Shown: piece after piece, positions 1 to 43,281 of the stretch
How the letters are laid out: the number at the start of each line of letters is the position of its first letter
Position numbering within the stretch: the first letter of the stretch is position 1
Assembly (NCBI GenBank): GCA_008632985.1
Contig: QPGO01000343.1
Coordinates: 1 to 43,281, forward strand
Length of the DNA stretch: 43,281 bases
Origin: Psammoneis japonica
Lineage: Eukaryota
Reading direction: 5' to 3'
Translations under genes and position numbers: made by a program
Notes under the pieces: model-generated
The model's database searches: none
What the model was told of the DNA's origin: nothing
Seen by the model: only the letters and a program-made list of their open reading frames with translations

Positions 1-473
1 CGACCCATCGTTACTTACTCTAGGGCCCTACTGTACTTTACTCTTTACTTCATCACGGATCACGGATGGACAATGGCGTTTCGCCGATTTCAACAATACG
101 ATCGTCTCTGAGGTAGTACTTTGTCGTCTATTCTCACGGAATATCATACGTTATAGCATAAGGTAGGCGCTCTTGGGTCGAGTTTCACACAGCATTTCAA
201 AAACGCAAGAAGTATATACCCCTTTACAAGCGCCATGCTCATAATGAGACTTGTCCTTGGTTGAAGCCTTTTGTCGATAGAAGAAGTGGAGACCGTGATT
301 ACCACAGAACAAGTTCGGGCTATCTCTGTGGAAGGCAATGACATGGCGGAACATTGGTGATGCACAAGTCGAACGAGAAAAGAAAAAAACAAGAGTCAAC
401 GAATAAGGTTTCAGAATAGGGCGCCAAAAAGTCGTATCTGCCGTCGTTTTTCGGGGCGTCAAAGGGCGAAGAT

Positions 474-3400
474 GTGTCACCGGACGAGGAAGATCCTCCA
501 ATATTCTTGGCAGTAGAAGAAATGAAAGAGCTCGAAGCATTTAGTCTCGAGCAAACCTCTGAATCGGAAGTCTTAACAAATTCAAAGATTTACGAAATCA
601 AGTTTACCCTGGGTGCCTTCGACTTGATAACACGTGGGATGAGACCTTTGGCGTCATTGGATATGGGCGCGGTGAGAACCACATTTGATGCAGCTTTGTC
701 TCTCAAGCCTCATGGTTCACGACAAGGCTACCTCAAGAGCTTGTTCCCTACTGTCATACGTAGCTTGCGGTACTCGTCACAGAAGGAGGGGGCTTCAACC
801 ACTGGTGCTTTCAACGTTCACTTGGAATAGTCGAACACCGGTGACCAACAATTGATTCTTTTCCGATGGTGGCCTCATCGGTACTTTTGAAGGATGTAAA
901 AGCCTTCTTCTTGCTTTCCAATACCGTATCGGTATCCGCGTCGCAACAATTTTGTCAGAACCCACTCTTAGAAATGTCTGAGTGGTTCGGTTGATCTCTT
1001 TTATGACGCCGGTCACACACTATGGAGGCTGGGGCGGTGGACATTGTTGACGAAACCGCCGCAGCCGCGAGGGCAGCCAGTGCTGCAGTGTCGGACCAGC
1101 TATCTACTGCATTATTTGCAGATGCCTGGAAAAGTAAAACGAAGAAGAAAACTACCTGGATGATTTATTTGTGACGTCTTCGCCCCCCATCATCATCCTT
1201 CAAAAAAGTTGTGTTGAGCCGACTACCGATGTACTTGTCTTTGATTTGGGGCACTTCAGCTTGAAATACGGCAAGATTGAGCCGCCGCAAAGTGTTATGG
1301 AATTGTTCTCAAGTCAACCAAAGCGAAACACTACGAAACCGGATCCTCTCAAGGATTATAGCGAACTAGTGGTGTCTTATCTCATGTTTGTTACAGGGAA
1401 AACGGGTCAGTTGAAATGGGATGACTCTATGACATAATCACTCAATCTCAAAATGGGGGTAGAAACAGCTCCCAATGACGAGCGCCCCCGTATCTGTACG
1501 TTTGGCGTTCTACCTACGGTTTCGCTTCGTATATCTCCAACTCAGGTCAAAAGAACCGCATCTTTGCTCAGTACATGGCGAGATGTATGTCCATTCTCGA
1601 TGAGGTCGAACATGACGGAGGCCGCGATGCGAGTTCAACATCAGTGACAAGCTCTATATTGAAAAGGTCGTCTGCTGGGTTTCAAGACACTTCGAAAGCA
1701 GCAACCATGAGTGAAAACCACAGGACTTGAAGGTGGTCTCTACGACCTTATTGTTCTGCACTTCGCTATCGCGTTGCACCTGCTATCAATATGTGCCGTC
1801 ACTGATGACGGCATCGTCTGCGTCTTTGACGGGCGATCGAGGTGCTTCTTGCCGCCTGAGAACGGGATGGTTTTGGACTTTGGACCGGTTATCGAGTGAC
1901 TTTCCATGGGAGCAGCGACTGCGGGCTCATTCAAACCTCCCAAAACCAGCAGCGTCATTTGCGGAAAATGACGAGTACAATGTTCTTGCGGAATTAGAGA
2001 AGCTTGGTACATTTGATGACAGTTTCTCTGGCTCTACTGAATTTGTTAACATTACTTTTATAATGCCCGGAAGAAGCTTTTCTGATTCAATCGAGTTGCT
2101 TGATCCACTGGCGGCACAATTTCGGAAAGAGAATGAAACCGTGGCACTTAATTTTATCGATGCTACATTTTCGAGTTTATATGTTCAGTGGAATCCAAAA
2201 GCAATCCAGGCAGTGACAGCGGTACGGTCAAAATTCTCTCTGCCACAGAAGCGCCTTTCGCTCGCCGAGGTGTCGCCGCGGCTGTCTGCGATTGAGTCAC
2301 CATTACCTTTGCCTCGACGAGAAATCTCTCATAAAAAGCTTCGAGTCTGATGAGTTTTCGATCTCGAAGGCGAAAGCTCGGCACTTTGTTTTGAAGGCCG
2401 AGATGAGGCACTTCGAGATATCCTTGAATTCTGTCATAGACGATCTACCGCTTTTTGAGATAACAATATAACATCCGACGCAAAAGTGAGTTTTCATTCC
2501 TCAGAGAACGACGAGCAGAGCAATACGAAGGCCTCGCTTGAGCTTGGGGATGTTCGAAAAGAGGCACTCACTAATGGGAAAACGCGGCAATCGTACAAAA
2601 CTCTTCTTGGACTCGCCCCGCACCAGTCCGTCAACTAGTTTGCTCTCTGTTCAATACAACATAGGGCGTCAAGCAATCATATCATTATCACTTCAGGACG
2701 AGGGTGTCGACACCTGCGACGCTTGCGCGAAGATTAACCTATCACCCATGAGACTGGTCTATACATTCGCAGGTATTGACGCTGGTTGAACATGTTACGG
2801 AAGGCATTTTGAGCGCGCTTTTTGCGGAAGCTGCTTCATTGGCAAAAGATGCTGCGATTGAGATTGCTAGTTCTGTAAGTGGGGGGGGGGAGATAATTTC
2901 TGCCATAAGAGCCATCGGCGCCGACCTTATTATACCGCAAGCCGCTTACTCTCCAGAACACCTTACCCTCCACGCTGGAGACCTCAACGTACGGTACCAT
3001 TCTCCTCCTGGTTCGGGTGCTCTTTCAACAGCAAGTCTCTGGCTTTCAGAGCTGTCGCTGCAAGATAACGCTGGAAGGGAGAAACGCCGACCGCAATTTC
3101 TATCGACGTGGAACTTNCCGATCGCAATGGCTGCCGACGTGGAACTTCCACCAATTGGCGCAGGGACAGCACAACAGCACACGATGCGTTTGGTTATAAG
3201 AACATCACAAGCTTCATTTCTAATGTCGAAGGCGCAGTGTGAACAGATGATGAATGCGCTTGAATTGAACATTGGCCCAAGTGATTCAATTCTGCGTGGT
3301 GGTGGCGACCGCACAAGCCTCGTCGATGAAAATGAGGAACGTTCCATTGAAATTGGCGATGCGTCTAGCGCATCAACAGAAGTAGGCGTCGCACCTTGCG

Positions 3401-5380
3401 CGAAGGAAAGTGGTCTCAGGCAGGGCATTTCTCATGCTGGCGTTGTGGCAATAGATATTTCTTGGTGGACGTCATGTCGCTCGAGCTTTGTGGTGATGAT
3501 GTCGACGCTCGCATTGCGCGATGAGCTGCCGCGAAGACGTCCATTTCATTTTCTGTGATGCCGGACGAAGAAACAAAGCTCGTGGACATGAAATTGCCAT
3601 GCCTTGTTTGCGAAGATCGAAGGTTGAAGGCGGTGGATAGGGACTTCCGATCCCTTGTATCCCAGGTGGACAATCGCGAAGAGGATGTTGAAAATGATTT
3701 ATTTCGATTTCAATTTGTGAAGAATGGGAACAAATAAAGCGAACTCGATCTGCGCATTGAGTCACCACGCCTTGTGTACATTCCGAATGCAATGGCTGAC
3801 GTGCTGGGCTTCGTATCACTTGCAAGCAGTGGCAGTCTCACGGAAGAGGGCAAGCTCACAGGGTCGGAAAACTCTGCGCACGACGAGAAAGAAATTGAGG
3901 TTCACTTCAACGAGCATGGGGAGGATGTGGAAACGTCCTTCGTCCCATCCAAAGATGATGTTTCAACGACTTCTATTTCGACATCCACCGGAAGTTGCAG
4001 CGTCGTTCTGGTTGATGTTGGACACTCGTCCAATGCAGTGAGAAGAGCATCTATGCTATCAACTGCAGGTTGCACTGGGCAGGTAATGGAGGCGGTCGTC
4101 CTTCAGTTGCATGAAAGCCAAGATGTCTCGTGTGTCTTAAATCGAAGGCGGCAGACTTCTCAGCACTGATGTAGAAATGCATGGCGAAGGAATGGAGACA
4201 CACAGTGCACATGGAAGGTTTCTAGAGAGTCCGTTGCAAATTGTAGAAACCGCAAAGGTGACTTTGGTAGTCTCGACGAAGTCAAGTGCAACGAAATTTA
4301 TTGACGTTGACATCAAACTCGTCACCTTATCGCCGATATATAACATGGTGTTTTCAATGCAGAACCAGCTCTCGCGAAAGCCATTAGCCATTAGTTCCGG
4401 GTTTTCACAATCTCTCGGGTCGGAAGCCGAAGACGAGCAAGTTGTCCACATCAGCGAGCAAGAGGCATCACGAATTGAACGACTGGCGCTACAACTTGAA
4501 TCTAATGCTGGCTTCGAAGCTTCGAGTGACAGGAAGGTGTTGCACACTCAGCAGTCTGCGGTGGCGTTGTCTTCGGTGACATCGCCCGGTTCCCGAAAGA
4601 CTGCGGCTTTGCCAAGTTTGGACGTAAAATATGACCATGCCAGAAACAACGACAGCCTTCATGAATGTTCTTCAAGGTATGGATGAAGCCCTGTTCAGAA
4701 CAAAAGCTAGGAACTTTGTGGCCTGTGCTAAGGTCAGGAGCGGCGTGGTTCCTCAGGCTAGATTCACACACCAAGTTGCCTTTGAGTGTCATGTCAACAC
4801 ATCCGTTCTAGCAGGCTGTTGCTTCCACGAACATGTGGCAACAACTTTTGGTGAAACCGTGGGAAATCACAATGAACAGCGCTCGAGGCGTCAGTCGGAG
4901 ATTTAACTCTCAAAGTGTGTCCACTGCTGTGGACATCGAATCTTTCCCGTGTCACGTGTCATTCTCAGAGCAATTCCTTGATGGCACTGGCGCTGCAAAT
5001 CGCATGTGGTCAGTCTTTTCCTTGGCTTCCGCTGATGGTGCGGCAGAAAAGATTTCACCAAAAGCAAGAGAGAAGGTGTTGAGTTCGACACGCTCTCTGA
5101 CTGCCACCCTGCCACACGCAATTGAGAACCATTCCGGGGTTGATGCATTTCTGTCTTTGATGGGGGAGCGGTGCAGCGAGCGCTCTTGCCCCAGTGGAAC
5201 TGTGCAATGCTTTCGATTTGAACCTCCTGGCCGTCAAGGTTGTGGCGGACTTGGGTGCTACGGACAGGATGTTTCCCAGCTAAAGGGTCTTGTTTTGATG
5301 CTGGGTGAAAGAAGGATAGAGACAGAAAGCATCGACAAGGAGACAAAAGAGCCCAGACACGCTCACTCACTGGGACACTC
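474..5380 (+). pseudogene. VPS13: VPS13-family (chorein-like lipid transfer protein) gene relic, internal portion, with many frameshifts and stops
   Basis: Successive + strand ORF fragments carry VPS13-like motifs in plausible order: PPIIILQKSC..DVLVFDLGHFSL (1171-1437), LIIPQAAYSPEHLTLHAGDLNV (2776-3558), WQQLLVKPWEI and LPHAIENHSG (4833-5606; cf. WEPLxEPW and PYxIxNxTG). The many frame breaks exceed those seen in the intact genes of this window. Ends are approximate. Confidence 0.7.
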
Positions 5381-6669
5381 AGAAGAAACTCAATTGTCGT
5401 TCCACAAGAAGTTGGTGCAGGACATGCCCAATGCTGACTCTAGAGAGTGCTGTCACATGGTGCCATGTCGACAAATCAGTGTGAGCTCCCAAAAGACATG
5501 CAGGCTGCTTGCCACCTGCAGCATTCTTTGCTTTTCACTGGCTTTTTGCTGGGGCGATGCCCAAGCAGACTGCACCTGGGGCTCATTCTTTGTTGCCAGC
5601 CGATGACACGAGCGGCCTTTTCTTTCTTCCAGCTCGCTTCTTCCCCGTAGATTTGCCCTGACATTCTGACGACTGGTCGCGCTCGTCCACGAAAGAAAAC
5701 ATGGGTGCAGAAATCAACTTCTTTTGATGTGCTCGTGGATGGTGGTTGAGAAGTCCACCTGCTTTTTGGGTTCCGAAACGAATTCCGTGTCAACAGGAGC
5801 ATGCTCAGAGGACCACATCGTGGAATTGCAATCGTGGCGAGGAATGTCGTCTGGCAACTCCTTCCACATCATTGTTCGGGCCAGTTTGAGTTGTGAATGT
5901 TTGGGATGGTGGCGGATTTGGGCCAGCGATGACACAGGCCAGTCGTGAATTGTTCAGGAGGGCAGTGGTGGATGTGGGCTGCGGCACGCGAATGTTTGGG
6001 ATGGTGGCCAAATTTTTGGTGCCAGGTGGACACGCAGTTTTCTGCACTGGCACAAATGTTCATGCTCTGCTGTGCATGTCGCGCGCGCTCGGTCATGCAT
6101 GCCCAACAAGGAACCCGGATCTGGGTTCCTTGCCTGGTGCAAAAATGTTCAACAATTTAATTTTTTTACACTGGGCAAGAAAAAAGGTTGGATCTGGGTT
6201 CCTTTTCCTTTTCCAATGATGTCATGACACAGGAGAAGGACGGACGGCATGGCTTGGGAATCTGGAACAAAAATCGATCATCAAAATCACGCCACAACGA
6301 ACATCGCTTCTTTGCAACCACTGCACTGGCACCAACCATCAACCATCTCCCATTTCTCCCTCCATGCAAGCAACATGCCGTCAACAGAGTCGGCTGGTGA
6401 AAAGAAGAAGAAAAAGAAAAAGTCTTCAAAGTGATCCAACAAGTCTGAGAAACCTCGTCATGATGATCCCGAGCCACAGATCCAAGATCACGAAGCAAAT
6501 GTTGCGGCTCATCTTGTTCACTGTTTGGAGCACAAGCCTGCCCCGATTGCAGCAATGGCATCTGCACGTGTTGTTGGAAGAGGACGTGGTCGCATTTTGA
6601 GTCGGAGCAACGGGCACGTGGAACCAAAAAGTCCATCTCAGAAATGGCGCACGCTGTCAACCATTCACG

Positions 6670-6960
6670 GTCAGTCGAATCGTCCAATCAACACCATGGT
6701 CTGGACTCGTTGTTTGAACAATGACAGCAACACTCTTGTTGGTGCTTCATCAGATGGCACCTTGTCTGTGTTGGATTGGGAGCAGGGTGTGTCCTGCAGT
6801 GTTGTTTCCTCTGGGGGAGGTGGTGTGCAGTGCTTGGCGAGTCTCTGCAATCACGCCGAAAACAACGATGAGCACAAGACATGCTGCAATCTTGTTGCTG
6901 CAGGATGTGAAGATGGAGCAGTTCGTGTCTTTTCTGCATGGGGGAGAGCGTGGAGCATCA
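6670..6960 (+). pseudogene. WD40-repeat gene fragment, degraded
   Basis: ORF 6525-7097 contains TLVGASSDGTLSVLDW and LVAAGCEDGAVRVF, two WD40-like repeat ends. It is Tyr-free and lies in the TA-depleted zone. Confidence 0.5.
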
Positions 6961-8235
6961 TTCATGTTTGCAATGCACGACGTTTTCAACCGCTGCCGGA
7001 GGTGTTTCAGCCACTTTCGCTCCTCTTTTGCTCGACTTGCCGCCTTGCACAAGAAACCGAAATTGTCTTGTGTCATGTCCGAGTCGCTTGCATTTAAATT
7101 CGTGGCATTCTCTGTCATTCACCCCACGCTGTTGGCATCAGACCGCTCTGCATTTGACAGGCCTGACTCCAGCAGCTGCTGCAGCTCCAACCTTTGCTGC
7201 TCCGGATCGAGAACCTGAGTTGCCTGTAGAATCATCCGCAAACGAGCCGTCGTCTGAGACTCCGAAACGCAACAATGCCTCAACACCGACTGAAGCTTCG
7301 CTGCAGAGTGATGATGAACCAGCACCCAACAAGCAGGTGCGGTTTGACAGTGGTGAACGAGATGAAACAGCATTTTCGGCATCCTCCATGGCCAGTGGTG
7401 GAAGCAACAAGCGCGGACTGGTGTCACGCCGGGGCGGCAGGCATTCAGTGTGGCTTGCCGCACCGAGGAACAATCAAAAAACGACGACAATGATGGTGCA
7501 GTGACTTCTCTGACGTCGTCGAACAGCAGTGGTTTGTGGAACTCAAGCTCACCCGAGCAGGCCCAAAAGGGACCACTTTGCAAAGTCTCAAGCTGAAAAA
7601 GGAACTGAGAACAAGGTTGCAATCAAGAACGATGTCGCGACCTTGTCGGATTCATCACACTTGCAGTTCCACGAAGTGAGGTGGTGCGGCCAGGTGCAGC
7701 TGCAACGGCAGAGCAAAAGGGGAGACCAACGTCCATTGCTGTTGGTCCATCCATGATTGCATCCGCAAGTCCGCTGGCTCCACACGATGGTTCTCCTTCT
7801 GCCGCATCCAGAAAACCAAAATTAAAAAACCACCCAACCTGCCCCAAAAGAAAAAGAGCAGTGAAGGCTTTTAAGTTGTCGAAGGAATGTTGCCTTTTCT
7901 CCAAAGGCAACCGAGGCAACACCGAGAATTTCTCCTGTCAAATCACCGGCCGTTCGATTTTTGCCCTCCTTGATGATGCCAAATTGCAATCCCTCGGAGG
8001 ACTCTTTTTGTTGCCCTGTTGTTCGTCACCACGACGGTGGAGAAACTCCCGGAACGTGGGCCAGGAGCGGGAATGACGGACTTCATGCTAGACTTTGGAA
8101 AGGGACATGAATTGCTGTCGTCATTTGACACATCCAATGGTGAGTTGACTTCATTTTGTTGTCTTTGTCTGCTCGCTCGCTGTCGTCATGCTGCTTGCTG
8201 GCTGCCTCTACTTTTCGTCCTTGTTGCAGTCCTTG

Positions 8236-8602
8236 TGCAGCACGCGACTGTTGTGTGCACATTCATGATTGTGTGTTGTTTGTGTGTCAATCGTGCCACA
8301 GTCGTGGATGCGTGCAAAGGACAGAACGATCACACAGAGTTGATCGGATGTCGAGAATTGCAAACACGATCGATTGACGATGTTGACATCTTGCGTGTCA
8401 ATGGCAATCGCACCCGGACAATCTGTTGTCACGAATGCATTCTCCGAAAGGCCTTTTGTCTGTAGAAGCAGTGCAGAAGCTTTGGGCCATTGAGAACTCG
8501 TTCGGAGAAACCAAAAATCACAGAGCAAAATTCAATCTCATAATTTCCACTTTTCGCACACTGTTCTACTTTCGTTTGCACTCGTTCTTCGAGCACAGTG
8601 CA
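8236..8602 (+). repeat. 5' LTR (367 bp)
   Basis: TGCAGCACGCG...GAGCACAGTGCA; aligns without gaps to 12600-12966. Confidence 0.95.
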
Positions 8603-10729
8603 TTGTGCATGCACACCACAGAAGGTAAAAAGCATGGAAAATGAAAATTTTAACTAATGTGCCTTTGCAAATTCTTCTACAAACAGGAACGAATCGCATC
8701 AGTTCTGCTGGAATCGATTTCCGAGCGGAAGAAGCTCAAGCCGAGCAGTGCCTCAAGATGGAACGCTGTTTTTCGTCTGCCAAACAAGAGGATTCGCTCT
8801 GACACGGTCTGTTCCAAGCACCCAAGGATCAAGGGCTCTCAAGCACACCGCATTGTCAAAAAATCTACACCAAGTCATGGTTGCAGAGAGTGCAAGTTCC
8901 GAGTCGATCAGATCCGAGAAATGCGTCTACCATGCAAGGAGAGACCATTGGAGAGTTTTTTGAGATCGAATCGATGATCCTCGAGTCCAAAGAGCAAGAG
9001 GGAATCGTTGGAAAGTACCTCAAGCGTCTCGTGACTCATGTCCTCCGAGGAAATGCACTTCAGAATCAGGGAAATTATTTTCGAGACGACCTGAAGAAAC
9101 CAGAGCCGCTCAACAGCAAGAAAGCCTCTGACAGACCCAAGAGGTCAACGATGAGAGTCCATGCGACCCTCAGATGGATTCTAAGTCGAATCTAGCGGGA
9201 AACCGAGCGCTGATTTATCAGCCATCACTCGCACCGCAAGGATGGCAGCATCAGTCTACTGTCCAAAACAATCAACTGTTGCAGCTCATCCTTGATGAGC
9301 TGATTAAGTTTTGAGTCATCCAAAGGTCGTTCATGACGTCCGTGACGAAAAAACATGTCAACTCAGGCTCTGACAGCGCAGCTGGTTCCAAAATTAAAAA
9401 GGTTCCAAATTTGGTTCCAAAAATGGTCTCCTGTGTGGTGCCAGAACAATCCAAAGTGAATGCAAGGTCTCATCTTTGAAAAAAGAATGCCCACATCACG
9501 GATTGAAGCTGTTCTAAAAATGAACTAGCAAAAGAGTGCAAGGGTGACTCTGAAAGAGACCCAAAAATGCGCCGTTCAAATGGCAATCGCACGCAGTCAC
9601 GTCGCGACAACGAAAATGCCGCTCGCAAAAAAAGAGATGAACGTCATGATTGATCAGGCGGTTCAAAAAATGCTCAAAGCGAGTTCCTTGAACAAAGAAA
9701 AAGAGCACAAGGGCAAGGAATCAGATTCTGACACCCTCAGTGAAGAAAAACACCAATTTGATCGGATGATCCAGACTGAATCCGAAGAACAACTTTGGTC
9801 TGTTCACGAATTGTGTGCTTTGCTGGACATTGGGAAGCCTAGAAAAAAGGCAGAAATGATTCACACTGGTCCAGGAGTCATCATTTATGTGAATGCTTCC
9901 TTGGGAAAGGAGAGAAAAAAAAGCATCTGCGTGTTCCCATCGACAACGGAACATTGTCAACCACAATTTTGCGCAAATTCGTGCGAAAGTTGAGAACACA
10001 AGAATCCGCCACCAAAAACTTGGGAAACCAAGGGTGAGCTCTTTACGACTGACAGCAAACACCGAACTCAGTTCTCACCATGCGAAATTTAAGGCATGCT
10101 GACATTCAAACAGCACATGTTGAAAACACCAAATTTTCTTCAGGTTCAAATGACATGATCATGGGACACGACTTAATGTCCAGTCCTGCAAGTCACATTG
10201 GACTGCGCAAATGCAGAAATCTAATGGGAAGAAGCAATTGCCTTATGAAGAATGTTCACACACTCTTCGATGCCGATGTTTTCAAGCTGAAAACCGATCA
10301 CATTGAAAAATGTGACGCCGTGAACAGAGTCAGTGACGGAACCAATGGTCCTCGACTCACATTGTCACGCCATCGATCTTAATCAAGTGACAACTACGGC
10401 GATGCATCTAACCCAAATGAACACAACCAACTCAATCTTCTTCTTAAGAGGTTGAAATCGTTTTGAAAAGTTCCTCAGACGAATGCATGGGAAGCACCAG
10501 TGGATCTCATCGTGGAAAATCTGACGCGATTCCACGACGCGTGAGAACCTTCTCCTATCATAGTCTTTGGAGGCGTCCAATCAAAAGGAGTTTGACCCAT
10601 TATGAAAGATTGAAGTCTTAAGAATGAAATTGCTCTGAACAAGTCGCTCTGAGACTCATTGTCCAAAGAAAACAGGTCGAGTTCGACCGCATCCGACACT
10701 CAGAAGCTCAGCACAAGGTTCATACAGGT

Positions 10730-12290
10730 GGTGTATCCTTTACCCAATATTCAGGAAATACTGTTGAAGCAAGAACGTTTCATATATGTAATCTATTTGA
10801 TTCAAACATGGAATGCCACCATGTCAAATAAAAAAGCACACGTCGTGCTCACACGAAAATCATGCCGTGGGGAGAAAATGAGTGCTGTGGACTTCCAATG
10901 AGAATCTATAGAGCCCCAGATATTTTTATACAACACTTGAGTGAACTCATAACAGGTTTGAAGTTGTCAGAACGACTGTGTGTGATCGTTTGTGCCTGAC
11001 AAAAGTAACTTCAAAATATCACCTGTACAAGTAACAGCTTAATACGGCATTCAAACGACTAGAACAGTCGCTTAGAAGGTTAACAACAAAAGTCCTTCAC
11101 TATTTAACTTGAAATAAACTATCAAGACTTCCATGCGTAACGACATGCAATCGATTGCAAAGAAAATGGAGGCGATTCAAGCAATCGCAACACGAGAAAA
11201 ACGTAAAGAACACTACGACATCTCGTTGTCATACGTTACTATTATCGAGACATGTAGTCTCAACGATCTCCTGTACAATACTAGCCAAATTCACCTCAAT
11301 AAAGGTCAAACGGCAAAAGTACAAGTACGGAACGAAAAGTCTCCGAAAATATGGAGCGTATCAAATCAAAAACTATATTGTTATCATACACGGATTTCAA
11401 TATTATACGTTACAACGGAAAAAAGAACTTCTGTCCATAGTGAAAACACTTATAAAATTCCGAAATATACTGTTCGGCCAACATATTTATACATATACGG
11501 ATCATAAGACACAACGGACAAAGTCATACGTTGACAACTTCAGTCCCGAATTAGAATACAACGAGGGCAAGGCGAACATCGTCGCGATAGACGCGATCAG
11601 CCGACTTACTATAGAAAATTGAATCCTACGACAATGTCCTACCGTTAAAACGGGATAAAGACATTCCCTCCAAATTGTCGGACGCGACATATCATACGAA
11701 CACTTTTCGTGGAGGCGAGCGAGATCGAAAAATGCTCATGTCACAAGGATAAAATCGCCTTTTTAAAGGACGATTTAGGAAAAAACAGTGACAGATTGGC
11801 ACACATTATACGTGTCCACTTCACACTGGCAAAAGACAATCTCACAACACCCGTACGGTTGTATTGTACAATGTACGAGGCAAGACATTAAAATATACAT
11901 CATGTCGACACACGAGATGTGCCAAAGATCTAGAAAAAGAAAAGAAAAATGGACATTCATCCACTCAGTGCACGAAACCAGTGCCTTCGGAATGACAAAA
12001 TGACACCGGTGTGTCAGAAAGAAACGTCCAAATGACGATTAAAATCCAACTGATAGATGGTTGAAGTACAAAAAAAAAAAAATCCATGATGGAATTCACA
12101 ACCATCACAGGATTGATCATCAAGACGAAATGGTCACAATGTCTTTGACCATCGTTTGTTGTTGCTTGTGAAACGTGGCAGTGCAGCAGAGCAATGTGGC
12201 ACATAAAGTGAGCCCGCCAAACTGCATGAAATCCACAAGCAAGCAAGTGAATGCCATGATTAAGAGTGTACATTAAGCACTGGGCACGAT
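10730..12290 (+). pseudogene. Gypsy pol remnants (reverse transcriptase, RNase H, integrase)
   Basis: YPLPNIQEILLK (RT, about 10734); KELLSIVKTLIKFRNILFGQHIYTYTDHK and FSPELEYNEGKANIVAIDAISRL (Ty3 RNase H, about 11420-11610); NPQA...IKSVH*ALG resembling the integrase NPQANxxxERxH motif (about 12230-12290). Confidence 0.85.
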
Positions 12291-12588
12291 GCCATGTACA
12301 ATCGACATCAGGAAAAACACTTGCTCGCTCCAGGACAATCAGTCCTTGTGTTCATGTCAACAAGAACGTCAATGAGAACACTCGACGTAACACCACACAT
12401 GTGCACATCAAGTGAGAAACAAACAATGTCGCTCTCAAAAGACATTCGGAAATTGGAGCGGCCCCACATTGCCCACACAAAACAACAACAGTCATTGCTG
12501 ATGGCACAACACAGTGAAAGTGGAGACATCATGGACACTGTCGATGTCCGTCGAACAATCCACTTACAAATGACTCCAATGTGCAATT

Positions 12589-12599
12589 GGGGAGGCGAA
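12589..12599 (+). promoter_or_regulatory. Polypurine tract of the Gypsy element
   Basis: GGGGAGGCGAA immediately upstream of the 3' LTR start at 12600. Confidence 0.7.
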
Positions 12600-12966
12600 T
12601 GCAGCACGCGACTGTCATGTGCACATTTGTGATTGCACATTGTTTGCACGTCAATCGCACCACAGTCGTGGATGCGCACAAAGGACAGAACGATCACACA
12701 GAGTTGATCGGATGTCGAGAATTGCAAATACGATCGATTGACGATGTTGACATCTTACGTGTCAATGGCAATCGCATCCGGACAATCTGTTGTCACGAAT
12801 GTATTCTCTGAAAGGCCTTTTGTCTGTAGAAGCAGTGCAGAAGCTTTAGGCCATTGAGAACTCGTTCGGAGAAACCAAAAATCACAGAGCAAAATTCAAT
12901 CTTATAATTTCCACTTTTCGCACACTGTTCTACTTTCGTTTGCACTCGTTCTTCGAGCACAGTGCA
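12600..12966 (+). repeat. 3' LTR (367 bp)
   Basis: Ungapped match to 8236-8602 with 22 mismatched bases by manual alignment, all transitions. Confidence 0.95.
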
Positions 12967-13699
12967 CTTGCGTGGCTTCCATCGCCAACTGCCCATGGCC
13001 TTTTTCACCGGGTGGTGAATTGGGATCGACTGGCAACGCTCCGCGAATGTTCGCTGCACCTCACACACCGCGTGCACCCACCGTCAGCATGTCCTTTTCC
13101 GACTGTGCGAGTCTGCCAAAGAAATGGAAAATTCACCTCTCCCAAGTGAGAGGAAAAGTGACCCGCATCACAACAAGGACAACTCTCCAGCATGATTTGC
13201 ACACCACCTCTTGCAAACCGTAATAGAGTGGAGCTCTAGAACAAGGTGGTGCGGGCTTTGGCTGACACGCCGATGCAAGAATGCAGTGATGTCTTCTCGT
13301 CATCCCGTCTCTCCTTTGCCACGGGATGGCTCCGGAATGCCGGCAAGATGCCTGCCAAGGATTCGAAGAATCGTGGCAGACTGAGCCTTGATTTGGCTCA
13401 CATGGTGGAACGATGTTTGATGGAGGATGAGGACTTGAGCGTCTTGCTGCAGCTGGCGTCACACTGAAGCATGCGGGGACAACAAGGCGCAATTCTCTTT
13501 GGGGAAGGTCGGAGGTACGAAAATGCGGACGAGAACTTGGATGATTGTAGCGGCCAATCATTGGGGGTCAGAAAAGCCCTGGTTGCAAGGCAAAGTTGGA
13601 TCGAACGACAGCCTTTAGAGAGCCCGCCGATTTTCTGTGAATGACTCCACACCGCTGCCTCTTCCAATTAATTAGATCAAGCTCATCTGGTGCTTCAAA

Positions 13700-14823
13700 G
13701 GAGATCTGTTTGGGGCATAGAGGAGGAGAGGAGGAGAAGGCTGCTGCATCGAAAAGCCACTAAGCCGGAGCAAAAGGTCAGTGGCTGTTGCTCCAAAGAT
13801 CGAAGCGCAGGACGAGCCGGGACAAGCCCGAGAAACCCCGAGCAAGAAGCAGAAAACGGGGAAGAAGACGGCACCATAGGCAAATTCGACAAATCCGTAC
13901 TCTCCAGTGGGATCTCAAATGCCATACCTTCATCCCAGTGTTCCAGCAGATCCAAATATGCCATCCTATGCCTGGAACGATGCCTGCTTTCCAGGCGGGA
14001 AGGCTAGAGAGTCGTTGTCGGTGATGGACCGCCTCCGGCCTCAAGAGCGCCGGTATCACCGCACACGGAGAGTTACACGAATTCACGCCATCACCCCCCT
14101 CCTTATACACCATGCAGACTGAGAACCTCCACCGCTGATGGGTGGAATGCCAATTCTTCATTACGGGCACTATCCTCCAACTCATCACATGCCAACGTAC
14201 ACGAGTCAACACCCTCCAGCAAAGAACCCTCTAAAGAATACAAAAGCCAAGAGCACAATAGCGACCAAGAGATCTGGAGATGGCAAATCTTCCACTTCTC
14301 TGGTTAAGAAGCAACGAAGGTCGCCCGCCTCTAGGGTTCCAAGCGACGACCAAAGGCAGGAGCGAACGAACCGGTGTACCATCAAAAAACGGCAGCTACA
14401 ATCAATGCTGTTAAACGAGCAAATGGGTGTAAGAACGATATAGTTGCGGCATTGATGACTGCAATTCTTCGAGCTGTAACGATGCGGCCGTCTGGAAAAT
14501 TGGTAAGTGTTGATTTCGGCCCTCGTTTTGTGATGCCGTGCTCTTGACTCACCTGGGTGTTGTGTCCGCGATTTCTCTTTTCACAGCAAGCACAACTGTA
14601 CTATGCGGGGAAGTCAAGATGCATTGGAGTAGTTTTTGACACTCGGAAAAGGCAGCTGTAACGTACAAAATTGTAGACTAAGGGAGAAGTTGAAGGCGGG
14701 CATATCTCCAGGAGATCACAGTTCACAATCATAAAGGGGACAGAAGCGGCTGTCAACATGGCTCGAAAGGCTGCCTTTAAGGGAGTGAATGAAAAGGATC
14801 CTCGGTTGGTGTCCTCAAAATGA
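13700..14823 (+). pseudogene. AP2-domain transcription factor relic
   Basis: ILRAVTMRPSGK, then an intron (GTAAGT 14503 to CAG 14586), then QAQLYYAGKSRCIGVVFDTR and, after a frameshift, KAAVTYKIV*. This matches the stramenopile AP2 pattern RGVTxRPSGKWQAQxYxAGKSRYIGVFDTxEKAAxAY. Pro/His/Gly-rich upstream fragments are present. The 5' limit is approximate. Confidence 0.75.
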
Positions 14824-14979
14824 TATTCTACACTCTAGACAGAGATGCTTTCTGCATTTTTCGGATGCGCGTAACTAGTAGATAAAGATAGAAACTGCCG
14901 CGTTTACTTATCGACAGCTCTATGGCCTACTTGTCTTGTCATTCCTACACGATTTCTTTCATCATCTTCTTTCTTTGAT

Positions 14980-15470
14980 ATTCCTTTCTTACGTTCAGCT
15001 CTACTCACGGCATTGGTTCCGAATGTGGCGCTGCTCACGAGCCTTCTTCAAGTCCCCTCCGTCGGTCGAATCGAAATCAGAAAACGACTGGGTCAAAGCT
15101 TCGTATCCCAAGCCCAGCCCTCCAAAGCACAACTACAATGCCGCTCAGGACGCGATGCATATGAACAGCAACTTCATGGAGGCGCAAGGCAAGACGCATC
15201 GTTACAACGTCAATGAGCCATTTGTTTCGTAAGTTTTTGTGGCTGTTGCTGTACGGCCTGTGATATAAACGCTTGTTTCTAATGTCACATTCTTTCTTTG
15301 ATGTTCTTTTTCTTGCGTTCAGCTCTACTCATGGCATTGGTTCCGACAGTGGTGCTGCTCACGAGCCGTCTTCAAAGTACAAGTCCCCACCGTCGGTCGA
15401 TTCGGAATCAGAAAATGACGACGTCAACGTTTCGCCTCCCAAGCCGAGCCCTCCAAAGTATCAGCACCAA
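14980..15470 (+). repeat. Diverged tandem duplication of a splice acceptor plus exon start
   Basis: CGTTCAG|CTCTACTCACGGCATTGGTTCCGA...AAGTCCCCTCCGTCGGTCGAATCGAAATCAGAAAACGAC...CCCAAGCCCAGCCCTCCAAAG at about 14990-15130 recurs in diverged form at about 15315-15460. Confidence 0.8.
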
Positions 15471-15823
15471 GTCGGTGAGAGAGTCATGTACACAAACAGT
15501 AATACGAACGACATTGCTTCTGCTGAAATCATCAGCATTCACCTTGACGACGAAACTCCGTACTACACCATCCTCTTCTCCAATGGCAGAGAGCGACAGA
15601 CGGTTGACAAGAATCTGTTTCCCGCCCCGAAAACACCAACGTCCAAGTACAGTAAAGGGCAGGATGTGCTTTACTGTCGCGACAACACTCGTGTTATGGC
15701 AAAAGTTTTAAACGTTACTTCGATGATGATCTCGTGGCGTACTACGACATTCGATGTATGGATGGGAGCGAGAGACAGACAGTTGATTCCTACTTGGAGG
15801 AGGATCCTGATCCGGATTTGTAA
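15323..15823 (+). pseudogene. Exon encoding two small beta-rich (SH3/Tudor-like) repeats, frameshifted
   Basis: KYQHQVGERVMY...IISIHLDDETPYYTILFSNGRERQTVDKNL, then KYSKGQDVLY...KVLNV and, in another frame, FDDDLVAYYDIRCMDGSERQTVDSYL. The fold assignment is inference. Confidence 0.55.
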
Positions 15824-15967
15824 TGAGTGTTTCGACTGGGGCTGAGTCTTTTGCTATTGCAGGTGGAAGAGTTTGTCCATGATTGTATCTTTCTTTTCAT
15901 TCAGACCCGCATTGTCTTACGGACATGGACCCGACAACACGGCAGACGGGAAATAAGTTACTATCAC

Positions 15968-16991
15968 TCACTGCTTCAGCCTTGACGGTTCCCAATTATA
16001 CGTCAATAGCAAACGCCTCCCCCGAGAGACGACTAAGACGAATGCCAGTGAGCACCAAAAAGCCGGAGGACGCGCCTTCTTCAAAGCAAGCATAGCCTCT
16101 GACAAGGCCCCAGACTTCCTGTCGTTCGACACACCTTCGCCAATGGTCACTTCCCGAAGCAAAGGGTCCTGTGAAAGCCGGTAGAAACAAAACCAAACAT
16201 ATATGGGACAGTCGATCAGCGCATCCCGCTGTGGCGACGAGTGATTTGGTTGAAGTGGTCGCATATACGAGACAATGCAGTCCGTCTCCCTTCATCAGCA
16301 TCAAAGTCTAGATCGCCCGCGTCGTTCTCAGCAAAACTTGCACAAGAGCTGATGAGCTTAGTGGGGGTCATTTCGTGTTGTGTCGCCTCATGCAAGAGGT
16401 GAAAAATGTAGATCCACATAAATTTGAAGTAGACCAGCACCATCAATGGGTCGTTCACGGAAATAGGAAATTCGTATGCTCGATCCCTATGATCTTGCGT
16501 CGCGGTCCGGGAATCGTAAAGGTCACCCCACTTATCCTCGAAGCCCTTCACAAACTGCAAATCTGCTGTCATTCAATTGTAGAGAGTGGGTTCTAGGTCA
16601 AAACGGATAACAAAGCGTTGATTGCAATTGACGCAATCTTCTTTTGTAGCAGCCTCCGAAGCTGCTCAGTAACCGAGGGACCTGGTTGCTGCACGCTATA
16701 CTCGAGCGAATCTACTAGAATCACTGAAACTTTCACTGTCCCTGACGTACCAGGTAGGGCTCGGGCTGCATGCAAAATATTATTACATCCGACTCATCCC
16801 TAAAAACGAAAATGTCCTGGCGATTCGAAACTGCGAACATGTCTAGTAGAGAGTACTCCGCCTTCCAGCTTTTGTATGACTTTACATGCCGTGCATCGGT
16901 GACAAAACTCGAAACGAGTCCGGAACCGAACACGGCAGCAAAAATACCCATCCGGGTGACGCTTCGTTTCTTCCCCGATATGAATAATCAA
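15968..16991 (-). pseudogene. Possible fragmented coding sequence of unknown function
   Basis: Consecutive protein-like minus-strand ORF pieces (16733-16951, 16216-16572, 15968-16264) in different frames. No family was recognised. Confidence 0.3.
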
Positions 16992-17297
16992 TCTTCGTCG
17001 CGTCCTCGACCACTCTAGATTCCGAGATCAAAAAGTTACTCAAAATTCTCGTACCGTACGATGGAGACTGGATGGGATAAAATTGTTGATTATTGAGCGG
17101 AGGTTGATTTTCTTACCTTGCGACCGGACGATACCTTACCTTTAACGCAAGGGTGCCAGAGTTCAGAGTGACGCTCACGACGCCATGGTTTCAGTAGTCA
17201 GCGGCTAGAGCATGCAGTCACAAATTTCGAAACTAGTGGAGGGAGTTGAAGTTGTGACGTTGAAGATGAAGAAGCCGAAGGCCGGGCAGCCGCCTTT

Positions 17298-17338
17298 GAT
17301 TGGTTAAATGACGTCAGTGGTTGATAATTGCATCCAAT
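17298..17338. promoter_or_regulatory. Candidate promoter motifs: CCAAT boxes and a TGACGTCA bZIP-type site
   Basis: GATTGG at about 17298, TGACGTCA at 17309-17316 and CCAAT at 17334-17338, upstream of the CDS at 17715. Confidence 0.35.
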
Positions 17339-17346
17339 CAACTCAA

Positions 17347-17596
17347 CACCCCTGTGGTAGGGGAGAATATGGTGATGTCATGGTTACGTGGCAGTTTATA
17401 TCTTATTCATTATATTTTTATATAAATGTCCTCACATTTATTTATGCATTTGTACACAAATGCTAATAGTAGCAGGAAAAATCCTGAACCATGGAATATA
17501 CACATTCGTGTGGATATTAACATTAAAACTCAACGCACGGCGAAGCCGTGCGCGCACAACCACGCACACACACACAGCTCCCCTACCACAGGGGTG
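17347..17596. mobile_element. MITE / non-autonomous TIR transposon (250 bp, 9-bp TSD)
   Basis: Perfect 19-bp TIRs CACCCCTGTGGTAGGGGAG (17347-17365) and CTCCCCTACCACAGGGGTG (17578-17596). TCAACTCAA is directly repeated at 17338-17346 and 17597-17605. The interior is AT-rich and non-coding. Confidence 0.9.
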
Positions 17597-17602
17597 TCAA
17601 CT

Positions 17603-17626
17603 CAACAACAACAACAACAACAACAA
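17603..17626 (+). repeat. (CAA)n microsatellite
   Basis: Run of CAA triplets directly after the MITE. Confidence 0.9.
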
Positions 17627-17714
17627 AGGCGGAAGAAAGATACTGTAGCTAATAATGCGTTGTGTAACTGTGTAACAACAAAACGGGAGACTGTGTAAGT
17701 CAAGTGAACAAGAT

Positions 17715-18113
17715 ATGTCGACCGAAGAATCGTCAGTGTCGCTAGAAGAGCATGCAAACCAACTGCTGGAAAGGGAGAGAAACGCCGCAGATGCGCAGGT
17801 GAAGCGGGTCGTTGAGCAAGCCAACAAGCAATGGGATGAGTTGGAGATGGAGGTTCGCAACCAGTTGAAGGAATCGTCGCAAAAAAATGAGCAAGAGCTG
17901 AAAGAATCGTTGAAAAAGATACAGCAACAACATCAAAAGCAAGAGGCTGCGATTGAGCAGTTTACGAAGCAAATCACTGAGAAGGAAAGCGCGGCCATGC
18001 ACGAATGCAAAGAATTGACACTAAAGTTAAAAGAAGTCGAGGCAAAGAGCGAAAGCTTTCGAAAATCATGTCAAGAATTCGAAGCGAGTTTTCAGGCTGT
18101 CAAAAAGCAGTAG
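17715..18113 (+). CDS. Small coiled-coil protein (132 aa)
   Basis: ATG-started open ORF rich in E/K/Q with heptad character. It may be a truncated gene. Confidence 0.6.
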   Translation: MSTEESSVSLEEHANQLLERERNAADAQVKRVVEQANKQWDELEMEVRNQLKESSQKNEQELKESLKKIQQQHQKQEAAIEQFTKQITEKESAAMHECKELTLKLKEVEAKSESFRKSCQEFEASFQAVKKQ

Positions 18114-18460
18114 CAAGCTGGGTTTCGGTTTGAGCATGGCATTCGGAACCAGCATGAATTGTATGGTACGGGAGAGTAGAACGCCAAGCTTCAGAGTAAC
18201 CATTTGCATTTGTAGGGATCGGTACTCTTCATCGGTATGCTTCTAAGTAGTACAGTAGGCTTTTACTAATTTCTATCTCAGGATTTGGTAGGTGTATGGT
18301 AAGCTATGGTGGCGACTTGTGCTCTTGACTCCATAGTACAAAAGTACCACAACCTTCGCTTGCGCTTTACCCAGTCAAAAGGGATAGCATTGTGTGGTAG
18401 TCAAGATGAATGGGTCTAGCAAAAGAGCCAGAGCCCAGAGGAAATCGTTTGGGTATGAAT

Positions 18461-19169
18461 TCAGCACAGCAACTTCCATTCGTCAGCAACCGTGCCTGGC
18501 GTGGCACCTTCCTTCATGATATCATCCACGCCATTCACCGTTAGAACTCGACCAGATAACTTATCTATTACAATCAAGGTGGGGGTGCCATGCAAGCGAT
18601 CCGTCATACCGAGAGCATCCAGTTCCTTCTTCGCGCACGTCTTGAACAACCTTTTCAGATTTGATCTTTCCTCGACTGCATTGAACGGAATGTAGTCGAA
18701 GACAGAAGGAACATCTACGTAGGAAATAAATTCAATGGCACGCAGAGTTGAGAATGATACGATTTGGTTAAGAGTGACAAGGATTACTGACTCCTCATCT
18801 TCAGTCAATATAACATACGGTAGACGTACAGTTCTTCATTTCTTCAGCAGACGTGTCGCTGCTGACATAGACGATTGAAAACAAGCCGTCTTGATCATTG
18901 ACAACCAGTTTTTCAAGCACAGGAACAACTTCCCAACAATCGTCACACCAGGATGCAGCGAAGAAAAGCCCCACAAATCGCGGTGACGAGTCGCCAAAGA
19001 AATGCGTCAAGCACGGGAACTCGAACACCCACTCATCCCGTGAGAATTGCACTTGTTGTTCTGTCGATAATTCTTTTTGTGCTTTACGTTGTTGTCGCCT
19101 GAGGAAATACCAACAGGCAGTGGCGATGGCTGAAAGGACAAGAATGTCCGTCGTCAATGTCATTCGCAT
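18461..19169 (-). CDS. Nucleoredoxin/tryparedoxin-like thioredoxin-fold protein with N-terminal membrane anchor (two exons)
   Basis: FVGLFFAASWCDDC, SIVYVSSD, YIPF and GTPTLIVID..GRVLTVNG motifs. A GTACGT...TAG intron at 18829-18715 joins the two ORFs in frame (..MKNYVPSVF..). Start is at 19169 or 19163. Confidence 0.85.
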
Positions 19170-19308
19170 TCTCTCATCATCTTCGTAAGGTAACGTGATG
19201 GTATCTTTGTGTTTGACTTTGACTTTGGCCCGTTTTGAAGATATGATATTGTATCTTCTGCTTTTGGTGCAATTTCGCGATTTTTCATTTTCAGCTTTTT
19301 TCAATTGG

Positions 19309-19428
19309 TGACGTCATCCCAAACATCAGCTACCTTTTTCGATTTTCAATTTTTTGCAACATTTTTTAGTTTTGTTAAAATCCATGACGTCATCGTCCTT
19401 CTCATTTTTTTCTTTCGCTCGTACGTCA
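19309..19428. promoter_or_regulatory. Clustered TGACGTCA sites in a divergent promoter
   Basis: TGACGTCA at 19309-19316 and 19385-19392 plus TACGTCA at about 19422, between head-to-head genes. Confidence 0.45.
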
Positions 19429-19659
19429 GCGGCGGCAACTCAATCCGCACCTCATTTTTTTTTCTTTTACAGTATTCTTCCTCTTCACTCTTGTTTGTTT
19501 TTGCCAACAGCAACAAAAGGGAAACAAATGCGAGCATAGAATCGTGTATTTGATCGTTCACATGCTCGAGCATTCATTTTTACTACTGCAGCTTGAGTTG
19601 ATAAGGCGCGGAATCAAATCATTACAAAAGCGTGCGCGACTGCGAAACGATTGAAGAGA

Positions 19660-20931
19660 ATGAGGAGGCATTTGCTTTCGTCCCTCCTGACTTGTCGAAT
19701 TGCATCGTCTGCCGCAGCGTTTCTCGTTCTGGGGCAGACGCTTTTCTTGAATCGCTACATTACCAATAGTCCGTCCAACCGGCGAGCGGGGGACTTTTCG
19801 GCATGCCGTCAGCATGGCAGTATCTTTGCAGGTGTAGTCCGACGAAATGTTGCGCTTTGCGAACAGCAGCAGCAGCAGAAAGATGGCTTTACGACGGAAA
19901 GAACTGAAACAAATCAGCAACCTAGAAACGGTATGGAAAAAGGCAATGAGGTCCAAGACGATGAAAACATTCGGCTACGCCTGACTCCTTTGGATTTCTA
20001 CTTTCAAAAGTACGGATGGTTGCCTCTGCCAAAGACGACGCACAAGGTACTCAAAGACTCGGACGATCAAATCAATTCCCCAGACCGAAAAGGTATTCTA
20101 GTTATTGGAGACGTGCACGGTTGTTTTGAAGAATTGCAGCTCCTCCACAAGGAGGCCGTCGAGGAGAACGACGGTATGGACTTTCGGTTTGTCATTTTGG
20201 TGGGTGACTTGTGCAACAAGGGTCCGTTTCCGGCTCGAGTTATTCGGTTTGTACGACAAGAACCCAACTGGTTAGCGGTACGAGGCAATCATGACAATGC
20301 TGCGTTAGGTGCAGCACTCGGAAATGAATACAGACGAAAACATCCAAAGTACGACTGGGTGCAAGAGGGAGAAAACAGAAACGCAACAGAGACGTCTGAC
20401 AAGATTGTGTTGTCTGACAAGGACGTGATGTGGATGAGTGATTTGCCTTATACCATTACAATACCTGCGTCCATGTTTGGAGACGAAGAAACTGTAGACA
20501 CAGTGGTTGTACACGCCGGTTTCTTACCAGGTGTTCCTGTGGAGGATCAGGATGTACCGAATATGATTCATTTACGAGAGGTAGTAGAAGTGTACAGCAC
20601 CCAAGATGGAGGCGACACGGACGGCAAGCAACTAAAAGTGACTCGCACTTATGCTCCCTATCGGGCTTCTAAACGAGAACGCAATACCGAAGGCGACCCT
20701 CATCCGCTGCCATGGGCTCCAACCTGGAAGGGACCCCAGCGTGTGATCTTTGGTCACGACGCCAAACGTGGCTTTCAGCGGTATGCTGGTGACTGGGCCA
20801 TTGGGCTTGATACGGGCGCTGTGTATGGCAATCAATTGACGGGTATCATCTTACCACAAAAGAAAATTGTGAGTGTCGACGCTGTCGCTGAGCACGTTCC
20901 TGTGAAGGAAGCGCAAGACACGAAAACGTAG
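19660..20931 (+). CDS. Calcineurin-like metallophosphoesterase, PPP/ApaH (diadenosine tetraphosphatase)-like
   Basis: Intact ORF with GDVHG, GDLCNKG, RGNHD, VHAG, FGHDA and GLDTGAVYG motifs. First ATG is at 19660. Confidence 0.9.
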   Translation: MRRHLLSSLLTCRIASSAAAFLVLGQTLFLNRYITNSPSNRRAGDFSACRQHGSIFAGVVRRNVALCEQQQQQKDGFTTERTETNQQPRNGMEKGNEVQDDENIRLRLTPLDFYFQKYGWLPLPKTTHKVLKDSDDQINSPDRKGILVIGDVHGCFEELQLLHKEAVEENDGMDFRFVILVGDLCNKGPFPARVIRFVRQEPNWLAVRGNHDNAALGAALGNEYRRKHPKYDWVQEGENRNATETSDKIVLSDKDVMWMSDLPYTITIPASMFGDEETVDTVVVHAGFLPGVPVEDQDVPNMIHLREVVEVYSTQDGGDTDGKQLKVTRTYAPYRASKRERNTEGDPHPLPWAPTWKGPQRVIFGHDAKRGFQRYAGDWAIGLDTGAVYGNQLTGIILPQKKIVSVDAVAEHVPVKEAQDTKT

Positions 20932-23900
20932 GAGGAAGATCGAAAAGCTCAACATTGCAACTTACAATCACCTTTTCAGGCATGGAGTCGTAAGCACACA
21001 TGTATTAGTTTGTTTCAATTATGCTGTTGTTGTGCTGTGCTCCTCGTTTGCCGCTTATGACTACCGGTAGGGACTCTAGGCACTACATAATCTCTAGAGG
21101 TGAAGTCCCACCGTATTTTGAGATCAGTTTCTCGCTTTTTGGATTGGTTGCCATAACTTGGCGATCTGACATACTGATTAAAAAATTATGTGCGACATCC
21201 TTGAAGGTTTCAACGATAAATGCGCAGCCACGAAAAGCAACCTGTTGCTAGTTTCAAACAAAATCGCAGCGAATCGAAAGACCACACAATTCACGATGCT
21301 TTCACAATCAATCACATCCATGAGGTACAAACAAACAAACAAACAAAAATGAGATACAGCCAATCTACCCCAGTCAAGCCACAAGGAAAAGTCGAGTGAA
21401 CCCGCACTCCAAACCTGGTCATTCCTTGTGCTTTGTGAAGCACTTGGTGGCACAGGATTGCTTGGGTGGATGTTGTTTTGTAAACACCTTTTACTCCTTA
21501 AACCAAATGCTGCATCCTCAGAAACAACATCCAATCCATGAACACTGAAGCAGTGAGCGTTGGCCTTGACCTCAGCTCCAGCCCTGACAGGAGAAGTCAG
21601 AGAGCAACGAGTCATGTCATGTTGCCCATGCTGACAATCATCCCCACTTTGCTCATTGACTGTTGGCTGAAGCCTGTCTCCACTTTGCTCCATTGCCACA
21701 GTCTGTGCCTCCTGAGCAGTCCATTCAACATGATGAGACATCTGCAATTGCATTGTCTGCTGTGACAGCAATTCCTCCTGTGACAAGAGAGATGTGGTTG
21801 TTTTGGATGAGGGCTGTGCATTCAAGAGGTGATGGCCCCTGCATTGGCGCCAACAGCACAACAATCCCTCATTGTGGATGCACAAAAAGAGGGCCAGATG
21901 CTGCACACAACAGCGGCATTTCTTTGGACATGTCCCGGCTTTTTTTCAATGAGCGCTGTGGTGGCATCATGCAAGCAAGCTTGCAGGCAAAACTTGGGCC
22001 TTGTGATGAACTGCCAAAGTCATTCTTGGCAAGGCAGCACAGCATCTTTTTCTCTTTTGCTGGTGCTGCATTTGTGCTCATTGTCAATGGAGGATGCAGC
22101 TCCTGACAATGGATGAGTCTTCTCACACACTGCACTTCTTTCACACAGCACCAACCACATTGACATTGAACGCAAGTGGCCAGCCCAATCTTGTTGGACT
22201 CCAATCCTGGTGAACACAGCCAGGCCCAACATTCACATTGTCTGCATTTTGAGGCACTCGAACAAATGGGGGCAGACAGATTTTTTTGTGACAATTGCAC
22301 CACAGTGCACAGAGCTGGTCTCCTTGTGCATTGCACACTCTCTCCACCAATGCTGTTCTTGTGACTGCTGTCCAGCTCCAAAGCTCATCTTGGTCTTGCA
22401 TTCTTGAAATGTGTGGCCACTGTCATGAACCTGAAATCTGAAACCACAATGTGTGGGTTTTTGCCACCCATGCCATGGCCTCATCAGCAAAACCTGACAA
22501 GCCTGTTGGAACCACTGCAGGACAAGCCAGTCAAATGGATCCTCTGCCAATGACAACCCCAGCAGCAAAAACTCTGTGTGACAGTTGCTGGTGCATGGTT
22601 TCAAAGATCTCAAAAAAAAACAGATGTGGTTTGAAACATTTGCTTTTTGATGCCACCACTCCAAAATTGCTCCTCAAGCAAAAGACTCGTGCACAGTGAC
22701 TGCATCCAATCTGTTGGCAAAACCCAAGCCATTCACCCAACAACAAAAAATGTTGCTCATCCCCAAAAAACATCCAAAGTCTTGAGCTTTGGGAGAGGCC
22801 CAGGCTGCTGCTGCCCTTGGAGGTTTTGTTTTGGCTGTTGCTCCCCCGCAATGGAGAAGGTGGTGAGTGTGTCCATCAGCTACAGGGATCATTGAACTTG
22901 CATGCTTGCTCTGCTCTTGTGGCAGAATGGAGAAATGCTTGGAAGCAGATGTCTTGATTTTGTTGCCCACATCAACCCAGCTGTGTCAAGAACAGAGAAG
23001 CATCAGCCCAAGCAGAGTGCCAACACATGCCACCTTCAAAGACAACGCATCAATTGTGAAGCCACTGGAGCTGCAAGTGTTGCATGGCACTGGAAGCAGC
23101 CCTTGCAACTGTGTGCAGAACACAACTGGTCAGAGAGAAAGTGCGCACCTCTTTGATTTTTTCATGTTGCTGAATGGCAGGGCAGCCACATCCCACAAAA
23201 ACTAAATTGCAGCACCCCACAACTCTGACTTTGAGTTGGCCTGGCAACCATTGCAAAAAGCAAGATGCTTGATGGCTGCTTTTGGCTTTTGTTTGGATGT
23301 GTCTGGCTGATGTGCAACAAGCAGACAAACAGGGCCTTGTCGTTGCACAGCTTTCTCTTGGAAACCATTGGTGGCATTGTCCTCTTTGTGACATTTGGGC
23401 TTGCATGTGAAGTCATTTCGAGAGTGATCTTTGTGAGGCTCAATCTCACCAAAACACCAAAATGCAATGTGCAGCTCCGCTTCTTCCTGCTCATGATCAA
23501 TCTGAGCAGTCTGACAATTTGCAGTGGCTGGTGACTCTCCTCCAGCCCAAAAAAATTGATGATGTTGTGCCTGTGTTGGTTGAAGCAGATGAGTGGGGAT
23601 CAAAAGCAATTTGTCAAATGTGGGCTGTTCACAATGTCTGGGATGCATTGCTCCTTGCCACAGACCATGACAGGCACTGGAGAAGCACAGCATTGAAGAA
23701 GGCATGACTCTCCAGGCTCAAGGTGCCTCTTCCCAAGCTTGCAACCCAACTGCGCAGGTCTCACATCTGAAGGATTGCCAAAAATGAAAGCAAGCAATGT
23801 GCTTGATGACAACAGTCAGAACCTTGGTTTTTCAAATCAAAGACTGGTGCTGGCTGCAAAGCTGCATTGAGAGCTGAGGGAGGCAAGCCTGCAGGAGTTT

Positions 23901-24911
23901 CTTTTTACCTCTGCCATCTGAAAAACAAAGTTGTTTTTGTTCAGAGTTGAAATTTGCTTGATGAGAAGTTTGTGCTCTGGTCAAATGCTCCTTCACTGTG
24001 AATGAGTGGCTTTTTAGCCACAATTGGCCAAATCAACATGGTGGGAAGAAACCAGGCTCAGGGAAATTTGTTGTCACAGTGCACGTGGGCTCTTGACAAG
24101 ATTTGTTTTGAACTCAACCACAGTGCAACAATTGTGAATGTCAGAGTGTCAACTGTTGACCAAGCTGGCAAAGTGATGGGGAACAACAGTGAATGAAAGG
24201 TGCTGGTTCATCACTGTGCACATGCACCTGAGTTGATCTCTTCAACCATTGTCACTCATTGGCTGGAGCAAGCCAGCAATTGCATTTGTTCATTGTTTGT
24301 CAACTGGCACACATTTTGTAATTTTGGTTTTCAGCAATGCCAACTGCTTTCAAGCCTGGTGACATTTGACATGTGACACATGCTCTTGTCCCATGTTCGC
24401 TGTTTTTGCCCCCTCTGTGATTCAAGCTGTCATCTCATTGTCTGCCCCATTGTCTCTTGCAGTCATCTGTTTTGAATCTTGGTGTTGTTGGCTGTGCTGG
24501 CATTGCATCATGTTTGGCTCTTTTGTGTTTCAAAGAGAGCCAGTTTTTGTGTGACAGCTTTTCATTGTGAGACATGATGCCAATCCCCAGGAAAAAAAAG
24601 CCAGCAGAGAAGTTGTCTGTTTGGTGCTTTTTTTTGTGATCACAGCCACAATGCTGCCATTCCTGCTCACCTGTGTGCAGTGTTGCAGCACTTTGTTTCT
24701 CATCCTTGGCTGTTTTAAACAATTTGTGTGGAGATTCAAGAAACAAAGCAAGGTGGCACAAAATGCCAGGTTGTTGTTTCCTGCAACAAGCTGCTTGCTC
24801 CTGTGTCACAAATCTGACCTCCTTTCTTGCCTTTGTTCTGGCAGCTTTTCTTTGTTGTTTTTGAGTGCTGAGTCCTGGATGTTGTCAGTGCCTTCCCGCA
24901 ATGTCACAATT

Positions 24912-27737
24912 GTGAAAACAACAACACAAAGCACCAATCAATGTCACACAGGCACCCATCTCAAGTCACAGAGTTGGTTGTGCAAGTGGCTGCAAACACC
25001 AAGCTGTGCCCAGCAGGTTGGCAAAGACTTGAGCTCTTCAGCTTCAGAGTGAAGTGGCCCCATGATGGCAGCACCCACCAACCCAACAAGCAACAGCAGG
25101 CTGGGAGCATGACAACTGGCGGTCCTTTTCAGACCCCAGAGGCAACACTCCAAGAACTGTGGTTGCAAGCACTGAGAAGTGCAAGACCAGCATTGTGCAT
25201 TTGTGGTGCCTTGTTGCACCCTTTCACCCAGAAACATCACACTTCAAACTTCAAAGCCCCAACTCCAGAGTGAAAGGACTGCCTGAGGATGGTGCCAACC
25301 AGGCAACTGCAAGCCAAGGACATTGGCGGTCTCTTGTGGATCCCAGGAGACACTGTCCACAACAACCATGGTTGAGCAGTGCGATGCCTGTTGTGTGTGC
25401 TTGTGCCCCCCTGCACCACCTTTTGTCCTGACAGGAGAAACAGACTTCAGCTTCCCAACTCTGCGGCAAAAGGGCAACATGGTGGTGCCAGTCAACACAA
25501 AACAGCTGCAAGCAGAGGACACTGGGCCTGGTGGTGCATGCTTCTGAACACATTTTCCACCACTTTTGCCACTGAAATTTCAAACAGCCAACATCTTTGA
25601 ATGAACCATGTGATGCTGGATCTTGAAAGCAAACAGCTTTTCTTCAATGTGAAAATGACAATGCAAAGCACCAATCAATGTCACACAGGCACCCATCTCA
25701 AGTCACAGAGTTGGTTGTGCAAGTGGCTGCAAACACCAAGCTGTGCCCAGCAGGTTGGCAAAGACTTGAGCTCTTCAGCTTCAGAATGAAGTGGCCCCAT
25801 GATGGCAGCACCCACCAACCCAACAAGCAACAGCAGGCTGGGAGCATGACAACTGGCGGTCCTTTTCAGACCCCAGAGGCAACACTCCAAGAACTGTGGT
25901 TGCAAGCACTGAGAAGTGCAAGACCAGCATTGTGCATTTGTGGTGCCTTGTTGCACCCTTTCACCCAGAAACATCACACTTCAAACTTCAAAGCCCCAAC
26001 TCCAGAGTGAAAGGACTGCCTGAGGATGGTGCCAACCAGGCAACTGCAAGCCAAGGACATTGGCGGTCTCTTGTGGATCCCAGGAGACACTGTCCACAAC
26101 AACCATGGTTGAGCAGTGCGATGCCTGTTGTGTGTGCTTGTGGCCCCCTGCACCACCTTTTGTCCTGACAGGAGAAACAGACTTCAGCTTCCCAACTCTG
26201 CAGCAAAAGGGCAACATGGTGGTGCCAGTCAACACAAAACAGCTGCAAGCAGAGGACACTGGGCCTGGTGGTGCATGCTTCTGAACACATTTTCCACCAC
26301 TTTTGCCCCTGAAATTTCAAACAGCCAACATCTTTGAATGAACCATGTGATGCTGGATCTTGAAAGCAAACAGCTTTTCTTCAATGTGAAAATGACAATG
26401 CAAAGCACCAATCAATGTCACACATGCATGCACCCATCTCAAGCCACAGAGTTGGTTGTGCAAGTGGCTGCAGACACCAAGCTGTGCCCAGCAGGTTGGC
26501 AAAGACTTGAGCTCTTCAGCTTCAGAATGAAGTGGCCCCATGATGGCAGCACCCACCAACCCAACAAGCAAGAGCAGGCTGGGTGCACAACATTTGGCGG
26601 TCCTTTTCAGACCCCAGGCAACACTCCAAGAACTGTGGTTGCAAGCACTGAGCAGTGCAAGACCAGCATTGTGCAACTGTGGTGCCTTGTTGCACCCTTT
26701 CACCCAGAAACATCACACCACAAACTTGAAAGCCCCAACTCCAGAGTGAAAGGACTGCCTGAGGATGGTGCCAACCAGGCAACTGCAAGCCAAGGACATT
26801 GGCGGTCTCTTGTGGATCCCAGGAGACGCTGTCCACAACAACCATGGCTGAGCAGTGCAATGCCTGTTGTGTGTGCTTGTGGCCCCCTGCACCACCTTTT
26901 GTCCTGACAGGAGAAACAGACTTCAGCTTCCCAACTCTGCAGCAAAAGGACAACATGGTGGTGCCAGTCAACACAAAACAGCTGCAAGCAGAGGACACTG
27001 GGCCTGGTGGTGCATGCTTCTGAACACATTTTCCACCACTTTTGCCCCTGAAATTTCAAACAGCCAACATCTTTGAATGAACCATGTGATGCTGGATCTT
27101 GAAAGCAAACAGCTTTTCTTCAATGTGAAAATGACAATGCAAAGCACCAATCAATGTCACACATGCACCCATCTCAAGCCACAGAGTTGGTTGTGCAAGT
27201 GGCTGCAGACACCAAGCTGTGCCCAGCAGGTTGGCAAAGACTTGAGCTCTTCAGCTTCAGAATGAAGTGGCCCCATGATGGCAGCACCCACCAACCCAAC
27301 AAGCAAGAGCAGGCTGGGTGCACAACATTTGGCGGTCCTTTTCAGACCCCAGGCAACACTCCAAGAACTGTGGTTGCAAGCACTGAGCAGTGCAAGACCA
27401 GCATTGTGCAACTGTGGTGCCTTGTTGCACCCTTTCACCCAGAAACATCACACCACAAACTTGAAAGCCCCAACTCCAGAGTGAAAGGACTGCCTGAGGA
27501 TGGTGCCAACCAGGCAACTGCAAGCCAAGGACATTGGCGGTCTCTTGTGGATCCCAGGAGATGCTGTCCACAACAACCATGGTTGAGCAGTGCGATGCCT
27601 GTTGTGTGTGCTTGTGGCCCCCTGCACCACCTTTTGTCCTGACAGGAGAAACAGACTTCAGCTTCCCAACTCTGCAGCAAAAGGGCAACATGGTGGTGCC
27701 AGTCAACACAAAACAGCTGCAAGCTGAGGACACTGGT
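24912..27737 (+). repeat. Tandem array of about 737-bp units (about 3.8 copies)
   Basis: GTGAAAA...CAAAGCACCAATCAATGTCACAC recurs at about 24912, 25649, 26386 and 27125. Near-identical ORFs recur at the same spacing (25323/26060/26799/27534). Confidence 0.95.
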
Positions 27738-28640
27738 GGCATCTGACAGACCCCCCAGGCGACACTCTGAGAGCTGTTGTTGGGCATTGCAAGATTGATC
27801 TTGTGGTGTTGTGGCCCCATGTTGTCACCTTGTCCTCAATGGCAGCAGACTTGAGCTGCCAAACCCAGAGTGAGAGGACTGCATGATGACACCAGCCAAC
27901 CTGACAGCTGCAAGATGAGTGCATTGGTGGTGTCCAGTGGCCCCAGGTGTGATTCAAGAACCACAAGGTCAATCTTGCAGTGTTGTGGCCCCATTTCACC
28001 TTGTCCCCAACAAAAGCAGATGTGAGTTTCTGAACTCAAGGGTGAAAGGAAGGGCCCCATGATGGTGCCAACCAGCCTCACAAAACAGCAAGCTGGGGCA
28101 CTGGTGGTCTCTGATGGACCCCAGGCAACACTTTAAGAGCTGCAACTGAGCATTGCAAGAAGGTTGACTTTTGTGGCATTGTGGCTGCCCCGCCCATGTT
28201 GTGTTGTCCCCAACAGAAGCAAACATGAGCTTCCAAGCCCCAGAGTGAAAGGACCCCATGATGGTGCCAACCAACCTGACAACAGCAAGCTGAGGACACT
28301 GGTGGTTTCTAGTGGGCCCCAGGCTGGGCAAGACTTTGAGAACTGCAGCTGAGCATTGCAAGGTTGATCTTGTTCTTGTGTTGTGGCCCCATGTCATCTT
28401 GTCCCCAACCACAGCCGTCTTTGCTTTTTTCCCAGCTCCAGAGTGCAAGGATCCCATGACAGTGCCAACCAACCTGACAACTGCAAGCAGCCAGAGGGCA
28501 TTGCCAGTGTTTGGCAGACTCCAGGAGAGATTTGAAAAATGTGGTTGGGCATTGCAAGGTTGATCTTGAGGCATTGTGGCCCCATGTCACCTTGTCTGCA
28601 ACAGCAGCAGAGTTGAATTTCCAAACTCCAGAGTGACTCA
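27738..28640 (+). repeat. Diverged monomers of about 170-200 bp, related to sub-repeats of the 737-bp unit
   Basis: CCAGAGTGAAAGGACCCCATGATGGTGCCAACC-like motif at about 27864, 28037, 28239, 28438 and 28628, with TTGCAAG.TTGATCTTG and GTGGCCCCATG motifs between them. Confidence 0.8.
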
Positions 28641-28879
28641 TTCAAAGGCCCAATTGCTGAGTTTAACAGCAGGTGAGCAAAACTTCAAAATGCAACATGC
28701 TGGGAATGCCAGAGACATGGAGTTGTTTTGCAGTGGCAAAATGGGGGCTTGTTGAGGAGAGTGGAGAAATTTTCAGAGGCACCTGATTTTTGAAACCATT
28801 TTCTCTTTGTTGGAAGGAAAGAAAACCTGCTGCAGCTGGGCCAGTCATCTTCCATTTTATCCTGATCTAGAGCTCAAGC

Positions 28880-29400
28880 AAGAATGGATCTCATGGAAGG
28901 ATTGGTTGAGGTGTGAGCCCAAAATGTGAAGTTGAGCTTTGTTTGTTGTGTGCCACACAATTTTTGGAGGCTTCTTGTCAAGCTTTCCTGCCATGAAAGT
29001 TGTTGAGTGGGTTTTTATGGCCATTCTCATTGATGACACAGTTGTTGCAATGTGGCACCAATCATTGTCCATGCTGCTGACCTTTGCACAAAGTCTCAAC
29101 ATCAAATGAGTTTTCCATCATCAAAGCCTTGGTTGCTGTCACTTGTGAGTCTGGGCCTGGAGTTGGGTGCACAGAAAATGCTTGCCCTTGCTTCTCTCCA
29201 ACAAGCAAAATTGGTGCCTTCACTTTGACAAGCATGGCATCCAAACAACCCTCTGCAATCTTCTGCAAGAGACAAAAACAAAAAAGAGCTGTGCAGACAG
29301 TGGACATGTTTGGTGTGAAATCTGTGTTGTCAGGCACATCCAAAACAGAGTGCACTGTGCAAGCATGGACCAACACAAAACACCAAATCAAATCACAGCC
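28880..29400 (-). pseudogene. Possible Copia gag-like relic
   Basis: HSVLDVPDNTDFTP...ALFCFCLLQK and IATTVSSMR...HSTTFM loosely resemble diatom Copia gag once C/H are read as former Y. The similarity is weak. Confidence 0.2.
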
Positions 29401-30125
29401 ATGTTGGCCCCCCTGACAACTTGGTGCTCAAAAAAGTGCTTGTGTGGCACATTTGTTGTCAATTGACAGCTTCAAATTGACTTTGCATGAAGTGCAAATG
29501 GACACATGCTGCAATCTGGGTTGACATGACAAGGTGAAACCAGTTGGCAAGCATTCATGATGGCAGGGGAGCAAGTGACAACATGGCCATTGTGGGGGCT
29601 GCACCTCAGACATTGTGAGCTCAACTCTAGAGTGCAAATTGACATTTGACAGAAGGGAAGGATTCAAGTTTGTGCTGCACTGTCATTGAAAAGGTGTTGG
29701 TTCAACAATTTTTTCCCATTTTTGTCAGACATGCAATGAGGTCACAGTGAGTTGCAACAGGGTTGCACCATTGTCATGCAAGAGACAAATGCAGCAGAAA
29801 TGCTGAAAAGAAGATGCAATGGGCAATCAAGCTGAAGCTCCTCTTCACACAAATAAATCAAATCTAAGCAAGGTGCTGGGCCACAAAACAAAACACATTG
29901 CAAATCCATGGCCATTGGAAAAAGTGGCTGTCAACCCAAATGTCAACTTTGTGGCTGAAAATGAGTGGGCCAGCATCTGAACATTGTTCTCAGAGCTGCA
30001 GTGACACCTGTGCAGAGCACAATCACAGGCACAGAAATCATGTTTCTTGTCAACTGATCTTCTCATTGACAGCAAAAACATGTTGCAGATGGGGCTCTGG
30101 CTCAAAACCACAGACTTGTTTGCTG

Positions 30126-33100
30126 ACTTGTGAGCAAATTTTGCACACATTGTTGTTGCATTTGCAGAAACTGGGCATGCACAATTTGACATTTTATCTT
30201 CTAAATCAACCTTTGCAACATGTGCACAATCACACAATGCGCACTTGGATTCTTCTTGATTTTTGATGGCACGTCATCCTCAAGACAGCAGCAAGAAACA
30301 GCAATTTTGTGAGCTCTCTCAACCTTGATTTGAGGGCTTGCAAGTGCAGTGGGGGCTTGCACATGCAAGGATGGCTTGGGACTTTGGGCCCAAGAATGTT
30401 GTCACAAGAGCAAATCAGCCCAAGAATGTTGCAACAAACAATGCAGGTCATGGGAAAGCAAGGAAAAGGCTGCATGGCCACATGAGACTGGCCCAAGCAG
30501 GGCTGCACAAAGAAACCTGCCAGGGTCTCACACAATGTTGACAGGGCTGTTTTGTTGATGATGTCACAACAACTGTCATTGTTTGCCACCAGACAGGGTG
30601 TTGTTGGATGGAACAACAACTTTGGCTGCAAAGAGCAAGTGTGAAACTTGAGCATGTCAGGGTGCCCAGAGAGAACAAGATGTTTGCTGGTGTGCTGAAA
30701 AGCAATGCCAAATGGAGGGTGTGCTGTCAGTTGAATGCCATGCCCTCCATCTGGTGGTTTTGTGCTCCCTTGTCTTGAACTCTGACAGAATCTCAGCATC
30801 CAGAGTTCTGCCCAAATGTGTCTGCAGCTGCACTGCTGGGTTCAGGCAAGAGCAATGAGAGACCCTCCCACTGCTGCTTCTTGAGTCAAATTGTTGACAA
30901 TCTCTCTGTTTTTCTGAGAAAGCACCAACGTTCATTGACGGCCATTGTGTTGCTCAGAGGGGAGTCAGCTTCTGTGACAAAGAAGGGGCAAGCAGCACTT
31001 GAAGACACTGGGGACTGGCTCAAAACTTTCAGCAGCAATGTGGCTCTTGATGAGGAAAAAGCAGTTGTCATCATGGGTGACCTCCTGCAATGAGCAATGA
31101 GCAGCACAAGAAGTGTGCAGTGCCAGGAGAGTGGAAGTGCCTGTGATGACAACAATGTGAAAAGGCATTGTTGAGCCAAACATCACTCTTTGGAAATGAC
31201 AATTTTGGCAATGTCAAAATTGTTTTCAGAGCTGCAGCTGCAGTGACCACCTCAATTGATTTTTGAAAAAATTTGACACCTGTGGAGGGCACAACATTGC
31301 AGGTGTGGAATTTTGTTTCTTGTCAACTGATCTTCTCATTGAGAGCACAAACATGTTGCAGACAGCATTTTGCTTGATTGATTGTCTTCTCACCCAAGCA
31401 ACTCAGAAAAGTGTGTGTGGCTCTTCTCCTCACACACAATGACATTGGGTTGATTTTTCAGGAGTCACATGACAACCCATCATTTTCACTGAGTTGTTTG
31501 TCTGTCCCGCTCTTCTTCTGGCATGTCAAAAATGCATTTGATTGGAAAAAATGTGTGCAGAGTGTGCACGCAGTTCTTCTTCAACACTCCTGTTGATGGC
31601 ATGCTGCAGGTTTCTGAGCACATTGTCCACTGCCACATTTGTTCACACCACCATCATTTCAAAACATGCAGATGAATGAACCTTCAAAGAGCCAAGGTCT
31701 TTGAATGAACTTTGTGATGCCAGATCTTGAAAACACAAATTGGCTTTTCTTCATTTTCTTTTGCCAACTTGTGAGCAAAGTTTGCACACATTTTTGTTGC
31801 TTGTCACATTTGCATGCAAAATTTGACAGTTGTCTTCTGAATCAACCTTTGCAACATGTGCACAATCACACAATGCACTTGGATCATTTTTGATTTTTGT
31901 GGCACATCATTCCCAAGACAGCTGCAAGAAAGATTGTTTTTGTGAGCTGGCTCAACCTGGATTTGAGTGCTTGCAATTGCAAGGGGGGCTTGCACAAGCA
32001 AGGACAGCATGGAATTTTTGGCCCAAGAATGTCATCATCAGAGCAAATCAGCCCAAGAATGTTGCCACAAGAGCAGGTCATGGGAGAGCAAGGAAAAAGT
32101 GGCATGGCCACATGAGACTGGCCCAAGCAGGCTGCAGCAAAAAAACCCTGCAAAGGTCTCACACAAGGATGCAGGGCTGTTGTCAATGTCATGACAGCTG
32201 TGATCATTTGCTGCCACCATGCAGAGCATTGCTGAACAAAACAAAAGCTTTGACTGCAAAGAGCAAATGCAGAACCTGAGCATGATGGGGCCATGCAAAA
32301 GATGTTCGCTGGTGCTAAAAAGAAGGACCCAACAAAGGGTGCACTGTCAGTTGAATGTCATGCATCCATCTGGTGGTTTTGTGCTCCCTCTTTTTGAACT
32401 CTGTGCCAAGATCTCAGCATCCAGAGTCCTGCTCAAAAATGTCTGGAAATGTGCTGCTGGGTTCAGTCAAGAATGATGAGAGAACCTCTCAGAGAAACTG
32501 CCAGCATTGATGGCCACTGTGTTGCTCAGAGGGGAGCCAGTCTCTGTGACAGAGAAGAGACAAGCAGCAGTCCAAAACACTGGTTTGCTGCTGCAAAGCT
32601 TGCAGCAGCAATGTGACATGATTTTTGAAAAGGAAGAAGCAGTTGTCATGGTGAGTGGCCTCTTGCAAGCATCACAAGTGAGCAGTGCCAAGAAAGCAGA
32701 AGTGCCTGGGATGACACCAGGACAAATGGAGTGGGTGCTGTGATGGCCATGTGAAAAAGCAGGATTGAGTCAAGTGCCACTCTTTGATCAAAAAGCTCAG
32801 AAGGGGTGTGTGCAAGCTTTTCCCTTGTTTTCAAAAGTTTGGCATCTTCTCAGGTGTTGTTTGGTGTTGGAGTTTGCAGCATTGTCAGCTGGAAGGTCGC
32901 GGGGGCTTGGGTGGTCAACCATGTGAGGAGAAATGCACACCTTGAAATCAAAGTGCATGGGCACATCAAAACGCCATTTCAAAAATTGCACAAAGCCAGG
33001 AGGGAGCAGTGGCTGCAGACTGTTCACCAGAAGCAGAGGGACACCTTGGCTGTTGACTGGAGGACTGCTGTGTTCAGCCATGTGAGGAGTCACTGGGCCA

Positions 33101-33260
33101 GGAAACACCAGTCATTTGAGCCAATGTTGTGGCACACATGCGCACCTGAGTGCACTTGCACTTTTTCATTTTGAGCAGCTGAGCAACTCCAACAAAAAGC
33201 ACTGGTCTCAGGGAAGAAAATGATGACAGCACACATGGCAACAAAGACTGGGTCATTGAC
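30126..33260 (+). mobile_element. Ty1/Copia-like integrase-region relic, with about 1.1 kb duplicated in diverged form
   Basis: 30126 to about 31200 aligns with 31767 to about 32790 (e.g. GGCATGGCCACATGAGACTGGCCCAAGCAG; TGTGTTGCTCAGAGGGGAG). Fragments HGHMRLAQAG, LLRGESASVTKKG and VNHVRRN...KTPFQKL resemble diatom Copia pre-integrase/integrase segments. The duplication is solid; the family call is tentative. Confidence 0.4.
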
Positions 33261-33510
33261 AAGTGGGCCAATCAGGCAGCTGCCAAAGATGAGTGATTTG
33301 AGGGTGAGCTGAAAAACATTGAGCAGAGCACAACACAGCAGCATCACAGACAACAATGTGCTCACCATGACAGTGCCCAACTGACTGATCTTGTGGCTTT
33401 TTGATTTGATGGGCAAGGAGACCAAACACATGGCAAAAGTGAGAGAGACCCAACAAAAGCAAGCTGACATGAGCAAGGGTGGACAATGAGCACATTGTTG
33501 CTGTCAGTCA

Positions 33511-33532
33511 GAGAGAGAGAGAGAGAGAGAGA
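33511..33532 (+). repeat. (GA)11 microsatellite
   Basis: Perfect GA run. Confidence 0.95.
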
Positions 33533-34226
33533 GCAGCTGGAGCATCACACAGGTCTGTGTCTCTGCATTGGCAGAGTCTGCCGCATGGCTGCTGTCAACA
33601 TTGGTGAGGAGCCCAAGCTCAAAAAATGGGAAAAGCCGATGTTGTTGAGATCCATGACAGCAGGGGAGCATGACAAAAGCAAAAAAAGAACCCTGGACAA
33701 GCAAGAGAGTGACGAGACAATTGTTGACAACGGCGGCATTTGAGGTTTGGTTAGCCACTCTGAAGTTGTGCTGCAGCTTGGTCATGAACAATGAAACAAA
33801 GCAGAGCAAACAAGGTGAAAAAGAAGCTCCAGTTTCCATGAGCGCCAAATGCTCCAGGCCCTGCCTGTGTGGGGTGCAGCCAGCATGGCTGGGTCGAGAG
33901 GTGGCGGATCAAAACACCGAGAGAAAAGAGGAAAGCACAAAGCATGAAAAAGCTGCAGCCGAGAAAAAGCCCTTTGGGATTTTTGGTTGAGGGATCTGCG
34001 ATTTTCGAAAATTCAAAAAGATTTGGCTCGCTGGATCGATGCGATAGATAGACTAGATTGTTGACCATTCTTGTCTTGCTTTTCTTCTTTGCGTCGGTTG
34101 GGCACGGGCGCCTGCGCGAAATAAAAGAACCTCGTTTGGGCGTCCGACCGTTGTCAGTCGCAGCTTACAGTATTTACAATGGCGTCGCCCTGAAGATCGA
34201 AGTTTCGGCCACCACGAGAGACAGTG

Positions 34227-35963
34227 ATGAGAGGCTTAAGGAGGAAACCCGTAAGCCTTTTTACCAAAGTGATACTGGTTGCTTCCAGCATCTTCCAAGA
34301 AGTAGCACCTACTGTTTATTCTGTCCACGAAAACAAAAATACTTTTTCGTGCACGAGTGCATCTCCTGAGAGAACCTGTGAAGCAGATGAGACGACCCGT
34401 TCCTTCGACCGAGTCCCACACTCATGTCGTCTCGTCATGGCCGAATCATCTATTCCCAACAGTGGCTGGGGTGTCTTTGTCATGGCGGAAAAACCTCGAG
34501 GCGTTCCTGTTTCTTTCGGTGACGTCGTGATTCATGTTGCAGATATCAACGCGACTTATGCACACGGACTACGTCGGCTACTCCAAGATTATGCCTGGGA
34601 CAGCCAAGAAACGGGTGGCTTCTATGAAGGCAGGAAGGTCTTTTCTGTGATACCTGGGATGGGCATGCTAGCAAACGGTCTCGGCGGCGCTTCTGGACCA
34701 AACATTTTGCCCTTTGTCCCCCAGGTGAGTGAAGGCGATCTCTTTCGAACAAGCTCGCCAGGTGCAGGAGCAATCACGCACTATCACAACTACACGTTCT
34801 TTATACAACGGATCATTCCAGAGGGTGGAGAAGTGTTTGCGAATTACGGCAGAGACTGGTTTCAAGAACGCAGTTCAAGCTTGAACGGGATAGACGAGCA
34901 GACAACCAAAAGATCAGTCGAATGGTTGAAGGAGAATGCTTGGTGCCTCGATAATTTGAAACCGGGTACTTCGGAAAAAGGAGATGCTGGGCGGGGCGCC
35001 TTTGCGACAAGGCTCTTAAAGAAGGGATCGGTAATTGCCCCCGTACCCGTGGCTGTGATTGATTCACGTTCCAGCCTTTTCCTCTCCACGCGAACAAGGC
35101 CCAGAACCAGGGCGGAGAAGCTACAGCTAGACGACGACTCCGATGTTGTCGTTGATGGTTACCAGCTCCTGCTCAATTATTGTCTTGGTCATTCCAATTC
35201 TTCCCTCCTCCTTTATCCGTATTCGCCATTGGTCAACCTAGTCAACAATGACAGACAAAACTACAATGCCAAGCTACAATGGTCTCAGCATTCTATAGAC
35301 AACGGTTGGATTGACAAGACCTTAGCAGAGATTCGTTTATCTAATAAGACGAGTCTCTTGCTGGAACTTGTTGCTACGCAGGATATAGCCCCGGGACAAG
35401 AAGTCTTCATCGACTATGGAAAGGCTTGGCAAGAAGCGTGGGATCGTCATGTTGCATCTTGGCAGCCTGTCGAAGACGCAGACTTGTACACAACTGCTCA
35501 CGTAATGGAAGATGTTGTGGCAAGTCGGCTACGTACACAACATGAACAGGCGACTCATCCATACCCTGAAAATCTTTTTACATCCTGCTTTTATCGATAC
35601 AGTGAGAGAAGGGATAAGGTCGTGGTGGGTACAGCTGGAGAAGCCTCGGTATTTGAATGGACATTTTCACCTCGAATATTTGAACTCCGTAATCTAAGGC
35701 CCTGTACAGTCTTAGCCCGTGACGAGGTTCAAAGTGGAAAAGGGACTACGTATCTGTTCACAGTCTTGATTCGAAATCGTTACGGTCTCACTCTAGAGGA
35801 ACGGGTTCCAATGGGTGAGATGCATATTGTCACAAAGGTGCCGCGGCAAGCAATTAGGTTTTCAGACAAGATTTATACCACGGACCAGCATCTCGAGAAC
35901 GCATTTCGCCATGAGATACATATTGAAGACTTTCCTAGCCAGTGGATGGATCGTCAAGGGTAG
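34227..35963 (+). CDS. Protein with two SET-like domains and probable N-terminal signal/anchor (diatom-type)
   Basis: SSIPNSGWGVF...GGEVFANYG, then DAGRGAFATR...LLLNYCLGH..LYPYSPLVNLVNN...ATQDIAPGQEVFIDYG. Intact ORF with a hydrophobic N-terminus. Confidence 0.85.
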   Translation: MRGLRRKPVSLFTKVILVASSIFQEVAPTVYSVHENKNTFSCTSASPERTCEADETTRSFDRVPHSCRLVMAESSIPNSGWGVFVMAEKPRGVPVSFGDVVIHVADINATYAHGLRRLLQDYAWDSQETGGFYEGRKVFSVIPGMGMLANGLGGASGPNILPFVPQVSEGDLFRTSSPGAGAITHYHNYTFFIQRIIPEGGEVFANYGRDWFQERSSSLNGIDEQTTKRSVEWLKENAWCLDNLKPGTSEKGDAGRGAFATRLLKKGSVIAPVPVAVIDSRSSLFLSTRTRPRTRAEKLQLDDDSDVVVDGYQLLLNYCLGHSNSSLLLYPYSPLVNLVNNDRQNYNAKLQWSQHSIDNGWIDKTLAEIRLSNKTSLLLELVATQDIAPGQEVFIDYGKAWQEAWDRHVASWQPVEDADLYTTAHVMEDVVASRLRTQHEQATHPYPENLFTSCFYRYSERRDKVVVGTAGEASVFEWTFSPRIFELRNLRPCTVLARDEVQSGKGTTYLFTVLIRNRYGLTLEERVPMGEMHIVTKVPRQAIRFSDKIYTTDQHLENAFRHEIHIEDFPSQWMDRQG

Positions 35964-36292
35964 CACTTCATTTTGTATGACTGGTACGCTTTGCGTTTCG
36001 GGAGGTGGTAGGCATAGAGTACCTAGAAAATTTAAAATAGAGAGAAAGCATCAGGCGCGACATGATAGAAAAAGCGTACTCGGAGAGGACCTGGATCAGA
36101 TGTCGAGTGCAGTCGTTTGAGAAGCAAGAACAACAAGAACTGGGCGAAAGCTGTTAACTGTAACAGGAGAAACGAGAACGCGACGTCCCAGTTATTTCTC
36201 TCTCTTAATTATTGTACATTTATACGATCGGCTTGCCTCTTGAGCTCCCCTGCCGATCGTTCCGCAGCAACCACCACCACCACCACCACAAG

Positions 36293-38445
36293 CTAGGTGT
36301 CGGTGTTTCTTGTTACAGTCGTCAGGTTTTCACGGTTGTGCCAAGAGTCGTTCCTTGACGCCACGTTTTTTGGGATGCCGCCTTTTTGCGTTGAGCGATA
36401 ACTGAAACCATCACTGTGTTTCTGGATATCGCCGTTGCGTGGTGAAAAGGCGCCCTCTTTCTTCGTTTTCCTTCCTTTGTTTTCTTGCTGTCCCTTCAAG
36501 CGGTCTTTCGCTTTGGCAAGATACGATTTTGAAGCGGCGTTGTCGGGGTCGAAGCGCAAAGCCGATGTGTAAGCTTCAACCGCACCTTGGTAATCTTCCA
36601 AAAAGAATCGTGACAAGCCCAGCCGTGCGTAGGCTTTGCCGTAGGTGGGCTTTAGAGTTAGACTTTTCAAGGAATCCCTCTCCGCATCCACGTAACGTTC
36701 CAAGTAACAGAGAGCGGCAGCCCGGTTGGAATAATATACATGGGAATGCCGTCCATCCGGGCACAATTGAATCGCTTCCGAGTAAGCAGAGAATGCATCT
36801 TGATACTTGGCCGCGGCCATGTACGAATTGCCATCATTCTTGTGTTTCTCTGCTTGGCGTTCTTCGTGCGACTTTTTCGGAGTTACACTTACTGCCAGCT
36901 GCAATGCAACATCGTCGTCCCGTCTAGCATGCGCGGCGCCAACTTCAGCTTGTTGGTCTGAAACGCGCTTTGTGGCCTTTTCTAGGTACTTCTTGCTGCT
37001 TTCGTTGTTTGGATCATATTTGAGGCTCGTCGTGTAAGCCAAGATAGATTCAGCGTAGTTTCCCATCAAGAAATGTGATAAACCCAGTCTAGCATGAGCC
37101 TTGGCATAGTCGGGTTTGAGTTCTAAACTGCGTTCCGAATCCAGCATGGCCTCCTTGATCTTTCTTTGACTCAGGTGAGCAGCCGCCCGGTTGCTCAAGA
37201 AAACGTGGGAACTGGGACCAGCGGGGCTGAGAGTCAGAGCCGAAGTGTACATTTCAACAGCCTTATCGTACTTTTTGGCTTGCATATAAGAGTTTCCTCG
37301 CGTTTTGAATTTTTCTGCTTCGACCTCGTTCGCTGGACGAGACTCCGAAGGGAAAGCCTTGTGATTGGAGACGGATATTGCTTCAACAGTGAAGTCATCA
37401 GGGTACGTTCCCTGCGTCTGCGATGGCATTTCTCTGAAGCGCTGCCGCCGCACCTGGTCAGCTCGCATCTTTCTCCGGGCATCTTGGCGCGCGGGAGCAA
37501 AACCTTGATGATTCATTATTTCAGACCCGTGCCTGCCATGCATGTGAAGATCTCCCTGCCCGGATGTTGCTTGGGCGACCAACTTGGTACGAAACTTGTT
37601 CGCGACCTTTGCATAGCGTTCCTCGTACAAAAGAGTGGAGAGATCCCTCTTTGTTTGTTCGTCGTCGTATGCTGCATTGATAGCTTCCTCCTCCTTATCC
37701 AAGTCACGAAAGAAACCTTTGGCTTCAACAGCGTGGAAAAATTGATCAAACAGCGGGGACTGCACCATTTCCTCTTCAGCATCACAGCGTGATCGGGCAC
37801 CAAATTCAGACAGACCAGCAGCAACTAGCTCTCCCAAAGTCAAAGGTCCCGCTATCGAAGGGCCCGCTGCAAGACCATTGAGTGGGTAAAAGCGGTGGCT
37901 ATTGCTAACGTGATCATCGTCGTACGGGTACCAACTCCACTGATCCTCTTCCTCCTGGGGTTGCTTGGATTCGTCGTTCACCCCGTCGTTTTGCAACGGC
38001 TCGTTCGGGTTCTTCAGGTACATGATTTCTTGTTGAATTTCTTCGAGATGAGGGATGACCAGTCCGTCTAGACGAGGCTCTTCTGGTGGAGGAGGCGAGA
38101 GTCCTTCTTCTTCGAGGTGCTGTTGTTTCTGTTTCCGAGAAAGATCGATTGAAAAATGCGGATCATTCTTCAAAGACAAAGGGATCCTCGTAAATGATCG
38201 CGAAAGAGCATATACAGCGAGACTGAGATATTCAGCGTCAATACCTTCTGCCTCGAACAAATCTTCTGAGGAGTAAGCTCGTCTCAAGCCCCGTAAGTAG
38301 TCTAAGCATAGCAACACTAACTGAGCCTCGCTAGGACAGCCGTTGTTATCAAGTTCTTCTGGATACGAATTATCCGAGTGCTCTTCAGGGATCTGGTTAG
38401 AAAGAGAGGGAGCATGTCTGCCCAGGACGCGGAAGGAAGCGCCAT
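36293..38445 (-). CDS. SGT/SGTA-like TPR co-chaperone with two TPR triplets
   Basis: AEKFKTRGN..YDKAVEMYTSAL..SNRAAA..YAKAHARLG and a second block AEKHKNDGN..SNRAAA..YGKAYARLG. The likely ATG at 38445 is one base out of frame with ORF 36293-38317, suggesting an indel near 38400. Confidence 0.8.
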
Positions 38446-38877
38446 GGTCAAGACGGTTCGTTCATCTGCGTTTTCAGTGTTGTTTTTTTTGCGTTGCGCT
38501 CGCCACGGTATGTTTCAACGGCTTTCTTTCAAAATTATTATTTACTAGCAATACCTGTAGCAATATAAATATACTTGGAAGAAGACCGTTAAGTTTATGT
38601 GATTCAACGGACACATTTTCATGTGTATCGAATTTTGAAGAGCGAAAGCTCGAATGAGAACCCTCGCGTCACTTTTTTTCATTCTTTGTGGTTTTTTTTG
38701 CTCATTGCTCACCTTTCTATCCTCTCTCTCTTCTTTTGCTCCTGGCATCGCATATCGCATTATTGCTGCGAAGGGGAAAGTTGCTGCCAAAAACTCAACA
38801 CTTGCTTTTAACACTACAAAAATCGAGACATCTACAACACCAATATCCGGAAATCGAAGCCACAGACCGCTTGAAGA

Positions 38878-39887
38878 ATGATAAATCCTGTGGAAACGGC
38901 CGAAAAGGCTGTTGCGACTGCAGGCAGGACATTGATGCAGGTTGGAGAAGCACTCGGGCTTGATTTGGATCCATCGTCGGGTACTATTTTCGTTACGGGA
39001 GGAACTGGAGTAGTGGGTAATCGTATTGCTTTGCGTCTCTTGCGTGCCGGATACCCTGCTCTACGTCTCGGAGTCCATGATCCCAAAAAGGCTGAAGATC
39101 TCAACAAGCTCGGTGCAGAAGTCGCCGACTTTGACTGGGAACGAGAAGACACCTACGCTAAGTCACTCGTGGGAGTCAAATCTGTGTTTTGTTCCGCTCC
39201 TTATACCAAGGGATGGGAACGGAAATTTCCTGCCTTTGTTCATGCCTGCAAAAATGCCGGCGTGAAGCATGTCGTCAAGCTGTCGTTTTACCACGCGCGA
39301 AAGAAGGACGACATATTTCAAAAGGTGCCCCTGGTAAGATGGCACGGAAAGTGCGACGAGTATCTCATGAGCTCCGGTATGTCCTACACTATTCTTGGAG
39401 CCACACATCTAATGTCCAACCCTCTCGTGTACCAGAGAACACGCTTCAGGGGACTAAGACTCCTGCAACTTTTTACGGTGCGTCAGCCGACAAGGGAACC
39501 AATTACGTCAGTCCTAATGATGTGGCGGAGGTGGCAGTAAGAACTCTTCTAGAGCCCCACGCTCACAAGAATAAGGAGTACACCTTGACTGGACCAGCTG
39601 CGATAAAGGATTCTGACGTCGCGGACTTGCTCTCCAAGCATCTCAACAAGCCTGTCATGTATGTAGATCAACCTTTGCACACGTTTGAGCAAGGGGAGAA
39701 GATGGGTGGTGAACCATTGTGGATGGTGAAGGACCTTGTGGCTCTCGAGACAATCAAAGCAGATGGACGGGAAGAGGACGTATCTTTTGTTACGCATGAC
39801 ATTGAGAATATTTGTGGTCATGAGGCGCAAACCTACGAAGATTATCTACTCACGAAAGATTACATGACAGCGCACGAGCTTGCCTAG
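38878..39887 (+). CDS. NmrA-like / atypical SDR NAD(P)-binding protein (one frameshift near 39440)
   Basis: IFVTGGTGVVG Rossmann motif, HVVKLS and SGMSYTIL in ORF 38878-39540; YVSPNDVAEVAV..HKNKEYTLTGP continues in the overlapping frame to 39887. Confidence 0.85.
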
Positions 39888-40266
39888 TAGCTAATAGAGA
39901 GTGCTGCCGTAGATAACGAGAGGCACCGTGCTGTACCTACTCCACGCGGTTCTGGTGGGCTTGCATATGGTAGAAGCCGTGTTTCAGTGAACTATTCTGT
40001 TTGAGCCTGCGTTGTTTCAATCCTTCATATTTTGCGCATTTGTCTTAGTAGGGTAGAAGGCGCAAGTAGATACACAAGCCTTGAGCTGCCTACGGTATAA
40101 GAATTTTTCTTAAGCCATCTCGCTGGGGAAGGACTGAACTGATCCGACTTACTCTCCACAGCTAGTAGCGATGGGAGCAAGACAGAAGCAAGGCTCTCTG
40201 ATCAAGTTGCAAGAGATTTTTCTTTCATATTATCAATAGCAAAGAGCACTTCAATACAATAAGTCC

Positions 40267-41130
40267 TTAGACGACAGTAACGTTGTAGTATGGACCAGAT
40301 GGGTATTCTTCCTGCGTCTCTGGAGCAGCGGGCTTAGACGGCGACAAGCCAAAGATTGTTCCAACCACCAGCATAACCAATGCCTGAATTAACCAACATC
40401 CCGCCCAGAACCAAGACGTCATTCCTATGTATTGGGCTACAGTCTCAGCGTCCGAGCTTCGCTCTTCCCCGCCAACGAAAAATTCGGTCTGCTCCAACAA
40501 ACCTCGAATGGATGTAATTGCGTTGAGACATGCGGTGACCGCCAGAAAGGTGTATATGGTTCCCAGATATCGACCTGCTTCCAACAAGTAGCCACAGGCT
40601 ACCAACACCAGGCCAATAAGGGCAATGACAAGCCCTCCAAAAACATTTCGAATCCAAAAGATACAGCTCAGAAGCATGGCAATTCCCACTCCAATGGTGC
40701 CGATCCGAGGTCCGCGCATGGTCCGTCGAAAGAGCAAGAGGATCCCTCCGGTAATGGCAGTTCCTGTGTATCCAGCAGATGCAACAAACGCCCGTTTTAT
40801 GTTGTAGTAATTTCCTGAAGGCAGCGACGTGTAAGCTAGGCCGCTGCCATCTGCGTAAATGCGGAGTGAGGCCACACGTCCTCCAACAAGAATTGCGGAG
40901 ATTCCGTGACACATCTCGTGTATCCACGTCGAAAAGAGTACAAAAGGATACAAGATGTAACGACCCAGAGTAATGTTCATCAAGAGAATCAGCAAAACGG
41001 CAGCGGTTATTAGACGACGTTCACGTTCCCACATCCTCTGCCACTTTCCACCGCGTGTCCCGCCATTGAGCTCATGGATGTTGGGGTGTTGCTCTTTTAC
41101 GCAAACATTACACGTAGCGTCAGTGTTCAT
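40267..41130 (-). CDS. Peptidase M50B-like membrane metalloprotease
   Basis: WIHEMCHG (HExxH), DGSGL, ASAGY and SDA motifs with several transmembrane segments. A short upstream exon is possible (acceptor-like CAG near 41142). Confidence 0.85.
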   Translation of the reverse strand: MNTDATCNVCVKEQHPNIHELNGGTRGGKWQRMWERERRLITAAVLLILLMNITLGRYILYPFVLFSTWIHEMCHGISAILVGGRVASLRIYADGSGLAYTSLPSGNYYNIKRAFVASAGYTGTAITGGILLLFRRTMRGPRIGTIGVGIAMLLSCIFWIRNVFGGLVIALIGLVLVACGYLLEAGRYLGTIYTFLAVTACLNAITSIRGLLEQTEFFVGGEERSSDAETVAQYIGMTSWFWAGCWLIQALVMLVVGTIFGLSPSKPAAPETQEEYPSGPYYNVTVV

Positions 41131-41622
41131 ATCACCCAATTCTGTATCAAATAGTCGCTAAGATAGAAAGCTTGCGTCGGCTCTTGGGCTTTTGCGAGAG
41201 TAAGTTGAAAGTGTCGCCTGAAGCAAGCTCAAAGACTCAAAGAAGAGCGAGCATTGGTTTTCTTTCTTTTCGTTGTCGAGGTCGCGGATTTGGTCGCGGA
41301 TGACGTTTGCTCCCGATGCGAAGGGTTGCGCGCGCGCGGAAACACGCAGTGACGTCCCCCTACAGTACGTACAATTCTACAAGTGTCTGGTAGGTATGTC
41401 GACATCAAATCAATCGTGATAATTCTTATGTCGTTTCTTCGAGGACGAATAAACGGCAGTCGATGGCGATCTTTTTTCCCGCCATTTTTTGTACCGCATG
41501 CCTGTCGCTCGCTCGTTGTCAACGTCGTTAGTTGTTGACGCACTCCTTTCTGTGGCACAAGTGGTGACTGAAGCAGGAAGCAGACTACCCAAGTGCGACG
41601 GTATTCAACGTGCCATCCCACA

Positions 41623-43281
41623 ATGGCGGACAACAGCAGCCCTTGGCCCCAAGTCGCGGTGAAAGAAGAACGTGAAGAAGTCGTTCATGAAACGAGTATC
41701 CGAACGAGTACGTCATCCGTCCCTGCTGCCAGCGGTATGGAGCAAGAACGTGCCGCTGGTGGCCGGGGGACCAGCCAAGACATATCGCGGTGAACGGACA
41801 AGGAATGTGGAAGGCGTGGAAGCGAAACTTTAAATCGCCTCTTTTGGCCCTGTTGGATTTGTTTGACAACGCAATTGATGCATCGCTCGTGATTGATGAA
41901 GAGGCCTTTCACTTCAAAGGCCGAGGAAGAATCCATGTTATGGGTGATAAGGATGCCGAGGGAGTCTCCACCGGGTTTCAATCATCAATAACTGTCACAG
42001 CAGAATCCCTCCAATCGAAGAGGTCCTTGAGGTATTCAAAAGTAGCAAAGGCTCTCAGGCGATCGGCGAAAACGGCGTCGGCACGAAACAAGCATGCGCT
42101 AGTTTGACCGATCTCAGCTTTGTAATGACTCGAAACAGAGACACTTGGGGCTTGGGTGTGATTGCTGCGGAAGTTCAGCGAGTTGATGGTATTGTTCTCC
42201 CATCTATTACCTTTCGTCCGAACCGTGAAGATCTTTCTCGTCAAGTCAAGACGAACCCGGTAAGTGCGGCGTCTCAGGAACAACAATAAGTGTTCTGAGT
42301 CATGGATATACTGACTCTTGATCTTGTTTCGGATTTGTATGATTAATGTCCGCAGGCCATTGCTGAGTGTGTGTCCTGCTATGGCGATGGAGATTTCGAG
42401 ACAGGTATTATGCGGCTCCTTACACATTGCAACGCCATGACAAGCCATCAGTGGCGTAGTGATGACCACGTGTTTCTTGTGGTACTCCATCAGCTACGCC
42501 ACGGATCAGAATCCCTTGTCAGTAACGAGAGCAGTGACAATGAAGGAGATATTGATTACGGCCTTCGAGCGCAGCACTTGATGCACAAGCTGACCGATGA
42601 GTTGCCACGCCAGTACCTTCACATTCCAGCTGAGTTTGACATTACCGTCAATTACCAAAAGATCAGGTTCCAGTATTGGGAAAGAAGATTGGTCGAAATC
42701 ACCAGCTTTCTGTGCAAAGTAGACCCTCATAATGAGTGGAGCACGGCAGAGGACTGGGAAAACCCTACAGAATCGAGGAGCCTGCGCGTGTATTGTGGGT
42801 TCGATCCAGCAAGACTTGACGGAGAGTCTTCGTCCTCGTTGTCTCTTTATGTTCACAGCAGGCAGTCTGGTCGTCTTATTACGGTGGAACCCGATGCTCG
42901 CAACACGTTGGCCTAAACAACTCTGGGACGACCTTTGGCCAAGGGCTCACCGTTATTCTAGACGATTACATGTCAACATTGCCGCTAGACCCTACAAAGC
43001 AGGGACTTGCGTTTGCACAGCAGGCTGCAGGCGGGTTGTATAAAAAGAATCTATTCGCCTGGCTTGGTGCCTATGCTTCTTTTACTACAATCGGCACCTC
43101 GAGAAATTTGGCGGCACCAAGGGCGAACTCACGAAAGGCGTGCAACAGCAGTTACAGAACGTTCAACGTCTTCGCGACAAGGACAATGTGAAGTCTTCAT
43201 GTGAAAATTCACATGCTACGATTCTCTTAGATTCAAACGATATTCCGACAAGAGCATAAGAAAATCGAGTAAACGTGCAAG
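41623..43281 (+). CDS. MORC-like GHKL ATPase, 5' portion, runs off the window and contains several frameshifts
   Basis: ALLDLFDNAIDA (Bergerat motif I) and, in another frame, IEEVLEVFKSSKGSQAIGENGVGTKQACASLTDLSFVMTRN (ATP-lid/GxG). GTAAGT...GCAG intron at 42260-42355; LDPTKQG downstream. Confidence 0.7.

Follow-up and report, generated by a model that had tools for sequence, protein, structure and literature searches.

Two TpA-depleted tracts in diatom nuclear DNA, probably the product of context-specific TpA to TpG/CpA hypermutation in place

A contig of 43,281 bp from Psammoneis japonica (QPGO01000343.1), analysed over its whole length and called the window here, holds two tracts, at ~3.0-13.5 kb and ~21.5-34.0 kb, in which TpA has largely been replaced by TpG and CpA. 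It is likely that both were hit in place by context-specific transition hypermutation of the DNA. They bear the mark of targeted DNA mutagenesis, for which there is one earlier report, in an unrelated alga, and what is novel here is a preference for 5'-TAY-3' together with a slower decay of CpG within both tracts. The sequence belongs to the nuclear DNA of a diatom, and the best named matches of a TPR protein encoded at 36293-38461 on the minus strand are diatom proteins of ~50% identity, including those of Fragilaria crotonensis, Asterionellopsis, Mayamaea and Bacillariaceae. Coordinates of the features are collected in Table 1.

Table 1. Genes, repeats and TpA-depleted segments of the window
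Feature	Position	Strand	Remarks
VPS13-like gene copy	162..5400	+	residues ~360-2140 of ~2150-aa homologues (phmmer, tblastn)
Graded left edge of tract 1	3000..4999		41 TA vs 82.5 expected, ~half
Core of tract 1	5000..8231		host DNA, ~90% of TpA converted
UTP4 match, exon-like	6462..6932	+	residues ~100-280 of ~860; U3 snoRNA-associated protein 4, WD40
Target-site duplication CTTG	left 8232..8235, right 12967-12970		sequence context
Ty3/gypsy LTR retrotransposon, 4731 bp	8236..12966	+	truncated, without integrase; high-copy family
5' LTR, 367 bp	8236..8602	+	TG..CA ends; 3 TA, 22 CG
TA-normal, AT-rich 'hole' in the element	10551..11999	+	RT + RNase H coding part; GC 0.36-0.42
3' LTR, 367 bp	12600..12966	+	94% identical to 5' LTR, gapless; 8 TA, 22 CG
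Right host flank of the LTR element	12967..13500		TA-depleted; TA normal again by ~13.6 kb
Metallophosphoesterase gene	19597..20931	+	Pfam; TA-normal; left boundary of tract 2
Tract 2	21500..33750		intergenic block, almost TpA-free, rich in tandem duplications
Array of four 737-bp units	24911..27860		97-100% alike in best 300-nt register; zero TA per unit
~200-bp subrepeats	27856..28640		related to part of the 737-bp unit
Old tandem duplication, ~1.63 kb	30119..32787		CA vs TG is the top double-difference class
SET-domain gene	34194..35963	+	Pfam; TA-normal; right boundary of tract 2

The near-absence of TA had been noted for zones at about 4.7-10.5, 12.0-13.5 and 21.3-33.9 kb, and it proved stronger than described, with borders that need adjusting, as tract 1 sets in at ~3.0 kb and not at 4.7 kb. 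With expected TA counts derived from the flanks (0.0413 per bp), the core of tract 1 (5000-8231) retains 13 TpA where 133 are expected (log10 P = -40); the corresponding counts are 30 against 96 at 8232-10550 and 21 against 62 at 12000-13500, and 10551-11999 shows no depletion (94 against 60). At the 3000-4999 edge the loss is restricted to TAY contexts. TG and CA each reach ~1.45 times expectation in 4700-10500, and in the core their combined gain of 154 balances a loss of 156 in TA plus CG, with CpG only mildly low in the tract (O/E ~0.8). Tract 2 has 18 TpA where the flanks predict 505 (log10 P = -187), and no TA whatever in 24717-28133, which spans all four 737-bp units, so that the TA-free state claimed for the first unit holds for every one. 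Its borders are sharp, with the last dense TAs at 21481-21499 and TA back at 34045. Here TG and CA each stand at ~1.9 times expectation, the remaining 12 dinucleotides stay within 0.75-1.30 of it, and TG plus CA gain 1188 against a loss of 1135 in TA plus CG. CpG in 21500-33750 numbers 51 against 711 expected from the flanks (O/E 0.07) and is nearly gone up to ~33580, a loss that the original prediction had overlooked.

Six-frame translation bears out the expectation of Tyr-poor, Cys/His-rich and TGA-ending reading frames: Tyr makes up 0.03-0.09% in the tracts vs 2.4-2.5% in the flanks, Cys and His are more frequent, and TGA accounts for 627 of the 656 stop codons in tract 2. As a control, 548 one-kb windows were drawn from 27 loci (283 kb of metagenome sequence) that surround orthologous VPS13-like genes of diatom type. 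Their TA O/E has a minimum of 0.27 and a median of 0.64 (range 0.27-0.94+), compared with 0-0.1 in the tracts, and such tracts are absent from all 27 of these loci, which come from other diatom-like genomes and lie on gene-rich contigs.

The direction of change is TA to TG/CA, as three independent tests demonstrate. The first concerns conserved Tyr codons. The VPS13-like copy extends beyond the window on the left, has a frame break near 4813-4821 in the alignment, and is TA-depleted in its last third (from ~3000); Pfam VPS13_N and VPS13_M were found on its homologues P0121 and P0145. Columns with at least 60% Tyr were scored across those 43 of the 113 matches that reach 1200 aa. Tyr is kept at 10 of 11 such columns in 1-2999 vs 1 of 7 in 3000-5600 (Fisher p = 0.0025), the losses being to Cys (2), His (2) and Phe (2), and inside the tract every column conserved for Phe, Trp, Cys or His is unchanged. 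The reading of a VPS13 PYxIxN motif as LPHAIEN was correctly identified as such a change; the homologue consensus is SLPYAIENH, and the codon at 5115-5117 encodes His in the window but Tyr in the read copy, whose letter at 5115 is T. UTP4 adds two conserved Tyr columns, now His and Phe, and at the column at 6531, where the window has His, the read copy again has T. A further proposed example, AP2 SRYIG read as SRCIG (TGC at 14620-14622), finds no support: the site is in TA-normal DNA, the fragments give no Pfam AP2 match, and the read contigs are almost identical to the window there, with 1 other letter in 14047-15601. Divergence from these contigs drops from 2.8% at 12967-13922 to 0.06% at 14047-15601.

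The second test compares the window with public read contigs. Among 40 listed of 403 differences, 23 have TA in the contig and TG/CA in the window, 5 have CG in the contig and TG/CA in the window, and 12 are not of YpR type; thus the two copies also show ordinary divergence. For X2, the totals are 40 C>T and 67 G>A vs 14 A>G and 22 T>C, besides 25 transversions. The X1 contigs carry the window's letter at 0 of the 40 listed tract 1 places, so that 5.0-6.6 kb in the window's form went unseen in that run, in which a filter drops contigs and which may be the assembly's own sample, and perhaps not independent of it. Contigs of both X1 and X2 also join 8231 directly to 12967, as an empty site would, sharing 4 letters (a single CTTG), at a depth of 35 in the DNA-type contigs of X1. 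A copy with TA kept and without the element thus also exists, and it appears to be the transcribed one. The Ty3/gypsy element is young and insertion-polymorphic, and interrupts the UTP4-like gene copy.

The third test rests on the LTRs of this element. The two LTRs of an element are identical at integration, so the differences between them arose in place after insertion. Over 367 gapless base pairs they differ by 15 events: the 7 double differences are, without exception, TG vs CA, 5 single differences are TA in the 3' LTR vs TG/CA in the 5' LTR, and the remainder comprise 2 CG vs TG and 1 of another type, the only non-YpR change in the 367 aligned columns. At 15 known TA sites, the 5' LTR has converted 12 and the 3' LTR 7. 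Together, the three tests show that the change happened in place, on DNA and on both strands, and the region-restricted TpA to TpG/CpA mutator of the original prediction is supported by Tyr columns, TA-retaining sister copy and LTR pair alike. The summed X1 contig depth of the element is 8000-18000 vs ~57 in unique DNA. RT was located at 10628-11401 and RNase H at 11419-11637 (tblastn with P0234-P0249, and Pfam RT_RNaseH); that this part (10551-11999) is undepleted is not predicted by a simple spreading model. Tract 1 extends ~5 kb leftward from the element into the last third of the VPS13-like copy.

The favoured target is 5'-TAY-3'. TA survival at sites with 0, 1 and 2 TAY strands is 0.99, 0.47 and 0.31 in 3-5 kb, 0.63, 0.20 and 0.07 in 5000-10550 plus 12000-13500, and 0.15, 0.03 and 0 in tract 2; p for heterogeneity is 0.02, 5e-10 and 8e-8, in that order. 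Gains of TGY exceed those of TGR, and RCA those of YCA, in the core of tract 1, the element parts and tract 2; the exception is the 3-5 kb edge, where TGY is 16 vs 22 for TGR. The TAY strand rule accounts for only 17 of 23 polarised products vs ~60% by chance. The pattern is strand-symmetric: TG and CA occur in equal numbers, and by a runs test the products are unclustered in tract 1 (z = 0.41 and 0.13); in tract 2, z = -2.04 is within the flank range (-0.58 to -3.5).

Targets comprise a high-copy LTR element, tandem repeats and the single-copy host gene sequence adjoining the element. No protein family match was obtained in tract 2 (Pfam on 83 ORFs; Atlas), and ordinary and purine/pyrimidine-collapsed blastn found no similarity between it and the rest of the window. 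Because the 737-bp units are all TA-free, most of that loss is older than their last amplification. In the 1.63-kb pair, CA vs TG makes up 11 of 37 double differences (runner-up class, 2), an excess that reflects post-duplication change within tract 2. Tract 2 also appears in X1, in contigs of 469 nt (6 other letters) and 463 nt (14 other letters) whose depth is 58-63 vs 57 in unique DNA; tract 2, reproduced at single-copy depth, is thus not a long-read artefact. Since it is single-copy by depth, a foreign or repeated target is only partly shown.

The original prediction knew of no described pathway for such changes, which is outdated. This kind of hypermutation is already known, though very recently, from a 2026 preprint on Bigelowiella natans, which describes TpA-only A:T>G:C hypermutation of integrated viral DNA: in mutation-accumulation lines, two viral insertions gained 231 mutations, of which 230 are A>G or T>C and lie without exception at TpA, and the genome has 124 clusters of TpA-poor, CpA+TpG-rich windows (bioRxiv 10.64898/2026.01.13.699255). 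The TpA-only footprint is the same. In the diatom, the unit of attack would be an A after T, preferably before a pyrimidine, on either strand, with no long stretches in which a single strand is hit. The leading, if still tentative, candidate for the mutator is a DNA adenine deaminase of the ADAT2/TadA kind, another TpA-directed activity being the alternative; an ADAT2-like deaminase is what the authors propose for B. natans (bioRxiv 10.64898/2026.01.13.699255). As suggested there, the enzyme may be recruited by silenced chromatin spreading from repeats. The process could serve to defend the genome, host genes nearby being damaged incidentally. CpG also decays to TpG/CpA in these tracts, more slowly; this decay is scarcely noticeable in tract 1, which is young, and has run to completion in tract 2, which is older, and it may stem from deamination of 5-methylcytosine. 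This base marks diatom transposons.

A different chemistry behind the same footprint is unlikely but the most probable of the rivals: T>C on one strand looks like A>G on the other, and the pattern is strand-symmetric. Thymine in TpA might be modified or damaged and mispair with G, for instance after TET/JBP-type oxidation to 5-hydroxymethyl- or 5-formyluracil in silent chromatin, or T:G mismatches might be repaired with bias, a very-short-patch-like system fixing C; by both routes T>C at TpA would take the place of adenine deamination. 5-Formyluracil does mispair with G, and VSP repair depletes CTAG in E. coli. The deaminase is itself a candidate, and the DNA-editing ADAT2 of amphioxus, the only natural one known to have a measured context, prefers GAA for adenine, which differs from the TA target here. 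The preference for a 3' pyrimidine is most simply a single-strand T-A-Y, although R-T-A around the T is equally possible. A process without a dedicated mutator, in which old, unconstrained, methylated DNA drifts to compositional equilibrium or selection disfavours TA and CG, would suit tract 2, which is old (41 transversions and 41 other transitions over 1070 aligned columns between duplicates) and has lost CpG as methylated DNA does. It is highly improbable given tract 1, which is young by its LTRs, with a single non-YpR change against heavy TA conversion, and in which Tyr codons were hit while other conserved codons stayed intact; tract O/E values far outside the control range and sharp borders against normal genes also oppose it.

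Nor is a sequencing or assembly artefact at all likely, in which modified bases of heterochromatin were miscalled by the long-read basecaller and true TA/CG became TG/CA. It would explain why X1 has TA (23) or CG (5) at the 40 listed tract 1 places and never the window's letter, the sign of an artefact named in the original prediction. However, the tract 1 contigs also differ by transversions, indels and absence of the 4.7-kb element, and so come from another molecule, and tract 2 in X1 differs by 1-3% when ~45 differences per 470 nt are expected were TA/CG present. Strand-symmetric, majority-resolved miscalls would moreover give long TG-only or CA-only runs, whereas the products alternate within 3-20 bp, the runs test in tract 1 is flat, and the same sites carry different products in the two LTRs. 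The least credible reading is RNA-level A-to-I editing of transposon transcripts by an ADAR- or TAD-like enzyme, followed by reverse transcription, so that the changes arrived with the element. A retrotransposon does sit in the middle of tract 1, and ADAR-type enzymes favour a 5' U, according to the Discussion of the B. natans preprint (bioRxiv 10.64898/2026.01.13.699255). This reading was rejected, as it is contradicted by LTR, strand and host-DNA evidence: the LTRs differ at converted sites, so that the changes post-date integration; TG and CA are equally common where editing of sense RNA would yield only one; and the most strongly converted part is host gene DNA outside the element, the RT-coding part within it being unconverted.

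The loss of the dinucleotide TpA is confined to two parts of the window: tract 1, at about 3.0-13.5 kb, with a core at 5000-8231 and a spared stretch, here called the hole, at 10.55-12.0 kb; and tract 2, an intergenic block rich in tandem duplications at about 21.5-34.0 kb. Measured against an expectation taken from the flanks (1-2700, 13600-21300 and 34100-43281; 0.0413 TA and 0.0580 CG per bp), a 500-bp scan and region tables bear out the near-vanishing of TpA that the original prediction had described for parts of the window, and the interval 24717-28133 contains no TA whatsoever. The loss of CpG in tract 2, where 51 are seen and 711 expected, had been overlooked; in tract 1, CpG stands at about 0.8 of expectation. 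TG and CA each reach about twice their expectation in tract 2, the remaining twelve dinucleotides lying between 0.75 and 1.30, and the accounts nearly balance, with 1188 TG+CA gained versus 1135 TA+CG lost in 21500-33580, and 154 gained versus 156 lost in 5000-8231. That Tyr is scarce, that Cys and His are raised and that TGA predominates among stop codons, all described beforehand, likewise holds, and is explained by the loss of TA with the gain of TG and CA. The borders are sharp at about 13.5, 21.5 and 34.0 kb, and the flanks have observed/expected (O/E) ratios of about 0.6 for TA and 1.0 for CG. For comparison, 27 metagenome loci around orthologous VPS13-like genes (283 kb in all) gave 548 one-kb windows, whose TA O/E has its median at 0.64 and its lowest value at 0.27. 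No TA-free tract occurs in these 27 loci, which serve as a control only and are no evidence that other diatoms lack the process. At the right border of tract 2 (33580-34045), CpG recovers some 450 bp ahead of TpA, so that the edges of the two depletions are not exactly identical.

The TPR protein encoded to the right of tract 2 has its best named relatives among diatoms, at about 50% identity, which identifies the window as diatom nuclear DNA. The DNA affected is of mixed origin: tract 1 includes a Ty3/gypsy element, host VPS13-like and UTP4-like sequence is also converted, and tract 2 is without recognisable origin.

Features of the window and TpA content of its regions. Survival of TA sites is given relative to the flanks, for sites reading TAY on 0, 1 and 2 strands, with the heterogeneity p
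Feature or region	Position	Strand	TA seen	TA expected	Remarks
VPS13-like gene copy	162-5400	+			spans residues about 360-2140 of some 2150 aa; VPS13_N and VPS13_M present in homologues
Region of tract 1	3000-4999		41	82.5	
Edge of tract 1	3-5 kb				survival 0.99, 0.47, 0.31; p 0.02
Core of tract 1	5000-8231		13	133	
Zone1	5000-10550 plus 12000-13500				survival 0.63, 0.20, 0.07; p 5e-10
UTP4 match	6462-6932	+			WD40 protein of the U3 snoRNP
Region of tract 1	8232-10550		30	96	
Ty3/gypsy LTR retrotransposon	8236-12966				two 367-bp LTRs, TG..CA ends, 4-bp target duplication CTTG; integrase absent
Hole	10551-11999		94	60	
RT	10628-11401				within the element
RNase H	11419-11637				within the element
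Region of tract 1	12000-13500		21	62	
Region of tract 2	21500-33750		18	505	
Tract 2	about 21.5-34.0 kb				bounded by a metallophosphoesterase gene and a SET-domain gene; survival 0.15, 0.03, 0; p 8e-8
Repeats of tract 2					four-unit 737-bp array; 200-bp subrepeats; old 1.63-kb duplication
SET-domain gene	34194-35963				histone methyltransferase-type
TPR protein	36293-38461	-			

A Pfam scan of ORFs of at least 70 aa, covering all 79 in 2.9-13.7 kb and 83 of 103 in 21.1-34.0 kb (the 20 omitted being duplicates in array units 2-4), returned only a weak WD40 match, the RT_RNaseH match and chance-level matches, and none of the 83 ORFs from tract 2 matched a protein family. ORFs of about 200 aa are expected in tract 2 by chance, because TGA alone remains as a stop codon; that at 21181-21945 on the reverse strand had no usable match in the ESM Atlas. 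Ordinary blastn detected no similarity between tract 2 and the rest of the window, and a purine/pyrimidine-collapsed alphabet yielded matches of at most 38 nt. Tandem Repeats Finder (periods up to 500, score 80) returned nothing, the 737-bp array having come from a separate repeat search, and searches for tRNA genes and Rfam families found none. Within the element, the RT/RNase H part has a normal or high TA content though it is depleted on both sides; subsequent gene conversion by a copy that had escaped mutation, or a local interruption of the targeting, may be the cause.

The central inference of the original prediction, a region-restricted mutator that turns TpA into TpG or CpA, is supported by conserved Tyr columns, by read contigs and by the LTR pair of the element. 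For the first of these, the homologues with 1200 aa or more (43 of 113 matches) were aligned to the window by tblastn, and a Tyr column was considered conserved where at least 60% of at least eight homologues carry Tyr. Tyr is kept in 10 of the 11 such columns in window positions 1-2999, the exception at 2791 being His, versus one of seven in 3000-5600, where Cys, His and Phe stand in two columns each (Fisher p = 0.0025). The residue is unchanged in all conserved Phe, Trp, Cys and His columns of the tract, and the damage is therefore specific to the TA-containing codon. The VPS13 motif offered earlier as an example is real, with the homologue consensus SLPYAIENH read in the window as LPHAIEN, and two further conserved Tyr columns in UTP4 are read as His and Phe. 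The VPS13-like frame shifts within 7 nt at 4813-4821, where homologues have 4-8 residues, which is either a real frameshift, and so evidence of a pseudogene, or an indel error of the assembly. A single N lies at 3117, about 120 bp to the right of the drop in TA density near 3000; were it to mark an assembly join, the TA-normal 5' and depleted 3' parts of the VPS13-like gene could belong to different haplotypes or copies.

The two LTRs of one element are identical on integration. In this element their alignment is gapless, with 94% identity and 15 difference events: all seven double differences are TG versus CA, five are TA in the 3' LTR versus TG or CA in the 5' LTR, two are CG versus TG, and one is an unrelated C/T. 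Since TG and CA are not a single step apart, such a pair requires an ancestral TA (less likely CG) that was resolved independently in each LTR. By this count, 12 of 15 recognisable TA sites have changed in the 5' LTR and 7 of 15 in the 3' LTR, 19 of the 22 single-base changes deduced for the pair lie at TpA, two at CpG and one elsewhere, and only one change falls at a non-YpR position among the 367 aligned columns. As the LTRs were equal at insertion and now differ at TA sites, the process acted on the chromosome after insertion. The per-site rate would be at least two orders of magnitude above background, as estimated from the LTR footprint only. The old 1.63-kb duplicates of tract 2 carry a weaker signature: 11 of their 37 double differences are CA/TG, whereas the class that ranks second has two; an earlier global alignment had given 20.

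The read contigs derive from public sequencing runs X1, X2 and X3, three runs of one sample, and were compared with window positions 4500-24400. X3 gave no contig, and X2 contigs do not cover 8484-12467 and 21100-24400, a lack of cover that was not used as evidence. Contigs and window are 93-97% alike over 4.5-8.2 kb. The listed differences, 40 of 403, all lie within 5078-6550, those in tract 2 and the element falling outside this set; at 23 of them the contig has TA where the window has TG (10) or CA (13), at five it has CG where the window has TG or CA, and the remaining 12 are of other kinds. The contig letters at 5115 and at 6531 each convert a His codon of the window to Tyr. Across the X2 contigs, C>T (40) and G>A (67) outnumber A>G (14) and T>C (22), with 25 transversions, so that the differences are mostly G or C in the window versus A or T in the reads. 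X1 and X2 contigs also join 8231 to 12967 across a single CTTG, and the empty site of the retrotransposon thus exists as DNA. We infer that X2 behaves like a transcriptome, because one of its contigs skips an 84-nt stretch with GT..AG ends at about 14501-14586. From the retained TA, the empty site and the transcriptome-like X2, it follows that a sister copy exists that is free of the element, keeps its TA and is apparently transcribed.

Divergence between window and contigs falls from about 6-7% (5.3-6.9 kb) through 2.8% (12967-13922) and 1.3% (13203-13732) to 0.06% (14047-15601), and the variant contigs have a depth of 32-41 versus 57 for unique DNA. Both observations favour an allele over a distant paralogue, while segments at a depth of 91-158 indicate that further copies exist. 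At 5429 a second X2 contig carries the letter of the window, yet it differs at 5426; these mixed letters imply that more than two versions of 5078-6550 are present in the sample.

It might be supposed that the loss of TA and CG reflects miscalled bases in sequencing or assembly, a danger that the original prediction had itself tied to reads showing TA. X1 contigs do show TA in the left tract, never with the letter of the window at any of the 40 listed places, and among the X1 contigs the stretch at 5.0-6.6 kb did not appear in the form that the window has. This run may be from the assembly's own sample and is in that case not fully independent. We nevertheless do not think that an artefact is responsible. 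The tract 1 contigs also carry transversions and indels and lack the 4.7-kb element, and hence come from another molecule. In tract 2, X1 agrees with the window: contigs of 469 and 463 nt match the TA- and CG-free sequence with 6 and 14 other letters, respectively, at single-copy depth. Moreover, if a symmetric miscall were settled by the majority of reads, the same product would recur in long runs, whereas the products alternate within 3-20 bp, and the two LTRs carry different products. Accordingly, the TA found in reads is judged not to refute the mutator.

TG and CA products are equally frequent, and runs tests give no one-strand tracts in tract 1 (z = 0.41 and 0.13) and a value in tract 2 (z = -2.04) that lies inside the flank range of -0.58 to -3.5. 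Six of the seven double differences between the LTRs have TG on the 5' side, but this apparent strand bias was set aside, being not significant (two-sided p estimated at about 0.13) and unsupported by the runs tests. When TA sites are sorted by the number of strands on which they read TAY, survival on two strands is about the square of that on one, the relation to be expected from independent attack on each strand at 5'-TAY-3'. Product gains point the same way: in the core of tract 1, in parts of the element and in tract 2, TGY gains more than TGR and RCA more than YCA; at the 3-5 kb edge, TGR gains slightly more than TGY (22 versus 16). Among the listed contig differences, the TAY rule fits 17 of 23 polarised sites versus about 60% by chance, a sample too small to be significant alone. 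CpG is kept to about 80% in the young tract 1 and 7% in the old tract 2, and TA-type changes outnumber CpG-type changes by 23 to 5 in 5078-6550. Both tracts are accounted for by a single process that is fast at TpA and slower at CpG and has run for different durations. A TCG specificity of the CpG loss is not claimed, as tract 2 shows it about three-fold and tract 1 shows the reverse.

Several known processes produce related footprints. In Neurospora and other fungi, repeat-induced point mutation (RIP), which duplication of a sequence triggers and which needs the cytosine methyltransferases RID or DIM-2, is a C>T change mainly at CpA, and so creates TpA and increases AT content. Like RIP, the process in the window is an in-place transition hypermutation of repeated or inserted DNA that leaks into single-copy neighbours, ruins coding and leaves a dinucleotide footprint; unlike RIP, it destroys TpA and creates CpA and TpG, lacks one-strand tracts and hits single-copy DNA over about 5 kb. 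Fungal RIP itself is rejected for its opposite direction, TpA being lost and converted parts of the element being richer in GC (0.44-0.47 in 9001-10500) than the spared hole (0.36-0.42 in 10501-12000), but it is the closest functional analogue, with the opposite chemistry. Editing of RNA or cDNA before integration by ADAR or APOBEC leaves strand-asymmetric marks common to both LTRs and restricted to the element. Such hyperediting resembles the present case in its clustered transitions in retrotransposon sequence, read as defence; it is excluded because TG and CA are about equal, the LTRs differ at converted sites and host flanks are converted. Decay of methylated transposons through 5mC, in which CpG is lost to TpG and CpA in repeat DNA, explains the CpG half of tract 2; it is rejected as the sole cause, for the CpG route cannot remove TpA, which is also lost in tract 2, and tract 1 lost TpA with little CpG (survival about 0.1 versus 0.8). 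The natural tRNA substrate of deaminases of the ADAT2/TadA type has U before the edited A. Amphioxus BjADAT2 deaminates both A and C in DNA and prefers GAA and TCG (PMC10354150), a family likeness in that both bases are targets and the preferred TCG contains CpG, whereas the adenine context there is GAA and here TA, and the CpG loss of tract 1 is not TCG-specific. DNMT4, related to the RID enzyme of fungal RIP, occurs in some diatoms, and in Phaeodactylum the methylation of transposons is maintained by DNMT5a (PMC9998398).

The belief expressed in the original prediction that nothing of this kind had been described lags the literature by a few months, although its mutator is supported. According to a preprint on the rhizarian alga Bigelowiella natans (Mettrop et al., 2026, bioRxiv 10.64898/2026.01.13.699255), the mutation rate of two integrated viral regions in mutation-accumulation lines is about 1000 times that of the remaining genome, 230 of their 231 mutations being A>G or T>C and all lying at TpA; 124 genomic clusters of TpA-poor, CpA+TpG-rich windows are described, and the authors suggest an ADAT2-like DNA adenine deaminase. 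The two cases share A:T>G:C change at TpA, yielding TpG or CpA by strand, confinement to tracts in an otherwise normal genome, and a long-term loss of TpA matched by a gain of CpA+TpG; TpA-poor genes of B. natans are enriched for reverse transcriptase and DDE endonuclease domains. The cases differ in lineage, the window being from a diatom (stramenopile), and in evidence, with a rate measured directly in B. natans and a footprint alone in the window. They also differ in degree, the depletion being mild there (Rho TpA 0.45 in the NCLDV region) and nearly total here (0.03-0.1). No recognisable viral DNA is among the targets in the window, which comprise an LTR retrotransposon, essential-type host genes next to it and a block of tandem repeats, and the part of the preprint available mentions neither CpG co-loss nor a 3'-pyrimidine preference, nor the words 'CpG' or 'diatom'. 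In the literature searched, this preprint was the one direct precedent found for a TpA-directed mutator, and no report from diatoms was found.

We therefore file the finding as a recently described kind of TpA hypermutation, now in a new lineage, the diatoms. It adds new constraints, namely action after insertion, the TAY motif, a slower co-loss of CpG, spread into host genes and a spared stretch inside the element; the enzyme of the mutator and its targeting signal are what we infer. It is conceivable, if on balance somewhat doubtful, that diatoms possess a chromatin-guided 5'-TAY-3' DNA editor that becomes active where a transposon has newly inserted, affects that copy or allele only and spreads several kb into neighbouring genes, whose Tyr codons it erases, the copy lacking the insertion being left intact and expressed. 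If this is true, then together with Bigelowiella, TpA-directed editing would be an ancient genome defence of the SAR supergroup, analogous to RIP in function and chemically opposite, and a natural adenine editor acting on double-stranded DNA with a defined trinucleotide motif would be implied. Until now, a single preprint on a single organism has described a TpA-directed mutator; the same signature appears here in diatoms, major primary producers of the ocean, in far more complete form. Any mechanism must explain chromosomal action after insertion, use of both strands without long tracts, the TAY preference, the slower loss of CpG and the sharp borders, as well as how neighbouring essential-type genes can be inactivated in one copy. 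If general, the process would change how transposon ages and pseudogenes are read in diatoms, because LTR divergence would be inflated several-fold. It would also account for 'orphan' gene models that lack Tyr and are rich in Cys and His, and it would point to a natural DNA adenine editor.

The AP2 motif cited in the original prediction was not borne out, as the fragments at 14335-14499, 14548-14658 and 14677-14820 have no Pfam match at E up to 1; the short ORFs of 14335-14820 do resemble the AP2-type gene that was meant, and the X2 contig supports an 84-nt GT..AG intron in this region, at 14502-14585. Diverged direct repeats at 14985-15171 and 15309-15502 (74-91% identity) are TA-normal and apparently genic, a short duplication with no loss of TA. 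The microsatellites (CAA)n at 17596-17637 and (CAAA)n at 21320-21356 raise read depth locally and lie outside the finding. The SET-domain gene begins about 150 bp past the right border of the TA-free block, a proximity that is probably a coincidence.

What the first reader, a model, noticed from the sequence alone, without database searches (positions are those of the whole stretch)
8236..12966. LTR pair records the mutational spectrum directly
LTRs are identical at insertion. Manual ungapped alignment gives 22 mismatches in 367 bp, all transitions. Seven are reciprocal TG-versus-CA dinucleotide swaps (8252, 8264, 8272, 8274, 8283, 8294, 8313). Five sites have TA in the 3' LTR and CA or TG in the 5' LTR (8365, 8393, 8438, 8484, 8539). 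Two are CG-versus-TG (8285, 8445) and one is in another context (8413). Reciprocal swaps imply an ancestral palindromic dinucleotide resolved on opposite strands. Many CGs remain intact in both LTRs, so TA is the more parsimonious ancestor. Only one background-type change implies a very high site-specific rate, so LTR-divergence dating would be inflated.
Basis: seen in the sequence. Interest (0 to 1): 0.9.

Follow-up and report, generated by a model that had tools for sequence, protein, structure and literature searches.

The report
TpA hypermutation around a diatom retrotransposon
The two ends of a jumping gene in a diatom-like alga differ almost only where an original TA was rewritten to TG or CA, part of a local TA-erasing mutation process so far reported in one other alga, which makes the element look much older than it is.

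Summary
The LTRs (8236-8602 and 12600-12966) differ at 22 of 367 positions, all transitions. Seven are TG/CA dinucleotide swaps and five are TA versus CA/TG.

The TA-ancestor reading is supported.
- A family copy from a public run carries TA at all seven swap sites.
- A TA-ancestor model fits the counts (chi2 1.2). A CG-ancestor model does not (chi2 20.6, 21 CGs intact in both LTRs).
- Every polarisable TA/TG/CA change near the element is a loss of TA. This includes three near-invariant tyrosine codons now reading His or Cys.

The effect is regional, not peculiar to the LTRs. TA is almost absent from about 4.9 to 13.5 kb, meaning the element and both flanks. It is also almost absent from a 12.3-kb repeat-rich intergenic domain (21.5-33.75 kb), which has lost CG too. 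Neighbouring genes are normal.

An empty-site allele that keeps its TAs exists.

The signature matches the TpA-only A/T-to-G/C hypermutation of integrated viruses measured in Bigelowiella natans (preprint). Here it occurs in a diatom-like genome, on an LTR element, with spread into host genes.

The main rival is consensus error at modified bases, which I rate at about 0.12.

The parts
8232..8235 (.). Left copy of the 4-bp target-site duplication (CTTG).
   Evidence: Read from the sequence. The empty-site joint 8231->12967 has 4 letters fitting both sides.
8236..8602 (+). 5' LTR, 367 bp, with TG..CA ends. No TA remains in its first 85 bp.
8603..12599 (+). Degenerate internal region of the element. 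It is TA-poor except for the patch listed below.
   Evidence: Frame 1 has 62 stop codons. The three forward frames give one weak Pfam hit only. TA counts per 150 bp are.
10786..11900 (+). TA-rich patch that escaped conversion: 8-17 TA per 150 bp, against 0-4 in the rest of the element outside a 10336-10785 transition zone (4-6).
   Evidence: X2 contigs match it with 0 to 7 other letters in 233-303 bp (table 8).
11398..11619 (+). RNase H remnant of Ty3/gypsy type, the only recognisable coding remnant in the element.
   Evidence: PF17917, E 2.3e-4, 21.7 bits, below the 24.8 cut-off. All 16 related proteins align here by tblastn at 41-50% identity, E down to 9e-16.
12589..12599 (+). Polypurine tract directly before the 3' LTR.
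   Evidence: Read from the sequence. The name is given from general knowledge of LTR elements.
12600..12966 (+). 3' LTR, 367 bp.
12967..12970 (.). Right copy of the target-site duplication (CTTG).
4900..8235 (.). Left flank purged of TA (TA o/e 0.07, CG o/e 0.71, measured over 5000-8235). Partial depletion reaches back to about 3200.
   Evidence: Empty-site contigs carry TA (6 sites) or CG (2 sites) where the window has TG/CA in 8074-8231.
12967..13500 (.). Right flank, TA-poor.
   Evidence: TA positions are. At 13074 the window has TG and every covering contig has TA.
4812..5382 (+). C-terminal coding part of a VPS13-like gene lying inside the purged flank. Conserved Tyr reads His (CAC, 5115) and Cys (TGC, 5208). 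A further Tyr-to-Cys (TGT) lies at 3238.
6372..6932 (+). N-terminal fragment (about 190 aa) of a UTP4-like WD40 protein. The rest of the protein was not found in the window.
21500..33750 (.). 12.3-kb intergenic, repeat-rich domain with almost no TA or CG. Over 22000-33800: TA o/e 0.02, CG 0.07, CA 1.84, TG 1.95. The edges are sharp and lie at the neighbouring genes.
   Evidence: Pfam over six frames at E up to 0.1 gave only two sub-cut-off hits, the stronger PF23383 at E 2.7e-06, 26.8 bits against a 27 cut-off.

Best explanation
A non-autonomous, high-copy Ty3/gypsy-like LTR retrotransposon inserted into one allele of a diatom-like genome. The 4-bp duplication and a surviving empty allele show this.

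After insertion, a regionally targeted process converted TpA to TpG or CpA. These are A-to-G changes on one strand or the other. The process acted across the element and several kb of flanking host DNA. Each TA in each LTR was resolved independently. A site converted in both LTRs therefore shows either a TG/CA swap or nothing visible. A site converted in one LTR shows TA against TG or CA.

The same process, joined by loss of CpG, has stripped a 12.3-kb repeat-rich intergenic domain in the same window.

What is shown:
- the anatomy of the element;
- the direction of change (TA is lost);
- the regional restriction;
- the conservation of the purine/pyrimidine pattern.

What is inferred:
- that this is a defence-like hypermutation of foreign or repeated DNA, of the kind measured in Bigelowiella natans;
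- that the chemistry is adenine deamination in DNA;
- that chromatin state or another targeting signal sets the borders.
For: Anatomy and family:
- LTR pair, target duplication and purine tract.
- Empty-site joint in runs X1 and X3.
- The family is high-copy. Word depth is 7,000-40,000 over the element against 60-190 in the flanks, and 5014 contigs of X1 were laid.

Direction of change:
- The X2 family contig has TA at the seven swap sites. It also has TA at 7 further sites in the first 50 bp where both LTRs share TG or CA.
- Some window letters are opposed by 98-100% of the depth of other family contigs, or by every flank contig covering the site. Of the 9 such transitions, 4 are TA to TG/CA (8801, 9223, 8129, 13074) and 2 are CG to TG/CA (9595, 8116). 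One each is TG to CG, TT to CT and CC to TC. None creates TA.
- In all 11 listed flank rows the window never has TA or CG where a contig has TG or CA.
- Tyrosines conserved in 26/26, 29/30 and 26/30 homologues read TGT, CAC and TGC at 3238, 5115 and 5208. In purged or partly purged exons, 4 of 8 conserved-Tyr columns are His or Cys. In unpurged ones the figure is 1 of 15 (Fisher p 0.033).

Model fit:
- TA-ancestor chi2 is 1.2; CG-ancestor chi2 is 20.6.

Regional pattern:
- TA o/e is 0.07 in 5000-8235 and 0.02 in 22000-33800, against about 0.6 in the genes.
- The total of pyrimidine-purine dinucleotides per 400 bp is about the same (roughly 85-105) in sampled purged and normal stretches.
- GC is 52-53% in the TA-only purged flanks against 45-50% in the adjacent DNA, as TA to TG/CA predicts.
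- 15 of 43 1-kb windows pass both thresholds used for B. natans, 13 of them consecutive.

Precedent (preprint 10.64898/2026.01.13.699255; I read the abstract, Results and Discussion):
- 230 of 231 de novo mutations in two integrated viral regions were A-to-G or T-to-C.
- All the A-to-G and T-to-C changes fell on TpA, in Illumina-sequenced mutation-accumulation lines.
Against: - Only contigs of public runs could be laid, once. Table 3 shows 40 rows and hides 496. No 5' LTR rows are shown, and contigs appear to be divided between the two LTRs, so family frequencies are biased.
- No contig in the best-holding sample carries the window's own letters at the polarised sites. Only 0.53 of the window's sampled words are in run X1. 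Either that sample is another strain or haplotype, or the window's letters are errors.
- The sequencing technology of the runs and of the assembly is unknown.
- At 8539/12903 the X2 copy has CA like the 5' LTR, so the 3' LTR's TA may be derived there.
- Downstream of the first 85 bp, 5 sites are concordant in both LTRs against TA in X2, and none is discordant. Independent post-insertion conversion would not give this. Those sites were probably converted before insertion, so the X2 copy is not the exact parent.
- The 1.1-kb TA-rich patch inside the element is unexplained.
- CpG loss in the 12.3-kb domain is not part of the B. natans signature.
- No enzyme was identified.
Confidence: 0.66

Rival explanations
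1. Assembly artefact. The DNA of silenced regions carries modified bases at TpA, and 5-methyl-C at CpG in the 12.3-kb domain. A long-read basecaller or consensus step misread these in a strand-specific way as TG or CA. The swaps and the TA-free domains would then be errors.
For: - No contig of the best-holding sample supports the window's letter at 8116, 8129, 8158-8193, 13074, 8801, 8966, 9382 or 11475.
- Only 0.53 of the sampled words are held by X1.
- All 11 listed flank differences are at pyrimidine-purine sites and run one way.
- Near-total loss (o/e 0.02) regardless of sequence age, with sharp borders, is what a modification domain would give.
- From my own knowledge, not from a call: methylation-induced nanopore errors are strand-specific transitions.
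Against: - The order of TG and CA shows no strand blocks in the purged domains. The switch fraction is 0.48 and z is -2.05 in the 12.3-kb domain; z is -0.06 in the left flank. Genic DNA looks the same.
- The four 737-bp tandem copies agree at almost all such sites. Copies c1 and c2 show 2 swaps in 737 bp. This rules out random resolution of errors.
- The LTRs disagree at 7 sites that sit in identical contexts. This rules out context-determined errors.
- Contigs of X1 carry CA at thousands-fold depth at sites where the X2 copy has TA, for example 98% C at 12658. So both states exist among the family's contigs in those runs.
- The same signature was measured de novo with Illumina reads in B. natans.
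Confidence: 0.12
2. The seven swap sites were CpG at insertion and decayed by 5-methyl-C deamination in both LTRs. The five TA sites arose by C-to-T at CpA. On this reading every change is C-to-T, through methylation or a RIP-like process.
For: - The number of changes is the same (22) as under the TA model.
- CpG decay does occur in this genome. CG to TG at 8116 and CG to CA at 9595 are polarised.
- One tandem-repeat column reads CA/CA/CG/TG.
- CG o/e is 0.07 in the 12.3-kb domain.
- Diatoms encode RID-related DNMT4 enzymes of unknown function (PMC9998398, passages read).
Against: - 21 CGs are intact in both LTRs, against 7 changed in both and 2 in one (chi2 20.6).
- Intact CGs abut swapped sites (CGTG against CGCA at 8292-8295 and 8311-8314).
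- CG o/e in the LTRs is 1.1-1.2.
- A C-to-T process would enrich TA, yet TA is nearly absent around the element.
- No polarised change creates TA.
- Conserved Tyr codons have become His or Cys codons, which is the opposite direction.
Confidence: 0.08
3. Ectopic gene conversion. The first roughly 80 bp of one LTR was overwritten from another member of this high-copy family. The cluster of 15 differences would then be one event reflecting old divergence between sublineages.
For: - 15 of the 22 differences lie in 62 bp.
- The family has very many copies, and both states are common at several of these sites. For example, T is 57% at 12616, 31% at 12647 and 67% at 12649 among the contigs laid there.
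Against: - It does not explain the TA-free host flanks, the Tyr-to-His/Cys changes, or the 7 remaining differences, which are of the same kind.
- It still needs the same underlying TA-to-TG/CA process to create the divergent donor.
Confidence: 0.05
4. Editing during reverse transcription (APOBEC- or ADAR-like), so that the LTRs were already different when the element integrated.
For: Strand-specific editing of the plus-strand strong-stop DNA and of the minus strand would give TG in the 5' LTR and CA in the 3' LTR. The observed split is 6 of 7 each way. The reverse-transcription scheme is from general knowledge.
Against: - A 6:1 split is not significant (two-sided p 0.125, computed by hand).
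- The downstream single differences are mixed in strand.
- Host DNA outside the element shows the same changes, and that DNA was never reverse-transcribed.
Confidence: 0.03

Closest known systems
TpA-restricted A/T-to-G/C hypermutation of integrated NCLDV and virophage DNA in Bigelowiella natans (Mettrop et al., bioRxiv 10.64898/2026.01.13.699255; I read the abstract, Results and Discussion)
   Same: - The target dinucleotide (TpA) and the products (TpG and CpA) are the same.
- The effect is restricted to particular regions of foreign DNA.
- The long-term signature is the same: low TpA with high CpA+TpG, in runs of 1-kb windows.
- The bias is towards GC, against the usual AT bias.
- Some parts are spared.
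   Different: - The host here is diatom-like (stramenopile), not a chlorarachniophyte.
- The target is an LTR retrotransposon and a repeat-rich intergenic domain, not giant-virus or virophage insertions.
- Depletion is near saturation (o/e 0.02-0.07, against a Rho of 0.45 for their NCLDV region).
- It spreads 3-5 kb into host genes.
- One domain has also lost CpG.
- Nothing here was measured de novo.
- The preprint does not contain the words diatom, LTR, retrotransposon, CpG or flanking.
Repeat-induced point mutation (RIP) of fungi
   Same: Both are transition hypermutation of repeated or foreign DNA. Both mutate each copy independently, leak into neighbouring single-copy DNA, and destroy reading frames.
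   Different: RIP is C-to-T, mainly CpA to TpA, and so enriches TA. Here TA is removed and GC rises. Dependence on a sexual cycle or on sequence duplication was not tested. The description of RIP is from the abstracts listed and from general knowledge.
CpG decay by 5-methylcytosine deamination (vertebrate and plant transposons)
   Same: A palindromic pyrimidine-purine dinucleotide is resolved to TG or CA on either strand. This gives TG/CA swaps between copies and inflates divergence estimates.
   Different: The unstable dinucleotide in and around this element is TA, not CG. CpG is at or above expectation in the LTRs (o/e 1.1-1.2). Only the 12.3-kb domain shows loss of CpG.
APOBEC3 G-to-A hypermutation and ADAR A-to-G hyperediting fossilised in retroelements
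   Same: Both are deaminase-type clustered transitions in retroelement copies. ADAR favours a U before the edited A.
   Different: Both act on replication intermediates or RNA and so cannot change flanking host DNA. ADARs are metazoan enzymes. These statements are from the preprint's Discussion and from general knowledge.

Membership tests
LTR retrotransposon (Ty3/gypsy-like) | Two direct terminal repeats with TG..CA ends | tested here: met
   367-bp LTRs, 94.0% identical.
LTR retrotransposon (Ty3/gypsy-like) | Target-site duplication and an empty site | tested here: met
   CTTG on both sides. The joint 8231->12967 appears in X1 and X3 contigs, with 4 letters shared.
LTR retrotransposon (Ty3/gypsy-like) | Polypurine tract before the 3' LTR and a primer-binding site after the 5' LTR | tested here: inconclusive
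   A purine tract is present at 12589-12599. No TGG-type primer-binding site was recognised after 8602 by eye, and no tRNA comparison was made.
LTR retrotransposon (Ty3/gypsy-like) | Gag-Pol with RT, RNase H and integrase domains | tested here: not met
   Only an RNase H remnant was found (PF17917, below cut-off; tblastn E 9e-16). No RT or integrase was found. I read the element as a degenerate, non-autonomous member.
TpA-targeted hypermutation of foreign DNA (B. natans type) | Changes fall on TpA and give TpG or CpA | tested here: met
   - 19 of the 22 LTR differences fit TA to TG/CA.
- There are 7 polarised TA losses and no gain (4 Tyr codons).
- Three polarised or inferred A/T-to-G/C changes lie outside TpA (11475, 9382, 12649).
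TpA-targeted hypermutation of foreign DNA (B. natans type) | Almost exclusively A/T-to-G/C, against the usual AT bias | tested here: inconclusive
   Of the 9 polarised transitions, 6 are A/T-to-G/C and 3 are G/C-to-A/T. The 15 LTR differences polarised by the X2 copy are all A/T-to-G/C. The sample is small and the table was truncated.
TpA-targeted hypermutation of foreign DNA (B. natans type) | [quoted passage not shown] | tested here: met
   15 of 43 windows pass both thresholds, 13 of them consecutive (21-33 kb). The element and its flanks have Rho TpA of 0.03-0.39 outside the patch. Genes with Pfam domains have normal values.
TpA-targeted hypermutation of foreign DNA (B. natans type) | Elevated de novo rate in mutation-accumulation lines | not testable with these tools
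   This needs resequenced clonal lines.
RIP (fungal) | C-to-T, mainly CpA to TpA, so that TpA/ApT rises | tested here: not met
   TpA/ApT is 0.12-0.30 in the LTRs and 0.44 in the internal region. TA is lost, not gained.
5mCpG deamination decay | CpG depleted, and CG to TG/CA dominates the differences | tested here: not met
   For the LTR pair, CG o/e is 1.1-1.2 and 21 CGs are shared intact (chi2 20.6). The feature is met only in the 12.3-kb domain (CG o/e 0.07).
Methylation-induced long-read consensus errors | Strand-specific transitions at a modified motif, giving strand-majority blocks or context-fixed outcomes | tested here: not met
   The runs test shows no blocks. The tandem copies are concordant while the LTRs are discordant. 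Raw reads of the source were not available, so this is not excluded.

The most novel reading that the evidence does not exclude
Diatoms have a DNA-editing defence that marks newly inserted or repeated DNA and deaminates adenine at TpA to saturation. In long-silenced domains it also removes CpG, through the same dual A/C deaminase (ADAT2-like) or through coupled methylation. It spreads kilobases into neighbouring host genes and disables the linked allele. Taken with Bigelowiella, this would make TpA editing an ancient, SAR-wide genome immunity. It would also be a major, unrecognised source of allelic divergence and of false transposon ages in algae.
Probability: 0.3. Interest if true: 0.92.

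Novelty: new variant of a known kind. Interest (0 to 1): 0.8.

Why it matters
If real, this is a second and phylogenetically distant case of TpA-specific hypermutation of foreign DNA. The first is so far documented in a single preprint on one chlorarachniophyte.

This case adds several things not reported there:
- a retrotransposon as the target;
- near-complete erasure of TA;
- spread into flanking host genes, with conserved tyrosines turned into His or Cys;
- a domain that has also lost CpG;
- a natural before-and-after comparison, namely two LTRs that were identical at insertion and an empty allele that keeps its TAs.

It shows directly that LTR-divergence dating can be inflated several-fold in such genomes. 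Here 22 differences are seen where perhaps 1-3 are background.

It also offers a simple genome-wide screen: low TpA with high CpA+TpG and unchanged purine/pyrimidine order. That would make the question of a deaminase-based genome defence in algae testable.

Tried and rejected
- **Other copies in the window.** There is no other copy of the LTR or the element.
- **Metagenome scans.** A degenerate LTR pattern gave 0 matches. The SET protein matched 46 stretches by pattern, none confirmed.
- **ESM Atlas.** A look-up of the TPR protein gave no taxon.
- **Earlier findings of the scan.** Nothing was returned by place, by words or by sequence.
- **Polarising with the RNase H remnant.** Its relatives are only 41-50% identical, so differences cannot be read as mutations.
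- **Polarising with singletons in the 737-bp tandem repeat.** There were too few informative columns.
- **Tandem Repeats Finder.** It returned no rows at score 100, because its longest period is 500.
- **Uniform genome-wide TA depletion.** I held this as a working idea after and dropped it when the domain structure appeared.
- **Strand-coordinated, kataegis-like editing.** I considered it because the 5' LTR has TG at 6 of 7 swaps. It is not supported by the runs test, and 6:1 is not significant.
- **Family frequencies at the swap sites.** They could not be obtained. Rows are hidden and contigs are divided between the two LTRs.
- **Absence of the window's own letters from X1-X3 contigs.** This is reported as a caveat only. 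Contigs drop rare variants and a filter removes records.
- **Literature searches with nothing relevant.**
  - diatom + retrotransposon + hypermutation
  - diatom + dinucleotide + TpA
  - diatom mutation accumulation
  - TpA + hypermutable + A-to-G
  - LTR + ADAR editing
  - TpA + hypermutation + adenosine deaminase, which returned only the B. natans preprint
- **State of the literature.** I found no report of TpA hypermutation in diatoms in these searches.
- **Supplements.** The preprint's supplementary tables were not opened, because bioRxiv supplements are closed. They may hold context details that bear on the comparison.

Full report
**1. The observation**

The two repeats 8236-8602 and 12600-12966 are 367 bp long. 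Without gaps they differ at 22 positions, all transitions.
- Seven TG/CA dinucleotide swaps lie in 8252-8314.
- Five sites have TA in the 3' LTR and CA or TG in the 5' LTR.
- Two sites are CG against TG.
- One site is CC against TC.

Chance does not give this. None of 200,000 random placements of 22 mismatches reached the observed 9 adjacent pairs. With mismatches confined to pyrimidine-purine positions, 7 double hits arose once in 200,000 trials.

**2. What the thing is**

The repeats are the LTRs of one insertion.
- The ends are TG..CA.
- The 4-bp duplication CTTG flanks both sides.
- A purine tract lies directly before the 3' LTR.
- Contigs of two public runs from one sample join 8231 to 12967 with 4 shared letters. 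This is an allele or close relative without the element.

The internal 4 kb is degenerate.
- One frame has 62 stop codons.
- The three forward frames give one weak Pfam hit.
- The only recognisable remnant is about 74 residues of a Ty3/gypsy-type RNase H at 11398-11619. All 16 retrieved relatives align there at 41-50% identity.

The family is very abundant in the public sample. Word depth is 7,000-40,000 over the element against 60-190 in the flanks, and 5014 contigs of run X1 were laid. The internal region is therefore the common form of a non-autonomous family.

The host is diatom-like.
- The SET-domain protein at 34194-35963 has 492 relatives, the best at 52% identity. All the named ones are from diatoms.
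- The UTP4-like fragment gives the same picture.

No whole genome is held for the window.

**3. Which dinucleotide was ancestral**

From the pair alone, a CG ancestor (all changes C-to-T) and a TA ancestor (all changes A-to-G or T-to-C) need the same 22 changes. Four lines of evidence break the tie.

(a) *Fit to independent conversion*.
- With TA ancestors there are 15 sites. Seven changed in both LTRs, 5 in one and 3 in neither. The expectation is 6.0/7.0/2.0, chi2 1.2.
- With CG ancestors there are 30 sites, with 7/2/21 observed against 2.1/11.7/16.1 expected, chi2 20.6.
- Intact CGs stand directly beside swapped sites. Neither LTR retains a single TA in its first 85 bp.

(b) *A family copy.*
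- One contig of the very small run X2 differs from the 3' LTR at one base of each swap dinucleotide. Every such difference produces TA.
- The same contig has TA at 7 further sites in the first 50 bp where both LTRs share TG or CA.
- X2's 0.44 million letters of contigs probably hold only the most repeated words. That is my inference.
- Eighteen of this contig's 21 differences are listed. The table lists only differences away from contig ends, so the three unlisted ones probably lie near its ends. That too is my inference.
- X2 contigs also match the TA-rich internal patch with 0-7 other letters in 233-303 bp. So the TA-rich state looks like the abundant, young state of the family.

(c) *Polarised single changes.* Some window letters are opposed by 98-100% of the depth of other family contigs, or by every flank contig covering the site. 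The 9 such transitions are:
- TA to TG: 8801 and 13074
- TA to CA: 9223 and 8129
- CG to CA: 9595
- CG to TG: 8116
- TG to CG: 11475
- TT to CT: 9382
- CC to TC: 8966

None creates TA. In all 11 listed flank rows, the window never has TA or CG where a contig has TG or CA.

(d) *Conserved codons.*
- ORF 4812-5606 is the C-terminal end of a VPS13-like protein of about 2,150 residues. It has 113 relatives, 44 of them at E below 1e-30. Pfam on two relatives gives the family.
- Tyrosines present in 29/30 and 26/30 homologues read CAC (5115) and TGC (5208). One present in 26/26 reads TGT (3238). One invariant Tyr is kept at 5259.
- In purged or partly purged exons, 4 of 8 conserved-Tyr columns are His or Cys. 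In unpurged sequence the figure is 1 of 15, comprising 14 columns of the SET gene and 1 of the upstream exon (Fisher p 0.033).

I conclude that the direction of change is loss of TA.

**4. The effect is regional**

TA and CG are not evenly depleted across the window.

| Region | TA o/e | CG o/e | CA and TG o/e |
|---|---|---|---|
| Genes with Pfam domains | about 0.6 | about 1.0 | 1.05-1.2 |
| Left flank, 5000-8235 | 0.07 | 0.71 | about 1.5 |
| Intergenic domain, 22000-33800 | 0.02 | 0.07 | 1.84 and 1.95 |

- The genes with Pfam domains are a metallophosphatase, a SET protein, a TPR protein, an NmrA-like protein and a peptidase M50B.
- From about 4,900 to 13,500, covering the element and both flanks, TA is nearly absent while CG is kept. 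Partial depletion reaches back to about 3,200.
- A patch at 10,786-11,900 inside the element is spared, with 8-17 TA per 150 bp.
- The second domain, about 21,500-33,750, fills the whole space between two genes. It has sharp edges, and no Pfam hit there reaches its cut-off in six frames; the stronger of two weak hits is PF23383 at 26.8 bits against 27.
- The total of pyrimidine-purine dinucleotides per 400 bp is about the same (roughly 85-105) in sampled purged and normal stretches. The purged DNA therefore looks like ordinary DNA in which TA, and in the second domain CG too, has been rewritten to TG or CA.
- GC is 52-53% in the TA-only flanks against 45-50% in the adjacent DNA, which is what about 40 TA-to-TG/CA changes per kb predict.
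- CA/TG swaps are the commonest adjacent double difference in three of the four further repeat comparisons that have a swap. They make up 9 of 35 doubles in the 30.0/31.6-kb pair, where single-step pyrimidine-purine differences number only 6. They make up 3 of 6 and 2 of 2 doubles between two pairs of tandem copies. The c3/c4 tandem pair and the 15-kb pair have none.

Empty-site contigs carry TA or CG where the window's left flank has TG or CA. The purge is therefore specific to the sequence that bears the element. It is not shared by the empty allele.

**5. How it most likely works**

The signature matches a preprint on Bigelowiella natans. I read its abstract, Results and Discussion.
- In mutation-accumulation lines sequenced with Illumina, 231 of 302 nuclear mutations fell in two integrated viral regions.
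- 230 of those were A-to-G or T-to-C, and all of these lay on TpA, giving TpG or CpA.
- The rate was about 1000 times the background and appeared only in some lines.
- The genome has 124 clusters of TpA-poor, CpA+TpG-rich 1-kb windows.
- The authors propose adenine deamination in DNA, with an ADAT2-like candidate, acting as a defence against foreign DNA.

By their thresholds, 15 of this window's 43 1-kb windows qualify, 13 of them consecutive.

My reading, marked as inference, is that the same kind of process acted here on a retrotransposon insertion and its neighbourhood. Each TA in each LTR was converted independently and in either direction.
- In the first 85 bp, all 14 TA copies at the seven swap sites were converted. 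Downstream the figure is 5 of 16 (Fisher p 9e-5).
- The seven concordant sites relative to the X2 copy equal the seven discordant ones in the first part. That is what independent 50:50 resolution expects.
- Downstream there are 5 concordant sites and 0 discordant. This suggests those sites were already converted in the parent copy.

What sets the borders is unknown. So are the reason the internal patch escaped and the cause of CpG loss in the second domain. Diatoms do encode RID-related DNMT4 enzymes of unknown function (PMC9998398, passages read). The preprint cites an ADAT2 that edits both A and C in DNA.

**6. Rivals**

*Consensus error at modified bases.* This is the main rival.
- For it: no contig of the best-holding sample has the window's letter at the polarised sites, and X1 holds only 0.53 of the sampled words.
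- Against it: the order of TG and CA shows no strand blocks.
- Against it: the tandem copies agree at almost all such sites, while the LTRs disagree in identical contexts.
- Against it: both CA and TA states exist at high depth among the family's contigs in the public runs.
- Against it: the same spectrum was seen de novo with short reads in another alga.
- I rate it at about 0.12.

*The remaining rivals.* CpG ancestors, ectopic gene conversion, and editing during reverse transcription are each contradicted by the fits, by the changes in host flanks, or by the direction of change. Details are in the rival entries.

**7. Comparison and novelty**

The closest known system is the B. natans hypermutation. 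This case shares the dinucleotide, the products, the regional restriction and the long-term signature. It differs in several respects:
- the host lineage;
- the target, an LTR element and repeat-rich intergenic DNA;
- the degree of depletion;
- the spread into host genes;
- the accompanying CpG loss in one domain.

The preprint does not contain the words diatom, LTR, retrotransposon, CpG or flanking. My searches found no report of the phenomenon in diatoms.

It is not RIP, because TA falls rather than rises. For the LTR pair it is not CpG decay either.

**8. Verdict**

The phenomenon is larger than the finding: a regional TpA purge around the insertion and in a second domain. Confidence in a real TpA hypermutation is 0.66. 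Raw reads of the source strain would decide between this and an artefact.

Noticed in passing
window 21500-33750: A 12.3-kb intergenic, repeat-rich domain has only 19 TA dinucleotides, and its CG o/e is 0.07 (TA o/e 0.02). CA and TG are nearly doubled. The edges are sharp and lie at the flanking metallophosphatase and SET genes. Six-frame Pfam gave only two hits, both below their cut-offs.
   Followed up: partly
window 24911-27736: A tandem array of about 3.8 copies of a 737-bp unit, 96-99% identical. Copies 1 and 2 (98.9% identical) differ by two TG/CA swaps 6 bp apart. One column reads CA/CA/CG/TG across the four copies.
   Followed up: partly
window 30002-31362 and 31640-32800: An old duplicate, 76.5% identical, with 143 transitions and 118 transversions. 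It has 9 CA/TG swaps but only 6 single-step pyrimidine-purine differences. This suggests that TA and CG are short-lived states in this domain.
   Followed up: partly
window 10786-11900: A patch inside the element keeps normal or high TA and high CG (o/e 1.55 in 11001-12000), while the rest of the element and the host flanks are purged. It also has very low TG (3-7 per 150 bp from 11086 to 11835). Unexplained.
   Followed up: partly
window 6372-6932: An N-terminal fragment of about 190 residues of a UTP4-like (U3 snoRNP) WD40 protein. The remaining roughly 600 residues were not found in the window. It may be a pseudogene fragment or a gene disrupted near the insertion.
   Followed up: partly
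window 1715-5382: The 3' part of a VPS13-like gene runs into the purged zone. Near-invariant tyrosines read Cys or His at 3238, 5115 and 5208, so this allele may be impaired.
   Followed up: yes
window 8001-8400: This block has the strongest local TG-over-CA excess in the window (54 against 29). It spans the flank/LTR border.
   Followed up: no
window 38875-39887: An NmrA-like gene is split over two overlapping reading frames (38875-39540 and 39162-39887). This could be a frameshift or a short intron.
   Followed up: no
window 3117: The window's single N lies within the first of two imperfect copies of a short direct repeat about 29 bp apart, inside the VPS13-like coding region.
   Followed up: no
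window 8056-8139 and 13002-13199 (record 18): A second, more diverged sequence without the insertion was seen. It has indels, and its depth is 50 in X1 and 157 in X3. It may be a paralogue or a third haplotype. I used it as an outgroup at three sites.
   Followed up: partly

Follow-up and report, generated by a model that had tools for sequence, protein, structure and literature searches.

In a diatom-like stramenopile, an intergenic block within the 43,281-nt stretch of DNA analysed here (the window) has lost nearly all of its TA dinucleotides, and those that survive mostly carry a pyrimidine on the 5' side and a purine on the 3' side (YTAR). A TpA mutation process biased by flanking bases very probably accounts for this pattern, and as an overall explanation we lean towards a regional conversion of TpA to CpA or TpG with such a flank bias, carried out by a putative adenine deaminase in silent chromatin. 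The argument builds on observed di- and tetranucleotide counts, on the closure of dinucleotide losses and gains, on a repeat pair that has diverged through transitions only, and on replication in another lineage. Until now, TpA-only hypermutation was known from one preprint on one rhizarian alga; the trace in the window, from a diatom-like stramenopile, is of the same kind but much deeper, and it recurs in a second such lineage, so that the process may occur widely across SAR protists (stramenopiles, alveolates, and rhizarians).

Composition and setting of zone A

The block (zone A), its neighbouring genes and its internal repeats are as follows.

21500..33760, no strand: zone A, block depleted in TA and CG and enriched in CA/TG, occupying the whole gap between two genes
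19651..20931, + strand: left flanking gene, calcineurin-like phosphoesterase (Pfam Metallophos, E 2.5e-15)
34224..35963, + strand: right flanking gene, SET-domain protein (Pfam SET, E 3e-9)
24911..27736, + strand: tandem array in zone A, 737-nt unit, ~3.8 copies, 96-98% identical, TA-free
30119..32719, + strand: older internal duplication in zone A, 30119-31154 versus 31760-32719, BLAST identity 74.5%

By direct count, the 12,261 nt of zone A contain 19 TA, 51 CG, and 2889 CA+TG. The symmetrised rho values are 0.02 for TA, 0.07 for CG and 1.89 for CA/TG, versus 0.61, 1.02, and 1.10 in the control windows (1-3000, 14001-21000, and 34001-43281; flanking, mostly genic DNA), and the longest run without TA measures 3418 nt (24716 to 28134). 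When rho is compared for TA, AA/TT, CA/TG, and GA/TC, the loss is confined to TA; AA/TT is undepleted (1.26 in zone A versus 1.17 in the control), and GC content within the depleted zones is 0.43-0.52, like that of the flanks. All 13 consecutive 1-kb windows with starts 21001-33001 lie within the TpA-depletion cut-offs of the preprint, as do 15 of the 43 one-kb windows over the whole window (10.64898/2026.01.13.699255). The first-pass annotation had left the CG depletion out of its finding, which is as strong as the TA depletion in 21500-33760.

Searches of zone A with Pfam, Rfam, and for tRNAs revealed no coding or RNA function able to impose selection: all six frames, with stops read as X, gave zero credible Pfam family matches, and 0 Rfam families and tRNAs were found. 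The sole Pfam row, an IFT140 beta-propeller match of one stretch (27.1 bits, with the cut-off at 27), was taken as chance. In the 1-kb windows covering the phosphoesterase gene (19001-21000), TA O/E is 0.40-0.62. The SET-domain protein, whose best named relatives are from diatoms (38-48% identity), served for taxon placement and for the retrieval of related loci.

Between neighbouring copies of the 737-nt array, no more than 2-3 YR-dinucleotide sites differ, switching between CA, TG, and CG, and CA-versus-TG flips make up 3 of these 8 sites. The halves of the older duplication are separated by 98 transitions, 67 transversions, and 15 CA-versus-TG dinucleotide differences. Most of zone A is without a second copy inside the window, even in purine/pyrimidine code, and self-comparison in this code uncovered no disguised, mutated copy of the window's normal parts.

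Zone B and its repeat pair

TA depletion is also found in a second part of the window, where CG is largely kept.

3001..14000, no strand: zone B, TA-depleted, CG largely kept; core 5001-10000, edges less depleted
10700..11900, no strand: normal-TA island in zone B, mostly 5-14 TA per 100-nt bin versus 0-2 around
8235..8604, + strand: direct repeat, left copy, 370 nt, possibly LTR, 94% identical to 12599-12968
12599..12968, + strand: direct repeat, right copy, 370 nt, paired with 8235..8604

The 5-kb core contains 34 TA (rho 0.11 for TA, 0.77 for CG), and TA O/E at the edges is 0.24-0.39. In the island, two bins are lower, with 1 and 3 TA; the 1-kb window 11001-12000 has a TA O/E of 0.86 and a CG O/E of 1.55. 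Among 53 ORFs from 2752 to 19974, the Pfam matches of those in zone B were limited to sub-threshold WD40 and RT_RNaseH hits, the latter in an ORF of the island (11113-11622; weak match, E 2.5e-5, at the curated cut-off); the three plus-strand frames of 8605-12598 hold this fragment and nothing else. A flanking ORF of the same set encodes a thioredoxin-like domain.

The two 370-nt copies are identical in purine/pyrimidine code, being separated by 22 transitions, 0 transversions, and 0 gaps. The differences are same-site CA versus TG, TA versus CA/TG (5 sites), and CG versus TG. Since CG is kept in both copies, most CA-versus-TG sites were once TA. The flanks of CA-versus-TG flip sites in the repeats are uninformative, being spread over all classes. 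In a runs test the zones resemble the controls, with no strand-coherent stretches of CA or TG; for this reason, the coherence of 7 of 8 changes in the first 90 nt of the pair is anecdotal.

Polymerase eta has an established error hotspot, WA>WG, and error-prone repair synthesis of this type might be recruited to the zones and cause A>G at TA; the first-pass annotation had named an error-prone polymerase among its options. Such synthesis is very unlikely here: the AA/TT dinucleotides are undepleted, the repeat pair holds no transversion among its changes, and zone B loses TA with little loss of CG, which indicates that TA loss is independent of CpG deamination repair. Moreover, 230 of 231 mutations reported for the rhizarian alga Bigelowiella natans are transitions (10.64898/2026.01.13.699255).

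The weak RT_RNaseH fragment and the direct repeat in zone B would also suit ADAR-like hyperediting of a retroelement's double-stranded RNA copy, fixed by reverse transcription. ADAR favours the TAG triplet, whereas TAG-bearing sites (CTAG, TTAG) are among the surviving TAs. Furthermore, the repeat copies, identical at insertion if they are LTRs, later diverged by the same signature, the zones extend well past the zone B element, and zone A is without a retroelement domain in Pfam. The preference of ADAR for U before the edited A, noted in the discussion of the preprint (10.64898/2026.01.13.699255), speaks for this route, which we nevertheless regard as highly improbable. The preferred reading remains a regionally targeted process at the DNA level, which would convert TpA to CpA or TpG by T:A>C:G transitions only, a single hit finishing each TA site.

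The loss of CG is a process separate from the loss of TA, as it is separable by the rho CG of 0.77 that the zone B core keeps and by its weak flank effect (at most 1.8-fold, p=0.017). The pattern of methylated-CpG decay, i.e., CG depletion with a gain of TG/CA, is present in zone A and weak in the zone B core. Ordinary CpG to TpG/CpA decay, presumably at methylated cytosines, would be a second process in zone A; it explains why CG is lost there and some of the rise in CA/TG, and a weak flank effect is expected of it, but it is unable to remove TA.

Flanking bases of the surviving TA sites

The first-pass annotation had claimed that surviving TAs in 21490..33760 are mostly YTAR and that RTAY is essentially gone. 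Both statements hold for zone A, and the coordinates it listed are all correct to 1-2 nt. The YTAR survivors are CTAG at 28309, 28867, and 29627 (outside zone A also at 4808, 5440, and 13236), TTAA at 24715, 28133, and 28663, and CTAA/TTAG at 23202, 24014, 29864, 30201, and 32315, to which a further one at 33751, absent from the earlier list, is to be added. The few TTAT, TTAC, and CTAC that had been mentioned are present as well (3, 1, and 1), and the remaining mixed sites, GTAA at 24319 and ATAA at 29854, had been omitted. Class counts and survival (relative to control density for zone A; order RTAY, mixed, YTAR) are given below, the survivor counts being small.

Control: 801 TA (252 RTAY, 436 mixed, 113 YTAR)
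Zone A: 19 TA (0 RTAY, 7 mixed, 12 YTAR); survival 0.000, 0.025, 0.167
Zone B core: 34 TA (1 RTAY, 17 mixed, 16 YTAR); survival 0.015, 0.15, 0.55
Zone B edges: survival 0.38, 0.44, 0.96
L002 zones: 46 TA (0 RTAY, 22 mixed, 24 YTAR); survival 0.00, 0.36, 0.91

The class split of zone A differs from that of the control (chi2 p=1.3e-8; Fisher YTAR p=1.9e-6, Fisher RTAY p=0.0015) and from a flat 25% expectation (YTAR p=4.8e-4, RTAY p=0.004). An equal depletion of all NTAN classes, which the first-pass annotation had named as the outcome that would speak against it, is thus not what the comparison of depleted with genic DNA gives. The order of loss, RTAY first and YTAR last, is the same in the four data sets (zone A, zone B core, zone B edges, and L002), which differ in depth of depletion. 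In a Poisson half-site fit to these data sets, kR/kY is 4.6 (likelihood-ratio against equal rates, p=2.6e-21), and a four-base model brings no improvement (p=0.37). RTAY is lost first, mixed sites next, and YTAR last because the RTA (equivalently TAY) half-site is lost ~4.6 times faster than YTA (equivalently TAR); the process would read at least one base outside the TA dinucleotide. As YTAR sites are heavily lost too (83% in zone A, 45% in the zone B core), the flank rule is quantitative only: the flank-dependent process proposed by the first-pass annotation is borne out and replicated, while TAY is a preference and not, as had been implied, the target motif.

The survivors are also rich in T-Y-T-A, with TCTA and TTTA recurring: T at position -2 has a frequency of 0.51-0.58 in the zones of the window versus 0.27 in the control. 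This raises the possibility that flank specificity is not intrinsic, and that YTAR survives by DNA shape or occupancy (T-tract/A-tract flanks such as TTTA and TCTA opening less or being bound), by regeneration, or by selection. In favour of this possibility, the supposedly hot half also survives at some TCTA mixed sites: CTAC/GTAG survival in the zone B core is 0.32. However, the -2 effect is weak in L002 (0.32 versus 0.25), and the order of classes is kept across data sets. Regeneration from zone A's own CA/TG predicts 24% YTAR, not 63% (p=3.8e-4), and selection would have to act on a zone without detected coding or RNA function. Taken together, a lack of intrinsic flank specificity appears unlikely. 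With T at -2 strong in the window and weak in L002, the true motif of the flank-biased process may be wider or shape-dependent.

The rule that RTAY is lost before mixed sites and mixed sites before YTAR, ~4.6-fold per half-site, provides a concrete fingerprint, which could serve in in vitro screens of candidate deaminases or dioxygenases, and which separates the TpA process from the nearly flank-blind CpG decay alongside.

Replication in other assemblies

L002 is an unrelated diatom-like metagenome contig; together with L010 it represents one lineage, from two assemblies other than that of the window. Zones of this type were found only in these two among 80 metagenome loci (618 kb), although absence from the other loci means little, since most contigs are short and gene-dense. 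Of the 13 mismatches between L002 and L010, 3 are TA versus CA/TG. As a rate proxy, the two contigs differ at 8/1050 positions in the zone versus 5/7660 outside (p=3.2e-5). Likewise, contigs from run X1 differ from the window at 27/1378 positions in the zone versus 20/6835 in the flanks (p=2.9e-10). Some of this faster divergence may stem from the absence of constraint on non-coding sequence.

Chance, composition, or an artefact of assembly or base calling would be in keeping with the small number of survivors, and X1 may be the sample behind the window's assembly. Such an origin would nonetheless be most surprising: p-values are low against three different nulls, and the zone is not one assembly's artefact, as it is carried by X1 contigs at ~57x depth with the differences given above, and as the pattern recurs in L002 and L010.

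Direction of change and chemistry

The losses of TA and CG equal the gains of CA/TG, which implies that loss ran via transitions: mixed sites of zone A lost 270 TA and 362 CG and gained 465+166 CA/TG, and R..Y sites lost 308 and gained 311. Regarding the claim of the first-pass annotation that A>G occurs in TAY, survivors alone are undiscriminating, because YTAR is cold under both A>G in TAY and A>G in RTA. The products at mixed sites, when pooled, do favour it: assuming control-like (flanking, mostly genic) ancestral composition and CG decay that is even on both strands, T>C at RTA (f=0.82) predicts 1648/1132 where 1620/1101 are observed (z -0.6/-0.7). The opposite reading, A>G in RTA (z 5.5/-7.8), and a 50:50 split of products between strands (z 2.5/-4.3) were rejected. 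However, the sub-zones conflict on the base changed at mixed sites. The excess of RCAR versus RTGR is 465/166 in zone A, 68/35 in the zone B core, and 40/31 in L002, whereas the zone B edges point the opposite way (22/61). Directly polarised cases at mixed sites number 3 for A>G in TAY and 1 against.

As the chemistry of the TpA process, adenine deamination is tentatively proposed from the sequence patterns. The agent would be a polynucleotide adenine deaminase acting on DNA, converting A to hypoxanthine, which is read as G; it would require a 5'-T, prefer a 3'-pyrimidine, and be recruited to silent chromatin. Among the window ORFs scanned, none is a deaminase gene. To our knowledge, there is no natural regional DNA adenine deaminase, and a naturally occurring A:T-to-G:C editor of DNA would be of interest for the base-editing field.

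Alternatively, the T in R-T-A might be modified, e.g., to 5-hydroxymethyl- or 5-formyluracil by a TET/JBP-type dioxygenase, and read as C. 5-Formyluracil mispairs with G, sequence data are symmetric in that T>C at RTA equals A>G at TAY, and thymine modification was among the options named by the first-pass annotation. Oxidised thymine should, however, yield some transversions or repair scars, of which the 22 changes of the repeat pair include 0, and the sole experimental precedent proposes deamination, albeit as a hypothesis (10.64898/2026.01.13.699255). Thymine chemistry is accordingly judged quite unlikely.

Comparison with known systems

The closest precedent for the flank-biased TpA process is the TpA-only hypermutation of viral insertions in B. 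natans, where 230 of 231 de novo mutations in two such insertions of mutation-accumulation lines were reported to be A>G or T>C, all on TpA (2026 preprint; 10.64898/2026.01.13.699255). According to this source, the change is T:A>C:G at TpA only, the affected regions are sharply bounded, and the long-term trace is TpA depletion with a gain of CpA+TpG. The window shares these features, the transitions at TpA being inferred from the counts, the repeat pair, and the L002/L010 mismatches. In contrast, B. natans is a rhizarian and the present organism is diatom-like; its giant-virus (NCLDV) insertion has a rho TA of 0.45, versus 0.02 here (10.64898/2026.01.13.699255); and mutations were seen de novo there, whereas here they are known from standing sequence. 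Moreover, one zone here is also CG-poor, and zone A is without a viral or transposon domain in Pfam. The main text of the preprint gives 0 term matches for flank context, CpG, or diatoms (10.64898/2026.01.13.699255), and a literature search found neither TpA depletion or hypermutation in diatoms nor a flank rule, this preprint being all that it brought up.

Fungal RIP resembles the present process in being a regional, transition-only, dinucleotide-specific mutation of silent or repeated DNA, with repeat copies mutated independently. RIP converts CpA to TpA, whereby DNA becomes AT-rich (PMC2621366). Here, the direction is opposite: TpA becomes CpA/TpG, so that instead of C:G>T:A at CpA, a removal of TA and a rise of CA/TG are found, and GC stays flank-like, at 45-52%. 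A rather doubtful, far-reaching reading is that an old system of genome defence, similar to RIP in reverse, is common to diatoms and chlorarachniophytes; in it, a chromatin-guided enzyme would deaminate adenine or modify thymine in duplex DNA at R-T-A-Y and thereby erase TA from silent or foreign DNA. If true, this enzyme would represent the first case in nature of a DNA adenine editor whose four-base context is defined.

Deaminases of the TadA/ADAT2 fold convert A to I, which is read as G, and the natural tRNA site of TadA, U-A-C, matches the hot T-A-Y shape; in the tRNA sites of eukaryotic ADAT2/3, A34 is mostly followed by a purine, which speaks against such an enzyme. A T directly 5' of the target A, as in this type of enzyme, agrees with the loss of TA alone. 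Amphioxus ADAT2 (BjADAT2), the one ADAT2 for which DNA editing has been demonstrated, was reported to edit DNA at GAA for adenine and at TCG for cytosine, not at TA (PMC10354150), which likewise counts against this type of agent. A TCG preference for CG loss, examined because of this enzyme, is weak (within the 1.8-fold limit given above). As for the 3' context, the 4.6-fold preference for TAY fits the U-A-C of TadA and not the GAA of BjADAT2 on DNA.

Two depleted regions

When observed/expected (O/E) dinucleotides are scanned in 1-kb windows, two abnormal blocks stand out. In zone A (21500-33760), TA O/E is 0.00-0.08 and CG O/E 0.00-0.20, with CA and TG at 1.7-2.2; its 12,261 nt hold 19 TA, 51 CG and 2889 CA+TG, and the longest stretch without TA measures 3418 nt. 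In zone B (about 3001-14000), TA O/E is 0.03-0.39, yet CG O/E is 0.64-1.14. The rest of the window shows TA O/E of 0.40-0.75 and CG of about 1. TA positions listed in the first-pass annotation, which was made from the sequence alone, are accurate within 1-2 nt. The assembly has a lone N, at 3117, on the left margin of zone B.

Features of the window
19651-20931, + strand: calcineurin-like phosphoesterase, intron-free ORF near zone A
34224-35963, + strand: SET-domain protein, intron-free ORF near zone A
36293-38317, - strand: TPR protein, intron-free ORF near zone A
8235-8604 and 12599-12968: two copies of a 370-nt direct repeat, 94% base identity
24911-27736: tandem array in zone A, 737-nt unit, ~3.8 copies, 96-98% alike

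Zone A occupies the intergenic space between two genes, with about 0.2-0.6 kb left beside each; other intron-free ORFs around it encode an NmrA-like protein and an M50B-like peptidase. No credible protein family (Pfam) was found in its six frames: the sole listed match, one stretch resembling an IFT140 beta-propeller, scores 27.1 bits (cut-off 27) and was taken as chance. Protein matches in zone B are confined to a sub-threshold WD40 and a weak RT_RNaseH fragment, and searches for RNA families and tRNAs found none. The RT_RNaseH fragment (11113-11622) sits between both copies of the 370-nt repeat, in an island at about 10700-11900 where TA is normal (1-14 TA per 100 nt, most bins with at least 5) and CG O/E is 1.55; this island was either inserted more recently or left untouched. 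The window is eukaryotic, and the organism is termed diatom-like because every one of the best named relatives of its SET protein comes from a diatom (Fistulifera, Seminavis, Thalassiosira, Nitzschia, Epithemia and Cyclotella; 38-48% identity); the best match overall has 52% identity, so the database searched contains none that is close.

Flank bias of the surviving TA sites

The first-pass annotation had noticed that the few TAs left are mostly YTAR (pyrimidine-TA-purine), with RTAY (purine-TA-pyrimidine) nearly gone. This observation is confirmed beyond chance, against three null expectations and by replication in a second locus. Relative to control parts of the window (1-3000, 14001-21000 and 34001-43281), the class split of zone A differs at p=1.3e-8 (chi2); it also departs from a flat 25% (YTAR p=4.8e-4, RTAY p=0.004) and from the contexts in which CA/TG occurs within the zone, the source of any new TAs (24% YTAR expected, p=3.8e-4). 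Counted over both strands, a pyrimidine precedes TA in 80/106 half-sites of zone A plus the core of zone B (5001-10000), compared to 662/1602 in the control (p=5.8e-12).

The second locus comes from a metagenome set of 80 loci coding for SET protein relatives (618 kb in total). Two of these, L002 and L010, share 99.26% identity along 8.7 kb and stem from two different assemblies. Each encodes a SET protein with 48% identity to that of the window and carries short zones with the same signature (e.g., L002 12001-12500, with 0 TA, 5 CG and 119 CA+TG). The L002 zones, chosen by dinucleotide thresholds alone, differ from the remainder of that locus in class split (chi2 p=2e-5; RTAY Fisher p=3.3e-5).

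Surviving TA sites by flank class (RTAY / mixed / YTAR); survival in the window is relative to control density
Zone A: 0 / 7 / 12 (n=19); survival 0.000 / 0.025 / 0.167
Zone B core: survival 0.015 / 0.15 / 0.55
Zone B edges: survival 0.38 / 0.44 / 0.96
Control: 252 / 436 / 113 (n=801)
L002 zones: 0 / 22 / 24 (n=46); survival 0.00 / 0.36 / 0.91
L002 outside zones: 143 / 349 / 167

Survival follows the order RTAY < mixed < YTAR in all four data sets. A Poisson model fitted to all of them, with two independent half-site risks per TA, puts the rate of half-sites preceded by a purine at 4.6 times that of half-sites preceded by a pyrimidine (likelihood-ratio p=2.6e-21 vs equal rates), and separate rates for the four bases bring no gain (p=0.37). 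Equal depletion of all classes, named in the first-pass annotation as the contrary outcome, is not seen, because survival is graded by class and the fit rejects equal rates. The bias is a preference only, as most YTAR sites of zone A have been lost too. In the window, T is also in excess at position -2 of surviving TAs (TTTA, TCTA; 0.51-0.58 vs 0.27), so the motif may be wider than one flanking base or reflect DNA shape; in L002, the excess is just 0.32 vs 0.25. TCTAC recurs six times among survivors of the zone B core (8209, 8567, 8678, 8866, 8928 and 9257) and four times among those of the L002 zones, where a fifth survivor reads CCTACC. One half of TCTAC is expected to be hot, so TCTA may protect the site as a whole.

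Loss by transitions

The depletion is mutational and proceeds through transitions. With flanking DNA taken as the ancestral composition, the TA+CG sites missing from zone A equal the CA/TG sites in excess within each class: 270+362 lost vs 465+166 gained at mixed sites, 308 vs 311 at R..Y sites, and 216 vs 260 at Y..R sites. The two copies of the 370-nt repeat have an identical purine/pyrimidine code and differ by 22 transitions, 0 transversions and 0 gaps; the differences are CA vs TG at the same site, TA vs CA/TG (5 sites) and CG vs TG. Because both copies retain many CGs, most CA/TG flips in the pair began as TA. Over the first 90 nt (8235-8325 vs 12599-12689), one copy has TG and the other CA at 7/8 flip sites; strand-coherent bursts, at which this hints, are unsupported by a zone-wide runs test. 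Among known mutators, polymerase-eta-like mutagenesis is rejected, since AA is untouched and transversions are absent, as is ADAR-like editing, since TAG is among the survivors and divergence of the repeat copies postdates their duplication. The tandem array contains 0 TA, and its neighbouring copies show just 2-3 differences in YR dinucleotides (CA, TG or CG; CA-vs-TG flips are 3/8), which implies that array expansion or homogenisation postdates TA loss.

Thirteen positions distinguish L002 from L010. Eight of them fall inside a zone of 1050 nt (p=3.2e-5), and 3 of the 13 are TA vs CA/TG: GTAC/GCAC, GTAG/GCAG and CTAG/CTGG. Contigs of a public sequencing run (X1) that match the window carry zone A at ~57x depth, with 27 differences over 1378 nt in zone A vs 20 over 6835 nt in the flanks (p=2.9e-10), counts that call for care, since the window itself may derive from the X1 sample and non-coding DNA is under less constraint. 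They are a sign, and only that, that the zone A sequence is real and still changing. CA-to-TG double changes occur at 22707-8 and 23315-6, together with several CG vs TG/CA sites; an adjacent double transition, AC to GT, lies at 22170-22171. Such adjacent changes suggest two-step flips via a short-lived TA or CG. Summed word depth in X1, which does not equal copy number, rises from ~57 to ~3000 at 17276-17639 and 250-460 at 24192-24900, both likely high-copy repeats.

CG loss as a second process

Loss of CG reflects a second process. The core of zone B has rho TA 0.11 and rho CG 0.77. At L002 3001-4500, CG O/E is 0.10-0.32 with TA only mildly down (0.36-0.50), the reverse of zone B, so the two losses can occur apart. 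Flanking bases affect CG loss only slightly (1.8-fold at most, p=0.017), and this loss would be consistent with ordinary decay of methylated CpG.

Which base changes, and comparison with known systems

The first-pass annotation read the bias as A>G in TAY (equivalent to T>C in RTA). Survivors cannot distinguish this from A>G in RTA, since either version leaves YTAR cold; products at mixed sites can, as the former predicts RCAR and the latter RTGR. With CG losses split evenly, the fitted 82:18 ratio and all data pooled, 1620 RCAR and 1101 RTGR were observed, compared to 1648/1132 predicted by the TAY version (z -0.6/-0.7); an even split fits worse (z 2.5/-4.3), and A>G in RTA worse still (z 5.5/-7.8). 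The few polarised cases at mixed sites stand 3 to 1 for TAY. The product test is driven by zone A, with intermediate results for L002 and the core of zone B; taken by themselves, the edges of zone B point to A>G in RTA. A>G in TAY is favoured, not settled. The annotation's interpretation has partial support: the flank-biased TA process stands, and TAY holds as a preference. It is very probable that a TpA-specific transition process with a flank bias acts on bounded, silent regions.

RIP is rejected as its source, since it runs in the opposite direction (CpA to TpA). A literature search yielded one precedent for a TpA process, a Bigelowiella natans preprint (bioRxiv 10.64898/2026.01.13.699255), which describes mutation-accumulation lines where two integrated viral regions mutate ~1000x faster than the remaining genome; 230/231 mutations are A>G or T>C, all 230 on TpA, and older events are marked by TpA-poor, CpA+TpG-rich clusters. 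Foreign DNA is the proposed target there, an ADAT2-like deaminase is put forward as a hypothesis only, and the words trinucleotide, flanking, CpG and diatom are absent from the preprint's main text (10.64898/2026.01.13.699255). By that preprint's sequence criteria the window is alike, with 15 of its 43 1-kb windows passing, 13 of them consecutive; it extends the phenomenon from B. natans to a diatom-like stramenopile and adds the flank rule. The ADAT2 idea specifically gains nothing, because amphioxus ADAT2 editing DNA is described as preferring GAA and TCG (PMC10354150). Adenine deamination is a tentative candidate for the chemistry of the TpA process, on which we lean slightly towards doubt. 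The natural site of TadA, U-A-C, shares the T-A-Y shape of the context favoured in the window.
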